Positions 1 through 64,000 of a stretch of 64,000 bases of DNA are shown piece by piece (within the stretch, counting starts at the first letter, position 1; each line of letters starts with the position of its first letter). Both the position numbers and the translations under genes were made by a program. The DNA comes from Euglena gracilis (taxonomy: Eukaryota): contig CP154954.1 in NCBI GenBank assembly GCA_039621445.1, forward strand, positions 32,713,455 through 32,777,454, in the 5' to 3' direction. A model generated the notes under the pieces. That model saw nothing but the letters and a program-made list of their open reading frames with translations, was not told the origin of the DNA and did not search any database.

Positions 1-574
1 CTTTGGTACCAGGTGGCGGTGTGGCTGTTGTGGCGGGGGCATAGTCACCTTACTTGTTCAGGATCATGCGGTCCGTGGCTCTTTCGGCCAACCGCAACTG
101 CCGTGCTACTGCACGAGTCAGTGTGATGGCCAAGTTTCCAGTCATTTCTTGAAACTTTCGTTGTTTGGTTGTACCTAAGTAAGAGTTGGTCGCGAGGCGT
201 AGCACATCACGGAGGAGTTTGGAGGCTGTTGGCCCCGTGCACCCCCACGGGTTGAAGGCTGCCCCAATGTTCTCCCATTGGTGGCGTGCACCGATCTTCA
301 GCCTGGGATCGTTTGTGCATTTCAGCGTCCGGTAAAGTACGCTGAACTCGGGTCAAGTTCAGAGGCCATCGTGAGGTTGCCAGAATTAGCAATGAGCCAG
401 AGCAAGAAATTAAGAAAGAACTTCAAATTAGGAATTGACCCTATGGTTTCCAGGGAGAGAAAAGCAGGGACAAAAAAAGGAAAAACCCCGAGAGACAAAC
501 CTTTTAAGAAATAAATATTTTTTGAATTTAAACTTGCTTACTGCTTTAAATGGCGTTTTGAATGGACGCTGTGG

Positions 575-590
575 TTTCTGTCACTTTCAG
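575..590 (+). promoter_or_regulatory. Putative SL trans-splice acceptor of RRM paralog A
   Basis: Pyrimidine tract plus CAG 12 nt before the ATG. The same arrangement precedes the starts at 16856 (AG 16840), 21344 (AG 21324) and 35087 (AG 35076). Euglenozoan mRNAs are trans-spliced. Confidence 0.5.
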
Positions 591-602
591 GGATATTCCA
601 AC

Positions 603-3600
603 ATGGAACTCACAATCCCTGAAGCATCTACAACTATTTGTGTCGGAAACCTTCCCGACTATATGAGCAGGAATCACTCTCCAGTGAGATTTCTTGCTCT
701 TTTTTTGATTGGTTCCTGTTGTAAACTGCTCGTGAATTCCGCCTTATGTTCAAATTCGCAAACGGTGTCCAACGGTGCATCATCAATCACACCAAGGCTG
801 GACACCAGGTTGGTTATGCAAGGTTTGGAACGGCACAAGAAGCACAAGCCGCCATTGAATGGCTTGCGCAGGGCTGCTGAAAATGATATGAAGTTTTATA
901 TGAAATTTTCAACCTGACAGCTTCCCTGATGCTCACGGATACCCGATTGACGAGGACTTCCCAAACACTTTGAAAGTTTTCATGTCTTCAACTCAATTGC
1001 GCGATGCCCTTCCTGGCACCCGACCAAAGCGCCCGCTGGACAATGGTTTTGGCGCACCTGCAGCGAAATTCCCACGTTTGGGGGGAGTGCACAGAATTTG
1101 ACAACTGTTCAAATGTGCTTGTGAGAGGCCCAGGTTTCTCTGAGCACTTTTTCTGATCTGCAAAGTGTGAGAACCATGAGGAAGTCAAATCAACCTGGAA
1201 CCTCACTAATGGAAATGAACCAGTTGTGATGTTGTTTGATTTTGGTTTTTGCTTGTTCAAAAAATCGGAAGAAACAAAGAAAATTTTGTTTTTGGCAGGG
1301 ACTCTATTCTTTGGACAACTTGTCTTTGGTAAACCGTCATTGTCAAAAAAAAGGACTTCGGTGCCCTGAGGTGCTTGGGCCACCTCTTCAACCAAGCCAC
1401 CTCGTTTCACCTCATGTCAAATTCTGAAATGCCTTTTGCTGCAGCTCCTGGGTTCATTGGTGGCCGTGGTTTTGGCAAAGGTGTTGGAAAAGGCCGTGGG
1501 AAAGGTGGTGCACAGGCTGAATTTCAAGGCAATGCCGACCGGGGGTTCCTGCCAGGCTGTATTTTAGTCGGGTGCCGACCCCACCCCGGGGGGGGGGGGG
1601 CAGGCACTCCAAGGGGTACTTGTCTGTTAGTCGATCCACGGCAGTGCATCAAGTCTGTTAGTCGATCCACACCCTATTCAACCCTATTCAATAGGAATGA
1701 CCACTTTCAGTGCAAAACAGGATGTGTGACGTCATAATTTGACCATGTGACGTCATACACAAGCAAAATGATGACCGTATGACGTCATACTTGAATGTGT
1801 GACCCAGGGATGACGTCATAAGGTCCAAATCAGCTGCATATTTGACGTCATCAAAGCATAGGGGAAGAAAGGGTGTGGATCGAGTCGTTTTGCCGTGGAT
1901 CGACTAACAGACAAGTACCCTCCAAGGCCCCCCTGATCCGACCGTAGGGCACATGGCCAAAAGTGCCCTGGCACAACCCCGGCGCCGGGGAGCCAAAAAT
2001 GGCCTATCCTCAAAGGAATGTGCCTGGGCACAGACCGAAATCCGACCCCCCCCGGGGGGGTAGTGCCCAGGATTTGATATAAGGAGGGCGTACATGGTTT
2101 AGGTGGGGGGGGGTGTCCCCCACCCCCCACCCCTCCTGGCCCGCAGGGGGGGCCGGACCACCCCACCTGCCTGGGGGGTCCGGACCGACCCTGGGGACCC
2201 GGGACCCCTCCCCAAAAGGGTCATTTTTTCCTCCGGCACTTTGCGTCGAAAATTTTTGCATTTTTGGCAAATTTTTGCCCACAGAGTCCCAAAATGGCAC
2301 TTTTGGTCGTTTTGGGGGGTCAAAAATTGGTACTTGTCTGTTATCGTACGACATACCCCCCCCTTTTGGTTATGGTACGACGCCCTTTGAACGGCCAGAA
2401 TGCTTTCCCTTGGGGTCTGTTTCAGCCCTTTTGGGTGGTTTTTGGGGTTATTTGAAGGGGGATAGGGTTAGGGTTTCGAATGGCCCTGCCGTACCCCTTG
2501 GAACACACAAGGGGAAACCCCAAAGGCGGCAGACTGGCAGGGAGAAAGAAAGATAAAGCCCGCCGACCCTTCCGGCCCCAAAGGGGGATTTGCCATCCTG
2601 AACAGGCATTTTGCCCAAATTTGGCCGGATTCCAAAAAAAGGCTGAAACCGTGTTTGGGCCGATTTCGAGACTTTAAAAGTCTTAAATCTTCGCCCAAAA
2701 CACGGTTTCAAACAAGAACAGTGTTTTGGGCCAAGGTTTTAGGGGGGCCCAGGGGCGACCACGGCGCCTTTGGCGCCGCGGTCCCCGCCCCTGGGCTCCC
2801 CCTAACTCTTGGCCCAAACACAGTTCTTGACACAGAAACTTCACCAGGATGGGTCCTTACCCTAACCCCATTCCTCCCAATAACCCTATATAGGCACCGG
2901 AGGAGGAAATGAAGGCGTCGTACCATAACCAAAAGGGGGGGGTATGTCGTACGATAACAGACAAGTACCCAAAAATTTTCGGTCACCCAGACCGAGCCAC
3001 TGTTTAGGTGGGGGGGTGTCCCCCCCCCCCTCCTGGCCCAGGGGGGTCCGGACCCCCCCCCCCACCGTCCTTATATCAACCCTGGTAGTGCCTGCCTGAG
3101 CAGGCACTCTGGACCAGGGTTGGTAAAAAAAACAGCATTTTGGGCACTTTTTGGCCCACGACCTGGCAGGCACTGCCCCCCCCCCACCTGCCTAAATCAC
3201 TCCCAGACCCCCTCCCCCAATTTCAATTTCAGCCTGGTGGTGTAGCCTCCAGCCCCTCATCCGTTTATGTTGGAGGTGTACCCCATGACTGGGATGAGCC
3301 CAGGGAAGTGCCAAGTGTTTCCAGAGCACAGACGCAGCATACTTCCAACACACCCCACCATCCGTTACTTGGGGGGTCAGGCCCAGGCAATTGCTTAAGC
3401 ACTGACCAACCAACCCCCCCCCCCCCCCCGGGGTGGGTGACTGGTTTTTTCAAAGTGACTGACTGGTTTTGGGGTCGGCCAGGAGTGGGCAAAAGTGGCT
3501 TGAGTGACCCCGGCGCCAAAGGCGCCGGAAAATTTTTTTGGGCCTTAACTGGTCTAAAGTGACTGGAAAGTGGCCGTTTTTCTGAGTGGCCGACCCCCCC

Positions 3601-6600
3601 CGCCCCGGGTGACTGGCTGGTTTTTTGAAAATGAGTGACTGACTGGTTTTTAAAAAAGTGGAGTGACCCCCCCCCCCCGGGGTCGGTAAGCAATTGTATG
3701 GTCAGGCCGATCAAGATCTTCTCATGCAAAAGCAAAAATCTTCGGTCCCAACCTGCCTTTTGAGCCAAGCCCAATTGCCCGGAGAAACCAACCCACCCAA
3801 AAGGGGGGGTCCGCACCCCTCCAGTCCCGGAGAGTGACACCCCCGCTTAAGAGAGAGTGACACCCCATCCAGGCCCTGGGGGGGGGGGTGGGTGCTGGGG
3901 TTTTCAGTGTGACTGACTGGTTTTTGGCCCGGACCCCTCCCCCGGGGGGGGTTGGCAAAAAAACCACAAAACTGACCCAGCCGGAAATTTTTTTTGCAAT
4001 TTTTTTCATGTTTTGGGCCAAGTTTCCCTTGGATTCCAGAGTGACCGACCCCCCCCCCCCCCCGGGGGGGGGTCGTGGCTGACTAGCTTCCCGAAAAAAG
4101 TGACTGAAGGATGGCCAAAACGCGCACCCTAACAAAATCCCTTTGTGTGTGCACCCAGATGAACTTACCCTCACCCCCCCCCCCCTATTTGGCCCCTCCC
4201 CTAATTGGCTTATTGGGGTCCCGTTGGATGGTCCATTAGCCAATTAGGGGGGGGGTCAGGCTTATTGGCCATTGGCCGGGGTAACCCCCCCCCTAATTGT
4301 CCCCCCCCCCTAATTGGGGGTCCGAAGGAGCCCGGCCATTAGCCAAATAGAGGGGGGGGTGAGGGTAATGAAGGTGTCTGGTAGGTAAAATAGCCCCTCT
4401 GTATGTTCCACAGGGTTTGGCCAAGGGTTTTTATGCTTCTGAAATGGAAAACCATGGAGGTCGTTTCCACCGACCATATGGTCCGGCCAACCATGGTCGG
4501 CCCGACCTATTGTCAAAAGTCCTTTGAAAAGGGGGGGGTAATGCGGTTCATTGGCTACCACCTCCCTCCCCCCTAATTGAACCCCCCCCCAAATGACCAA
4601 ATGCCCCGGGGAAATTTTTTTCTACACACAAATTGTGGCTGAGCCCAGATTTCAGCCTGAAAACGTGTTCAGCCAGGGGGCCCCCCGAAGGGAATTAAGA
4701 AGTCAGACCTTGTGTCAAGAACTGTGTTTGGGCCAAGAGTTAGGGGGAGCCCAGGGGCGGGGACCGCGGCGCCGAAGGCGCCGCGGTCGCCCCTGAGCCC
4801 CCCTAAAACCTTGGCCCAAAACACTGTTCTTGTTTGAAACCGTGTTTTGGGCGAAGATTTAAGACTTTTAAAGTCTTGAAATCGGCCCAAACACGGTTTC
4901 AAAATGGGGCCTGATTTTGGCCCTAATTTGAATCAAATTTAGGCCTGGCAACCCTGATAACCCTAAAATTTCCGCCTTGGAAAATATAAAAAAATTCAGA
5001 TGGCGGCCCCATGCCGAACAAGTACCACTGACCCCCCTTAGGACCGACTTTCCGGGTTTCTGGGACCCCCCAAATGGTCAAATTTTCCTTTCCGGCGCCT
5101 TGCACCAACTTTTTTGGCATTTTTGGCAACTTTGCCAAAACAGAATTCCCGGCTCCGTGCGGATTTCCGGTGGTTGCCGTCGTGGTGGTCGGGCCGACCA
5201 TGGTCGGCCCGACCTGTGGTGGTGGTCGACCGACCTGTGGTGGTCGGGCCGACCAGGTCGGGCCGACCACCATTTTTTTGCACTACCCCCCCCCTTTTTT
5301 GCATTTTTAAGCCCCCCCCCCCCTGGTCGGTGGGTGGTCGGTGGCTGGTCGGTGGGCATAAAAATGGTCTGTGAAGGCCCCAAATCACCCGGAAATGCAC
5401 TTATGGCCAGTTCTCCCCCCCCAGGACCATGCCCTGGGGGGGTCCTGGGGGGGGGGTCTGGGGGGGTCCTGGGGGGACCTGGGGGGGACCTGGGGGAGTC
5501 CTTTGGAGGGTGCTGGGGGGGTGCTGGGGGGGTCCTTGGTGGGTCCCGCATTTTTTGGCAGAAATTTTGCAGCACAAGTTCAGGTTATTCTAAAGTGGGT
5601 ACCGCCCCCCGGTGGGTCCTGGGGGGGTCGTAGGGGGAAACTGGCCATGACTCTCACGAGAGGCAGAAAACTCCCCCGTCCACCCGATCCGAAGTTTTCT
5701 TTCAGGGGGGGTTTAAAAGTCGGCAGTTGACTCAGTAGCACAGAGTGGGTAGTTTGCCGACTAGTCGGCCAACTGGCCCCCCCCCCCTGTCTCACCGACT
5801 AGCTTAGGCGGCCAATTAGGACAGTGTTTTTTGCCACCAGTGGCATAAATTTACGCTGTGTTGTGCAGGTGGCTTTTTCAGGCATTTTAATTTTCTAGTT
5901 GTTAAGTTTTACTGGAAGTTTGCTTTCCTAATGCTCCTGTGAAATTGTTCTCTCTAGTGCAGCCCTCAGATTTGTCCACGGTTTCTTGCATGACATTGAT
6001 GTTTGCTTGTTGGAAGGTGTGCCCTGTGTGAAGTAGTTCTGGATGTCGTTCTGATTTATGTCGCTTGTATGCTGAAATTGGGGTGTTTTGCCATACATTC
6101 TGTTGTTTTTTGATTGGATTTTTGTCCAGGTGTAATTGCTTGTGGTCAATTTTTTTGTTCCTGATGCGACACTGCCAACGCCCTCTTTTTTTCAAGGAAC
6201 GTGTGCGTTGCTTGCGGTTCGCTCGCATGTTGTTTGTGAATGTCATTATATTTGATGGTGTTTCTTACAGTTGATGAATTTCTCTTTGTTTCTGTGGGGA
6301 CAGTGTTGCTTTTTTGATTTGATTTGAATTTCACCTGCTTCAGTTCTTTTATGTGTTTCTGAAAGAGAGTTGTTCCACTGGTGGCGTAATTGAGCACTTT
6401 TTGAAGCACAAATTACTGTTTTATGCCACTAGTGGCATAAAACAGTAATTTGTGCTTCAAATGTACCCTTTTTTGAGACTCCTCTTCTGTGTGCTTGGTG
6501 GATGCTGTTTTAGGGTGTGATCCCCGTGTCCCCCCCCGTGTCCCCCCCCCGTGTCCCCCCCGTGTCCCGCACTTCAGGGGGGTCCCTAGAAGGCGGCCAA

Positions 6601-9600
6601 GGCAACATGCAGCATGAATTTTTAGCCGTTTGGCATCATTTTCTACTTTTTTTTCATGGATTCTCAAGGCCATTTTGACTTCCCCCCACCCACAATCCCT
6701 TTTTTTTCACCTAGGATGGTATGGAGCTTGGCTCGGGGTCAATGTGAAATGAATTTTTGGTCCCTCAAAAAGTCACAAATTTCGTCCCGGAAGGTCCCGA
6801 AAACAGGCATGTTTCCCCCGTGTCCCCCCCCCGTGTCCCCCCCCGTGTCCCCCCCGTGTCCCGCCCCACCCCCTTACAGTTACATACCTGAAAAGGCTTA
6901 TTTTTTGGTCAACAGCTGATTGTTTTTGCCACTAGTGTCAAAAGGCGCTCTGAATGTCTGATGACGTGTCTAATTCTACTTTTCTGCCATTTGTGTCATA
7001 AAAAAGGAACGTGATCTGAAATGAAGTGTATGTTTGTATATGTTTGCGTTCGTATGAATGAAGCCAGTGACGTGCGGTTTCCTTGCCGGAATGCATTCAT
7101 CTTCGTTTTCTACCTTGCAGGTGTGGTTCAAGACCAGAAGTCGTTTGAAGCCCATCCACTAGCACGCCCCCGAGAGGAACGCAGCCATTCTCTGATTCTG
7201 CCCAAGTGGTGTTCCCGTGACATGCGCACTGAACGTGAGTGGTGAGTGTTGTCCCCCCTCCATGAAACCCCTCCATTAATTTGGAAAAGAATGGCTGCGT
7301 GGGCCGAAATGTGACAGCATGTTTCTGTGCGCCTGTGTGTGTGCACGTTGCTGTCCCAATGGAGGGAAAGGGAAGGACTCAAGGGACACTCAAAGGGACT
7401 GCTGAAGACGACCGTCAGGAATTTCTCTGTGCCACATGCTTCGCAGACAGACTGAAGGTTGGGATTCCAATGCAACCTTCCGTGTGCGTGGATTTGACAC
7501 AAATTTCTATTTTGAATACTGCGCCACCCCCCCCCCCCTTTCACACACCGCCAAAAGGAGGCCCAAGGTGAATGTGACGATAATCCACTGAGCCTCAATA
7601 CCATTTAGGCAATTTGCAAGACCCACTCCATCAGTCAGGTTTTGTCCGCATTCAACAATCAGTCCAGCGTTGCCAAGGACAATATATTGCCTGTGTGATA
7701 TGATCATCTGGGATGATGGGACTGGGGAATTTTTTGGATGGTTCAGAATGTCCATGCACAGATGGATAATGGGAGAACACATTTTGGAGAGCAATCCGGA
7801 GCCTCATGCAAAAACACCAGTGTATGCACTCTTCATTACCATGTGCGCTCGCCAGTTTTTCATTCTTCCTTTCCATCACAGCTTCCAATCCCCCTCCGCA
7901 TGTTCGCTGGGACGCATTGCACCAAGTGCAGATGATCAAGGTATGCTCTGGTCCATGGAAACAGAGTGAGCAGTGTCCTATGACCTGAAATTTCCCTTCC
8001 TGGGTACATTTTTAGAGGCCTGGAGCAAGATGCATACTGGCGTGTAAAATCCCATTTCATGGGAAAAATGATGCCCACACAGAAGGGTGCAACAAGGACG
8101 TACACACGAAACATGTCACGCACATCGTCCACAGAGCGCTTGTGAGTCAAAAACTTTATGCCACTAGTGGCATAAAGTTTTGTCCTAATTGGCCGCCTAA
8201 GACTAGCTGCCGACTAGGCCAACCGACCAATTGGCGTCGTCGGTCGGCCAAACCCTAACCCTAACCAATTGGCTAGTCAGCCGACTAGTCGGCCGACTAG
8301 CCAGCCCCCCCTTCCAGCCTGCCACCAAACAGTTGAATGGTCGATCGACCAGCTGAAGGGTCGGTGACTGATGCGTGAAAAAGTGGTGCCTGCAGGGGAC
8401 CAGCTACCCCAAAGAGGCGCCCAACTAGGGTTAATACACATTGGGGGACCCTCGCTCGGCGCCTTTGGCGCCTCGCTCGGGTCCCCCAATGTTTTTAACC
8501 CTAGTTGGGCGCCTCTTTGGGTTCGCTGGGTCCCCTGCAGACACCAGTTTAACGACGTTGAGGGGATGGGATGGGACAGTTAGGGATGGAAACTTGACCC
8601 TAACCCTACTCCTTTAAATAACGTCATCAATTTTTCAAGTTCTGAATTGCAGCGGCCTTCGGCCGCTGCGCGGGCTTCGGCCTTCGGCCGATGCACGGCC
8701 TTCGGCCAGGCGGCCTTCGGGGCGCATGGCGGTAGATTGGCAGGGGGGGGGTAGTCGGTCGACTAATGGTCGGTAGCTAGTTGGCGAGACGGGGTGGGGG
8801 GGTATTGGGTTGTTGGCCGACTGGTTGGTCTGAATTGCAGCGGCCTTCGGCCGTTGCGGTGGCCCTCGGCCGCTGCGCGGCCTTCGACCAGGAGGCCTTC
8901 GTGGCGCATGGCAGTAGACTGGGGGGTGGGGGGGGGAGTCGGCCGACTAATGGTCGGTAGCTAGTGGGCGAGACGGGGTGAGGGGGGGAGTCGGCCGACT
9001 AATGGTCGGTAGCTAGTGGGCGAGACGGGGTGGGCAGGGATGGATGGGAAGCCCTTCGGTATTGAGGTAGGTGGTAGGGGGGGGTCCCGACCACCCCCCC
9101 CCCCCTAGGGGGGTAAGGGGGGAGGGGGGGGGCACGGACCACCCCCCCCCCCCCCTAGTTGTTGGGAGGGGGGGTCCGGATCCCCCCGCCCCCCCCTCCT
9201 TTACAGGTGCCAAAAATAGCAGAAAATTTTCTTCCGGCGCTGCGCGCCGGAAAATGAGCAAAAACACCCCTTTTTGCTGACTTTTGGACATATTGCCCTT
9301 TTTTTGATGTGTTGGTGTTTTCCCCAAAAAAATTGTTCAAAAATTTCAAAAAACGAGCATTTTTGGATCGATTTTCAAAGAAAAATCAGGGATTTTTGAC
9401 CGATTTTGACCCGATTTCCGGCCCTTTGCCCGTCCATGAAATCGAAAAATTTTCGGCCCCCCCTCAGTTTCGAGGTAGGAGGGGGGGGTCCGACCCACCC
9501 CCCCCCCCCTCCGTGTCGGGAGGGGGGGGTCCGACCCACCCCCCCCCCCTCAAGGCTTCCCATCCATCCCTGGGGGTGGGGGGGTATTGGGTAGTCTGAC

Positions 9601-12600
9601 TACCCACTCTAATATACTAACGGGTCAGTACCGCCGACATTTGAAGAAAATCCCATGCAAACAAGTCGGTGGCTGGTCGGTGGTTATAAACATGGTCTGT
9701 GGCGGGCCCAAATCACCCGGAAATGGTCCGGATGGGTCCAAATAAGTGTCTTACGCCTAAATAAACACCCCCAGATGGAAATCTTTGGTCGGTGGGGGGT
9801 CAGTGGACCCTTGATGGGGGTCCGGAGGGGTAAAAAAACAATGATGAAACAGGGATTACATGAAAATCCTTTAGAAATGCAAGCAATGTGCATCACGAGA
9901 GGCAGGAAACTCCTCCCTCCACCCCCATCCGAACGTCAAATAACAAAATCCCTTCTGAGTTGGCAACATGCTCGGGGGATAAGTAGTTTTTGTGGCTCAC
10001 TTTTTCATAGGCGGGGGGGGGGGCTCCGCCCCCCCCCCCCCCGCACCCCCCCCCTCAAATAACAAAATCCCCTCTATGTTGGCAACATACTTGGAGGGCT
10101 AAATCCTTTTTGTGCAAAATTTTGCAATTATATTGAAAATCCGATGGGGAGTGGTGTTCTTTTGCCAAAAGTGGCCCAAAATGGGCATTTCCCCCCCCAA
10201 GTTTTTGCATATTCACCCCGATTGGTGGGTTCTGGAGTCATTTAAGTGGGTTTTGACTGGTTTTGGGGTGATTTGGACAAAAAAAAATTTCAGGGGGGGG
10301 GGCGTAAATTTCCAGAAGGGGGGGGGTAGTGCAAAAAAATGGTGGTCGGGCCGACCAGGTCGAGGTCGGCCCGACCACCACAGGTCGAACATGGTCGGCC
10401 CGACCATTGGTCGGGCCGACCACCTGGTCGGGCCGACCATTTCGGGCCGACCACCACAGCGACCACCACCGGAAATCCGCTCGGGGCCACATTGGCCAGA
10501 ATTCCCCAAATAATACTCCCAGGATATTTTGGTCCACCAAAGTCCTCCCGAAGGGGGAAGGGGGGGGGTATTTGGCGAAAATTTTCGTATTTGTATGTTT
10601 GGTTGTGAAATGCAAATGGCAAAATTATCCTTAAACCCCCCATAGTCCCCCTGGCTTTATATGTAAATTTTTTTCGTTGTTTTGGATGATAATATTCATC
10701 AAGTTTCTACTTGGCCTCCCAGGGGGGGGGGGGGGCAAGTAGAATGTCCAGGGGGCTCCGCAAAAATTTTGGGTGTTTGGAGTTCGGCCCAACTTTAGGC
10801 CTTACTCAAAGAGGGTTAGGTGTAAAAGTTAGGCCGAACTCCTAACCCAAACCCTACTCCATCAGTAGCGCAAAAATGTTTTTGACCCCCTGGCTGGGGC
10901 AAGTGGAATCTTGTTGCCGATTATTTATCAAAGGCATTTACAAGGTTTGGCAATTTGATTAATGTCGCAATGGTGCTCCTTGTGATATTTGGGAATTTCC
11001 AAATTGTTTCATTATAAAACAATGTCAACGGAAGGCTGGCAGGTGTGATGGACACATGGCACCCATTTCCAACAACCAAGCGGAGATTCAAAGTGGCTCT
11101 TCTCTTCAATTGACTGCCCTCCAGTCCCTGTTTGAAGGATTTGGAACAATCACCAAAGTGCAGCTCACTCGTGGAAGCAACCCAGTTGGGAACACCCAGG
11201 GATGTTTGCAGTGGAGGCTGTTTCTCATCGATTCCATTGATAGGGAAAAGGTAATGACCCATTCTGTAACAACTGAGCGTTATACGCTTGCACTGCTCAA
11301 GAGACCTCGATGACGATTGAGGTTTTTCAAGTTGTTGGTTCACAATCATCGCAAATGAAAGATGTGGTTGACTGAAAATGTCGTTGTGACATTCCAAGGA
11401 GGAACCTGCTGCAGCAATGCAAAAGTGTGCTATCGAGTGAAGGCTTTTCTAAACTCAGAAGACCCCCGGCGGGGTCACAGACCAGAAATTTTTTTTAAGT
11501 TTCATGACCCGGTGGATGGGTCCCGGCTGAACCCCCTGGGGGGGTGGGGGAAGGGCGAGTGGGAACCATGCCCCCCAGGGATGATGGGAAGCCCTTCGGT
11601 ATTGAGGTAGGTGGTAGGGGGGGGGTCCCGACCACCCCCCCCCCCCTAGGGGGGTAAGGTGGTAGGGGGGGGTCCGGACCACCCCCCCCCCCCTAGATGT
11701 TGGGAGGGGGGGTCCGGACCCCCCCACCCCCCCTCCTTGACAGGTGCCAAAAATAGCAGAAAATTTTCTTCCGGCGCGCAAAATGAGCAAAAACACCCCT
11801 TTTTGCTGACTTTTGGACATATTGCCCTTTTTTGATGTGTTGGTGTTTTCCCCCAAAAAATTGTTCAAAAAAATTCAAAAAATGAGCATTTTTGGATCGA
11901 TTTTCAAAGAAAAATCAGGGATTTTTGACCGATTTTGACCCGATTTCCGGCCCTTTGCCCGTCCATGAAATCGAAAAATTTTCGGCCCCCCCTCAGTTTC
12001 GAGGTAGGAGGGGGGGGGGTCCGACCCACCCCCCCCCCCCCGTGTCGCGAGGGGGGGGGTCCGACCCACCCCCCCCCCCCCTCCGTGTCGGGGGGGGTCC
12101 GACCCACCCCCCCCCCCTCAAGGCTTCCCATCCATCCCTGATGCCCCCCCGAGCTATTCCCATGGGGCGGGCGGGATTAGGTCACTGTCATAGCACTTTT
12201 TATGAAGAAAGTCCAAAAAGTGCAGTCCAAAAAAGCGCAGGCCAAAATTGACGTTTTTTTGGACGTTTTCAAAAAGCACTTTTTGTCAAAAGTGCTCAAT
12301 ATTGACCATTTGGAATAGCTCGGGGGAGTATGGTGCCCCGCTGGAGGCAGGGTTTTCTTCTATTCGCGCCGATGTTTTTTTCGGACCCCAAAATTGACCA
12401 CAAAGGTGCCCCCCCCCCCCCCCGGAAGCCGAGTGTTTTGGTCCAGACCCCCCCCCCCCCGCTGGGTCCTAAAAAACCCTCTGACACAGATGGGCTGGAG
12501 GCGTTTCGGTTTTCAGTGCGAAGTGCCGAAGAGAAATGCAAAAGAAACCTCATTTCCACCTCGGCTCACAGCGCCGGAGGAAATTTTTTCCCAGTCTGGG

Positions 12601-12961
12601 GGTCCCCCGGGGTCTAACTAGTCCATTTTTTCCAGTGTCCAGCAAAATGGCTAGCCACTGGATCCACTGAGTTCCTCAAGAAATGGCCTGTTCACAACAG
12701 GCGACATTTCCATGATGGTTTACTGGCCAAAAACCACAAAGCCTGCTGCTTGCTTTACCTGCCGAATTTGTCACTGTCAGTCGATTTTTGTTCAGAATCA
12801 GGCACCTGGACACTGAAGCCTGCATCTCTGATGCCATTGCATTCATCCACTTCACAACCCCAGAGGAGGCCCAAGGCGCCATCCAGAGCATGAACAACTA
12901 CCCGCTGGATGAAACCCGTCACCTCGTGGTGCGGGGCAACACCAGCAGCCCACGTATCTAG
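603..12961 (+). CDS. Two-RRM RNA-binding protein with Gly/Arg-rich linker, paralog A (7 exons)
   Basis: Exons 603-664, 724-873, 918-1088, ~1431-1509, 3242-3297, 11112-11193, 12836-12961. Protein: MELTIPEASTTICVGNLPDYITAREFRLMFKF..GHQVGYARFGTAQEAQAAIEWL..GGRGFGKGVGKGRGKGG..SVYVGGVPHDWDETALQSLFEGFGTITKVQLTRGSNPVGNIAFIHFTTPEEAQGAIQSMNNYPLDETRHLVVR..TAG. Two sets of RNP2/RNP1-like motifs; colinear with paralog B. Confidence 0.9.
665..723 (+). other. Nonconventional intron, position shared by both RRM paralogs (B: 16912-16991)
   Basis: A: gagCAGGAA...TTCCTGttgta. B: atcCAATGG...CCATTGcccac. Both give AT|A (Ile) in frame. Confidence 0.88.
1615..1919. mobile_element. Merlin-like MITE
   Basis: TIR GGTACTTGTCTGTTAGTCGATCCACGGCA; 8-bp TSD ctccaagg; internal TGACGTCA repeats. 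Confidence 0.8.
2068..3084. mobile_element. hAT-like MITE family 2, interrupted by 2329-2969
   Basis: Ends CAGGATTTGATATAAGGA / TCCTTATATCAACCCTG; TSD gtagtgcc. Confidence 0.88.
2329..2969. mobile_element. Merlin-like MITE with ~55-bp TIR
   Basis: TIR begins GGTACTTGTCTGTTATCGTACGACATACCC; TSD caaaaatt. Confidence 0.85.
3384..3700. mobile_element. hAT-like MITE family 3
   Basis: CAGGCAATTGCTTA...TAAGCAATTGTATG; TSD gtcaggcc; internal GTGACTGACTGG repeats. Confidence 0.88.
4470..5790. repeat. Element built of TGGTCGGGCCGACCA palindromes; related inverted sequence at ~9590-10530
   Basis: 5140-5300 is the reverse complement of ~10315-10510. Ends not defined. Confidence 0.6.
5803..8201. mobile_element. 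TIR element with 5-bp TSD, superfamily unassigned
   Basis: 21-bp TIR CTTAGGCGGCCAATTAGGACA; TSD actag; repeated palindrome TTATGCCACTAGTGGCATAA. Confidence 0.8.
9035..9572. mobile_element. hAT-like MITE family 1
   Basis: TIR CAGGGATGGATGGGAAGCC; TSD ggggtggg. An empty version of the site is visible at ~8786-8809. Confidence 0.9.
11194..12835 (+). other. Nonconventional intron absent from paralog B
   Basis: accCAGGGATG...CATCTCTGatgcc; joins GN|IAFIHF in frame. Confidence 0.85.
11576..12140. mobile_element. hAT-like MITE family 1
   Basis: Same body and TIR; TSD atgccccc. Confidence 0.9.
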
Positions 12962-14912
12962 GCACCAGCTTGTTTTTGGCTTGCTTCTCTTGAATGGTGG
13001 AGGGAGCATAAAGAAACTCAACTTGTGGAGATCTGTTTGCCCAAAAGACATTTTTTTTCAGCCCAGAAACATGTCCGCCCACATAAAATATTTCACTGCA
13101 TCCTGGCAGACCCCCTTTGAGGGAGGGGGCTGGACTGCAACTGGCAAAAATTGGCCAGTGGACTTTCTTGTGAACCCCTGGACAGCCAGTGAAAAAAAAC
13201 CACCATTTTTTAAACCGAAACCTTCCTTAAGGGTCAGGGGTCATGGGGGATATGTGCCAAAAAAATTGCGAAAATGCCAAAAGTAGCACCCTTTTAAAAA
13301 AAGTTCGGCGCCTTCAGCACCGAAAAGTAACCCCCCCCCCTCCCACTTATACCCCCCCCCCCCTACTTATAAACCCCCCTCGGGCCGACCAACCAAACCG
13401 GGACTTATAACCCCCCCCCCCCCGGGGAAGAAAAACGAAAGCCACCAGGGACAATTTTTTTCGGACGCAAACCACTAAAAGTTGATTTTTTGGCAGTTTT
13501 TTTTGAGACCAACCATCTTCAAAAATGCCATTTTTGTCCAAATTTGGCAAAAATTGTCAATTTGGGGGGGGGTTTCGGGGTCATTTTTTGGGGGTCGGAT
13601 TTTCACCAACAATTCCGGGACTTAAACCCGCCCCACTTATAACCCCCCCTTCGGCCGACCAACCAAACCGGATCCATTAAACTTCGGGGGGTTTATCAGT
13701 GGGGGGGGGGTTATATCCCACCCCCAGACCCGCCTGCCCTGCCTGCCCCCCGGGGGGGGGGTCCAAGGCTAAAAAAAAACCCCTGCTTCCGGCACTTTGC
13801 ACCAGGCGCACAACTTCAGATATGTGCCCCCCCAGGCACCCTGAAAAAGTCTTTTTGGTCCACTTTGAAAGCTTTATCTGCAAGCCGGCATAGGTCACTG
13901 CTTGGGGGGCATACCCAGAAAAAGGCATGGATACTTGAACTTTGAGGAGACACCAAATCTGAAGGAAATATACGACAGTTTGGCCTTTTTGGCAGGTTGG
14001 ACCAACCTCGGGGAAAAGTGAGTGGTCCCCCGGACCCCCTCCGGGGCGCCCCGCCAAGGGGGGGGGTGGAGGGGACCCCTCCCCCCGATCTTTTAAAAAA
14101 CCCCTGGCCGGAAGCAGGGCACCTCCCAAGGTACTTTGGAAAATGGATGGACAGTTCCCTTCCTCTGTTCCCCCTCGTATTTTAAAGAGAAGCCTGCTCC
14201 TCTCCTCTGCATTGCAAAGCACTCAAATTGAGACGCCATAGCACAAAGCCAAGAATTATGATCAAGGTATTTCACATATGCAAGCGACGGAGGTTGTATT
14301 CTGCCAAAGATACCTCTGAAACTCAATCGAGACCGTGATGTTACTTTTGTTTTCAGTTTCCTTCCTCGTCTGGGAAGCCCAAAGAAAAACCATGTGGGAT
14401 TTGACGCATGTTGATGGCAAAAGGGTCACTCTCAAACCCATTTGATTTCCTCTGCATGATGTCTTTTTCTCGCGGAAAGCATTGTTCAAATTTCATCAAT
14501 GGGAGTAGAAAGTGAAAACATTATTTCCAGTCAAAAAGAAAGCGAAGCTTTCGTTGGGGGACAGTGTTTTTTGGTTTAAAACGCTGTTGTTAAGTTCTCC
14601 ATCCATTCATTTTTTTTGAGATGTATCTTTTCAATGGCTGCAGTCACCACTTGCCGCAACTGGTGCTGCACGCCATCCCGAACCCTTCTGAACTCCCTCT
14701 TTCCTCCGTTCGTTTGCTGTGCGTTTTAGGCCACAATTATCGCCTGATGCCTGAAGAAGGCCTCACTGTTCGGACGCACCATCACTGATGAAGGCGACGG
14801 CTCACAGGCACCACCGTCGATCCTCTCACCCCTTTGTTTTGTGCAGTTCGCATTGCTTCGCGCGAGGTCCAGGGATGAACAGGTTTCCCATGGTTGGCAG
14901 GTTGGCGGGCTT

Positions 14913-15358
14913 CAGGCTTTTGCTTAAGGGATTGCAGTACCCCCCCGGGGGGGGGGGGGCTGGACTGCAGCTAGTCCAAATTTGGCTAGTGGGTTTTCTA
15001 GCAGACCCCCCCCGGGGGGGGGGGTCTGCTAGCAGGGCTAGCTAGTGGAAATTTTTTTTTCCAGTGACCGGCGCGAAGCGCCGAAAATTTTTTTGGGGAC
15101 CCCCAAAAATGGCCAAAAATGCCCGTTTTTGGCCATTTTTGGGAATTTTTGGAACAAAATCAGCCAAAAACCTGTTAAAAACCTCATTTTTCCTCCGGCG
15201 CGCAGCGCCGGAGGAAAATTTTTTTTCCAGTCCGGGGGGGCCCCAGGCCCCCCCCCCCCGGGGGGAGGGGGGGGTCTAGCTAGTCGACTTTTTCCAGTGT
15301 CTAGCCGATTGGCTAGCCAGTACCCCCCCCCCCCGGGGGGTCCTTAAGCAAAAGCCTG
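14913..15358. mobile_element. hAT-like MITE family 4
   Basis: TIR CAGGCTTTTGCTTAAGG; TSD gcgggctt; internal CTAG repeats. Confidence 0.9.
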
Positions 15359-15404
15359 GCGGGCTTTCACCAGGCATCCGGGCTTTCGGGGGGGTAGTCC
15401 AACC

Positions 15405-15770
15405 CAGGCAATTGCTTAAGCACTGACCAACCCCCCCCCCCCCCCCGGGGGGGTGGGTGACTGGTTTTTTCAGAGTGACTGACTGGTTTTGGGCCCGGAC
15501 CCCCTCCCCCCCCCCCCCGGGGGGGGTCGGCCAGGAGTGGGCAAAAGTGGCTTGAGTGACCCCGGCGCCAAAGGCGCCGGAAAAATTTTTTGGGTCTAAA
15601 ATGGCCTAAAGTGACTGGAAAGTGGCCGTTTTTCTGAGTGGCCGACCCCCCCCCCCCCCCCCCGGGGGGAGTGACTGGCTGGTTTTTTGAAAATGAGTGA
15701 CTGACTGGTTTTTAAAAAAGTGGAGTGACCGCCCCTCCCCCCCCCCCCGCGGTCGGTAAGCAATTGTATG
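15405..15770. mobile_element. hAT-like MITE family 3
   Basis: Same ends and body; TSD gtccaacc. Confidence 0.88.
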
Positions 15771-16855
15771 GTCCAACCACAACCCCTTTGACCGGAGGGG
15801 TCTGAACCCCCCCGGGTATTAGGTGAACAGTAGGGGGTCTGCTATGGGTAGGGTATCCCATTGTTTCAGGACCACACCACCCCAGGGGAGTGGCCAGGGC
15901 AGAACGGGAAACGGCCAAACAGCCAGGGTGGTGGGTGGGGGGGTTTGAAGCAAAAAAATGCCATTGAAAATCCAAAAAATTTCCCAGAGAAAAAATGTCC
16001 ATAAAATTTGACTGTGCCAAATTTTGGTCCACTTTTTTGACCTTCGTTTCACCCCCCTCCTAAGAATACCAATTTTTAACCCTGAAAATTTTGAGTTTTT
16101 TGTGAAAAAATGTGGTTTTCCATCAAAAAGTCATGTGTTTTGGGTTCATTTTTCAAAAAAAAATCAAAAAATTTTCCGGCCAAAATCCTTATTTTCCCGA
16201 AATCGGTGAAGATGCTGTGGTGGGTGGGGGGCAGGGATTTTTTTTAAGTTTGGACCCCGGGGGGGGGGTCGGGTGGGTGGGTCCGCCGGACCCCCTCCCC
16301 CCCCAGGGGGGGGGTCCCCCCCCCCGGTCTTAAAAAAAACCCCTGGTGGGGGGTGGACCCCCCACTCCACCAGGCCTTCCCGTTCTGCCCTGGAAGTGGC
16401 TGACTGGTTTTTTCGGAGTGACTGACTGGTTTTTGGCTCTAGACCCCCCCCCCCGGAGGTGGGGTTTGGCCAAAATCCTTTTTTGAAAAGTGAATGACTG
16501 GCTTTTTGAAAGTAGAAAGTGACCCCCCCCTTGGGGGTCGGCAACCAATGGTATGGTGTGGACCTCCCCCCACCCCCCTCCTCGGCAGGTTCCAAAAATA
16601 GCAAATAGGGCTTTCGTATTTAGTGAGCCTTGTTGCATACCCCCCCCCCGTCCCGTGGTCCAATCCCCTCCTCCCCAGCCTTCCCCCCACAGCTCTGTCC
16701 CGCTCTCCTCGTTTGACTGGAGAACTCCCCCCTGTTCATCCTTTCCAGTGGGTCGTCAAAAAACGCCCTGATTAGCACACTTCAAAAGCTTTTATTCAAC
16801 ACGGTTTCAGTTGCATTTCCACCCTCATTTGCTCTCACAGGTACGCAACAATATT

Positions 16856-19800
16856 ATGGCATTGGTTGAAGCATCGACCACCATCTGCGTCGGAAACCTC
16901 CCAGACCACATATCCAATGGCCCCCCATTTGTGAAAGGAAACCTTTTGCTTTCCTTCAGGCTGATGTGACAGTTGGGTGACCATTGCCCACAACACCGCG
17001 TGAATTCCGCTTGATGTTCAAATTTGCTGCTGGAGTGCAACGATGCATCATCAACCATATGCAGGGGACCACAGCAATTCTTCTGATGTGGGCTTTTGGC
17101 ACCTTGGCTGGAGACATTCACATCACTTGAGCCGAAGTGGACCCCATGCCTGATGGGATCCAGCCAGCCAGCAGCCCCCAGACCCCCCTCCGCCCCTTCG
17201 ACGAGTTGTCGTTTTCCAGCCGTCCTTTGGGCGGCTGGACGGTGATGGATTTTTGGCTTTCAGGGGTGCAAAATTGGCCAAAATGGGCAAATAACGGGTC
17301 GGCTTTGGGCTGGCCAGGCAAATTCTGGATCGAAAAGTTGATTTTTTTTGCATAATTGGCAGTTTTTTGGGCATTTTTGGCCTTTCCCAGGTTCGACCCC
17401 AGGTCGGCCCCAGGTCGGCCCAGTTCCAGCCAGGGACCCCCCCCTAACCCCCCCTATTGGCCTATTGGGGGGTCAGCCTTTTTCCAGCCAGCCCAAAATT
17501 TTCAGCCTTTGAGGTGGACCCCCCTGGGGGTGGGTCACCAAGTGACGGGGGGTCTTTTGGACTTTCACTCCAGATTTTGGCTCAAGAATGCTGACCAAGC
17601 TGGATTGGGCTTTTGGGGGACAAGCTGGACCCTCCTGCATCCCAGGATTGGGGGGCCCAGCAATTTTTCTTTGGCGGGTTTCTCAGGGGTGCTCAGGCTT
17701 TTTAATTTGGAAGACCCCCCCCCCCCCCCCCCGGAACTCCGGGGTGGACCCTGGGAGGTTTGGCCATTGCCAAAAATTTTGGGGGGAAATGCCCTCAGAT
17801 GGCCCATTTGGGGTGGGGGGGGTTGCGCTTCGGCATCCCTGCACACAGCGTCCACGGGGCGCTTGCTGAGTCCCCTGGCACCACCAAGTCAGGGCACCAG
17901 GTCGGTTATGCAAGGTTTGGCACACCGCAAGAGGCACAGGCAGCAATTGAGTGGCTCTGCCAGGGTCATCCTCACCTTCCAACCGACCAAACACAGGTTC
18001 AAAGCCAGAGGCAGAACCATGTTTGGTTCAGCCCACGACGTCCTCTCTCTCAATTCAAGAAAAGTGATGACTTTTTTGTCTCACCAGGTTTTCCAGTTCA
18101 TCCCGATTTTTCTCAGGCCATTTTCCAGCCAATCCGGCCCCTTTATTTTGGGCTATTCTTGGGGTCGGAGAACCGATGTCAACACCTAAAATGAAGCTTT
18201 GGAACCCAGGAGGACTCCCCTCTGGTGAGCTGGTCCTCGCATCATTTGAATGTGAGTTTCTGCATCGTTTGGACGGAATTCCTCCAAGGTTTCGGGCGGC
18301 AGTGCGAGCATGCCCCTGCCTCTCACGGCTACCCTCTCGATGAGGATTTCCCCCAAACGCTGAAGGTCTTCATGTCCTCCACGCAGCTGCGGGATGCTCT
18401 GCCGGGCACTGGGATGAAGCGGCCCCTTGGCCAGGCTTCTTTTAAACCCCTCATCTTCTTCAGTCTTTTCGGGGCGGGATTATTCACGTCTGTCACCTCC
18501 ACCCGGCCTGACTGCCGAGCGAATCCCAACACCGGCCCTTTTTGGGTCACCCCAACAGCCGGGAGGGCCGAATCCCTTGCGGGGGCCGACCGTTCGGGGG
18601 GCTTCATCTTTCTTCCCCCTGGCAGGCACCGGGACCCAATAATGACCCTGCGGGGAGTTCGCTGGCGGCAGTAAAAATTTTTTCAATGACCAAGAAATTG
18701 GTCAAATATTTTTGTTCCATTTTGGCCACGACAGAAAATTTTTGGGAAATGTCCGGAGATTTCCCTTGTTTTGTATTGACCGCTAAAATTTTTTTCTTTT
18801 TGCACCATTTTTTGGCCATTTTTTTTTACCACCAATGCCCCCTGGTGTTGGAAGGCGCCCTTGTGAGAATCCTGAACGGGTGGCATTGTCCTCGAAGAAA
18901 ATCAGAGTGGTTCACCTAAATCGTTCTGTGTGATTCTGTTTTGCATTGCCACGTGCTTGAAAAAAGCCTTCCGCGGACAATGGATTCGGTGGCCCGGCGT
19001 TCAAGATTCCCCGTGGCGGTGCCTTTGGTGGCTTTGGGGGCGGCTTTGCCTACGGGGCCCCGGCGGGCTTCCCCGGCGGCCGCGGGCTGGGCAAGGGCCG
19101 GGGCCGGGGCAAGGGTGGTGCAGTGGCGAGCCCCACGTCTGTCTACGTCGGCGGGGTGCCCCATGATTGGGATGAGAGCAGGACGGTCGCCCCATTCCCA
19201 TTCCCGGGGGGGGTGACTCCGAGGAATCAGTCCGCGTGTCCTGCAGCGCTGTCGTTTTGCCGTTGTTTCCCCCCATCCGTTAGCTCAGCAGAAGATTTTC
19301 AAAACTCTCGATATCTGGCTAGTTTTTTGATATCCGCATCTTTTTCACACCCGTGGGCCCTGATCCGGCCGGCACATCGGAATAGTTATCCCGGGGATCC
19401 CAATGGGAACCCCCAATCGGTTTCCTGTTTTGGGGCCAAATCACGGTTTTCTATAGGCCCAAGTGAGGGGCCATCTTCCGTCCAAATGATGCGGGGGTGC
19501 GAAGGTGCCCTGTTGGTCCCCGGTTCCCATTTCGCCCATCACAATTGGCGGCTGCCGTCCTGTCCCCGACTGCTCTGCAGTCTCTCTTTGAGGGGTTCGG
19601 CACCATCTCCAAGGTGCAGCTGACCCGAGGCTCCAGTCAGGTTGGGCGTTTGCTGTGCATTTTTGGTCGGTTCGGCCCGCCGATGGTGCCCGTCAGGCCT
19701 TGCCGACCCCAACCTGGTTCCAACCCGGTGGGCAATATTGCCTTCATTCACTTCACCTCCCCGGAGGAGGCCCAAGGGGCCATCCAGAGCATGAACAACT

Positions 19801-19862
19801 ACCCCTTGGACGAGACCCGGCACCTTGTGGTTCGGGCAAACACCAGCGCGAAGGGCCTTTAG
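16856..19862 (+). CDS. Two-RRM RNA-binding protein with RGG linker, paralog B (7 exons)
   Basis: Exons 16856-16911, 16992-17058, 17883-~17965, ~18307-18428, 18976-19175, 19568-19634, 19722-19862. Protein: MALVEASTTICVGNLPDHITPREFRLMFKF..GHQVGYARFGTPQEAQAAIEWL..GGRGLGKGRGRGKGG..SVYVGGVPHDWDETALQSLFEGFG..GNIAFIHFTSPEEAQGAIQSMNNYPLDETRHLVVRANTSAKGL*. The exon 3/4 junction was not resolved. Confidence 0.9.
17059..17882 (+). other. Nonconventional intron absent from paralog A
   Basis: atgCAGGGGAC...GTCCCCTGgcacc; joins NH|TKSGHQ, matching uninterrupted NHTKAGHQ in A. Confidence 0.88.
18429..18975 (+). other. Nonconventional intron absent from paralog A
   Basis: ggcCAGGCTTCTTTTAA...TTGAAAAAAGCCTTccgcg; joins KRPL|DNGFG, identical to A. 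Confidence 0.85.
19635..19721 (+). other. 87-nt in-frame nonconventional intron absent from paralog A
   Basis: agtCAGGTTGGG...CCCAACCTGgttcc; joins RGS|NPVGN. Flanking 8-mers gctccagt / gttccaac (5/8). Confidence 0.85.
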
Positions 19863-21343
19863 GCATGCACCCAATCTGTGTCATTTGTTTGGCCATTCTC
19901 AAAGCTACAGGGAGTAGTTATCTTTTTTAAGTGGCCATTTTGAGACTGTACGGCTGACAGGTCATGTTGGAGTCATGCCCCCCCAGAAAGCTAACCATGA
20001 GGGGAGTGTGTCAAATTTTGATTTTCAAAAAGCACAACCCAGGAACGAGGGGGATAATGTAGTGCAAAATCCTGAATGAATCCAACCCACACTTGCTGTT
20101 GACATCACGGAAAAAAAATCTTTCTTTGTGCCGTAACCAATATGGAAAGTTTTTTTTGTAACCATCTGCTCTGCAACGTTCTTGCCGGTGCCGCCTTGCC
20201 AACTTGAAAGTCTGTGTTGCAACAGCTGCGCCATTGTTATCCTGTTCATTTTTTGATTGAAAAAATGTGCTGGGGCAAAAAGCTGCGACCACCGTGGACT
20301 TTTTTTTCTGCGCGGTGGCACCGGCGACTCGGCACGCTGTCCAAAAGTTGCCAACAACACTTGCACTGGGTTCCTGGGCTTTTCTTTTTTTCAAAATGAT
20401 GTGTCCTCGGATATTTTTTTTTGCGTGCAAATAAATTGTCAACACTTTGTGATTGAAAAAAGAGCTTAAATTGCACAAAAAACCATATTTTTGTTGGTTG
20501 GAGGCAAAATTGCACCACACAACACTTTTATGGGTCCCCCAGGTGAGAATAAATCATTTTTTAATTCGATTTTACGTTAAGGGGGCGAAAATGGCCAAAA
20601 TGGCTTTTGTTGAGGACCCCCCCCCCTGTCGAGGGTTGACATAAGGGGGGCACGTACAATCACCCCCCCTTGTTGGTGGCTTTGAGAATCGGGTTGTTTT
20701 TGGCCTAGTCGTGCGACCACCCCCTGATTGGGGTTGTAGGTTGGGGGGTGCGCATGGCCACCCCCCGTGGTCGGGGTTATAGGAACCCAGTTGGTTGCAG
20801 GGGGGGGGGCGGGTAGAGCTCGGGGCCTCCAATTTTGGATAAAAATAACAGCCTGGCTGGATTTGGGTTTTTTTGCCTGTTTTGAAGGTGCTGCCGGGCC
20901 CCCCCCCCCCCCCAACCCCCACCCACCTTTTTTTCCCGGCCCCCCCCCCCCCAAGGTTCTTGTCCGGACCACCCCCACCCCCACGTGCCAAGGGAGGTCC
21001 AGGCCGACCCCAGCAGGGGGGTCACCCGGCAACCCCCCAAAAGGTCAATTTTTTTCTTTTGGAGCTTTGCGCCGAATTTTTTTTTGCATTTTTGACAAGT
21101 TTTTGCCCAAACAGTTCCCAAAATGGCACTTTTGACCGTTTTGGGCGGTCGGTCAAAATTTTGTCCTGGCGCTTCGCCAAAAGTTTGCCACCCAGACCAA
21201 AAATCGGTCACCCAGACCACGCCACTGTTCGGGTCCCCCCCCCCAGCTGCCCTTAAATCGAAGCTTCCAGGGGCTTTAAAAAAGGCCTGGATGTAAAAGG
21301 TTCCTTTTTTTTTTGATCCTTCAGGTTAAACAATACTGTTGAC

Positions 21344-22319
21344 ATGGCTCCAACCAAGTCGACAATGCTGTGGATGCTTTTTTTGATTTTGTGTTGAAAA
21401 GAGCTGAAGACCAAGGGTATCTATGAATATTTTTTTTTGCATGTGTCTTTTGGTTATGTTTTATGCTTTCCCCTTTTTTCATGCAACAAAAGTGTGTATT
21501 TATCTGTGATTTTTGTATTTTTTTTCAATGGGGGGGGCATAATGGGCCAAGGTGGGAGAAATGCATTAAGAAGGGGTTTCTGTCATTGTTTGAGAATTGA
21601 CGTGGTGAAGTTGTCAGATGTGAGAGGATTTGGGCCAGTTCGTGTTGTGAAAAAAGTTTTTTCAAAAAAAACTTTGCAGTTCATATGGCGTTGTTTTGAC
21701 CCCCCTGACAATTCATTACTGACTCACATTTCAACCAATGACAACTTTCCATGATGGTAAAGTGACTGGGAACGGGCAAAAATCCAATTTGCGTTGGAAC
21801 AGTGGATACCGGTGTTGGTGCATGTGGTGAAAAATCGGCCTGGGGAAAAGAGTAATTTACAAAAAGGAAATCAAAAATGCAAAAAAAGGATTTTGTACAC
21901 TCAAATTGCTGAATTTCATTGCAATCTGGTGGGGGCTCACCCCTGCCCGTCCCGTAGTGCAACAAAAAGGCTGACCCCATATCTCCTCTTGAGTGGTCGC
22001 ATTTTGAATCCTAACACTTCCAACCAACTTGCTTTCTTGCCCTCTTGCAGATTTGAAAAGTGAGCCCCTCAGAAAGATATTGGAGCCAAGAAAAGGGGCC
22101 ACTGTACCCTCTGCAGTGCAGAGGATTTCTTATCATTCGTCACAAGCAAATGAAAATGGAAACGCCGCGACGATTTTCTCTGCTGGACACCAAACCTTCG
22201 GCCGCCAAACCCATATGCGAGAAATGTGCTGGCAGAAGAGCCGGAAACGGGAAAGGGGACGTAATGGCGTTCCTTGCATTTACTCCGGACTAATCCTGCT
22301 TCCAGAACACCAGAGCTAA
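21344..22319 (+). CDS. Possible multi-exon gene or 5' part of the EPL-like gene, product unknown
   Basis: T-tract plus CAG at 21322-24, then ATG at 21344. Coding-like blocks WERAKIQFALEQWIPVLVHVVKNRPGEK (~21767-21850) and, after ttgcag, DLKSEPLRKILEPRKG (~22050). No recognisable family. Confidence 0.25.
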
Positions 22320-23508
22320 TCAATGGAAACGAATTTTCGCTTGTGGCTTTGTTGAGGATTCCCCTTGTGCTTTTGATGGGCTCCAGCTGTTTTGCTTTTT
22401 TCCCCTTTTCGTTGAAGTTGAACAAATTTATTTATCGTTGATGTTGCTTTTGGCAAAAGGGCTTGCATTGTTCCCAAAGTTCACAAATTTACAAATTGTG
22501 TTGCATCTGAAATGGCAACGTTATTTTATTGTTTCCTCGAAAAGAGTGCATTAAGTGAACTCAGAGGATTTTCCAAAAGAAAGTTTGACCAAATGCAGCC
22601 GGGATGTTGGACACAAAGATGGAAAAGCATTTGGGGTGGATCTGTTTCTTGTCCCTGTCGTTTCAGTGTCATCGTTTGGGTGCTTGGCTATCACATTGAC
22701 CCCACCGACTTTGAATTGTTTGCTTCCTTTGTCTTTTGCCTGCTGACAATGATATTTGTTCCTCTGAATCTACAAAAATTTTTGCAGAAAGGTTTCAAGT
22801 TGACATTGAAGTGTAGTCTAGTGCAAGTTTTTGGAAGTAGTTGGGTTTGTTTGAATCCCACATGCCTGTGGTTGCTGATACAACCGATAAATTTTGAGGA
22901 TTTTTTAGATGGATTTTTTGTTGGTTGCACCAAAGCATCATTGTCTATCTGCACAAATATTTTTTATTTTCGACTCCATTTGATGCCCAGACAGCCTTTG
23001 GAACAAAAAGTTTTTTAAAAGGCCAGACACATCGTATTGGTCTCCACACCTAGCTGGCGGGGGGGGGGGCTAAAATAAAAACCTGTTTTTGATTGTTGTT
23101 GCCAATGCTGCCAAAAATGGTTTTTGATTGTTGTTGCCAAGAGGGTAATGCCCAGTTGACTCCCACCCAGAAGCTATTTGATAGAGACTGCCAAAATATC
23201 CCTTCTTGTTGCACAAGCGCAACAATGTTGATTGGTAATACCCGTCTTTGTTCCAGGAAGCATTTTTTCGCTGGAGTTGCTTTGTTTTCGCCGAGATTTT
23301 GTGACTGCATTTTGGTGCGTCGTAGAAAAATCTGCCAGAATGTTTTTTTGTGTTTATCATTTTGTTTCACGGGTTTTTAAGGCGTTGAAAATGCCTTATT
23401 TCTTTGCATTCCCAAGACAAAGTGAGTCTTTGTGAAGTGTTGAAGACAAGGGAAGGCAGGGTGGTAAAGGGGGATTATTGCCCCCCCCCCCCCAGCACCT
23501 GCCATGGG

Positions 23509-23902
23509 CAGGGTTCGATATAAGGAGGGCGTACATGGTTTAGGTGGGGGGGGTGTCCCCCCCCCCCCCCCCCCCCCACCTGCAAGGGGGGTCCGGACCG
23601 ACCCTCGGGGGCAAAAATTGACCCCCCCCAAAAAGGGTCATTTTTTTCCTCCGGCGCTTTGCGCCGAAAATTTTTTGCATTTTTGGCACATTTTTGCCCA
23701 AAAAGTGCCCAAAATGGCACTTTTGGTCGTTTTGGGGGGTCAAAAATTTTCGGCCCGGCGCTTTGCGCCGGGCCGAAAATTCGGCCACCCTGACCGCGCA
23801 CCTGTTTAGGTGGGGGGGTGTCCCCCCCCCCACCCCCCCCCTCCTGGCCCGCAGGGGGGGGGTCCGGACCACCCCCCCCACCTGTCCTTATATCGAACCC
23901 TG
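23509..23902. mobile_element. hAT-like MITE family 2
   Basis: TIR CAGGGTTCGATATAAGGA; TSD gccatggg. Confidence 0.9.
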
Positions 23903-24576
23903 GCCATGGGTCCAGGTTGTAGATTCACTTAACATCTGTCTGACCCTGGGGGGCAGGTGGGTTTTCGAGGTGGGTTGGGGCCATATCATTGCTTTACACC
24001 TGTCCCACCCCACCCCTGGGGGGTGGGGGGGGTCGCTAAGCAATGGTATGGTTGGGGCCCCGGGACTGCCGGGGGGAGGTGCGCCATCCATGGGTCAGGT
24101 TTTTTCTCGGCCAAAGACCGGGACGGAAAATTTTTTCCAGCGTTTTCAGCCGATTTTGGCTGGATTTTGGGTGGGTGGGTGGGTGGTTGACCGGGGGGTT
24201 GTGGGGGGGTTAAAAAAAACTGGGTGGGCTGGGCCAGGGAAAAAGTTTTCATCCCCCCCCCCGGTCACCGAGTGAATCTATGATCCAGAAGGTCTACTTC
24301 CGCCACTTTGTACCCATTTTTTTTTGCATTTTTTCACCAAAAAATTGGGCACAAGTTGGGTGGAGGGCAGAAAATGTGTTGAAATCCTCATTTCCACCTC
24401 CCACTGGGAAGGGGGGGTCCAGCTGGTGGCTTTTCCCCCCGGTGCCCGGCAAAACGGCCAGCCCCCGGAGGCCGCAAGCTAAAGTCTGTTGTTGCTGATT
24501 TTTCTGCCGGAACGCACTGAGAGAGTATTTTTGCTTGTTTTCCTTTGTCGCTGCTTATCTTTTCCCTGTTTTGTAG

Positions 24577-27500
24577 GTGTCCATGCGGATTGCAGCGGAT
24601 GCGCTGGTGCCCATCCAGCTGCCCGCACCTTGTGGCCCTATGTGAGCCGCAGCCTCCCGTCCATGAACAAAGGCTCCGCCAACTCCGCAGTGGCTGCGTC
24701 CCCCCTGAAGCGCATCCCAACCCCGAAGTTTTCTGTGGTTGAGGTTCCCCTGGTGCAGAAAGAGGAATGGCATCCAGGCAACCAGGACACATGGCAGCAT
24801 TTTTCCCCTGCTTTCAGGAATACTCTTGTTGTGTGTTTGTATGAGATATGTTTTGTTTGAAGGTATTTGAAAGTGATTTCGCGAGATGTTGTAGCTTTGC
24901 CATTTGGTTTGATGAACAGTGGACCAAAGTTGAATGAAAATTTCGCTTTTCGACACAAAGCACTAAATTTTGTTTTCTTGTCAGCTCGCACCCCCCCCCC
25001 CAAATTGAAAAAAAGATTACGCTGTGATTTGATTGCCTGCTGCCAACAGCCCTCCACGTATATCCGTTACCTGGAAGATGACAACAACGAGGAAGTTAAT
25101 TATGATGTGGATGCTCTCACCAAAACAAAAAAAAACAAAAAAAAAAAAAAAAAAAAAAAGAGAAAGGAAAGAAACAACAAAAAAAAACAAAAAAAAAAAC
25201 AAAACAACCACAAAAAAAAAAAACCACACAAAAAAAAAAAAAAAAAAACAAAAACAACCCTAACCCACCTGAACGGTCCACACGACGGGGTTTTTTGTTC
25301 AGGACCTCTTGGGCTTCTTTTGAAGGAAGTTCACGCCCTGTGGGGGCATGGGCAGGCAGGGGGCAGGGCACCCCCCCCCCCCAGGGGTTACCCGCGCCCC
25401 CTTTGCCCAACGACTTTTATACCGACCCCCAGCCAGGGTCGTACCCCCCCCGGGGGGGTAATAGAGCACCAGAAATGAAATCTGTGCATATGTGTAGTGT
25501 ATATTTTCCCCGATTTTTCAAAAAAGGATGTACCCCCTTGATTTTCCCCATCTGGGAAATTGTCAGGGTCCCGCCCAGAAAACCTGATAGGAATTTGTCA
25601 GCGTCCCTTCTATCAGCCAACCCGTCAGTGACAGAACCAAAAAAACATTTGCTTTTTTGCATTTTTGGAAATTGTGATTTGTATATTGGAGGTCTGTTCT
25701 CGACCGCCGCTGGCTTAACATTTACAATGAGAACGTTCCCAAGGCAAACGCCCTCACACTCATCCATGATGCAGCCTGCTTAGGGTTTGAAAGCTGTGTT
25801 GTTTGTGTAGATCGTGGTTTTTGTTTTTTGATCGGTTAATTGCAACTCCTTCAATTGCAACTCCCAATTCTAAACAAACAAAAAATTTGCAATAGAACAG
25901 AACCAGCTGGGATTTAGACCACCACAAACACAAACGTGCAGTATTGCTGGTGTTTGAAGGGGGGGGGTTGTCACAGCTTCCAACACTGCAATGTCATTTG
26001 AGCCCATCAAAAATCAATATGCCCCCCGAAGGTTGGTTTATGCTTTTCTCCCAGCATCAGAGTTATCAGCGTGGCATGTTCTCCCCAGCCAGGCACCTAT
26101 GGCCGACCAGGGCCGACTATGATTTTCAGGACCCCCGTAGGTGGGGGTTCCGACCAGGGCCGACCAGGGCCGACTTGCATGTGGTTGGCCGACCGAAGGG
26201 GAATGGATGAGGGAATTCGGCAGCTTTCCCTCTGGAACAAGCACCTCTGATGATGCTGGGCGTTGCAGGGCGATGCTGGGTGATGCTGGATTTTTGGAGA
26301 CCAGAGGTGGGGTTCCGATGCTGGGCGATGTTGGGCGATGCAGGGCGTTGCTGGGCGATGCTGGGTGATGCTGGCATTTTTTTTGTATATTTTGAAGAAC
26401 TAAACCCATTTTGGATAACTTTCTCACAAATCTCCAGTTTTTCACCCATTTTGGCCATTATGGATCAGTTTTTGCTAATTTGGGGGCCATTTGTCACTGG
26501 TTTGGCAAATATTGGGCTAATTTGGGTCAATCTGAGCATTTTTTATGGCATTTTGGCCATTTTGCGCCCTTTTGGTAATTTTGGGTCATTTTTCACAATC
26601 TTTTGTGGATTTTGTTGGCGTTTTTGGGTAATTTTTGGTTATTTCAAGCCATTTTAGGTCATTTTGGTTGCTTTTGGGGAGCCAATGGAGGCCTTATGGG
26701 GCTTCTTTTTGACCTTGGCGAGACAATTCAGAAAATCATTGCATCCCTTCACATTTTCCATCCCAGACCCTCACCTCATTGCCTTGCAACATTGTGATGG
26801 GAATAGGCTGGGGACAGGCACCTGTGGTCACTTCCCATTTTGGTGCTCTAGTCGGCCCTGGTCGGCCCTGGTCGGCAAATAATCGGGGGTCTCCACCCCT
26901 CCCCCATGTTGTGTGTGTGTTTCCCTGTCACTCTTGGGCGCCGGTCCGGGAGGGGGGCTGCGCTGCGCCATGGCTGGGAAATGCTGGAGGCTGCCTTTGA
27001 TCGGCTGGAAAAGCTGCGCGGCCTCTCCCAAGGCGGGTTGCCCCCTTGTCCGACCGCTGGCAGTGAACCCGTGCTGGCCTTGTCCGCCCAGCCCTCCTCG
27101 CCAGGCCTTGTTTGTCTCTGTGCAGCTGACAAAAGTGATATCACTGGAGCATTTCTGTGAAGCCCTGTGGCGATTGTGTTGTGGTTGGCTTCGTGTGGCG
27201 GAGTTGATCTCAGGTGCGTGGGGTTTGACTTGGGGAAAGGACGGCGCTGTGAATCAACGACGCAAAACCAAAACAAAAAGAAGGATGTCATTTCCGCTTT
27301 TTTTCTCGTTTCAGTGCCCTTCTGCGCCGTCTTCTGTGCTGCATTGCACAGACCAGCCAAGGGCTGTCGCCTGCAGCAGCTCAGCGACATGTATTTCTGG
27401 TGGCGGAAGCGGCTCTACTGCCGGGTGAAGAGAGTGTACCCGTTCGGCAAGCCCTTGCTGCCGCGCTTTGAAGTGCGCCCTGGACTGGCCAATGCTGGGC

Positions 27501-30500
27501 AAGACTGAACATGCGAGTCCTGGAAACCCTGGGCAGTGGGTTTGGCTGACCCCCCCCCCTGTTGTTTTCACACGGTGCCGATTTTTGGCCCACAGCGTCT
27601 TTTGCCACCGAAGGAATTTGTAACGTGCTGTTTGTGTTCTTTTTAGCCAGAAGCCCCAAAATTTTTTGTTGTTTTCGAGACCCCCCCTTAGGACTTTGAC
27701 AACATATCCGCATCTTGATGTCTCTTTTGCAACAACGTTTGCTTGTCAGTTGTGTCTTTGCCTCGTCCAAGCAGTACGCTTGGGTGTGTTCATTGTGGTC
27801 CTGAGCACTGCCCAGTGCCGATCCTTTTGATATCCAGCAACCATTCCACCACCGCGCAAAGGAATCTTTTGCAATTTGGTGCTTTTTGGGTGTCCTCTGT
27901 GAGCTTTTGAGCAATTTGGTGTTTTCCTCCTGTCTGCTTTTTTTTTGGTGGTTGGTGGAGCAGGCGTTTGGGGGGGGAGGTGGGTTCATTGCGTTTCATT
28001 TACGTTTGTTTCTCGTGTTTTGTATTTTTTTTTTAGTTTTTGTGGCAGCCGTGATTTTGGTTGTGTGCAGTGTTGTGGTCCCGGATATATGCCACGTTAT
28101 AGATTGTGAATTACCTGTGAAAATGAGTGGTCTCCACTCATTCTCTTTGACTCGATCCCGAGTTATGAGCCCCTCGAAAGTGCTCGGCGAACGACAAGCT
28201 AAAATTTTGGAAGCATAGATTTTGGAGCGACAGGTTCTCGGGCGCGAATCTGATTTTGACACCAGTTTTCAGGAGCGCAACTCCTCAGGTTCTACAGTCG
28301 TGGGCTGTTTTCACCACCTGCAGCTTGGAGGGGAGGATTAACTATTTTGATATTGATCCGGAGCTTTGCAATGACACCCAACGGCTCGATTGGCTGACCC
28401 CACAAATGTGCCACTGTGCGCCGGCAGCAACGGGCTTACCCCCCCCCCCCCCGGGAAACTGTCATTGCCTTCTTAACACCCAGAAAAAATGTTACAATTG
28501 TTGCCAGCTCTATGAATACCGCATAAAAACAGCAGATTCCTTCTTTGGACATTGAGAAGAGTCAAAATTATTTGCGCAACTGTCCCCGGTTCAAGCTGGC
28601 CAACACCTCTGCTGCTTTGGATGATCTCCAAGAAGATGATGCCTATGTTCTTTTCCTGCCGGTGATTTTAGGGATTATGTTTTATCCCCCCCCCCCCCGA
28701 TTCCAATGCTCGGACCGCAAATTTCACCTGTTCAGAACAGGCTGTATTTTAGTCGGGTCCCAACCCCACCCCGGGAGTGGGTGCCTGCCTGGGCAGCACT
28801 CCCGATCCAACCCCCCCCCCCCCCGGGGGGGGCAGGGTACACGGCCAAAAGTCCCCTGGCACAGACCCCGGTGCCGAAGGTGCCGGGGAGCCAAAAATGG
28901 CCTATTTTTAAAGGAATCTGCTTTGGTGCAGGCCGAAATTCGACCACCCCGGGGGGGGTAGTGCCTGACTCTGATGCCTCTGTAGGGGGGCATGGCGCTC
29001 CGTGCGACCGCCCGGGGGACATGGCAGGGGGGCCTTCGGGCTCGCCGGCCTAGTAGGAGCGCACCCCCCAGCAACCCAACCCCAAAGGGGGCCAGCAGAG
29101 AGGGACCCACCCGCGAGGCAGAGGACCACCCAAACCAACCCCGGACAGGGCATGGAGCGCAGGTACCAGTATGTAAAGAACTACTGGTACCCGGCAGCAC
29201 ACTACCCACCCGCCACCCGCCCTAAGGCCGAGACTTGGTGACCCGGGTTTACCTAAGCCGCGGGACCGTGAGGCCACATTGGAATTTTTCAAGTCATGGC
29301 GTTGTGCCTGCGCCATGCATCCCCCACACAGAAAAGTGGGAAGAGGGCAGGAGGCAAGAGCAGCACTGGGGCGCAAGGGTGTAGACCCACCCACGGGAAC
29401 CACACCAACCACACAAGGTGAGTGTATGTCCCTACAGTGCAGGAATTACACCAGAGTTACTCACGTGGCCGGGGGAGCAACAAAAGAGGACTGGTGTAAG
29501 GGGTCCCTGGCCACTCACCACGCAGCAAACTGGGCCAGAAGCGAAGTTAGCGCCGGCCATAAACAGTCCAGAAGCCTTAGTACAACTAAGGGGGGGGTAG
29601 TGCCTGCCTGTGCAGGCACTCCGGACCCCCCTCCCCCCCGGGGTTGGTAAAAAAACAGCCTGGTTCGGAACCAGAGATACAATTGACACCTGCGTGACCC
29701 CCGCTCCAAGGGGGGGGGTTCAAGAGGGAGGGAGGCTGGAACCAGGGGTTTGGACCGCAATTTTTGTTGCCGGAAATGAGGGGGGTCAATTCTGGGGGAT
29801 CTTTCGAAATGGTGTGTTATTTTTGTGCAGGGGGTGGGCAACGGAGTCAGGCATCACCTGACAACAACGCCAGCGAGACGGTCTGGAGGGCAGGGATGAC
29901 TGGGGCTGTTTTGAGGCATCTGCCCAACGAATGCTGGGAGGTTTTTTGTTCAGCATGTTTTCTTATCAAACCAACCACAGTCCAACCAGCATCAACCATC
30001 ATCAGGATTCTCATTTTAACTCAATGGTCTCATTCCCCCGCCCCCCCCATGCCCAACGATGAGGGCGGTCGATGAGCGACAGCAAGTTTTTTCTGCTTGA
30101 AGGCTGCCGAAAGGCCACCTTTAGCGCAGCAGAGAAGTGGGTCCCCCCTAGACCAGCCCGGATGCACAGCAAGCCACCCTTCAGCCCTGGAGGTGGAGGT
30201 GCTCAATGTTCTGCGGCTCATCAAGCGGCGGGAGCAGATCAAGAAAGAGTATTTCCGTGTGCAATTCCGGATCTGGGACTTGCTCAAACGGGCCAAACCG
30301 CAGCTGGACCGCGCAGTGACGACAAGGAGGCGTTTGTTTTGCGCACATGGGAACACCAATTCAACTGAACTGACAAGCGAAAGAAAACCAAAACCTTCAT
30401 CCAGCCAGACCTATTCTATAACGTCTTTTTTTTACAGCAATATTTCAATATCAATTTCAATGGAACATTTCAATGGTCACAGGGTTTAGGACAGCATGCG

Positions 30501-32287
30501 GGAACACCTCCACCAACCACCTCTTGGGCCCAACCTTCGACACCCATGTCCAGCGTATGTACGGCACCGGTGACCCCCTGCAGATCTCCTCCCATACGAA
30601 TGGCCCCACACCCCCGAAAGTCTCCAAGTTTCTTCTCAACAACAATTTGCTTGTATACACATGTGGGAGTGGATTGGAATGGGAAGAGATCAACCCCAGC
30701 GCATAGCCTGGCAGGCATCAAGGACGTTGCGCAGTTGCTGGAGCGGTGCCGGATGTACGAGTACCCGCTGCACCGGCTGAAGATTCGCCTGCGGCCCTCC
30801 CCAGCCATGCAGGGTTGTTGACGATGTGGACCGCCCCCCGCACTGGCACCAGGAGTTTTTTTTAAGTCTTGGACCCCGGGGGAGGGGGGGGTGGGGTGGG
30901 TGGGTCTGGCCAAGCCCCCCCCCCCGGGGGGGGTCCCCCAGGGGGCGGTGGGAATATTTTTCCGCCCCGAAAATTTTCGAAAATGGTGCTCTTTTTGGCA
31001 TTTTCGCGATTTTTGGCAAAAAGTGGGTGGGGGTCTTTTGAAAAAAACCCTGACTGGCGTCTCCCGGCCCGCATCAGCTCAGCTCTGCTTGCCGCCGCCC
31101 CGCCTCATGTGCCGTGTGACGTAACGCCATGCTTCGGCCGCCTGGGGCAGATCATCTGGCCGGTGCGGCTGCCGCCATGCCCCGGCCCAACGCGCGCCGA
31201 TGCTGCAGGTGGCAGTGCCAATGTGCGACAGGGACTGTGCCGAGGGCCCTGGTGTTCATTTATACTCAAGGAAATGAGGAAAATTTGTTTAGCTTTTTTT
31301 TTTCCGCTTTTGGCAGGGGATGCGTGTTTTTGAAGGCGTACGTTTAGTCAGGAATGATTTCGGAACCACTCATGACGTCACATTTTTTTTCTGTCCAAAG
31401 AATATACAACAAAATTATTGCTTTTTTGGAGACTGAAACTGGCAGGATTCCCACCATTTTTTTTTACCGTGACCAGACGAGGGGTCAAAATAACTGAGAA
31501 GTTGAAAACATGATTTTGTTTCGTTTTGTGGATGTTTGGTGGATGGGTAATGTTCGCCAGGAAAGCATTTTCCTCACTGCAAACAATGCCGAGGTCGCAA
31601 AATTAACCATTTTTATCTGGTTGGTTTGCCCTCAAATGAAGGAATGCCCTCGGGATGAGATTTTTTGTGGTTTGCCTCTACCCCACGGAAGAGCATCGGA
31701 GGCACACCGCCTGCCCCAAGCGTCCGACGGGGACACGGGGCCACCGCTTCCAGCCGAAGGGGCTGCCCCCCAACCATACCATTGCTGAAGGGGTTTCTCC
31801 CCCTCACCCCTGGGGGGTGACGGCTGGCCTTTTTGAGAGTGATTGACTGGCTTTAGATCAGGAATAGGCATGACTGAAAGTGGTCACCTGCCCCCCAAGA
31901 ATTTTGGCCAAACCCATTGATTTTGCGCAATTTGAACAGAGTGGCCACAGTGACCGGGATGGGAAGTGGATGACTGGTTGTTGAAAGTGGCTGATTGTTT
32001 TTTCGAAATGCGGAAAGTACCCCCCCCCAGGGTACGATAGCAATGGCATCCTTCGACGCCCAACAACCTCCGGCCTGGGACATGGCCCCCTGCATGGACT
32101 TTTGCCACCCCTCGCTGTGGGCGGAACACCGTTGAAATCAGAGCCGGTGCAAGTCCCTGGGGCGGGCGCGGTGAGGGGCTTCACCCCGACGCATGGTTTG
32201 ATGGATGACCTGGACAACATGGATTGGGCTCAGGGCTCTTCTTCTCAAAAGGGTTCCCCCCCATGTCAGCCACATGGCACAAAGTGA
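24577..32287 (+). CDS. Enhancer of polycomb-like (EPL1/EPC family) protein, multi-exon; ends approximate
   Basis: Family motifs occur in order: KRIPTPKFSVVE (~24710), QQPSTYIRY..EEVNYDVD (25045-25113), MLEAAFDRLEK (~26980), DMYFWWRKR..KPLLPRF (27380-27470), DDAYVLF (~28636), VLRLIKRREQIKKEY (~30205). Further coding-like blocks lie at 30490-30600, 30705-30806, ~31150 and ~32100-32240. Start and stop not established. Confidence 0.7.
24772..25044 (+). other. Nonconventional intron in the EPL-like gene
   Basis: atcCAGGCAA...TTGCCTGctgcc; joins EEW C|AA QPSTYIRY in frame. Confidence 0.75.
26090..26897. mobile_element. hAT-like MITE family 5 with inverted right end
   Basis: Left end CAGGCACCTATGGCCGACCAGGG as at 45250. 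The right end and its TSD appear in reverse complement at 26807-26886. Confidence 0.75.
28738..29662. mobile_element. hAT-like MITE family 6 (related copies 1553-~3139 and ~45010-45206)
   Basis: CAGGCTGTATTTT...AAAAAACAGCCTG; TSD gttcagaa/gttcggaa; extra internal segment ~28965-29590. Confidence 0.8.
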
Positions 32288-34261
32288 TCTTTCAGCTGTT
32301 GTTGTGGGTTGGCCCCCCAGAATCTCGCAGGATTCTGTCCCAAAGAGCCAAAGAGGTCCAGGCAGGCTGGATTTTTCAGTCAAAGCTAGCCAAAAAATAT
32401 TTTTTTTTGGCAGGACCTGGCCAATAAATCCTGTGTCTCCTCTAAAGATCACTCCTCAACACCATAACAAGAAACCAGTAAAATGTTTTCAAAAATTTCA
32501 AAGGATTTTTTTACGGGTTCTTTAGACTTTGGTCTTCCAAGGTCGGCGGGTCCAAAATCAAAAGTCGAAAAATTGTTTCCTTCGATCATGGATGCCACTC
32601 TTCCAGAAAAAAAATTCCTGGATTTGGCTTGTTTTGGCCAGATTTTGCAATTTCAGTTGTGCTCGGCCAGAAAAAATATTTTGCCAGAATGATGTTTTTT
32701 GGCTTTTTGAAGGTATTTTTAGGGCGGCAGCATTTGCAGGGAGGTTTTTGAGGTTTTGAAGCCGCCTTTAAAGAATGCAAGGCACCTTAGGTGCCAAAAA
32801 GGAATTTCTTTACCTGAAAAATTAGTGCCCTGGAAAAAAATTGGAAGAGGTGGGTCGGTCCACAACCAAGGCAGGAATAACGCTGAATAAATTTGACCCC
32901 ACCCCAACCTGCTGTTTTTTTCCTGTATTTTGCATTTGCAAAAAAAGGGCTACAAAAATGGGACCTCCTGGGTGATTGAAAAACCCTCTGCTGACCTTGG
33001 TGACGCAAAGCCCTGCTGCAAATTGGGTTTCGGACACTGATTCTCCACCGCGGAAACGTTCATACACCCTGACTCAGGGTAAAGAGTGGTTCGAGCAATT
33101 GGAAGTGCCACCATTTGCTGCGTGATGGTTGCACTCCGGTTTGATTCTGAAGGACGATGCATGATGTTATATCACCAGTTGGCACCGTGCTCTCCCACTC
33201 GAGTTCTGAAATGTGCCGGTCTCTGCCTGTGCCAATATTGTTCCACATGGCTGCCATGCAATATTGTTGCATATTGTTCCTCGGGGGGAGGGTCTGCAAG
33301 CAGGACTAGCCAGTGGAAATTTTTTTTTCTGTGACTGGCGCAAAGCGCCAAAAACTTTTTCAGACCTTGTTCAAGTTTTCGCCATTTGAGCCCAAAAAAT
33401 TCATGAAAAACCCTCATTTCCACCTCGTCGCGCAGCACCGGAGGAATTTTCCAGTCGGGTCCCCTGGACCTCACTGCTCAATGAACCCCCTTGCCCAATG
33501 AACAGGGGGTGTACAAAATCGAGCCCCCGGAATTCCAGTAACAAGATCTTTGAGAAACAACTCATTCAAATGAAAAAAAGTGTCTGGGAAGATGACCTTA
33601 AAAGTGATGGGTATTCCCCCCCCCCCCAAGCCCAATGAGCACGAAGGGGCTGAAGGGGGTGTTCATTGGATATGGGACATTCTCTGTGTCGATGGGTCTT
33701 TGGTGACAATCTAGACATTTGGTGGTCTATGCCAAATGGTCTTTTTGAGTTTTCCTCGGTTTTTGGTGTTGCCAAATGCGCATTTCTTTGGAAGCCTGTT
33801 TTGTGGTTCTTTTATCCCTTCACCACCTTGGGCCCAGGCCAGATTGGAAGGGCGAAAATTAAAAATTCAAAAAAGCATTGTTTGTCATTTTTTGGGTGGT
33901 TTGGTGATTGGCCCAAGCATGCCAAAAAAAATGGTTTTGATTCCCGCCGTCATGTTTTTTTTTTGCCAAAACATGGCGCTTTCTTTGGCCATTTTGTCTG
34001 TGTATTTTGCATTGAATGGACCAGGCTTGTGCTCAGTCAGGTGCCTGCCCCACGGGGGGTGTTAGGGGCAGGCACCCTATAGGACCCATCCGAACCCCCC
34101 CAGGGGGGGGGGTACGGTTTTCAGGGGTGCCTGCCCATATCAGGCACCCCCCCTCCAACCCTGGCGCCAAAGGCGCCGGGGGCCCAGAAAAGGCCATTTT
34201 CAGTGAAAATTTTCTGGGTCCCCCCCCCGGGTGGGGGTATGCCTGTTGGGGCAGGCACCCT

Positions 34262-34975
34262 CACGGATGGATGGGAAGCCCTTCGGTATTGAGGTAGGTG
34301 GTAGGGGGGGTCCGGACAACTAAGTGCAACTAAGGGGGTCCGGACCCCCCACCCCCCCCCCCCTCCTTGACAGGTGACAAAAATAGCAGAAAATTTTCTT
34401 CCGGTGCTCAGCGCCGGAAAATGAGCAAAAAAACCCCTTTTGCTGACTTTTGGATATATTGCCCATTTGTTGATGTGTTGGTGTCCCCCCCCAAAAATGT
34501 ACAAACAATTTCAAAAAAAATGAGCATTTTTGGATCGACCGATTTCGACCCTATTTCCCGCCCTTTGCCCGTCCATGAAATCGAAAAATTTCCCCCCCCC
34601 CCTCAGTTTCGAGGTAGGAGGGGAGGGTCCGACCAGGCTTCTTTTTAAGGAAGTGCGCACCCCCCCCGGGGGGGGGCTGGGTGCTATGGGCAGGCAAGGG
34701 GTAGGGCATTTTCGACCCCCCCCGGGGGGGGTCAGGTTTTGGGGTGGGTAATGCTATAGCACACCCACCCCCCCAGCGCCGGGGCCCGAAAATGGCCATT
34801 TTCAAAGGAAAATTGGCTGGGTCGGCAGGCACCGGGGCCCAAAACCGCCCCCCCCCCCCGGGGGGGTGTGCCTGCTATGGGCAGGCACCCCATAGCACAA
34901 GGCACCCCCCCCCCCCGAGGTTGATAAAAAGAAGCCTGGGTCCGACCACCCCTCAAGGCTTCCCATCCATCCCTG
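34262..34975. mobile_element. hAT-like MITE family 1, interrupted by 34634-34938
   Basis: Same body; TSD ggcaccct/ggcacccc. Confidence 0.85.
34634..34938. mobile_element. hAT-like MITE (TIR CAGGCTTCTTTTTA)
   Basis: Perfect TIR; TSD ggtccgac; nested in a family 1 copy. Confidence 0.88.
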
Positions 34976-35086
34976 GGCACCCCATAGCACCCACCCACCC
35001 ACCTCCCCCCCCCCGGCCGGTAAGCACAAGCATGGCCGGGACAGGGATTTTTTTCCCGTCTCCCCTTCCCCCGCAGAGGATGCAGC

Positions 35087-38000
35087 ATGGCCGGCGAGGT
35101 GGTGAGCTGTTTCCTGGGGCCCCTCTCCACGTTGGTAGCAGCCCACTTCTGGGACGCCACCACCCAGGCAGACATCGACAATGATGTCCTGTACCAGGGA
35201 CCGCCGGGCCGCCGCACCCCCCGCACCCTGCTGGTGGACTTCAAGGAGGCCGTAACCAGGGCTTCCTTTCATCGTGCCCCCCCCCCCCCTGGACTAAACA
35301 GAATCCTGTGGGGGGCTAGGGGCAGACACCCCATAGCACCAATCCGACCGGGGGATGGGGTTCAGGGTTTGATATAAGGAGGGCGTACATGGTTTAGGTG
35401 GGGGGGTGTCCCCCCCCCACCCCCCCCCCCTCCTGGCCCGCAGGGGGGGTCCGGCCCCCCCCCCCACCTGCCAGGTCCGGACCGACCCTGGGGGGGGTAC
35501 CCGGGACCCCCCCCCAAAAAGGGTCATTTTTTTCCTCCGGCGCTTTGCGCCGAAAATTTTTTGCATTTTTGCCAAATTTTTGCCCAAAAAGTGCCCAGAA
35601 TGGCACTTTTGGTCGTTTTGGGTGGTCAAAAATTTTCGGTCACCCGGACCGCGCCACTGTTTAGGAGGGGGGGTGTCCCCCCCCCTCCTGGCCCGCAGGG
35701 GGGGGGGGGCTCCGGACCCCCCCCCCCACCTGTCCTTATATCAAACCCTGATGGGGTTTTTGGAGGTGCCTGCCCATAGCAGGCACCCCCTCCGAACCGG
35801 CGCCAAAGGCGCCGGGGGCCCGGAAAAGGCTATTTTCAATGAAAATTTTCTGGGTCCCCCCCCCCCCGGGGGGTGCCTGCTAGGGGTAGGCACCCTCCCC
35901 CCCGGTCAGTAAGCATAGGTGGGCTCCGTACTGTGCCGGCTGTTGGTGTCAATCTGCTCCCTCTGTCAGGGCCAGGATTGCTCTGAGAAAGGATGCCCAT
36001 TGCCATCTGTGGAGTATGAATGGCGGCTGGGCGAGCAACTGGAAGGACTGGATTTGAACTCCATGGCGCCCAAGTGGATACCTCCCGTCCCGATGGCACT
36101 GGATGAGGAAGGAGAGGGACCAGATGAGCCTGTTCGCTACCGAGAGTACAGCGATGACCCTGGGGTGTGCCCCCCCCCGAATGATCAGACTGGCAGACTG
36201 ATAGATTTCCCCATCCATTGAGCTTTTCCCTTGAGCTCCTCCCCTTGAGGACTGCCCTTGAGGACTGCCTGAGGGCCAACCATTGGGTTTTCGAAGTTGA
36301 ACAGGGTCGAAAATTAAAGGTTGAAAATCGCATTTTTTTGACGTTTTGGTTGATGGTTGATGGACGATGACCCAAGGATGCCATTTTCTTCACCACGCCT
36401 TCCCGTACAGCCTTCCCCCCCCCCCCCCGCAGTATTTACGGAAAGACCTTTTTTTCAACCAAAGCAATTCTTTTTTGTTCCTCACAGCAAGAGAGTCAGA
36501 AGAAGAGACGGGTGGATTCTGGCGAGCAGGAGGCCAATGTCGTCCAGGGGTTGAATGGCAATTATTCACTCTGGATGTTCGCTCCCCTGTGCTTGTTTGT
36601 AGTTTTAACCTTGACACAGGGATTCTCTGAGTTGATTTTGAAGCGGCAAAGCAATCCTGCACCGATCCAAAAGGCGGATATAGAGGTTTGCGTCACAGCC
36701 AACCTCTGGGTTTGATTTGTTTTTTTCTCTTATTCCATCTGTGACAAATTTGTACAGGTTTGCCCACCTTGAGATCAACCCCTGTTTTGCGATGCGGAGC
36801 AAACAGACAGTTTGGAGGAGTTGCAGCCGAAACGAGCTTCCAAGGCAGCGCCACTGGGCTGGCAACTAGTGCCTGGCATCATTCTGTATCTGGTTCTTTG
36901 CAAACTTGTGGGGTATCTTTGATTTTGCCGGTGGTTGACCACTGTTTTAACCATAGATCCATTTAACACCGGTGTGACCCCCCCCCCCCCGGGGGGGTTT
37001 CGAGGGTGGGTGGGAGGGTTGGGGCCACACAGGGAAGGATGGGAAGCCCTTCGGTATTGAGGTAGGTGGTAGGGGGGGTCCGGACCACCCCCCCCCCCTG
37101 GGGGGGGGGTAAGGTGGTCCGGACCACCCCCCCCCGTCTAGATGATGGGAGGGGAGGTCCTGACCCCCCCACCCCCCCCTCCTTGACGGGTGCCAAAAAT
37201 AGCAGAAAATTTTCTTCCGGCGCTGCGCGCCGGAAAATGAGCAAAAAACACCCCTTTTGCTCACTTTTGGACATATTGCCCATTTTTTGATGTGTTGGTG
37301 TTTTCCCCCCAAAAAATGTTCAAAAAATTTCAAAAAATGAGCATTTTTGGATCGATTTTCAAAGAAAAATCAGGGATTTTTGACCAATTTCGACCCTTTT
37401 TCCGGCCCTTTGCCCGTCCATGAAATCGAAAAATTTTCGGCCCCCCCTCAGTTTCGAGGTAGGAGGGGGGGGTCCGACCCACCCCCCCCCCCCTCCGTGT
37501 CGGGAGGGGGGGGTCCGACCCACCCCCCCCCCCCTCAAGGCTTCCCATCCTTCCCTGGGGCCACACCATGGCTCAAGGTGTGTCCGATCCCGTGTAGCCA
37601 CCCGGCGCCAAAGGCACTGGAAATTTTTTCAGATTTTGAATAATCCTTTTAATTTTTGCCATTTTTGACGGAGTGGCCGAAGTGACCAACCCCCCCCCCC
37701 CCCCCGGCACGGCGGAAGTTGAGGGGCACCTCAGTGGAGACACCCTCTTGACCCAACCCCCCGGGGCAGCCCACCCTGGGTCACCAATTATTTTAAAAAA
37801 CATAAAATTTTGGAAAACAACATTGTTTCAACACAAATAATTAATAACACAATCACAGACCAATCCTCGCATAACCCTCTGGGACATTTTGATGAGTATA
37901 TTTAAATCAAAATGGGCACCATGAGGGAGTTTGAAGAATCGTATGGTCTTGAAACTGCATCAAAAACCCACATTTGGAACCCTTTATGGCATTTGCTTTT

Positions 38001-41000
38001 TGCCAGATTTTTTCAGCACGCAGGGAGAGCAAGGGGAGCCTGGGATCGACAGCTTCCGCACCGGGTGCTTTCTTTAAAGACTCCTCCAGAGGACGGTTGG
38101 TTATTTGGCCGGGCACTCAGAGCAGTATATTGTGCCGGAGCTTCACCCTGACAGCCTGCAGCTGGTTTCCGAAGGAGCAGCCCGCCACTCCACAGGTTCA
38201 CCCCCCCTGGAAACTGTCCTCTTTGTCCCTTTTGCACCTGCTGGGGGGGACCAGGCCGTCGCAAAACATTTTTTTCCAGGAGAGGGAAGGAGACAGAGCA
38301 GCTTTTTTGCAGCGCCCCAAACCCGACCTCCCCGACCCCCCCCCCCCTTGTCCAACGACCGGCCTTGTCCAACGACCACCCCTCGGTCAGTAGCAATCTT
38401 TTTCCAGGTGATCTTTTTTTCCAGATTTGCGTTTTGACCCCGGTCTTGTCAAACGACCACCCCCTGGTCAGTGGCGATATTTGGCCAAATAGCGACCCCC
38501 CCCCCCCCGGACAGCAACGATATTTAGCGGTATAAGGGGAGGGAGGTAATTTGGGAAGGGGGCTGTGAACCACCCCCAAAACCACCATTTTTTTGGTGGG
38601 ACCCAGGTTTCTTGTACAGTTGTACAGGGTCCCTGTATTTTTTCCCCTAAAGGGATTGGCATCGAAGACCGTCATCAACCAAAGGGCTGATTGAATAAAA
38701 GGCCAGTCCAATCCCAGAGGGCTCAATGGGCTCAAAGGTCGAAACGCAAGTGCAGAACTCTGGGGGTTTTGTGTCATGGAAACACATGAGGGGGGAAATT
38801 CGGCATTTCTTGGAAGACAAGATGATCCCCCCAAAGCATCTCTTATCCACCCCAAGTGGGGGTTCTTGGGTGGAGTGAAGATTCAGCAATTGTGCAGCCA
38901 ACGTACACTCCAAAGAGGAAGTTGTGTCCCCCCCCCCCTGCAGGTCTGGGGCTGTACAACATGTTCCCGATGGGTGCGGATGCGCAAACCTTTGCCATCG
39001 ATACTTTTGCGGAGCCCATCCGCCGCTTTGTGGAAGGCTGCGATGCCTTGCAGGGCTACCACATGACCTGCGATGCGCTGGGTGCGTTCGGGGGCCTGAC
39101 GCACCGGTTGGTGGAGACCCAGCAGGCTTTCCGCTGCAGTCACCCAATTCCACCAAATGGCGCAACATGTGCTGCCATTTGGAGTTTGTATTGCGCCCTC
39201 ACTGATTTGTCAACCCACCCCTCCCAGTCGCCAACTACGCCTGCCAGCCACGGTGCCAATTTATCTCTCGTCCAGGCTCTGATCATCCAAGGGCAGGCAG
39301 GCTTGGTTTGCAGGAAAGGCATGCTGACTGCACCATAAAGGACGACCTCGGCAACCGGCCAGTCTTCCTCCAGGCGGTGAATCAACCTGAACGTTCCCCG
39401 TCGGCCCATCAGACACTACACCGCACTCTTCATCTGCTCAATTTTGGCTTCAGCACTGCCGATTTGGTGTGCTGTGCAAGTCCAAAAACGCTCTTCATGC
39501 ATTCCTCTCCCCAGACGACTGAAAGAAAGGGGCTAAAGGGGAGCCGCAAGGCAGGGGGGGGGGAAACGCGGAGCGCATATTTTGCGCATATTCTACATAT
39601 TTAGTGCATATTTCGTTTTTTGACCCCAAAATCACATGTTTTGTGCATTTTTCGCATATTTTCCGAGGGTTTTCCCGCTGCATATTTGCCCATTCCCGCA
39701 TATTTTCGGCAGCTTTTTGGGGGCCATTTTTGACTTCTTTCCAACCATTTTAGGCCATTTGTTTTCCTTTTCGGCCCTTTTTTTGCCAGTTTTGGCCCAT
39801 TTGCATTTTGGGGTACTCTGAGCCACATTGGGCCATTTTTGCGTCGTTTTGGACCAATGTTTTCCTTTTTGGGCATTTTCTTTGGCGATTGTTGGCCGTT
39901 TCATTTTGGCAAATCAGCTGTTTCTTTTTTGGCATTTGGTAGGACTTTCTCAAGGTGCACCCTCTCTTCACAGAGTGCAGCCGGGGACGTATACGTTCCC
40001 CTCAACATTGCCGACTGGATGATTCCCACCGACCCAGCCCCTTTCCCGTTGCTGCTTTTCGACCTCAAGGCCGACACCGTGGCCCAAACAGCAGTGTGCA
40101 TGCACCCCTCTGTTGTTTTGGAAATTTTTGCTTTTGAAGATGCTGAAATGAATGAGGCCAGGGAAACAAATTTTCACAGTGCTTTATGAAACCCCTGTGA
40201 AAGGGCTGGATGGTTGGACTCCCCAGACTTTTGCTTGAAGGGGGGGTTCACTGGATAGGGATTTCCACCGTTGGAAATGGGATCCCCCCAACGGGAAGGT
40301 ATTGTGGGGGAAGGCCGCGTGGGGAGGTGGTCCCCACGTGGGACCCCCCCCCCCTCAGGTGATTGCTGCCGCCCTGGACACGTACCTCCTCCCGACCCGT
40401 TCCGCCGGGGCCACCGCTTACCCGTTGGGCAATCTGTGCCGGGCGCTGCGGACCTACAACTCCATGCGGGTGTCCTCGATGTTCTGCGCGGTGCCCTTCC
40501 CGGCCAGGGCCTTGCTGCCACATTCTTGGGCCATCTGCACGCCCCGGCCCGCACGCACGGCCCTTGCGGTGGTCTTCCCCGACAACGCCTCCCTGGCGGC
40601 TGCCCTTCGGGCCACGCCGCTGTACAGCCCAGCGTTCCTCCCCCTGTCGCATGCGCTGGCGGTGGGCGGTGCCCCGCAGGCGGTGGGCCAGGCCATCGTG
40701 GTGCGTGGGCTGCAGCAGCTGCCATTAAACCCACCGGAGCCGAAGGTGTGCACCGCTGATTTTCAGGGTATCAGCAGGTAGGTCCGAAAGTGCCACCGCC
40801 ACAATGTACCTCCCCCCCCCCTTGTCTAAGCACCACCCTTGTCTAAGCACCACCCCCCCGGTTCTTACCCATCTTTTTACAGGTCATCGTCACGGGGAGG
40901 TTTATTTTGTGTGCATTTTTAAGGGAAATTTCTCAAACATTTCGAAATTTCTGCAACTTCTGAGACCTGATTTGGTGAGGTATTGTTGATTTCTGCATCC

Positions 41001-44000
41001 AAATGTGTGTAAGTTCAACAGTGGACCTCCAAATTAAGGTGAATTTTTCTTTTTCGGCGCGAAGCGCCGGATTTTTTTTGCATTCAAAAATTTCCCCCTT
41101 GTCTGAGCACCACCCCCCTGGTTCTTACCCATATTTTGGCAAAATAAGCACCACCCCCCCGGTTCTTACCCATCTTTTCCGGTTCTTAGACAAGGGGGGG
41201 GGAGGTATGAGGACAAATATCTGACAGTTTGGCCCACAGCTCCATAAAGAGATTGACAGCCTCGATTGGATGACCCCGGCCGTCTCTAGACAAAAAATGC
41301 CCCCCCCCCCCCCTTCCCCCCGCCCCGAGTCCCAGGGAATTGGACTGTTTATGTGATGATTCCCTCACTGCACACCACTCTGAGCCCCCACATTGATGCT
41401 TTGTCTCTTCTGATTTGATATTTGAGTGGCCAACCGCCCTGCCCGGGGGGGGGGGCAGTGATTTAAGTAACCTCCCCTTGGGTATAAAGTTTTTATAAAG
41501 TTTGCAGGGGGGTTCGGGGGCCCTTTCCCCAGCGTACGGGAATCATTGATTTCGAGTTTGGGTTGATGGAGGATGTTCCAGCGATGCCCGAAATCGTTTT
41601 TCCCCCAGGATTGGCCTGTTTTTGCTGAGATATTGCAAAAGCATTTTTGTGAAGAATTTCGAAAATTTTCCAGAATGATTTTTTAAGGGTTTTCCAAGGA
41701 CCTTCAAGGCACCCTAAAAGAACACCTCCCGACGATCCCCCCCCCCCCCCCGACAGCTCCCCGAAACCCCCCGCATATGCAGCCCGGGTTTTTACCTCCT
41801 GCTTGGTTGTGTGTACCGTCAGCGGTCAAGTTGCTCATATTCCCTCATTTGGATTTCATTCCAAGAGGGGCCGCAAGCAGCTGAGATTTGTGCGTGATTG
41901 AATGCAATTGCAGAGACGCTTTTTTTTTTCAGGCAAGAACCCTCTTTTGGATGAGTCGGTTGTGTGGTGCTGTGGTGAGTTGAGTGAGTCGAACCCACTC
42001 ATCTGGCGTTGCCTGGTTCAGACACCCAACCACAGCCTTGGCCCATCCAGGCAAGCAGAGGTTGAGAATTGAATGGTCCGAGGTTTTTTTGGAAAAAATC
42101 CCTGCAGTGGTCAAAAGGACAACAAAATTGGGGATTGTGAGTTTCTGACAGAAGGCAGCTTGGAGGGGAGGATTAACCATTTTGATATTGATCCGGAGCT
42201 TTGCAATGACACCCATCGGCTCGATTGGATGACCCCCACAAGTGTGCCACTCTGCGCTGGCAGCAACGGGCTGATCATCTCCGCAAGGTGGGGAACGGTT
42301 TGCGGATTGACATACACAGGGGCGGGAATTGGAATTAGTGTGCATTTTGATTTGTTTGAGAATTTGAACTGCAGGGGACATGAATGCGAGGGACGGACGG
42401 AAGGCAATTGACACAGGGAAGGGCAAGCGGGAACCAGCTTTGGCAATGCATCTCCACTGCACCAAATTGTAAATTGTTGAGATGTCAACTGTAAAAGGTT
42501 GTAATCTTATTGAAATCTTATTACAATCAATGTAAGTTGTTATAAAGGGAAAGGAAAGTACATACGCCAGTTGTGTTTGCTCATTGCGTTTTGGGGCCAG
42601 AGGATGGATGTGAATCTCGTTGAACCGAACGCATTGTGAAGGAGATGGCTTGGATTGCTGACCGCCAGTTGGGGAGGTTTGTTAGTTGTTGAGAAGGGAA
42701 GGGAATTTATCACAGTGTGATGAAGGACTGGGAATCTGCTCGGAGAGCTCCACCCCCCCCCCCCACAAGGCTGGACGTCCCCCATTTGTCCGGCTGGATT
42801 CATCCCCGGATGTGTGGCCGCTGTGCCTTGTGATGACCACCACCGTTGCACACCACCGAAATGAATTGTGATTCGTGTACGGAGTCTGGAGTCTGATGGC
42901 CCATGGCAATGGGTTGAGATGGATTGTCCCCTCAAGAACGCAATTGTCTTGCCCCAGCTGTTTGTTCGCATGCGGTTACCCTGAATTGGCATTGGGTGGG
43001 CTGACAGCCGACAACGCGCAAAAGTTTGCATGATGCACATCTTATTTCTCAACACCAGAGTTCACACTGTGATGGCACAATGATTCCCCTGGCTGATCAG
43101 CATCCGTCCCTCCAGGGGCACAGAAAACGGGTGGGGCGGCCATTGACGGCTGCCAGTGTGGTGGGAGGGAGGATTAGCTTTGCTGTTTGGCCCGGAGCTC
43201 TGCAATGACACCCATAGGCTCGATTGGATGACCTCCACCGGCAGCCACGGCCCCTCCTCCTGAATGGCAAGCACGCTGGACTGGCGGGAATGCTGTTTTG
43301 GATAATGATTCGTTTGTGTGTGGTGCTGTGGTGGGTTGGGTGGACTCAACCCAGCAACCCTGGTTCTGCTGGGCGGGCGCTCAATTTAGGCAGCAGCATT
43401 CTCATTTCATCTTTTTGCGTTGGTTTGCGCGTCAGACCTCCATTTAGTATGTATCACCAAAATTTTTTTTTACGTATCACATGTATCACAGCCTAAAAAT
43501 TAATGTATCACATATGTATCACCAAAAATTTTTTAATGTATCACATATGTATCACCAAAAATTTTTTAATGTATCACATATGTATCACCATTTTTTTTAG
43601 AAATTTTTACATTTTTACATCAAAATGCTTTTTTAGCTTCCTGTTCCACTTTTTATCCTTGTTTCTTTGCCTCTCTGCAGACAAATGGAGCATTTTTCTT
43701 GTGATGATGTTTTGGATGACAACTGCACGGAGCTGCGGAACGTGGAGGACGAGGGCATCCCCGATTCGCCTCCTGGAGAGGGTTCTTCATCAGAGTCTGC
43801 CCCCCCCCCCCAGAAAAGAAATTGAAAGTGACACTGCCCACCCGAAAGCAGCTTCATCCAGCACAGTGTAGAAGACTTCGTTCCATTATTCTCTCATCCC
43901 GACCAAAAATTAAAAAATAGCGGCTGAGAAGTTGCTGACAAAAACAAACAAAAAATATGGCTGCCGGGGACCCGCCCAAAGAGAAAACCCCGTGCATGCC

Positions 44001-47000
44001 TCAAAATGAAGAAAAAAAAGATGATGGGGACCTGCATTGGCAGACAGGTCAGCACCACGGAAGTGGGGCTGCAGCAGCCATGGGAACCTGAATTCCTGAA
44101 GCCCGGGTGAGTGCCATCTTGCGTTTGTCTGTAAATTTTTCATCTTACAAATTTGTGTTTCACAACTTTTATTATACGTTGCACCAAGGAGAATTTGTGT
44201 ATCACACATGTATCACCAAAAATTTTTTAATGTATCACATATGTATCACCCAAAAAAAATTAATGTATCACATACGTATCACCAAAAAAAAATTAATGTA
44301 TCACAGATACGTTGTGATACGCACTAAATGGCGGTCTGTTGCGCGTATGCGCAAATTAACGAAAATTTTATTTCGGCTCTGGGGTGTCCGATAATATGGC
44401 GAGATGCGCAAAAATCCGTTTTTTTTGATGGTGTTACTCCGGGAACTTGCCAAAAAATTGTGTTTTTGGAGGGTCCGGAAATGGGCTGCACACATCGAAA
44501 CCCCCGGGACCACTCCCCCCCCCCCCCGAGTGAAAGCGAGAAGGCTGGGAAAGGCTTGAGTTTTTTCCGCCATTGATAGCTTGGTTGTGTACACCATCAG
44601 TGGTCAAGTTGCTCATATTCCCTCATGGGCTTTGCATTCCAAGAGGGGCCGCAAGCAACTGAGATTTGCCTGAATGCAGAACGCTGCATTTTTGCAGGCA
44701 GCCTCCCGGCAAGAATCCTATTTTGGATTTGGATTCGTTTGCGCGGTTTTGTGGCGGAATGGGAAGGGTGGTCCCACAATGGAATGGGAAGGGGGTTTTG
44801 TTGCGCATTTGGGCTGGCCATGGGCTGGTTTGAAGAAATCATTTTGTTTCCCTGGAGTTGGCCTGTTGTTGCCGAGATTTTATGGTTGCATTTTTGTTTG
44901 GAGAATATTTTGCCAGATTTTTAATTTAAGGCATTTGTAGGTTTTTGGTGTGCCTCAAAGATGATGCCCGTCAACCCCACGGCACTCCCAATCCCGATAA
45001 GCCACAGCCAACAGTGCCCTAGCACAGACACCAGCGCCAAAGGCGCGGGGGTGCCAAAATGGCCTATTTTCAAAGGAGTGTGCCTGGGCGCAGGCCGAAA
45101 TCCGACCCTCCCCCGTGGGGGGTGGTGGCTGCCTGGGCAGGCTCCACATGGCTCTCCGGACCCCCCCCCCTCACCCCCCCCCCAGGTTGGTAAAAAAAAC
45201 AGCCTGATCTGTAGCAGGCTTTTGCTTAAGGGATTGCAGTACCCCCGGGCAGGCACCTACGGCCGACCAGGGCCGACCATGGCCGACCAGGGCCGACTAT
45301 GGTTTTCAGGACCCCCGTAGGTGGGGGTTCCGACCAGGGCCGATTTGCATGCGGTTGGCCGACCGAAGGGGAATGGATGAAGGAATTCGGCAGCTTTCCC
45401 TCTGTAACAAGCACCTCTGATGATGCTGGGCGATGCAGGGCGATGCTGGGTGATGCTGGATTTTTGGAGACAGAGGTGGGGTTCCAATGCTTTTTTTTTG
45501 GATGGCTGAAGTGGGGTCCATATTTGGGCCTATACTGCTGGGTACACCCTCCCTCCCCCGCAGACCACTCCAGCATGCCTTTCATGTCTGCCCATGCCTC
45601 TGCCTCTGCTGCCGTGCTGGACCTCTCTGTCCCCCTCCGGGAGGTGTGTGACTCCCCTGGAGCCGAAGGTATCGTGCCCCTGCTGCATACCTGCGTACAG
45701 ACTCCACATTGGTGCTTGCTTCGTACCTGAGTCGACGATGTTCGTCCCTGGCTCGTCTGGCCTTCCTTGAGTGACTCCCTGGCGTGGATGCTTTGGTGGG
45801 AGAGGGAGGTTATGGGGGGAATCTTAAGTTGTGGGATAAACGGGGCGACTGTAGTTGCGGTTGTAGGCATGTACATGATCATGTGCATCCGTGGATGCTT
45901 GTAAGGCATGTGAATCCGAGAATGCGCATGTGCGCATGTGTAGGGTGCGCATACTGCGCTTTTGGAAGGATTGGCATCCAACGAGCCGCGAATTTAATGC
46001 ACAAAGTCGCGAGTTGGATGTCGAGGAAGGTTGGTTGGAGGCCAAGAAGCGGGACCCCCGGGAAGTGTAACCCCCGAAGGCTTTTGCTGACTAGCCTCTC
46101 CTTCAGTGGAGGAAGCTGCGTGGTCGGGAGAAGCACGACTGGCATGCTGCTGCTGGAGAGGCAGCGGTGGGACCGGCTGGAGGAGTTGTTGGTGCTGGAG
46201 GGTGAGGTGGTCGTGTTTGCAGTACCCTTCCAGTGCCCCTGCTGTATTTTGTGTGCCTGAATTTTGGTCTTCGGTTATAGGGTATTATTGGATGGCTCTA
46301 GGGTGATGCAGGGCGATGCAGGGCGAGGATGGGTGACCGAAGGTGCTTGCCAATGGAGGCTTTATGGGGCATTTCCTTTTGATCTTGGCGAGACAATTCA
46401 GAAAATCATCGCATCCCTTCACATTTTTTCTGTGGCGGATACCCCCACCTATGGCCGACTATTTGCCGACCAGGGCCGACCAGGGCCGACCAGAGCACCA
46501 AAATGGGAAGTGACCATAGGTGCCTGCCCCCGGGGGGGTGGCTGGACTAGCTAGTCCAAATTTGGCTAGTGAGATTTCTAGCAGACCCCCCCCCCTGGGG
46601 GGGATCTGCTAGCAGGGCTAGCTAGTGGAAAACTTTTTCCTGTGACCGGCGCAAAGCGCCGGAATTTTTTTTGGGACCCCCCAAAATGGCCAAAAATGGG
46701 AATTCTCGGAACAAAATCAGCCAAAAACCTATTAAAAACGTCATTTCCACCTCGGCGTGCAGTGCCGGAGGAAAATTTTTTATCCAGTTGGGGGGACCCC
46801 CCAGGGGGGTCTAGCTAGTCCATTTTTTCCAGTGTCTAGCCGATTGGCTAGGAAGTCCCCCCCCCCCCCCGGGTCTTTAAACAAAAGCCTGATCCGTAGT
46901 GATGATCAAAAGCCAAGGAAGTTTGGGCTTGTAAAATGCTGTTTGGAGGAGAGGATTAATTTTGTTGATTTTGATCCGGAGCTCTGCAATGACAACCCTC

Positions 47001-50000
47001 GGCTCGATTGGATGACCTCCACAGGTGTCGTGTCCCCCAGACCAGCTCAGAGCCCCAAACCAGCTACGAAGTTCAGTAATTTGGAGTGGATTACGTGATG
47101 ATCCCCTTACTGCACACCACAATGAGCCTCGCGTTGATTCTTTGTCCGCCCTGATTGCTTGGCCCATGTTTTTCAACCAGTGACAGACAGAAGGCAATTG
47201 AAGCTCCCCCCCCCCCCGCGTGTTATTGATCCTCTGGGCTGTTGGCCCATTTTGCCCCCCGTCCTCTGCTGCGCCCAACCTGACCCCCCCCCCCGAAAAA
47301 GGTTGCGCTGAAAAAAGTGGACTGGGAACCTGCTCGGAGGCGACCATTTCAAGCCCCCCCCCCACAAGGCTGGACATCCCCCACTTGTTCAGGTGGATTC
47401 ATCCCCGGATGTGTGGCCGCTGTGCCTTGTGATGACCACCACCGTTGCACACCACCGAAATGAATTGTGATTCGTGTACGGAGTCTGGAGTCTGATGGCA
47501 ATGGGTTGAGATGGATTGTCCCCTCAAGAACGCAATTGTCTTGCCCCAGCTGTTTGTTCACATGCAGTTACCCTGAATTGGCATTGGATGGGCTGACATG
47601 ATGCACATCATATTTCTCAACACCAGAGTTCACACTGTGATGGCACAATGATTCCCCTGGCTGATCAGCATCCGTCTCTCCAGGGGCACAGAAAACGGGT
47701 GGGGCAGCCATTGACGGCTGCCAGTGTGGTGGGAGGGAGGATTAGCTTTGCTTTGTTTGGCCCGGAGCTCTGCAATGACACCCATAGGCTCGATTGGATG
47801 ACCTCCACCGGCAGCCACGGCCCCTCCTCCTGAATGGCAAGCACGCTGGACTGGCGGGAATGCTGTTTTGGATAATGATTCGTTTGTGTGTGGTGCTGTG
47901 GTGGGTTGGGTGGCTTTGCCTGGAGAGGGCTCAATTTCCCCCACCCGCCTTCCCCGCACCAGCCCTGGCTCATCCAGGCAAGGATGAGTTAGTTGATCCA
48001 GCTCATGGGGATTGTGAAATGAATCAGCTTGGAAGGGAGGATTGATTATGTTGATTTTGATCCGGAGCTTTTGCAATGACACCCATCGGCTCGATTGGAT
48101 GACCTCCACAGGTGACCCTTTAGACCAATTCAGATCCCCAATTTTGGCACAATGGCAAAGCCCAGGAAATCAGTTCCAGATTACCGTGCGTTGCACCAAA
48201 AGGAAAGAAAGCCCACAGAATGTTTTCGTGCAAATGGTTTTGGTGAGAGCCAAATGCATGTGCTCTGTGGGCGGGGGATTTTCCCCTCCGGTGGGTATCA
48301 TGTTCAGCATCAGCTGCCCCACCCACCCCAATTGTTGACCAGGAGAAGGCTTCTGATTCTGATTTGGTGCTTGGCAATGACAGTCACCAGCTCGACTGGA
48401 TGACCAGCAACAGTGCTGGGGCGAAAGGAAGCGTAACCCCCCGAGTGCCATTCGGGGCAAAGCAAATTGGGTGGACGTTGTATTTCTTCAGAAGAGATAA
48501 TCCATTTGGTGGGTAAATTGAATTGTTGGAAAATGGAAGGTGCAAAGGAAGAAGAGCAATTTGTATGAACCACCCAAATATCCTGGCAGTGTACGAACAA
48601 CCTTGCAAAGGGCAAGGCAACAAGATTGTTCTTGTCTTTTGGCACCCCGCCAGGTCATTTTGGGAGGGGGTTTTGATTTGGTGGTGAATGCAGTTGAAGG
48701 CGTGGAGGCCACCTCCAAAATTTTTATCCCCCCCCTCGCCCCAAATGGTACCTTGGGGTTATGATTTTTTAAGGCTCAATTTTTAAAAATTTCAAAGTTT
48801 TTTTTGATTTTTGTTTTAGTTTTGTTTATAGGTTTTTAATGTTCAATTTTAAGGCATTTTTTAAAATTTCATTGTATCTCTTTTCCAGGGGAAGTACAAG
48901 GGCCATCTGGATGTCAAATGGCCTAAAATCAGAAAAAGGTTGAAAAACTTTTTTTTCGAGTTTGGGTTGATGGAGGATGTTCCAGCGATGCCCGAAATCG
49001 TTTTTCCCCCAGGATTGGCCTGTTTTTGCTGAGATATTGCAAAAGCATGTGAAGAATTTCGAAAATTTTCCAGAATGTTTTTTTAAGGGTTCCCAAGGAC
49101 CTTCAAGGCACCCTAAAAGAATAACCCCCTGACGATCCCCCCCCCAACAGCTCCCCAAACCCCCCACACATGCAGCCTTTTTACCATTTTTTACCCTTTT
49201 TTACCTCCTGCTTGGTTGTGTGTACCGTCAGCGGTCAAGTTGCTCATATTCCCTCATTTGGATTTCATTCCAAGAGGGGCCGCAAGCAGCTGAGATTTGT
49301 GCGTGATTGAATGCAATTGCAGAGACGCTTTTTTTTTTCAGGCAAGAACCCTCTTTTGGATGAGTCGGTTGTGTGGTGCTGTGGTGAGTTGAGTGAGTCG
49401 AACCCACTCATCTGGCGTTGCCTGGTTCAGACACCCAACCACAGCCTTGGCCCATCCAGGCAAGCAGAGGTTGAGAATTGAATGGTCCGAGGTTTTTTTG
49501 GAAAAAATCCCTGCAGTGGTCAAAAGGACAACAAAATTGGGGATTGTGAGTTTCTGACAGAAGGCAGCTTGGAGGGGAGGATTAACCATTTTGATATTGA
49601 TCCGGAGCTTTGCAATGACACCCATCGGCTCGATTGGATGACCCCCACAAGTGTGCCACTCTGCGCTGGCAGCAACGGGCTGATCATCTCCGCAAGGTGG
49701 GGAACGGTTTGCGGATTGACATACACAGGGGCGGGAACTGGAATTAGTGTGCATTTTGATTTGTTTGAGAATTTGAACTGCAGGGGACATGAATGCGAGG
49801 GACGGACGGAAGGCAATTGACACAGGGAAGGGCAAGCGGGAACCAGCTTTGGCAATGCATCTCCACTGCACCAAATTGTAAATTGTTGAGATGTCAATTG
49901 TAAAAGGTTGTAATCTTATTGAAATCTTATTACAATCAATGTAAGTTGTTATAAAGGGAAAGGAAAGTACATACGCCAGTTGTGTTTGCTCATTGCGTTT

Positions 50001-51858
50001 TGGGGCCAGAGGATGGATGTGAATCTCGTTGAACCGAACACATTGTGAAGGAGATGGCTTGGATTGCTGACCGCCAGTTGGGGAGGTTTGTTAGTTGTTG
50101 AGAAGGGAAGGGAAGGGAAAAGTTTGCATGATGCACATCATATTTCTCAACACCAGAGTTCACACTGTGATGGCACAATGATTCCCCTGGCTGATCAGCA
50201 TCCGTCCCTCCAGGGGCACAGAAAACGGGTGTGGCGGCCATTGACGGCTGCCAGTGTGGTGGGAGGGAGGATTAGCTTTGCTGTTTGGCCCGGAGCTCTG
50301 CAATGACACCCATAGGCTCGATTGGATGACCTCCACCGGCAGCCACGGCCCCTCCTCCTGAATGGCAAGCACGCTGGACTGGCGGGAATGCTGTTTTGGA
50401 TAATGATTCGTTTGTGTGTGGTGCTGTGGTGGGTTGGGTGGCTTTGCCTGGAGAGGGCTCAATTTCCCCCACCCGCCTTCCCCGCACCAGCCCTGGCTCA
50501 TCCAGGCAAGGATGAGTTAGTTGATCCAGCTCATGGGGATTGTGAAATGAATCAGCTTGGAAGGGAGGATTGATTATGTTGATTTTGATCCGGAGCTTTT
50601 GCAATGACACCCATCGGCTCGATTGGATGACCTCCACAGGTGACCCTTTAGACCAATTCAGATCCCCAATTTTGGCACAATGGCAAAGCCCAGGAAATCA
50701 GTTCCAGATTACCGTGCGTTGCACCAAAAGGAAAGAAAGCCCACAGAATGTTTTCGTGCAAATGGTTTTGGTGAGAGCCAAATGCATGTGCTCTGTGGGC
50801 GGGGGATTTTCCCCTCCGGTGGGTATCATGTTCAGCATCAGCTGCCCCACCCACCCCAATTGTTGACCAGGAGAAGGCTTCTGATTCTGATTTGGTGCTT
50901 GGCAATGACAGTCACCAGCTCGACTGGATGACCAGCAACAGTGCTGGGGCGAAAGGAAGCGTAACCCCCCGAGTGCCATTCGGGGCAAAGCAAATTGGGT
51001 GGACGTTGTATTTCTTCAGAAGAGATAATCCATTTGGTGGGTAAATTGAATTGTTGGAAAATGGAAGGTGCAAAGGAAGAAGAGCAATTTGTATGAACCA
51101 CCCAAATATCCTGGCAGTGTACGAACAACCTTGCAAAGGGCAAGGCAACAAGATTGTTCTTGTCTTTTGGCACCCCGCCAGGTCATTTTGGGAGGGGGTT
51201 TTGATTTGGTGGTGAATGCAGTTGAAGGCGTGGAGGCCACCTCCAAAATTTTTATCCCCCCCCTCGCCCCAAATGGTACCTTGGGGTTATGATTTTTTAA
51301 GGCTCAATTTTTAAAATTTCAAAGTTTTTTTTGATTTTTGTTTTAGTTTTGTTTATAGGTTTTTAATGTTCAATTTTAAGGCATTTTTTAAAATTTCATT
51401 GTATCTCTTTTCCAGGGGAAGTACAAGGGCCATCTGGATGTCAAATGGCCTAAAATCAGAAAAAGGTTGAAAAACTTTTTTTTCGAGTTTGGGTTGATGG
51501 AGGATGTTCCAGCGATGCCCGAAATCGTTTTTCCCCCAGGATTGGCCTGTTTTTGCTGAGATATTGCAAAAGCATGTGAAGAATTTCGAAAATTTTCCAG
51601 AATGTTTTTTTAAGGGTTCCCAAGGACCTTCAAGGCACCCTAAAAGAATAACCCCCTGACGATCCCCCCCCCAACAGCTCCCCAAACCCCCCACACATGC
51701 AGCCTTTTTACCATTTTTTACCCTTTTTTACCTCCTGCTTGGTTGTGTGTACCGTCAGCGGTCAAGTTGCTCATATTCCCTCATTTGGATTTCATTCCAA
51801 GAGGGGCCGCAAGCAGCTGAGATTTGTGCGTGATTGAATGCAATGGCAAGAGACGGCG

Positions 51859-51890
<32 letters not shown>

Positions 51891-54800
51891 TTTTTTTGTT
51901 TTTGGGGTTGTTGTTGTCAGGCAAGAACCCTCTTTTGGATGAGTCGGTTGTGTGGTGCTGTGGTGAGTTGAGTGAGTCGAACCCACTCATCTGGCGTTGC
52001 CTGGTTCAGACACCCAACCACAGCCTTGGCCCATCCAGGCAAGCAGAGGTTGAGAATTGAATGGTCCGAGGTTTTTTTGGAAAAAATCCCTGCAGTGGTC
52101 AAAAGGACAACAAAATTGGGGATTGTGAGTTTCTGACAGAAGGCAGCTTGGAGGGGAGGATTAACCATTTTGATATTGATCCGGAGCTTTGCAATGACAC
52201 CCATCGGCTCGATTGGATGACCCCCACAAGTGTGCCACTCTGCGCTGGCAGCAACGGGCTGATCATCTCCGCAAGGTGGGGAACGGTTTGCGGATTGACA
52301 TACACAGGGGCGGGAACTGGAATTAGTGTGCATTTTGATTTGTTTGAGAATTTGAACTGCAGGGGACATGAATGCGAGGGACGGACGGAAGGCAATTGAC
52401 ACAGGGAAGGGCAAGCGGGAACCAGCTTTGGCAATGCATCTCCACTGCACCAAATTGTAAATTGTTGAGATGTCAACTGTAAAAGGTTGTAATCTTATTG
52501 AAATCTTATTACAATCAATGTAAGTTGTTATAAAGGGAAAGGAAAGTACATACGCCAGTTGTGTTTGCTCATTGCGTTTTGGGGCCAGAGGATGGATGTG
52601 AATCTCGTTGAACCGAACACATTGTGAAGGAGATGGCTTGGATTGCTGACCGCCAGTTGGGGAGGTTTGTTAGTTGTTGAGAAGGGAAGGGAAGGGAAAA
52701 GTTTGCATGATGCACATCATATTTCTCAACACCAGAGTTCACACTGTGATGGCACAATGATTCCCCTGGCTGATCAGCATCCGTCCCTCCAGGGGCACAG
52801 AAAACGGGTGTGGCGGCCATTGACGGCTGCCAGTGTGGTGGGAGGGAGGATTAGCTTTGCTGTTTGGCCCGGAGCTCTGCAATGACACCCATAGGCTCGA
52901 TTGGATGACCTCCACCGGCAGCCACGGCCCCTCCTCCTGAATGGCAAGCACGCTGGACTGGCGGGAATGCTGTTTTGGATAATGATTTGTTTGTGTGTGG
53001 TGCTGTGGTGGGTTGGGTGCAGGCACCTATAGCTAAAATGGCCTAAAATGATTTTTTGACCCCCTATAGGTGGGGGTCCCTAAAATGGCCTAAAATGGCC
53101 TAAAATGGCCTAAAATGGGAAAATTTTTGTTGCACAACAATTTTTTTTGGTGAACAACTGAAGCCATTCAGGTAATGACTTTCAGTGCCTTTTGTTAATG
53201 TGGACGGCAAACAGTGGATTTGGTGGAGGAGTACAGCCCCACAAGGCCCCAGAAAAAAACGTAAAAGAGGTTGGAAAAATCTCAATTGAAATAAAAAAAT
53301 ACAAGTATTATTATAAATACAAGTATTAAAATACAAGTATTATCATAAATATTTATAAATTTAACATAAATTTTCTAAGGAAATTTAAATATTTTTTTAT
53401 GAATGGACATTTTATTATCATAGAAATTCTATATGTTTAATATGGATATTTAATGTGGGTATTTTATTATTATATAATATATATATGTAGATATATAATG
53501 TGAGTAATTTTATTATATCAATTTTTAATGTAATATTTTATAATACAAACAACACATGCTTTTAAACAATTTTAGTAATAATATATGCATATATAATGTA
53601 TATTTAGTAAAAAAGAGTACTGATACAATATGTAATTGTTAATAGTAACTATTATGACCATTGTAAATCATATTATTAATAAATTTGAGTGTGATAAAAT
53701 ATATGAATATGATAAAATTGAATATGATAGAATATAAAATATGTTATTGGTAAATAGGCGATTTTTTTTATGAAAGATAATAATACTATTTTTATTATTA
53801 TTACAGAATTTACAGAAGTATTTTTTTTATGAATTAGTTATATCAAATGATATATATTATGGTGTTTGGGTGTTGTTAGTGTATTATTATCTCCTGTTTA
53901 TAACTTGTTCAGAGGGTTTTGTTTTCATTTCTTTCTTTCCTTTTCTTTTCAGTATTTCCCCATTTTTCCCCAAAGGGGAAAACAAACACGGAGAAGAGGA
54001 ATTGATCTCAGCGTTGCCTTTTGATATCTGCCATCCTCTCCCAAATGGCTAAAACAATGACAAAATCAAATTGAATTTCCCAGGCGACATCATGATCATT
54101 CAAAAAAAATGACATCTTGTTGCGAAATCCCGCAAAATGGTATAGATTTAACAAAATACAAAAAAACCGGGAGCCCTTCTGGCAGTGCAAATAAAACTTT
54201 TAATATTTGTTCAACGTTTTTTTTTCTGAAAATTTTTCATTGCCGTAAATTCTTGCTGTTCAGAATTCCTGTATGGGAATGAATTAAGATTTGTTGAGTT
54301 TCCCATGGTTTTGATCCAGTGTTCATGAATTTTGCATGCTTTTTTGGATTACATTTGTTATTTCTGAATAAGAGAAGGTTTGCACACATTATAACACAGT
54401 TTTCGGGACAAAAATGACGAAAAATTATGGTTTTCAGAACCCCCACCTATACCTTAAAATGGCCTAAAATGGCCCAGTGGCCTAAAATGGCCTTAAATGG
54501 CCTAAAATGGCCTAAAATGGCCTAAAATGGCCTAAAAGGAGGAAATTTTTGGGCTTGATTATAGGTGCCTGGTTGGGTGGGCTCAACCCAGCAACCCTGG
54601 TTTTGCCGGGGGGGGGGCTCAATTTAGGCAGCAGCATTCTCATTTCATCTTTTTGTGTTGGTTTGCGCGTATGCGCAAATTAACGAAAATTTTATTTCGG
54701 CTCTGGGGTGTCCGATAATATGGCGACATGTGCAAAAATACGTTTTTTTTGATGGTGTTACTCCGGGAACTTGCCAAAAAATTGTGTTTTTGGAGGGTCC

Positions 54801-57800
54801 AGAAATGGGCTCCACACATCGAAACCCCCGGGACCACTCCCCCCCCCCCCGAGTGAAAGCGAGAAGGCTGGGAAAGGCTTGAGTTTTTTCCGCCATTGAC
54901 AGCTTGGTTGTGTACACCATCAGTGGTCAAGTTGCTCATATTCCCTCATGGGCTTTGCATTCCAAGAGGGGCCGCAAGCAACTGAGATTTGCCTGAATGC
55001 AGAACGCTGCATTTTTGCAGGCAGCCTCCCGGCAAGAATCCTATTTTGGATTTGGATTCGTTTGCGCGGTTTTGTGGCGGAATGGGAAGGGTGGTCCCAC
55101 AATGGAATGGGAAGGGGGTTTTGTTGCGCATTTGGGCTGGCCATGGGCTGGTTTGAAGAAATCATTTTGTTTCCCTGGAGTTGGCCTGTTGTTGCCGAGA
55201 TTTTATGGTTGCATTTTTGTTTGGAGAATATTTTGCCAGATTTTTAATTTAAGGCATTTGTAGGTTTTTGGTGTGCCTCAAAGATGATGCCCGTCAACCC
55301 CACGGCACTCCCAATCCCGATAAGCCACAGCCAACAGTGCCCTAGCACAGACACCAGCGCCAAAGGCGCGGGGGTGCCAAAATGGCCTATTTTCAAAGGA
55401 GTGTGCCTGGGCGCAGGCCGAAATCCGACCCTCCCCCGTGGGGGGTGGCCCCCCCCCCCGCCCCCCCCCCCCCCCCCCCCCACCCACCACCCCCCCCCCT
55501 GATCTGTAGCAGGCTTTTGCTTAAGGGATTGCAGTACCCCCGGGCAGGCACCTACGGCCGACCAGGGCCGACCATGGCCGACCAGGGCCGACTATGGTTT
55601 TCAGGACCCCCGTAGGTGGGGGTTCCGACCAGGGCCGACCAGGGCCGACCAGGGCCGATTTGCATGCGGTTGGCCGACCGAAGGGGAATGGATGAAGGAA
55701 TTCGGCAGCTTTCCCTCTGTAACAAGCACCTCTGATGATGCTGGGCGATGCAGGGCGATGCTGGGTGATGCTGGATTTTTGGAGACAGAGGTGGGGTTCC
55801 AATGCTTTTTTTTTGGATGGCTGAAGTGGGGTCCATATTTGGGCCTATACTGCTGGGTACACCCTCCCTCCCCCGCAGACCACTCCAGCATGCCTTTCAT
55901 GTCTGCCCATGCCTCTGCCTCTGCTGCCGTGCTGGACCTCTCTGTCCCCCTCCGGGAGGTGTGTGACTCCCCTGGAGCCGAAGGTATCGTGCCCCTGCTG
56001 CATACCTGCGTACAGACTCCACATTGGTGCTTGCTTCGTACCTGAGTCGACGATGTTCGTCCCTGGCTCGTCTGGCCTTCCTTGAGTGACTCCCTGGCGT
56101 GGATGCTTTGGTGGGAGAGGGAGGTTATGGGGGGAATCTTAAGTTGTGGGATAAACGGGGCGACTGTAGTTGCGGTTGTAGGCATGTACATGATCATGTG
56201 CATCCGTGGATGCTTGTAAGGCATGTGAATCCGAGAATGCGCATGTGCGCATGTGTAGGGTGCGCATACTGCGCTTTTGGAAGGATTGGCATCCAACGAG
56301 CCGCGAATTTAATGCACAAAGTCGCGAGTTGGATGTCGAGGAAGGTTGGTTGGAGGCCAAGAAGCGGGACCCCCGGGAAGTGTAACCCCCGAAGGCTTTT
56401 GCTGACTAGCCTCTCCTTCAGTGGAGGAAGCTGCGTGGTCGGGAGAAGCACGACTGGCATGCTGCTGCTGGAGAGGCAGCGGTGGGACCGGCTGGAGGAG
56501 TTGTTGGTGCTGGAGGGTGAGGTGGTCGTGTTTGCAGTACCCTTCCAGTGCCCCTGCTGTATTTTGTGTGCCTGAATTTTGGTCTTCGGTTATAGGGTAT
56601 TATTGGATGGCTCTAGGGTGATGCAGGGCGATGCAGGGCGAGGATGGGTGACCGAAGGTGCTTGCCAATGGAGGCTTTATGGGGCATTTCCTTTTGATCT
56701 TGGCGAGACAATTCAGAAAATCATCGCATCCCTTCACATTTTTTCTGTGGCGGATACCCCCACCTATGGCCGACTATTTGCCGACCAGGGCCGACCAGGG
56801 CCGACCAGAGCACCAAAATGGGAAGTGACCATAGGTGCCTGCCCCCGGGGGGGTGGCTGGACTAGCTAGTCCAAATTTGGCTAGTGAGATTTCTAGCAGA
56901 CCCCCCCCCCCAGGGGGGGATCTGCTAGCAGGGCTAGCTAGTGGAAAACTTTTTCCTGTGACCGGCGCAAAGCGCCGGAATTTTTTTTGGGACCCCCCAA
57001 AATGGCCAAAAATGGGAATTCTCGGAACAAAATCAGCCAAAAACCTATTAAAAACGTCATTTCCACCTCGGCGTGCAGTGCCGGAGGAAAATTTTTTATC
57101 CAGTTGGGGGGACCCCCCAGGGGGGTCTAGCTAGTCCATTTTTTCCAGTGTCTAGCCGATTGGCTAGGAAGTACCCCCCCCCCCCGGGTCTTTAAACAAA
57201 AGCCTGATCCGTAGTGATGATCAAAAGCCAAGGAAGTTTGGGCTTGTAAAATGCTGTTTGGAGGAGAGGATTAATTTTGTTGATTTTGATCCGGAGCTCT
57301 GCAATGACAACCCTCGGCTCGCTTGGATGACCTCCACGTCGTGTCCCCCAGACCAACTCAGTGCCCCAAACCAGCTACGAAGTTCAGTAATTTGGAGTGG
57401 ATTACGTGATGATCCCCTTACTGCACACCACAATGAGCCTCGCGTTGATTCTTTGTCCGCCCTGATTGCTTGGCCCGTGTTTTTCAACCAGTGACAGACA
57501 GAAGGCAATTGAACCCCCCCCCCCCCCCCGCGTGTTATTGATCCTCTGGGCTGTTGGCCCATTTTGCCCCCCGTCCTCTGCTGCGCCCAACCTGCCCCCC
57601 CCCCCCCCGAAAAAGGTTGCGCTGAAAAAAGTGGACTGGGAACCTGCTCGGAGGCGACCATTTCAAACCCCCCCCCCACAAGGCTGGACATCCCCCACTT
57701 GTTCAGGTGGATTCATCCCCGGATGTGTGGCCGCTGTGCCTTGTGATGACCACCACCGTTGCACACCACCGAAATGAATTGTGATTCGTGTACGGAGTCT

Positions 57801-60800
57801 GGAGTCTGATGGCAATGGGTTGAGATGGATTGTCCCCTCAAGAACGCAATTGTCTTGCCCCAGCTGTTTGTTCACATGCAGTTACCCTGAATTGGCATTG
57901 GATGGGCTGACATGATGCACATCATATTTCTCAACACCAGAGTTCACACTGTGATGGCACAATGATTCCCCTGGCTGATCAGCATCCGTCTCTCCAGGGG
58001 CACAGAAAACGGGTGGGGCGGCCATTGACGGCTGCCAATGTGGTGGGAGGGAGGATTAGCTTTGCTGTTTGGCCCGGAGCTCTGCAATGACACCCATAGG
58101 CTCGATTGGATGACCTCCACCGGCAGCCACAGCCCCTCCTCCTGAATGGAAAGCACACTGGACTGGCGGGAATGCTGTTTTGGATAATGATTCGTTTGTG
58201 TGTGGTGCTGTGGTGGGTTGGGTGGCTTTGCCTGGAGAGGGCTCAATTTCCCCCACCCGCCTTCCCCGCACCAGCCCTGGCTCATCCAGGCAAGGATGAG
58301 TTAGTTGATCCAGCTCATAGGGATTGTGAAATGAATCAGCTTGGAAGGGAGGATTGATTATGTTGATTTTGATCCGGAGCTTTTGCAATGACACCCATCG
58401 GCTCGATTGGATGACCTCCACAGGTGACCCTCAGACCAATTCAGATCCCCAATTTTGGCACAATGGCAAAGCCCAGGAAATCAGTTCCAGATTACCGTGC
58501 GTTGCACCAAAAGGAAAGAAAGCCCACAAAATGTTTTCGTGCAAATGGTTTTGGTGAGAGCCAAATGCATGTGCTCTGTGGGCGGGGGATTTTCCCCTCC
58601 GGTGGGTATCATGTTCAGCATCAGCTGCCCCACCCACCCCAATTGTTGACCAGGAGAAGGCTTCTGATTCTGATTTGGTGCTTGGCAATGACAGTCACCA
58701 GCTCGACTGGATGACCAGCAACAGTGCTGGGGCGAAAGGAAGCGTAACCCCCCGAGTGCCATTCGGGGCAAAGCAAATTGGGTGGACGTTGTATTTCTTC
58801 AGAAGAGATAATCCATTTGGTGGGTAAATTGAATTGTTGGAAAATGGAAGGTGCAAAGGAAGAAGAGCAATTTGTATGAACCACCCAAATATCCTGGCAG
58901 TGTACGAACAACCTTGCAAAGGGCAAGGCAACAAGATTGTTCTTGTCTTTTGGCACCCCGCCAGGTCATTTTGGGAGGGGGTTTTGATTTGGTGGTGAAT
59001 GCAGTTGAAGGCGTGGAGGCCACCTCCAAAATTTTTATCCCCCCCCTCGCCCCAAATGGTACCTTGGGGTTATGATTTTTTAAGGCTCAATTTTTAAAAA
59101 TTTCAAAGTTTTTTTTGATTTTTGTTTTAGTTTTGTTTATAGGTTTTTAATGTTCAATTTTAAGGCATTTTTTAAAATTTCATTGTATCTCTTTTCCAGG
59201 GGAAGTACAAGGGCCATCTGGATGTCAAATGGCCTAAAATCAGAAAAAGGTTGAAAAACTTTTTTTTCGAGTTTGGGTTGATGGAGGATGTTCCAGCGAT
59301 GCCCGAAATCGTTTTTTTTTCCCCCAGGATTGGCCTGTTTTTGCTGAGATATTGCAAAAGCATGTGAAGAATTTCGAAAATTTTCCAGAATGTTTTTTTA
59401 AGGGTTCCCAAGGACCTTCAAGGCACCCTAAAAGAATAACCCCCTGACGATCCCCCCCCCAACAGCTCCCCAAACCCCCCACACATGCAGCCTTTTTACC
59501 ATTTTTTACCCTTTTTTACCTCCTGCTTGGTTGTGTGTACCGTCAGCGGTCAAGTTGCTCATATTCCCTCATTTGGATTTCATTCCAAGAGGGGCCGCAA
59601 GCAGCTGAGATTTGTGCGTGATTGAATGCAATTGCAGAGACGCGTTTTTTTCAGGCAAGAAACCTCTTTTGGATGAGGCGGTTGGGTGGTGGTGTGGGGA
59701 GTTGAGGGGGTCGAACCCACTCATTTTGTGTTGCCTGGTTCAGACACCCAACCACAGCCTTGGCCCATCCAGGCAAGCAGAGGTTGAGAATTGAATGGTC
59801 CGAGGTTTTTTTGGAAAAAAATCCCTGCAGTGGTCAAAAGGACAACAAAATTGGGGATTGTGAGTTTCTGACAGAAGGCAGCTTGGAGGGGAGGATTAAC
59901 CATTTTGATATTGATCCGGAGCTTTGCAATGACACCCATCGGCTCGATTGGATGACCCCCACAAGTGTGCCACTCTGCGCTGGCAGCAACGGGCTGATCA
60001 TCTCCGCAAGGTGGGGAACGGTTTGCGGATTGACATACACAGGGGCGGGAACTGGAATTAGTGTGCATTTTGATTTGTTTGAGAATTTGAACTGCAGGGG
60101 ATATGAATGCGAGGGACGGACGGAAGGCAATTGACACAGGGAAGGGCAAGCGGGAACCAGCTTTGGCAATGCATCTCCACTGCACCAAATTGTAAATTGT
60201 TGAGATGTCAACTGTAAAAGGTTGTAATCTTATTGAAATCTTATTACAATCAATGTAAGTTGTTATAAAGGGAAAGGAAAGTACATACGCCAGTTGTGTT
60301 TGCTCATTGCGTTTTGGGGCCAGAGGATGGATGTGAATCTCGTTGAACCGAACGCATTGTGAAGGAGATGGCTTGGATTGCTGACCGCCAGTTGGGGAGG
60401 TTTGTTAGTTGTTGAGAAGGGAAGGGAATTTATCACAGTGTGATTGTGATGAAGGACTGGGTCTCGCAGCGCCGGTTGTGGGGCATCCTGGTGCGCACCT
60501 GCGCTTGAGGACACGGTTCCTTCGGCCCTGCCTTGTCACCCTCGGACCACGTCTCGGGGTCCGTGATGGCGGCACCCTCGGACCACGTCTCGGGGTCCGT
60601 GATGGCGGCGTACTTCGTCAGAGCGCAAATGCGAGCACCGGACCACCGTTGAGGCAGTCGGGCGTTAGTGGCGGACGTGTTCACCTGGCTGTACCACCCA
60701 CACCGAGTGCTCGCACGTCCCTCATGCACGCGTGCACGGCCCAAGGGGGACACACCCGCTCCCTGAACGTTCTTTTGTGTGTGTGCGGCCACGGGTTTCA

Positions 60801-62298
60801 AACAGTGGCCGCCGTGGGCAACAACCAGGGGGGTCCCCAACGCGCGCACATGCGCACGACACTTGCGGGATGCATCGCCCTCTGGCCTGGCCGTTCAACC
60901 CACGCCACGGGGTCCCTCGTCCACACCTCAATGGGACGCACCTGCGCCCGAAGTGTGTGTGTCCCCGTGCGCAGGTGCGCGTGGTTCGGTGCTGGGTGTG
61001 GGCCCATCTGGCTCGGGGGTATCCAACACGGCGGCGGTGGACTTGCAGCCCCTGTGTGCCTGATGTGGGTTCCGGAGTCCTCCGGTGACCGATTTTCGGT
61101 CCTGCAGCGATCGGTGGGTTCTGCAGGCGTTGCCCTCAAAACAGAGTGTGTCCCCTCCCTGCCGCCACTCATTCCGGGGCCCCAGCACACAGGCACCTGC
61201 CACGATCTCACGGTAGGATCGCGCGCACCTGCGCTTGATCTTACTGATCCGTCGTGCGCACCTGCGCCTGATTTTGGGGTCTGCTCAAGCGCAGGTGCGC
61301 GCGCCGGACGTGTCCTCACGGGCGCAGGTGCGCCCCATCGCGTCTTTCGTTCGGCTCATGTCGTTCCCAGTGGGGGTTTTGACCACAGCCGGTCCCAAAA
61401 CCGCGGACGATCCGGTTTTCGGGCCCGAAAACCCTTAAGTGCCATTACTGCCGCCTAAGTTTTTTAGCTTCTTTTGGCCACTTTGGGGCCATTGTTGGCC
61501 ACTGAGCGAAAAGAGTTGGCTAGAGTGTCCTCAAAAGGCTTCAGAAAGCTGCTAAAAGCAGTCAAAAGCAAACAGTGGCCAAACGTTGGCGAAATTGGCC
61601 AAGAATTCTCAAAAGCAGCAAAAAGTATCTGAACGTTGGCACAGATGGCCAAAGCGCAGCAAAAAAGCGGCCAGGGTTAGTGTTAGGGTGTCGTGACAGC
61701 CAGAAGTTGAAGCAGCCCAAAGTGGGCAAAAAGTGGGCAAAGAACGCCAAAATGTGGCCAAACAACAAATGGCCAAACAGCCTCCCTCAAAGTTGGGATG
61801 GTTGGGATCTCTGTTGGCGTGCTGGGCTTGACTGGGCACGATTGGGCCTGGGACTCTGGATGACCATAGGTGCTAGATGACCTCCACAGGTGTCCCTCAA
61901 ACCAATTCAACTCAAACCAATTCAGATCCCCAATCCAGCTGCCATGGCAAAGCCTAGAAAATCAGTTTTTTTTCCCGGATTATTGTGCAAGGAAAAGGCC
62001 AATAATTTTCAAATTGCCTGTGCCCCCCCCCAATATTGAGCCGTCTTGGAGCATTCCCAAAGAATTTCCAGCGCCCGGAGCTCACCCAGGTCTTTTTGCT
62101 TCATTTCTGGACTGCCCTGTTTGCCCGCCCCCTCGCAGGACCGCTTTGCCCGCCGCCGGGGGAGCCTGCCCCACCTGCGCAGCGAGGACGAGGGGCTGGA
62201 GCTGTTCGGCGCCGGCAGCCCCGCCCTGCACAGCCTGGTCTACGCCGCACCGCGGCCCTACCCCATCTCGCCCCCGTTCCACTGCCAGCGTTTCCCCG
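35087..62298 (+). CDS. Misato/Dml1 (MSTO1-like) tubulin/FtsZ-related protein; 3' end not found in window
   Basis: Exon 35087-35251 reads MAGEVVSCFLGPLSTLVAAHFWD..VLY..TPRTLLVDFKEA and joins by GT-AG to 35919 VGSV. Later exons: 36488-, ~38120-38195 (PELHPDS), 38944-39116 (IRRFVEGCDALQGYHMTCD..FGG), 39332-39466, 39974-40093 (VYVPL), 40359-40745 (IAAALDT), 62139-62298 (PYPISPPF). The 36.7-38.1 kb junctions were not resolved. Confidence 0.8.
35363..35750. mobile_element. hAT-like MITE family 2
   Basis: TIR CAGGGTTTGATATAAGGA; TSD atggggtt. Confidence 0.9.
37030..37557. mobile_element. hAT-like MITE family 1
   Basis: TIR CAGGGAAGGATGGGAAGCC at both ends; TSD gggccaca. Confidence 0.9.
39117..39331 (+). 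other. Nonconventional intron in the Misato gene
   Basis: accCAGCAGGCTTTCC...GGAAAGGCATGCTGactgc; joins LVE|TIKDDL. Neighbouring introns 38196-38943, 39467-39973 and 40094-40358 are GT-AG. Confidence 0.8.
40806..41208. mobile_element. MITE with TA ends (Tc1/mariner-like)
   Basis: TACCTCC(C)nTTGTCTAAG...CTTAGACAAG(G)nGAGGTA; internal AAGCACCACCC repeats. Confidence 0.6.
41827..41889 (+). ncRNA. Single-hairpin AGA-box pseudouridine guide snoRNA; copies 44605-44667, 49236-49298, 51763-51825, 54928-54990, 59551-59613
   Basis: Lower stem AGTTGCT/AGCAGCT (AGCAACT in two copies), upper stem CCCTC/GAGGG, AGA 14 nt below the upper stem. The pocket (TCATATT, GCCGCA) fits conserved SSU rRNA UGCGGC-UU-AAUUUGA with one mismatch. 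Confidence 0.72.
42161..42240 (+). ncRNA. High-copy structured RNA, probably a degenerate-box C/D snoRNA
   Basis: Layout: GGAGG/CCTCC terminal stem, GAGGA, variable segment, CGGA-GC-loop-GC-AATGAC, conserved GGCTCGATTGG, then ATGA (CTGA in the 28.4 kb copy). Other copies start near 28326, 43162, 46944, 47730, 48030, 49570, 50260, 50558, 52149, 52839, 57259, 58043, 58342, 59884. Diverged copies near 48345, 50873, 58656. Confidence 0.6.
42594..42667 (+). ncRNA. Possible box C/D snoRNA; copies near 50002, 52581, 60317
   Basis: GAGGA, D' CCGA, C' GTGAAGG, D CTGA at snoRNA-like spacing. Target uncertain. Confidence 0.4.
42825..42900 (+). ncRNA. Box C/D snoRNA; copies 47424-47499, 57738-57813
   Basis: GCC/GGC stem, perfect C GTGATGA, D' CCGA, C' GTGATT, D CTGA. 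Target not identified. Confidence 0.7.
43433..44338. mobile_element. hAT-like non-autonomous element
   Basis: CAGACCTCCATTTAGT...ACTAAATGGCGGTCTG; TSD ttgcgcgt; TGTATCAC repeats; empty site at ~54663. Confidence 0.9.
45215..46891. mobile_element. hAT-like MITE family 4 with nested family 5 element 45250-46526 (duplicated at ~55510-57207)
   Basis: Outer TSD atctgtag/atccgtag. Inner TIR CAGGCACCTA with TSD cccccggg. Confidence 0.87.
47091..47158 (+). ncRNA. Box C/D snoRNA; copy 57402-57469, diverged paralog 41349-41417
   Basis: C GTGATGA, D' ATGA/CTGA, C' TTGAT, D CTGA. Boxes and guide CTGCACACCAC are conserved between diverged paralogs. Confidence 0.7.
47592..47669 (+). ncRNA. Box C/D snoRNA, LSU rRNA guide; copies ~43026-43101, ~50124-50199, ~52703-52778, 57906-57983
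   Basis: Terminal stem GCTGA/TCAGC; C-like ATGATGC, D' CAGA, C' GTGATGG, D CTGA. Guide GATTCCCCTGG is antisense to conserved LSU CCAGGGGAAUC. Confidence 0.78.
53020..54571. mobile_element. hAT-like non-autonomous element with AT-rich core
   Basis: TIR CAGGCACCTATA; TSD gttgggtg; subterminal AAAATGGCCT repeats; empty site at ~43335. Confidence 0.9.
60537..60609. repeat. Perfect 36-bp tandem duplication
   Basis: CACCCTCGGACCACGTCTCGGGGTCCGTGATGGCGG x2. Confidence 0.9.
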
Positions 62299-64000
62299 GT
62301 CCAAAACGATCCGCTGCACTGGCAGGGGGGAGGAAATGCGTTTCGCATTTTTTTTTTTTTTTTTTTTTTTTTTTGGGAAAAAATTGTTTTTTTTTCGCAT
62401 TTTTTCGATTTTTTCGCGCATTTTTTTGCATCTTAAGAATTTCTGGCTTTTTTTATATGTTGCAGTTTCATTTTGGCTTTTTTGATTTTGATTGTATATT
62501 ATCAAATTGCTCTTTGACCAATGTTGTATTGACGCTGAGTTATGTTGTTTGATTTGTGCTCTGTTCTGCCCCTTTTTGAAAGAATTTTTTGGCGCATTTT
62601 TTCCATTTTCCCACTTTTTTTTACACTTTTGGAGGCATTTTGTCCATATTCAAAAAAAAAGCTTTGGGTGATGAGGTGTGGGTATTCATCCAATGATGAT
62701 GAGGACACTAGGGTTTTCAGAGATCGAATCCTACTCCCCTGGTCACAAGTAAGAGGCACCATGGCTGACATTGTTGGTTATGGTGAATAGAGAGTGACGC
62801 CTTGCTCATGCATTTTTTTTGGCCAAAAATGCCTTTTAAGTCTTTTTTCCATTAGGAATGTACAAACTCAGCGCATTTTTTGCGCATTTTTTCCGAGGGC
62901 CGCCCAGCGCATTCCCCCCCCCCCTGCACTGGTTCAGAAGAAAGGAAGGTGATAAATGAAAAGAAAGCCGGGCAATCGTGTGGAACGGATATACCTGAAA
63001 TGGGTGTGGTGTTCATGGTGCCCATTTTTGTGCGGTGGTTGCTGCGTGTGGTGGCACCACACCGTGGTGGAGTGGTCTTCGTCATGCTTGCGATTGCTGT
63101 CCGGAGACAGTTGGCAGGGTATGAACCATTGGGATGGGCCCCCGGCAGTGTTTCCAGCTCACATCTTGTCTTCGACCCTGGACGCCAAGGGTGTGCTGCC
63201 TGCTTCGCTTTCTTGTCTCATTCTGGGTTGAAGCTGAAAAATGGGGGGGGGATCCATAAATGTCCTATTTTGGGCAAAATTAAGAGTTTGAAGTGAGAAA
63301 TCCCAGATTGCCTTCTTGGCTTGCAAATCCCAAAATGATCCACACACCATTTGGGGTTTATAAATGGCAGGGTTGTGGCGTGGAACAAACAATGTGTGCA
63401 TTCTTGGGGGTGAAGTGGAAATTAAACAACACGCAAAAAAACAATATTTTTTGTTCTGTTTTGTCATTGCTTTGTTCTTTGGACGCTTTCGCCCATCCAT
63501 CCAGGTGATTGGTTTGTCAAACAGTGTTGTGGTTTGTCCATCGTGGAAAGAGTTTTTGAACATCCGATTTGAATCAGCCAATTCCCTTCTCGCAGGGCAC
63601 ATTGGTGAAGGGAGCCCGTCGCAAGCAAGCTGAGTCACCGGGGCAGGCGTTCTTTTGATGACAAAGGGCGGATAGAGGTGTAGCAAAGCTCGGCGCCCAC
63701 TGGCAAATTCACCCCCGCCCCAACTGACACGGGTGGGGGTGCCTTTTTTTTCCAAGGGAGATGGTCAGAATGGGTGAATTTTTTAGTGGGCTGTCCCCCC
63801 CCCCCCCCCGGCCTCATCCCTCCACCCTCGTCGCCCCCCTCTTCCCCGTGTTAACGATAGTTCATTTTTCCATGTTTCATTGCTCTTGAATGTTTTTGAA
63901 GTGTCTATTTTTGGCTATGCCCACAGGCCATTTTCATGTTTTTTTCTGCAAAGAATTTTTCCCTTTTTTGACCCACAAGTGACCCAATATTATTTCCAGC

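Follow-up and report, generated by a model that had tools for sequence, protein, structure and literature searches.

In a 64,000-nt window of DNA (the whole stretch analysed here, which is euglenid nuclear DNA), most introns confirmed by RNA in a pair of paralogous genes are cut 3 nt before a CAG-type motif and 5 nt after its CTG-type partner, and the same DNA carries free elements with CAG...CTG inverted ends flanked by 8-bp TSDs. The two splice offsets add up to the length of one TSD, and N3 + element + N5 is therefore the element plus 8 nt, an arithmetic that a sequence-only reading of the window had proposed and that holds. This 3+5 geometry supports, without proving, a transposon origin of the introns, and on balance we lean towards the view that nonconventional introns descend from non-autonomous cut-and-paste elements like those still found in the window. 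The 3/5 rule, the idea of an origin from MITEs and the existence of "TSD-like" repeats are already published, as is an 8-nt repeat flanking a newly gained intron. In the literature consulted for this comparison we found neither an explicit link between an 8-bp TSD and 3+5 nor free elements of this kind.

Introns of three genes

Reads of three studies, from RNA runs carrying the same species label (Euglena gracilis), were mapped on window positions 1-20000, and introns elsewhere in 603-62298 were placed by protein homology alone. The best 15 of 1485 joints comprise 13 distinct RNA introns, one SNP variant and one joint found only in X17, with no back-joint among these 15. All 13 introns occur in the raw RNA runs X21 (236-1294 reads) and X24 (42-111 reads), and X1 contigs contain 11 of them. 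X17 has none of the 13 joints, its contigs read the boundaries unspliced, and it is presumably DNA; on that understanding of X17, the 13 introns are taken out at the RNA level and are still present in the DNA.

Gene A (590-14832, + strand) encodes a two-RRM protein of 233 aa once spliced. Its trans-splice acceptor is at 590, before which 301 X21 reads carry the loose end ATTTTTTTTC, and its 3' end lies near 14832, with molecule ends clustered at 14829-14832. Its paralog gene B (16840-22051, + strand; mRNA identity 75%) has its acceptor at 16840, preceded by a loose end in 462 X21 reads, and a transcript that runs beyond 22051; one of its exons matches Pfam RRM_1 (E=3.5e-7). All genes mapped in the window lie on the same strand, and a search with Rfam gave no match. 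Pfam applied to 20 window ORFs returned one sub-threshold match, to RPC4.

Three intron positions are shared by the two genes. Intron A1 (665-723, 59 nt) reads N3-CAG...CTG-N5 with unambiguous placement, its joint 664>724 being supported by 821 X21 reads, 62 X24 reads and an X1 contig, and it occupies the position of B1 (16912-16991, 80 nt), which reads N3-CAA...TTG-N5. A2 (866-933, 68 nt), which fits 3+5 at slide 1, corresponds to B3 (17958-18323, 366 nt), where the 3+5 fit is unambiguous in placement, and A5 (3298-11111, 7814 nt), with N3-CAG at the 5' end and CTT-N5 at the 3' end, corresponds to B5 (19176-19567, 392 nt; 3+5 fit).

Six further introns are specific to one paralog. Those confined to gene A are A3 (1089-1430, 342 nt), whose perfect 12-nt CAG...CTG ends at 1092-1426 make it an element plus 7 nt; A4 (1510-3241, 1732 nt), with an element at 1513-3236 and nested elements inside; and A6 (11194-12835, 1642 nt; 3+5 fit). 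The A4 joint, 1503>3236, has a placement ambiguity of 7 nt; the inverted ends of its element match at 12/14 positions, and the flanking 8-mers GTGGTGCA and GTGGTGTA agree at 7/8. Gene B alone has B2 (17059-17882, 824 nt; 3+5 fit), B4 (18429-18975, 547 nt; 5' N3-CAG, 3' CTT-N5) and B6 (19635-19721, 87 nt; 3+5 fit, flanking 8-mers 5/8 identical). The spliced proteins of A and B align without gaps at the sites of A4, A6, B2, B4 and B6. Directly after the stop codon of gene A lies A7 (12966-14262, 1297 nt), which is neither 3+5 nor GT-AG; after that of gene B lies B7 (19863-22050, 2188 nt), a conventional GC-AG intron placed by a loose end behind 19862 (589 X21 reads) with a unique match at 22051. 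All these introns are on the + strand.

For gene C, an ortholog-guided junction search gave five introns of the GT-AG type and a single candidate for 3+5, the putative nonconventional intron C5 (39117-39331, + strand; N3-CAG...CTG-N5), which scores 136 against a best score of 138. The same search left intron C1 with two readings, 3+2 or, given a 1-aa deletion, 3+5, and gave no settled junction in 62270-63143. Near 40500, a 69-nt in-frame insert in gene C may be an element plus 7 nt or no intron at all.

Splice geometry

None of the 13 RNA introns of the paralogous RRM genes (window 1-20000) is GT-AG. Within placement ambiguity, CAR stands at +4..+6 in 12/13 and YTG at -8..-6 in 10/13, compared with 6.2% and 8.0% of random pseudo-introns matched in length to the real ones. 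Both motifs occur at one placement in 9/13 (eight CAG/CTG, one CAA/TTG) against 0.35% of pseudo-introns, which bears out the earlier statement of about a dozen non-GT-AG introns with cuts offset by 3 nt from CAR and by 5 nt from its paired YTG. Four introns depart from this: A5 and B4 have CTT at the 3' end, A3 is an element plus 7 nt, and A7 fits nothing. In all four short introns that were folded the ends form a terminal stem, starting at +2 to +4 in A1, B1 and B6 and at +1 in A2, with z-scores from -1.35 to -3.26 (A1, -2.9). A purine starts the intron in 11/12 cases and the next exon in 10/12.

These features agree with what is in print. Spacers of 3 and 5 nt have been tested by knock-in of natural and synthetic introns, not MITEs, yielding the signature N3CDG-/-CH'GN5-6|R (PMC12501133), and a Y|R rule at both junctions has been described (PMC4770533). 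The printed acceptor spacer is N5-6, so the ruler is inexact (PMC12501133).

Free elements with CAG...CTG ends

In all, 19 independent elements of the window are non-coding, have inverted CAG...CTG ends and are flanked by an 8-bp TSD, which is exact in 14 and matches at 7/8 positions in five; they sort into about nine end-sequence families. An unbiased scan, in which exact 10-nt inverted-repeat pairs were collected and the length of the abutting flank duplication was tallied, gave 147 duplications of 2 nt, 10 of 3, 2 of 4, 6 of 5, 4 of 7, 9 of 8, 3 of 10 and 2 of 12 nt, with a secondary peak at 8 nt; two of the three "10"-nt cases are 8-bp TSDs with ambiguous C/G end letters. A directed scan requiring CA..TG ends, a TIR of at least 10/12 and abutting 8-mers identical at at least 7/8 positions found 18 matches, against 3, 1, 2, 3, 3 and 0 when the 8-mer windows were displaced by 1-6 nt from the ends. 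Removing two tandem duplicates from the 18 and adding three copies missed by the filter (9035-9572, 11576-12140 and 2068-3084) gives the total of 19. The claim of more than 15 MITE copies from several families with such ends and 8-bp TSDs is thus borne out, as is the start reported for family 1, CAGGGATG. The sequence-only reading likened that terminus to maize Ac.

In the following, coordinates refer to the + strand, and TSDs given by sequence are exact (8/8). Family 1 has copies at 9035-9572 (GGGGTGGG; inside intron A5), 11576-12140 (ATGCCCCC; inside intron A6), 37030-37557 (GGGCCACA) and 34262-34975 (TSD 7/8), the last enclosing a nested family-5 MITE at 34634-34938 (GGTCCGAC; TIR 12/12). 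Family 2 is found at 2068-3084 (GTAGTGCC; interrupted by an element at 2329-2969), at 23509-23902 (GCCATGGG) and, within gene C's first intron, at 35363-35750 (ATGGGGTT). Family 3 comprises 3384-3700 (GTCAGGCC; inside intron A5), 15405-15770 (GTCCAACC) and a 69-bp derivative at 23982-24050 (GTTGGGGC). Family 4 has copies at 14913-15358 (GCGGGCTT; TIR 12/12) and 45215-46891 (TSD 7/8), the second carrying a family-6 MITE at 45250-46526 (CCCCCGGG); the tandem duplicates of 45215-46891 and 45250-46526 lie at 55510-57206 and 55545-56841, and a family-6-like element at 53020-54571 (GTTGGGTG; TIR 12/12). The remaining MITEs are at 15895-16392 (TSD 7/8; TIR 12/12), at 28738-29662 (TSD 7/8; intron A4 holds a nested copy related to it) and, with CAGACC ends, at 43433-44338 (TTGCGCGT). 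A separate GG-ended family with 8-bp TSDs is also present (1615-1919 and 2329-2969).

TSD sequences vary among copies of the same family, which shows that they derive from the target. The summed depth of X17 is about 3e5-5e5 in the bins covering 14675-16008, which contain three MITEs, and 50-135 in four MITE-free, mostly exonic bins, a contrast that suggests very many genomic copies of the MITEs. Metagenome scans with MITE end stretches returned 0 loci.

Every multicopy MITE with an intact TSD lies in an intron, in another repeat or in intergenic DNA, none between exons, and no direct example of a MITE spliced as an intron was therefore seen, the RNA evidence covering the best 15 of 1485 joints. 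Restoring the empty sites of 15 TSD-flanked elements (13 of the CAG type, one tandem duplicate included, and two GG-ended) produced no convincing coding frame across any of them, and a search for a paralogous empty site of the MITE at 43433-44338 found none because its flank is unique. When 12 intron elements were compared with the window by BLAST, the interior matches were nested MITEs only. At least eight end letters are common to a MITE end in 4/24 intron ends, against 7.9% of other CAGG sites; this excess is not significant apart from B4, whose first 12 letters are identical to the end of the MITE at 34634-34938, the one convincing match to a window MITE family beyond CAGG.

Register of the flanking 8-mers

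If introns began as TSD-flanked insertions, traces of the duplication might persist at their borders, and the sequence-only reading had predicted an excess of 8-mer identity there. Comparison of the 8 nt before CAG with the 8 nt after CTG in the 13 introns (104 positions) gave 42 identical positions, against 26.1 +/- 4.6 for random pairs (p about 0.0008). The predicted excess is found in the window at the six paralog-specific introns only, with 25/48 positions identical (p=5.6e-5) against 14/48 (p=0.31) at the six introns of shared position, a comparison in which paralog-specific status cannot separate gain of an intron from its loss in the other copy. In B6 the exonic halves of both 8-mers jointly make up the mRNA 8-mer GCTCCAAC, and all three mismatches between the flanking 8-mers fall in the intronic halves. 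A strain-specific, recently gained gapC intron of E. agilis is likewise flanked by 8-nt direct repeats, which its authors read as a mark of break repair (PMC4770533). Since direct repeats accompany 84.4% of introns of every type, conventional introns among them (PMC12501133), repeats alone are not specific.

The free elements also resemble the introns in their ends. Of 17 elements (the full set without 2068-3084 and 11576-12140), 13 carry the published CDG/CH'G core whichever strand is read. TSD position 6 would supply the first letter of the exon; it is a purine in 13 of the 17, in agreement with the published purine rule.

The proposal of a scar-free transposon-as-intron system is therefore supported in part, by its arithmetic, its shared ends and its in-register repeats; its ruler is inexact, A3 being an element plus 7 nt. 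The further suggestion that the TSD explains the asymmetric consensus goes too far, since a TSD sets only the sum of 8, not its division into 3 and 5, and by itself leaves the asymmetry unexplained.

Superfamily of the elements

The elements had been called hAT. Like non-autonomous hAT elements, which have 8-bp TSDs, a YARNG terminal motif and short TIRs starting with CAG (PMC3014272), they combine short CAG-starting TIRs with 8-bp TSDs. The end motif agrees only in part: the 32 ends of 16 elements mostly start with CAG, and those of the CAGGG type match YARNG, whereas CAGGC, CAGAC and CATAC ends miss it at position 5, so that the full motif occurs in some window families only. Pfam found no transposase, hAT domain included, in 20 window ORFs, so "hAT" is a structural label only. 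The TSD consensus differs too, with G1 in 13/17 elements, T2 in 9/17 (p=0.016), G6 in 11/17 and A7 in 3/17.

The same model of intron origin could hold with elements mobilised by another 8-bp-TSD transposase, Merlin or an undescribed family, which we consider rather unlikely. The absence of a hAT domain from all 20 ORFs speaks for it, as do the YARNG motif being complete only at CAGGG-type ends, not at CAGGC or CAGAC, and the departure from the nTnnnnAn-type TSD of lizard hAT families (PMC3014272), A standing at position 7 in only those 3/17. Merlin is the one DNA-transposon superfamily that we found reported in E. gracilis, with two families having 8-bp TSDs (PMC8101967), and the window has its GG-ended 8-bp-TSD family. 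Merlin TIRs, however, start with GG, with a TSD of 8-9 bp (PMC8101967), and the window elements start with CAG, GG occurring only in the family of 1615-1919 and 2329-2969; the pairing of CAG ends and an 8-bp TSD is classic for hAT (PMC3014272), and the T at position 2 also argues for hAT.

Origin of the introns

In the model that we favour, source elements with ends CAG(G)...(C)CTG, hAT-like by structure, would have created an 8-bp TSD on insertion. The nonconventional splicing activity would pair both element ends in the pre-mRNA, making one cut 3 nt ahead of CAG and the other 5 nt past CTG. At a new insertion, each TSD copy would be cut between its fifth and sixth letters. With the same internal cut in both copies, the element and 8 nt would leave, and the mRNA would equal the uninterrupted target. 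Insertions into exons could thus be tolerated, spliced without a scar, and become introns, after which the exonic TSD halves would be constrained, the intronic halves would decay, and further elements might nest inside and enlarge the introns.

A stronger version, which we put forward tentatively and think rather unlikely, is that nonconventional splicing in euglenids is a non-spliceosomal process dedicated to excising elements precisely from RNA, and that it co-evolved with one 8-bp-TSD transposon lineage, the mRNA reproducing the empty site. Cutting between letters 5 and 6 in both TSD copies would then impose the same Y|R rule on both junctions, the excised circle would be the element plus one TSD, an RNA image of the excised transposon, and the common orientation of family copies together with G1, T2 and G6 would point to insertion or survival coupled to transcription.

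That orientation bears on a further claim, that insertion in either orientation would yield an intron: family copies are co-oriented 16:1, which contradicts it. This ratio and the non-palindromic TSD composition are unlike the prediction of simple symmetric cut-and-paste. They could instead speak for a reversed direction or an RNA link, in which MITEs are either mobilised nonconventional introns or elements that depend on transcription for their integration or survival, for instance by way of the excised intron circle. The 16:1 ratio in a window whose mapped genes are all on one strand, the strand asymmetry of the TSDs and published reports, cited in PMC11282704 and PMC12501133, that nonconventional introns leave as full-length RNA circles favour such a link. 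Yet same-family copies bear differing 8-mers, each exactly duplicating the local sequence, which calls for a staggered cut in target DNA, whereas reversal of the RNA reaction would be expected to bring in the donor's 8 nt without duplicating the target; selection in transcribed DNA could also produce co-orientation, and we regard the RNA-linked reading as very improbable.

The agreement of 3+5 with 8 might also be coincidence, the 3/5 cut belonging to an RNA-processing enzyme, the introns arising through break repair with short direct repeats or by conversion of conventional introns, and the MITEs merely having the CAG ends common in many DNA transposons. By our own reasoning, two offsets of 0-10 sum to 8 with an a priori chance of roughly 1 in 13, which is not negligible; the window has no intact multicopy MITE as an exon-flanked intron, most intron ends are unrelated to MITE families, and both the break-repair reading of the gapC repeat (PMC4770533) and the direct repeats at conventional introns (PMC12501133) suit this explanation. 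It accounts less well for the enrichment of exact 8-nt-register repeats at paralog-specific introns only, for the combination of inverted ends with a 7/8 duplication in A4, and for the recurrence of the end motif, and of a purine at TSD position 6, in free elements, and break repair leaves unexplained the multicopy families with inverted ends and exact 8-bp TSDs in non-coding DNA. We judge coincidence unlikely, and prefer descent of the introns from cut-and-paste elements.

Comparison with known systems

The RNA-supported introns here are members of the euglenid nonconventional introns (PMC12501133, PMC3935182, PMC4770533), being non-GT-AG with CAG at +4..+6 and CTG at -8..-6 and resembling them also in paired ends, a purine at intron and exon starts and removal at the RNA level. 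The introns themselves do not differ; what is added are free multicopy elements nearby that share their ends and have 8-bp TSDs, a length equal to 3+5. An origin from MITEs, with the intron ends as TIRs and the junction repeats as "TSD-like", was proposed by Milanowski et al. (PMC3935182; PMC11282704), the same idea as here; the available text of these two papers names no superfamily, TSD length or connection between spacer and TSD. As of 2014 no euglenid transposable elements had been identified (PMC3935182), and in 2025 the origin of nonconventional introns was still termed unclear (PMC12501133). How these introns arise and are removed is a question about 30 years old. If free 8-bp-TSD elements are their source, the sum of the 3- and 5-nt spacers would have a simple rationale as the insertion scar, and the way such elements are built would make their insertion into exons neutral, which would account for the predominance of these introns in E. 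agilis; genome and RNA data already in existence, together with the knock-in assay in print, would allow a direct test of the idea.

Such a source would also amount to a second path, independent of the spliceosome, to the "transposon as ready-made intron" known from introners. In Micromonas and other algae, a non-autonomous TIR element enters an exon and is spliced with one TSD copy, neutral to the frame, by the spliceosome at GT/GC-AG sites, of which one lies in the element and the other comes from a 3-nt TSD (PMC11282704). None of the 13 RNA introns has GT/GC-AG borders; their borders are set by the distance from paired ends, and the TSD is 8 bp. The introners of Amoebophrya are likewise non-canonical, with inverted repeats of 8-20 nt and direct repeats of 3-5 nt over the exon/intron boundaries; they are strain-specific, have no fixed 3/5 rule, and have been discussed in terms of a modified spliceosome (PMC7789003).

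Genes and transcripts

The window has a G+C content of ~52% and abounds in short interspersed repeats and G/C runs. RNA evidence on it consists of reads of two raw RNA runs, X21 and X24, and one older contig set, X1. In X21, reads starting at 590 (n=301) and 16840 (n=462) carry the extra letters ATTTTTTTTC. These correspond to the Euglena spliced leader at its 3' end, and on that ground the window is read as euglenid nuclear DNA. Gene A (590-14832) and gene B (from 16840 past 22051) are both transcribed on the + strand in the stranded run X24 and, after splicing by the observed joints, give paralogous two-RRM proteins of 233 and 236 aa; the mRNAs are 75% identical, and an RRM_1 match lies in one gene B exon. 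Gene C (35087 to beyond 63192, + strand) is Misato/DML1-like, with 69-86% identity in the best exon matches to protein P0001, which carries PF14881.

Second alleles make up roughly 65-75% of RNA reads at 612, 14642, 14685, 17031 and the joint 11192>12836; at this last junction, that of intron A6, one synonymous change shows up as a joint that carries an additional T. At the long C runs 10026-10054 and 17715-17733, large numbers of RNA reads fit only in part and have loose ends of poly-C, which is probably a low-complexity mapping effect.

Intron borders

Introns were taken from the best-supported 15 of 1485 joints in positions 1-20000, which represent 13 distinct introns, a SNP variant of A6 and a joint confined to run X17. 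All 13 are present in both raw RNA runs, which stem from two studies, and 11 also in X1, dating from 2015. X17 contains none of them and its contigs, which we infer to be DNA, run unspliced through exon-intron boundaries; presence in the RNA runs and absence from X17 thus place removal at the RNA level.

None of the 13 has GT-AG borders. The sequence-only reading had described such introns as cut 3 nt before a CAG (CAR) and 5 nt after a CTG (YTG), and the joints bear this out: scored only within the 0-7 nt placement freedom of each joint, CAR stands at +4..+6 in 12/13 and YTG at -8..-6 in 10/13, and both occur at one placement in 9/13, against 6.2%, 8.0% and 0.35% of random pseudo-introns of the same lengths. 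Introns A5 and B4 end in CTT-N5. RNA shows that intron A3 (1089-1430) has perfect 12-nt CAG...CTG ends, yet its length is that of the element plus 7, and no rule fitted A7 in the 3' UTR.

A further gene B intron (19863-22050) is GC-AG, and gene C has five GT-AG introns, beginning GTGTGC or GTTCAC, alongside at least one candidate 3+5 intron, so that nonconventional and conventional types coexist in the window, as published for Euglena. An intron directly follows the stop codon in both paralogs (12966-14262 in A, 19863-22050 in B); the A intron has its 5' site 4 nt downstream of where the GC-AG intron of B has it, and it follows neither intron rule. Comparison with an ortholog suggests that a 69-nt in-frame insert at ~40500-40570 of gene C has paired CAG...YTG ends that would need element + 7 nt for frame.

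Free elements

An unbiased window-wide scan of every exact 10-nt inverted pair spaced 50-3000 bp gave exact flank duplications that peak at 8 bp once the trivial lengths 2-3 are set aside. A directed scan (CA..TG ends, end complementarity >=10/12, abutting 8-mers >=7/8) returned 18 elements, and with the 8-mer windows shifted outwards by 1-6 nt it returned 3, 1, 2, 3, 3 and 0. Two tandem duplicates (55510-57206, 55545-56841) were removed from the count, and three copies missed by the filter were added, one with a low-complexity target-site duplication (TSD; 9035-9572) and two with indels in their ends (11576-12140, 2068-3084). The resulting 19 independent elements, whose TSDs are exact over 8 bp in 14 and match at 7/8 in five, form about nine families by their ends, and many MITE copies of several families with 8-bp TSDs are therefore present, as had been noticed without database searches. 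Since TSDs differ among copies of one family, the duplications derive from the target. Some elements are nested (34634-34938 within 34262-34975, 45250-46526 within 45215-46891, for example). Summed X17 depth reaches ~3e5-5e5 in bins 14675-16008, which hold three elements, against 50-135 in four mostly exonic bins, a crude indication that the copy number is very high.

ARAGORN reports a tRNA-Ser(AGA) at 37104-37179 within a family-1 MITE; the G/C hairpins at that place may have produced a false call, or the element may contain a tRNA-like module. At 5804-8200 lies a 2.4-kb A+T-richer segment whose bounding 20-nt inverted repeat is perfect and whose flanks share a 7-bp duplication, GACTAGC; three of its ORFs have no Pfam match, and its X17 depth is far below that of MITE-bearing bins. 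The 21.4-kb GT-AG intron of gene C (40746-62138) encloses an entire tandem array (41550-60461, units roughly 2.5 kb), over which, and at 28320, an 82-nt motif occurs in 15 copies, reading ...DIDPELCND..RLDW... in the + frame; a 112-aa ORF spanning this motif matched no Pfam family.

Possible relics of 8-bp duplications at introns

An intron cut 3 nt ahead of CAG and 5 nt past CTG equals a CAG...CTG element plus 8 nt. In an element with an 8-bp TSD both cuts would fall at the same point, between letters 5 and 6 of each TSD copy, and one TSD copy would be regained in the mRNA. When the 8 nt before CAG were compared with the 8 nt after CTG for each intron, all 13 together agreed at 42/104 positions (random pairs 26.1 +/- 4.6; p about 0.0008). 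Three intron positions are common to the paralogs (A1/B1, A2/B3, A5/B5), whereas A3, A4 and A6 are specific to gene A and B2, B4 and B6 to gene B. The excess is confined to the paralog-specific introns, with 25/48 agreements (p=5.6e-5) versus 14/48 (p=0.31) at shared positions.

The ends of A4 match at 12/14 and its flanking 8-mers are GTGGTGCA/GTGGTGTA; it once measured roughly 120 nt, and nested insertions have brought it to 1724 nt. The two 8-mers of B6 join by their exonic halves into the mRNA 8-mer GCTCCAAC, and all three mismatches between them fall in the intronic halves. The spliced proteins A and B align without gaps at the sites of A4, A6, B2, B4 and B6. The proposed identity of 3+5 with an 8-bp TSD holds in its arithmetic and has support from these in-register repeats; the TSD explains the sum of 8 and not the split into 3 and 5.

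Orientation and origin

CAG-type copies and fragments are co-oriented with their family reference at 16/17 independent loci (that of 23982-24050 taken from its ends), with a two-sided chance, computed by hand, of about 3e-4, although two family-1 copies, 11576 and 37030, have ~44 nt of upstream flank in common, so that full independence may not apply to all the loci. The strand of the co-oriented copies is that of all mapped genes. TSD letters are strand-asymmetric as well (G1 13/17, T2 9/17, G6 11/17), and among the 8-mers preceding the introns' CAG, 8/12 begin with G and 11/12 carry a purine as their sixth letter. Neither bias should be expected of a symmetric cut-and-paste element, and together they speak against the suggestion that an insertion in either orientation makes a ready intron; they suggest that selection acts in transcribed DNA or that the elements are in some way coupled to transcription.

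We lean towards the reading that the introns descend from hAT-like elements with 8-bp TSDs, the nonconventional cut restoring the empty site. The observations of the sequence-only reading are confirmed and its interpretation is partly supported. An intron present in one paralog alone may have been lost from the other and need not be a gain. No MITE was directly seen to be spliced as an intron in the window, and none of the multicopy elements whose TSD is intact is flanked by exons: they all lie inside introns, within other repeats or between genes. With only ~5% of the window coding, by our own estimate from exon coordinates, the lack of exon-flanked copies says little. Nested MITEs account for all the likeness of intron interiors to other stretches of the window, and beyond the common CAGG an intron end equals a MITE-family end only in B4 (12 letters).

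The hAT label is founded on 8-bp TSDs and CAG ends; the full YARNG motif (PMC3014272) is found only in CAGGG-type families and none of 20 window ORFs has a transposase domain in Pfam. In a second, GG-ended family (1615-1919, 2329-2969) the ends read GGTACTTGTCTG and the 8-bp TSDs, CTCCAAGG and CAAAAATT, are exact; the copy at 2329-2969 sits inside a family-2 MITE, and X17 contigs of other genomic copies cross the empty site (loose ends at 2328; joint 2318>2970).

Comparison with known systems

Earlier papers already contain the 3/5 geometry and the hypothesis of origin, and an 8-nt repeat too. In E. agilis, nonconventional introns account for 71.8% of the total, CAG lying 3 nt inside and CTG at -8; knock-ins into an E. 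gracilis exon (EgGSL2 exon 2) tested the 3- and 5-nt spacers and yielded the signature N3CDG-/-CH'GN5-6|R; 84.4% of introns have direct repeats; and their origin is described as 'unclear', possibly MITE-like (PMC12501133). PMC3935182 proposes a MITE-like origin, at a time when no euglenid transposons were known, and PMC4770533 gives a Y|R rule at both junctions and a strain-specific new gapC intron (intron 4 of E. agilis strain ACOI 323) with eight-nucleotide direct repeats, interpreted there as break repair. CAG/CTG are termed 'TIR' and the junction repeats 'TSD-like' in PMC11282704, whose text lacks hAT, '8 bp' and '8-bp'; no 3+5/TSD link was found in PMC11170887, PMC12621601 and PMC7789003. 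In the openly accessible article texts searched, no paper joins 'nonconventional intron' with hAT in the relevant sense, and neither an explicit statement that 3+5 equals an 8-bp TSD nor free MITE families with CAG...CTG ends were found.

Existing tools would allow transposon descent of the introns to be tested directly. Merlin elements that make 8-bp TSDs have been reported in E. gracilis, and the GG ends and 8-bp TSDs of the GG-ended family agree with their reported features (PMC8101967). Transposon-derived introns are a known kind, and we read the nonconventional introns of the window as a variant of these.

Follow-up and report, generated by a model that had tools for sequence, protein, structure and literature searches.

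The nonconventional introns of euglenids are described in two reports (PMC12501133 and PMC3935182) as lacking GT-AG borders, as carrying CAG at +4 to +6, CTG at -8 to -6, complementary ends and a purine after the 3' cut, and as being precisely removed. Knock-in genetics has set their code in Euglena as 5'-N3-CDG...CH'G-N5-6|R (Nomura et al. 2025, PMC12501133); in the same report, mutations adjoining the motifs left splicing intact, 'slidable' introns were set aside and the origin of the class was described as still unclear. An origin from MITEs was proposed in 2014 (Milanowski et al., PMC3935182), and a 2024 review states that repeats resembling target-site duplications are frequent at the junctions of nonconventional introns (PMC11282704). 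In E. agilis, such introns account for 71.8% of all introns. Intron 4 of gapC in E. agilis ACOI 323 is strain-specific and bordered by eight-nucleotide direct repeats, which were attributed to double-strand-break repair (PMC4770533). Outside the euglenids, transposon-derived introns called introners are reviewed for Micromonas, Aureococcus, dinoflagellates and Fritillaria (PMC11282704): there, insertion of a non-autonomous DNA transposon, which has inverted ends and a target-site duplication, itself creates the intron, restoration of the message is aided by the duplication, and removal is left to a standard or adapted spliceosome, with element and duplication each supplying part of the splice sites.

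The intron described here lies at 1510-3241 of the 64-kb window (the whole stretch of DNA that was analyzed) and resembles the euglenid nonconventional introns in its motifs, its complementary ends, the purine after the 3' cut, its precise removal and its euglenid host. It differs from them in keeping a near-intact 8-bp target-site duplication together with an empty paralogous site, so that its birth can be read directly, and it owes its great length (1732 nt) to other elements nested inside it. With gapC intron 4, as published, it shares the recent gain of a nonconventional intron and the eight-nucleotide direct repeats that border it; gapC intron 4 distinguishes strains, whereas the present intron distinguishes old paralogs, and the window also holds a class of mobile elements that match it in their ends and 8-bp duplication. 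Like the introners of the review, it appears to descend from a non-autonomous DNA transposon whose target-site duplication helps restore the message; unlike them, it has no GT/GC-AG borders and is removed by the euglenid CAG/CTG ruler. The MITE origin and one case with 8-nt repeats were known already, and the present locus is a clean added case. Very probably, a small non-coding DNA transposon became an intron of one of two paralogous genes, here called A and B, long after their duplication, is removed without a scar by nonconventional splicing and grew through the nesting of further elements.

RNA was aligned to positions 301-20200 of the window from two raw-read runs of two studies (X21 and X24) and from two RNA-like contig sets (X15 and X17). 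The genes and the site compared are the following.

593-12965, + strand: paralog A, a gene for an RRM-like protein with a Gly/Arg-rich linker, from RNA joints and a leader loose end at 590
~593-664, 724-865, 934-1088, 1431-1509, 3242-3297, 11112-11193 and 12836 onward, + strand: exons of paralog A, from RNA joints
16842-19862, + strand: paralog B, from RNA and sequence
~16842-16911, 16992-17058, 17883-17957, 18324-18428, 18976-19175, 19568-19634 and 19722 onward, + strand: exons of paralog B, from RNA
19115-19122, + strand: unoccupied matching site in paralog B, holding GTGGTGCA once, within exon 18976-19175

Both genes are preceded by loose read ends, ATTTTTTTTC (in X21, 301 reads before 590 and 462 before 16840), that match TATTTTTTTTCG, published as the conserved 3' terminus of the spliced leader of E. 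gracilis (PMC4778363). The host is a euglenid, as seen from this spliced-leader tail ahead of both genes; a dinoflagellate introner, our first guess, was dropped since in the RNA the leader is of Euglena type and AG acceptors are absent. GT-AG borders are missing from all 12 coding introns of A and B. The arrangement N3-CAG...CTG-N5 is present in eight of them, and the remaining four are near variants (A3 with 3+4 spacing, A5 and B4 with CTT, B1 with CAA/TTG); a CAGG start is found in 10 of the 12. The spliced frame is open for 233 aa in paralog A and for 236 aa in paralog B. The stretch 725-862 in an exon of A gave weak PDB matches to the RRMs of Sex-lethal/ELAV (E 0.12-0.33), and a Pfam scan of two single exons returned no match.

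With exons joined by RNA coordinates, the two proteins are identical at 194 of 229 aligned residues. Their silent sites are saturated (pS 0.794, with four-fold sites differing at 0.745 of 102, and dN 0.10), and homologous introns of A and B can no longer be aligned. At the place that matches intron 1510-3241, the sequence of paralog B is aag ggt ggt gca gtg gcg agc, and none of the 15 RNA joints listed, out of 245, falls inside its exon 18976-19175; the intron is absent from B, as the initial annotation of this DNA had claimed, and the 8-mer stands there once and uninterrupted. Despite the saturation, the ggtggtgca of B is identical to the left copy in A, a coincidence of about 1 in 100 by our estimate and an oddity that counts against our reading of the locus. 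Paralog B also has a private intron of its own, at 17059-17882.

In paralog A, the corresponding site is occupied.

1505-1512, + strand: left copy of the duplication, GTGGTGCA, the same as the single copy in paralog B
1513-3236, + strand: inserted element of 1724 bp, with ends CAGGCTGAA (1513-1521) and TTCAGCCTG (3228-3236)
3237-3244, + strand: right copy of the duplication, GTGGTGTA, from sequence
1510-3241, + strand: nonconventional intron of 1732 nt, from the RNA joint in the register of the published code

The two 8-mers, GTGGTGCA and GTGGTGTA, directly flank the insert (1505-3244 in all) and differ by a single base; a match of 7/8 between two given 8-mers has a chance of 25/65536. Both touch, without a gap, the ends of the insert, CAGGCTGAA and TTCAGCCTG, which form a perfect 9-bp inverted repeat (9/9 complementary); over their first 20 positions, the two arms match at 13. 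The order on the + strand is aaag, GTGGTGCA, CAGGCTGAA, 1706 further bases, TTCAGCCTG, GTGGTGTA and gcctcc, exactly the inverted ends and 7/8 flanks that had been annotated. The 9-mer of the insert end occurs four times in the window, against 0.85 expected. In the left copy of the duplication, 1505-1509 are kept in the mRNA and 1510-1512 form the N3 spacer of the intron; in the right copy, 3237-3241 form the N5 spacer and 3242-3244 (gta, Val) are exonic. The sole mismatch between the copies is C>T in the exonic part of the right copy, where B has C. All 8/8 intronic spacer bases (gca and gtggt) equal their exonic partners, whereas flanks in the other 11 introns of A and B match at only 1-5 of 8 positions.

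Splicing of the intron was read directly from RNA. In 4/4 RNA runs examined, a joint connects 1503 to 3236 and leaves out 1732 nt, eight more than the insert. It is supported in X21 by 400 reads (175+225) with 133 start places, in X24 by 0+54 reads with 35 starts, and in X15 and X17 by one contig each (depth 4632 and 4959); X24 is strand-specific and puts the RNA on the + strand. Read depth in X21 is ~1-2 inside the intron and 60-160 in exon-bearing bins, indicating that removal is efficient. The spliced message is aaa ggt ggt gta gcc, or KGG|VASS. Seven letters fit either side of the joint and eight registers are compatible with the RNA, from 1504-3235 to 1511-3242, of which only 1510-3241 (slide 6) yields gca-CAG...CTG-gtggt|G, that is, N3-CAG...CTG-N5|purine. 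The eight registers start with GG, GT, TG, GG, GT, TG, GC and CA and end with CT, TG, GG, GT, TG, GG, GT and TG; AG is found at none of these ends, and GT/GC-AG borders are absent in every register that the mRNA allows. Two in-frame candidates, GT(1508)...AG(3245) giving KG|ASS and GC(1510)...AG(3232) giving KGG|PGGVASS, were ruled out, as the RNA junction differs from both. In a ViennaRNA fold of 1480-3270, the 9-bp terminal helix was not in the minimum-energy structure, and the end-to-end duplex energy of -25.3 was reached by 228 of 500 shuffles and is no better than these, a result that speaks neither for nor against the helix.

The initial annotation had predicted splicing at offsets of 3 and 5 with KGG|VASS as the outcome, and had named a different cDNA junction as grounds for doubt; the RNA gives the predicted junction and excludes a different one. 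Those offsets equal the published Euglena code (PMC12501133), although the annotation had missed both the euglenid host and the known class of introns to which they belong.

The interior of the insert is a nest of repeats.

1553-3094, + strand: R4 (CAGGCTGT...AGTGCCTG), ~204 bp minus its own inserts, with a second copy at 28738-28968
1615-1919, + strand: N1, a nested element with a 30-bp perfect inverted repeat, GGGTACTTGTCTGTTAGTCGATCCACGGCA, from sequence
2068-3084, + strand: R3, a nested element with the CAGG ends CAGGATTTGATATAAGG / CAGGGTTGATATAAGG
2329-2969, + strand: N2, an element nested inside R3, with a 56-bp perfect inverted repeat, from sequence

Perfect 8-bp duplications flank the other three elements: CTCCAAGG at 1607-1614 and 1920-1927 for N1, for which the R4 copy at 28738-28965 keeps an unoccupied site; GTAGTGCC at 2060-2067 and 3085-3092 for R3, which has family copies at 23509-23902 and 35363-35750; and CAAAAATT for N2, whose site is unoccupied in the two other R3 copies. 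A 191-bp palindromic repeat (2644-2834), 98% identical to 4711-4901, interrupts N2 in turn. A duplication was sought for R4 at several candidate ends and not found, and R4, which lacks a recognisable duplication here, may already have belonged to the element at the time of insertion. R3 (as 2065-3089) and R4 each conform to the splicing code in their own right. The insert minus N1 and R3 measures 386 bp, and the outer arms alone 182 bp. Reckoned in this way, the original element would have been MITE-sized, at 182-386 bp, and the intron would later have grown about five-fold; the original extent is uncertain because the bulk of the interior is R4, which lacks a separate duplication.

Copies of the arms and empty alleles were also looked for. 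The outermost arms (1513-1552 and 3095-3236) occur just once in the 64-kb window, and the further copies that the initial annotation had suggested seeking did not turn up there. Metagenome scans returned 0 matches to 24 nt of the left arm, and with them no second copy of the arm, and 0 matches to 26 nt of the upstream exon, and with them no empty-site allele. The DNA runs X1-X14 contain 0.63-0.72 of the sampled words, a share that does not establish the insertion in them, because its interior consists of repeats that are also present elsewhere.

The window was scanned for perfect 9-bp inverted repeats starting CAG and lying within 5 kb, which gave 110 pairs. Their flank matches are two-peaked, with 0-5 of 8 in 97 pairs and 7-8 of 8 in 13 pairs, nine of them with perfect 8/8 flanks. 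When flanks were offset by 8 or 16, none of the 110 pairs reached 6, and pairs with 7-8 of 8 averaged 0.05 over 20 Markov shuffles. The 13 pairs are intron 1510-3241 and 12 others, which by their ends represent at least six other families (CAGGGATGGATGGGAAGCC, CAGGCTTTTGCTTAAGG, CAGGGTTYGATATAAGGA, CAGGCTTCTTTTTA, CAGGCACCTA and CAGGGCAGAACGGGAA); two of the 13 are copies of each other in a segmental duplication. The element at 53020-54571, with duplication GTTGGGTG, has an empty paralogous site at ~43313-43350 (97% identical over 291 nt), and the 8-mer GTTGGGTG is found once in each of four paralogous units. Elements N1, N2, T45250 and T35363 also have unoccupied counterparts in the window. 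With 13 elements in the window and paralogous empty sites for some of them, this class, with CAGG ends and 8-bp duplications, is real, numerous and mobile in this genome. As regards the usual mark of MITEs, many copies each with its duplication, the arms of the insert are single-copy in the window and the wider class has 13 members there. In the main texts of openly accessible articles, we found no link drawn between the 3/5 spacers and an 8-bp duplication, and no description of CAGG-ended families with 8-bp duplications in Euglena.

From the structure of the locus, we infer that transposition, and no other process, made the insert at 1513-3236. A non-coding transposon with CAGG...CCTG ends would have inserted into the exon for the Gly-rich linker of A after the gene duplication, generating an 8-bp target-site duplication. 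Nonconventional splicing recognises CAG 3 bases inside the 5' cut and CTG 5 bases inside the 3' cut, and the cut would remove the element with exactly one copy of the duplication, leaving no scar because the offsets of 3 and 5 add up to the length of the duplication. The mRNA would thereby regain its pre-insertion length and frame, with a later C>T change (Ala to Val) as the only departure, so that the insertion, as an intron, would have been tolerated from the beginning. The landing of the 8-bp-duplication elements N1, R3 and N2 inside this intron would then have brought it to 1732 nt. We further infer a causal link between the 3/5 rule and the 8-bp duplication.

Presence in one paralog and absence from the other give by themselves no direction, and an intron ancestral to the duplication could have been lost precisely from B, for example by recombination with a cDNA; the private intron of B at 17059-17882 likewise means that gains or losses have occurred in both copies. 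An insertion older than the duplication, however, should by now have lost its target-site repeats, given the saturation of neutral sites and the 1-5 of 8 matches kept by the shared introns, whereas here the two copies still agree at 7/8 and the spacers at 8/8. Selection is not expected to have held the spacer sequence in place, because mutations next to the motifs left splicing intact in the published experiments (PMC12501133). Since silent sites are saturated and yet all eight spacer bases match, the insertion is far younger than the duplication of the genes, which makes it a gain in A, as the initial annotation had proposed, and we regard precise loss from B as highly improbable. The annotation had also called the insertion recent. 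This holds relative to the A/B duplication and in that sense only, as four nested repeats have since entered or came along with the element.

The same 8-nt direct repeats could have arisen if a staggered double-strand break had been repaired with captured filler DNA and without any transposition, as was proposed for a recent nonconventional intron with such repeats (Milanowski et al. 2016, PMC4770533); the single-copy outer arms and an interior patched together from other repeats would suit such an event. Filler DNA, however, would not account for a perfect 9-bp inverted repeat that starts with CAGG and sits exactly against the repeats, nor for the 12 other CAGG-ended elements of the window with 7-8 of 8 flanks, several of them with empty sites. 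The exact inverted ends and the 12 sister elements together are the signature of a transposase and not of random filler, and break repair thus appears very unlikely as the source of this insert. Insertion of a transposon into an exon, followed by its removal as an intron, is the best reading of the locus, and this part of the annotation's proposal of a hAT element turned intron stands.

The assignment to hAT is less firm. Like hAT elements and their MITEs, the element combines an 8-bp target-site duplication with short inverted ends beginning CAG(G), and it may on these sequence traits be called hAT-like, while its membership in the superfamily is unproven. The duplication, a hAT trait, is kept at 7/8 here and at 8/8 in nine sister elements of the window. 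The end consensus of hAT elements is YARNG; the insert end, CAGGC, agrees with it at four of five positions, and sister families starting CAGGG fit all five. Eight of the 114 stop-to-stop frames of at least 130 aa in the window were scanned for a transposase with 0 Pfam matches, a difference from hAT elements that weakens the label given by the initial annotation, even though the 8-bp duplication and the CAG start fit it. Maize Ac/Ds elements are reportedly spliceable from transcripts. Splicing of Ds is imprecise and uses cryptic spliceosomal sites, whereas the intron of A is removed exactly. The transposon could instead have come from another superfamily that makes 8-bp duplications, as P, Merlin and Zisupton do; neither a hAT transposase nor a hAT dimerisation domain was found among the eight scanned frames, and CAGGC follows YARNG only in its first four bases. 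Several sister families in the window nevertheless begin with CAGGG, which fits the consensus and is how classical hAT elements start, and a source outside hAT is possible but somewhat doubtful.

Traces of the same register were also looked for in the 11 older introns of A and B. In register, their flanks match at 32 of 88 positions (binomial P ~0.006, with the better-matching register used for A3), whereas 20 offset controls averaged 21 matches and never exceeded 28. Furthermore, position 6 of the duplication is a purine in 10 of 12 distinct CAGG elements and G in nine, and this position is the base that the code wants after the cut. A general proposal, to which we would give an even chance, is that the 3-nt and 5-nt spacers exist because their sum is the 8-bp duplication of one CAGG-ended superfamily, that nonconventional splicing is a matched, scarless excision at the RNA level, and that most euglenid nonconventional introns are decayed insertions. 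A descent of the cutting machinery from the transposon's own end-recognition apparatus seems to us a very long shot.

The origin of euglenid nonconventional introns and the way they are removed have been in question since the 1990s. At this one locus the path can be followed through an unoccupied paralogous site, a transposon-ended insert, a readable duplication and the RNA-proven removal of the insert plus 8. The locus adds support for a transposon origin of nonconventional introns and points to a simple explanation for the 3/5 spacers. If the general proposal is true, every element of this kind that enters an exon would be a working intron from birth, and most of the hundreds of thousands of nonconventional introns in euglenids would be decayed insertions of the CAGG class.

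A CAGG-class element was found inserted in one unit of the tandem gene family in the window:

53020-54571: CAGG-class element of 1552 bp; ends, CAGGCACCTATAG; perfect duplication, GTTGGGTG

The same GTTGGGTG is present once in four other tandem units (43313, 47883, 50411, and 58195), and the element-bearing unit and these four form a textbook contrast between a filled site and its empty counterparts.

Within the RRM-like gene pair, paralog B also carries a nonconventional intron of its own:

17059-17882 (+): B-only nonconventional intron of 824 nt, atg-CAGGGGAC...GTCCCCTG-gcacc|a

Paralog A is continuous at the matching place (787-792). The B intron is either old or else lost from A, because its flanks are identical at just 2 of 8 positions. 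Elsewhere in the pair, the 9-mer ggtggtgca is identical in B (19114-19122) and around the left duplication copy of A (1504-1512) despite the saturated silent sites of the two genes, an identity whose probability by chance we estimate at roughly 1 in 100.

Intron A5 of paralog A (3298-11111) spans 7814 nt; the corresponding intron of B measures 392 nt. A5 is crowded with repeat copies, including one further duplication-flanked element:

9035-9572: element of 538 bp inside A5; perfect duplication, GGGGTGGG

Nonconventional introns seem to be landing pads for more insertions. The repeats in the window consistently contain G and C homopolymers, and RNA reads by the hundreds end in long C runs, as loose ends, at the homopolymer tracts 10026-10054 and 17715-17733.

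Two repeats nested inside the main intron of A (1510-3241), namely, R3 (as 2065-3089) and R4 (as 1550-3099), each fit N3-CAG...CTG-N5|G and could therefore be excised separately from the pre-mRNA, as introns inside an intron; no joint for such separate excision was found among the 15 RNA joints listed. Intron A6 (11192-12836) showed two junction forms in RNA, one skipping 1642 nt and the other 1643 nt with an intervening T, the latter carried by 230 reads of the raw-read run X21. Together with an A>G change at 12913 in about two-thirds of the reads, these forms suggest the presence of two alleles, or of copies that are nearly identical. Additional RNA joints were observed 3′ of the stop codon in both paralogs: those of A (12966-14262 and 14302-14634) have ends outside the CAG/CTG code in its usual register, and that of B leads from 19862 to sequence beyond the mapped stretch 301-20200 (589 reads sharing one loose end).

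The 8-bp duplications of the 12 distinct CAGG-ended elements in the window are non-random in composition, with G at position 1 in nine of them and G at position 6 likewise in 9/12. Four elements have GTG at positions 4-6 in common (GTGGTGCA, GTAGTGCC, GGAGTGGC, and GGGGTGGG). This bias may reflect a target preference, one coinciding with the purine required by the Euglena nonconventional splicing code, N3-CAG...CTG-N5|purine (PMC12501133).
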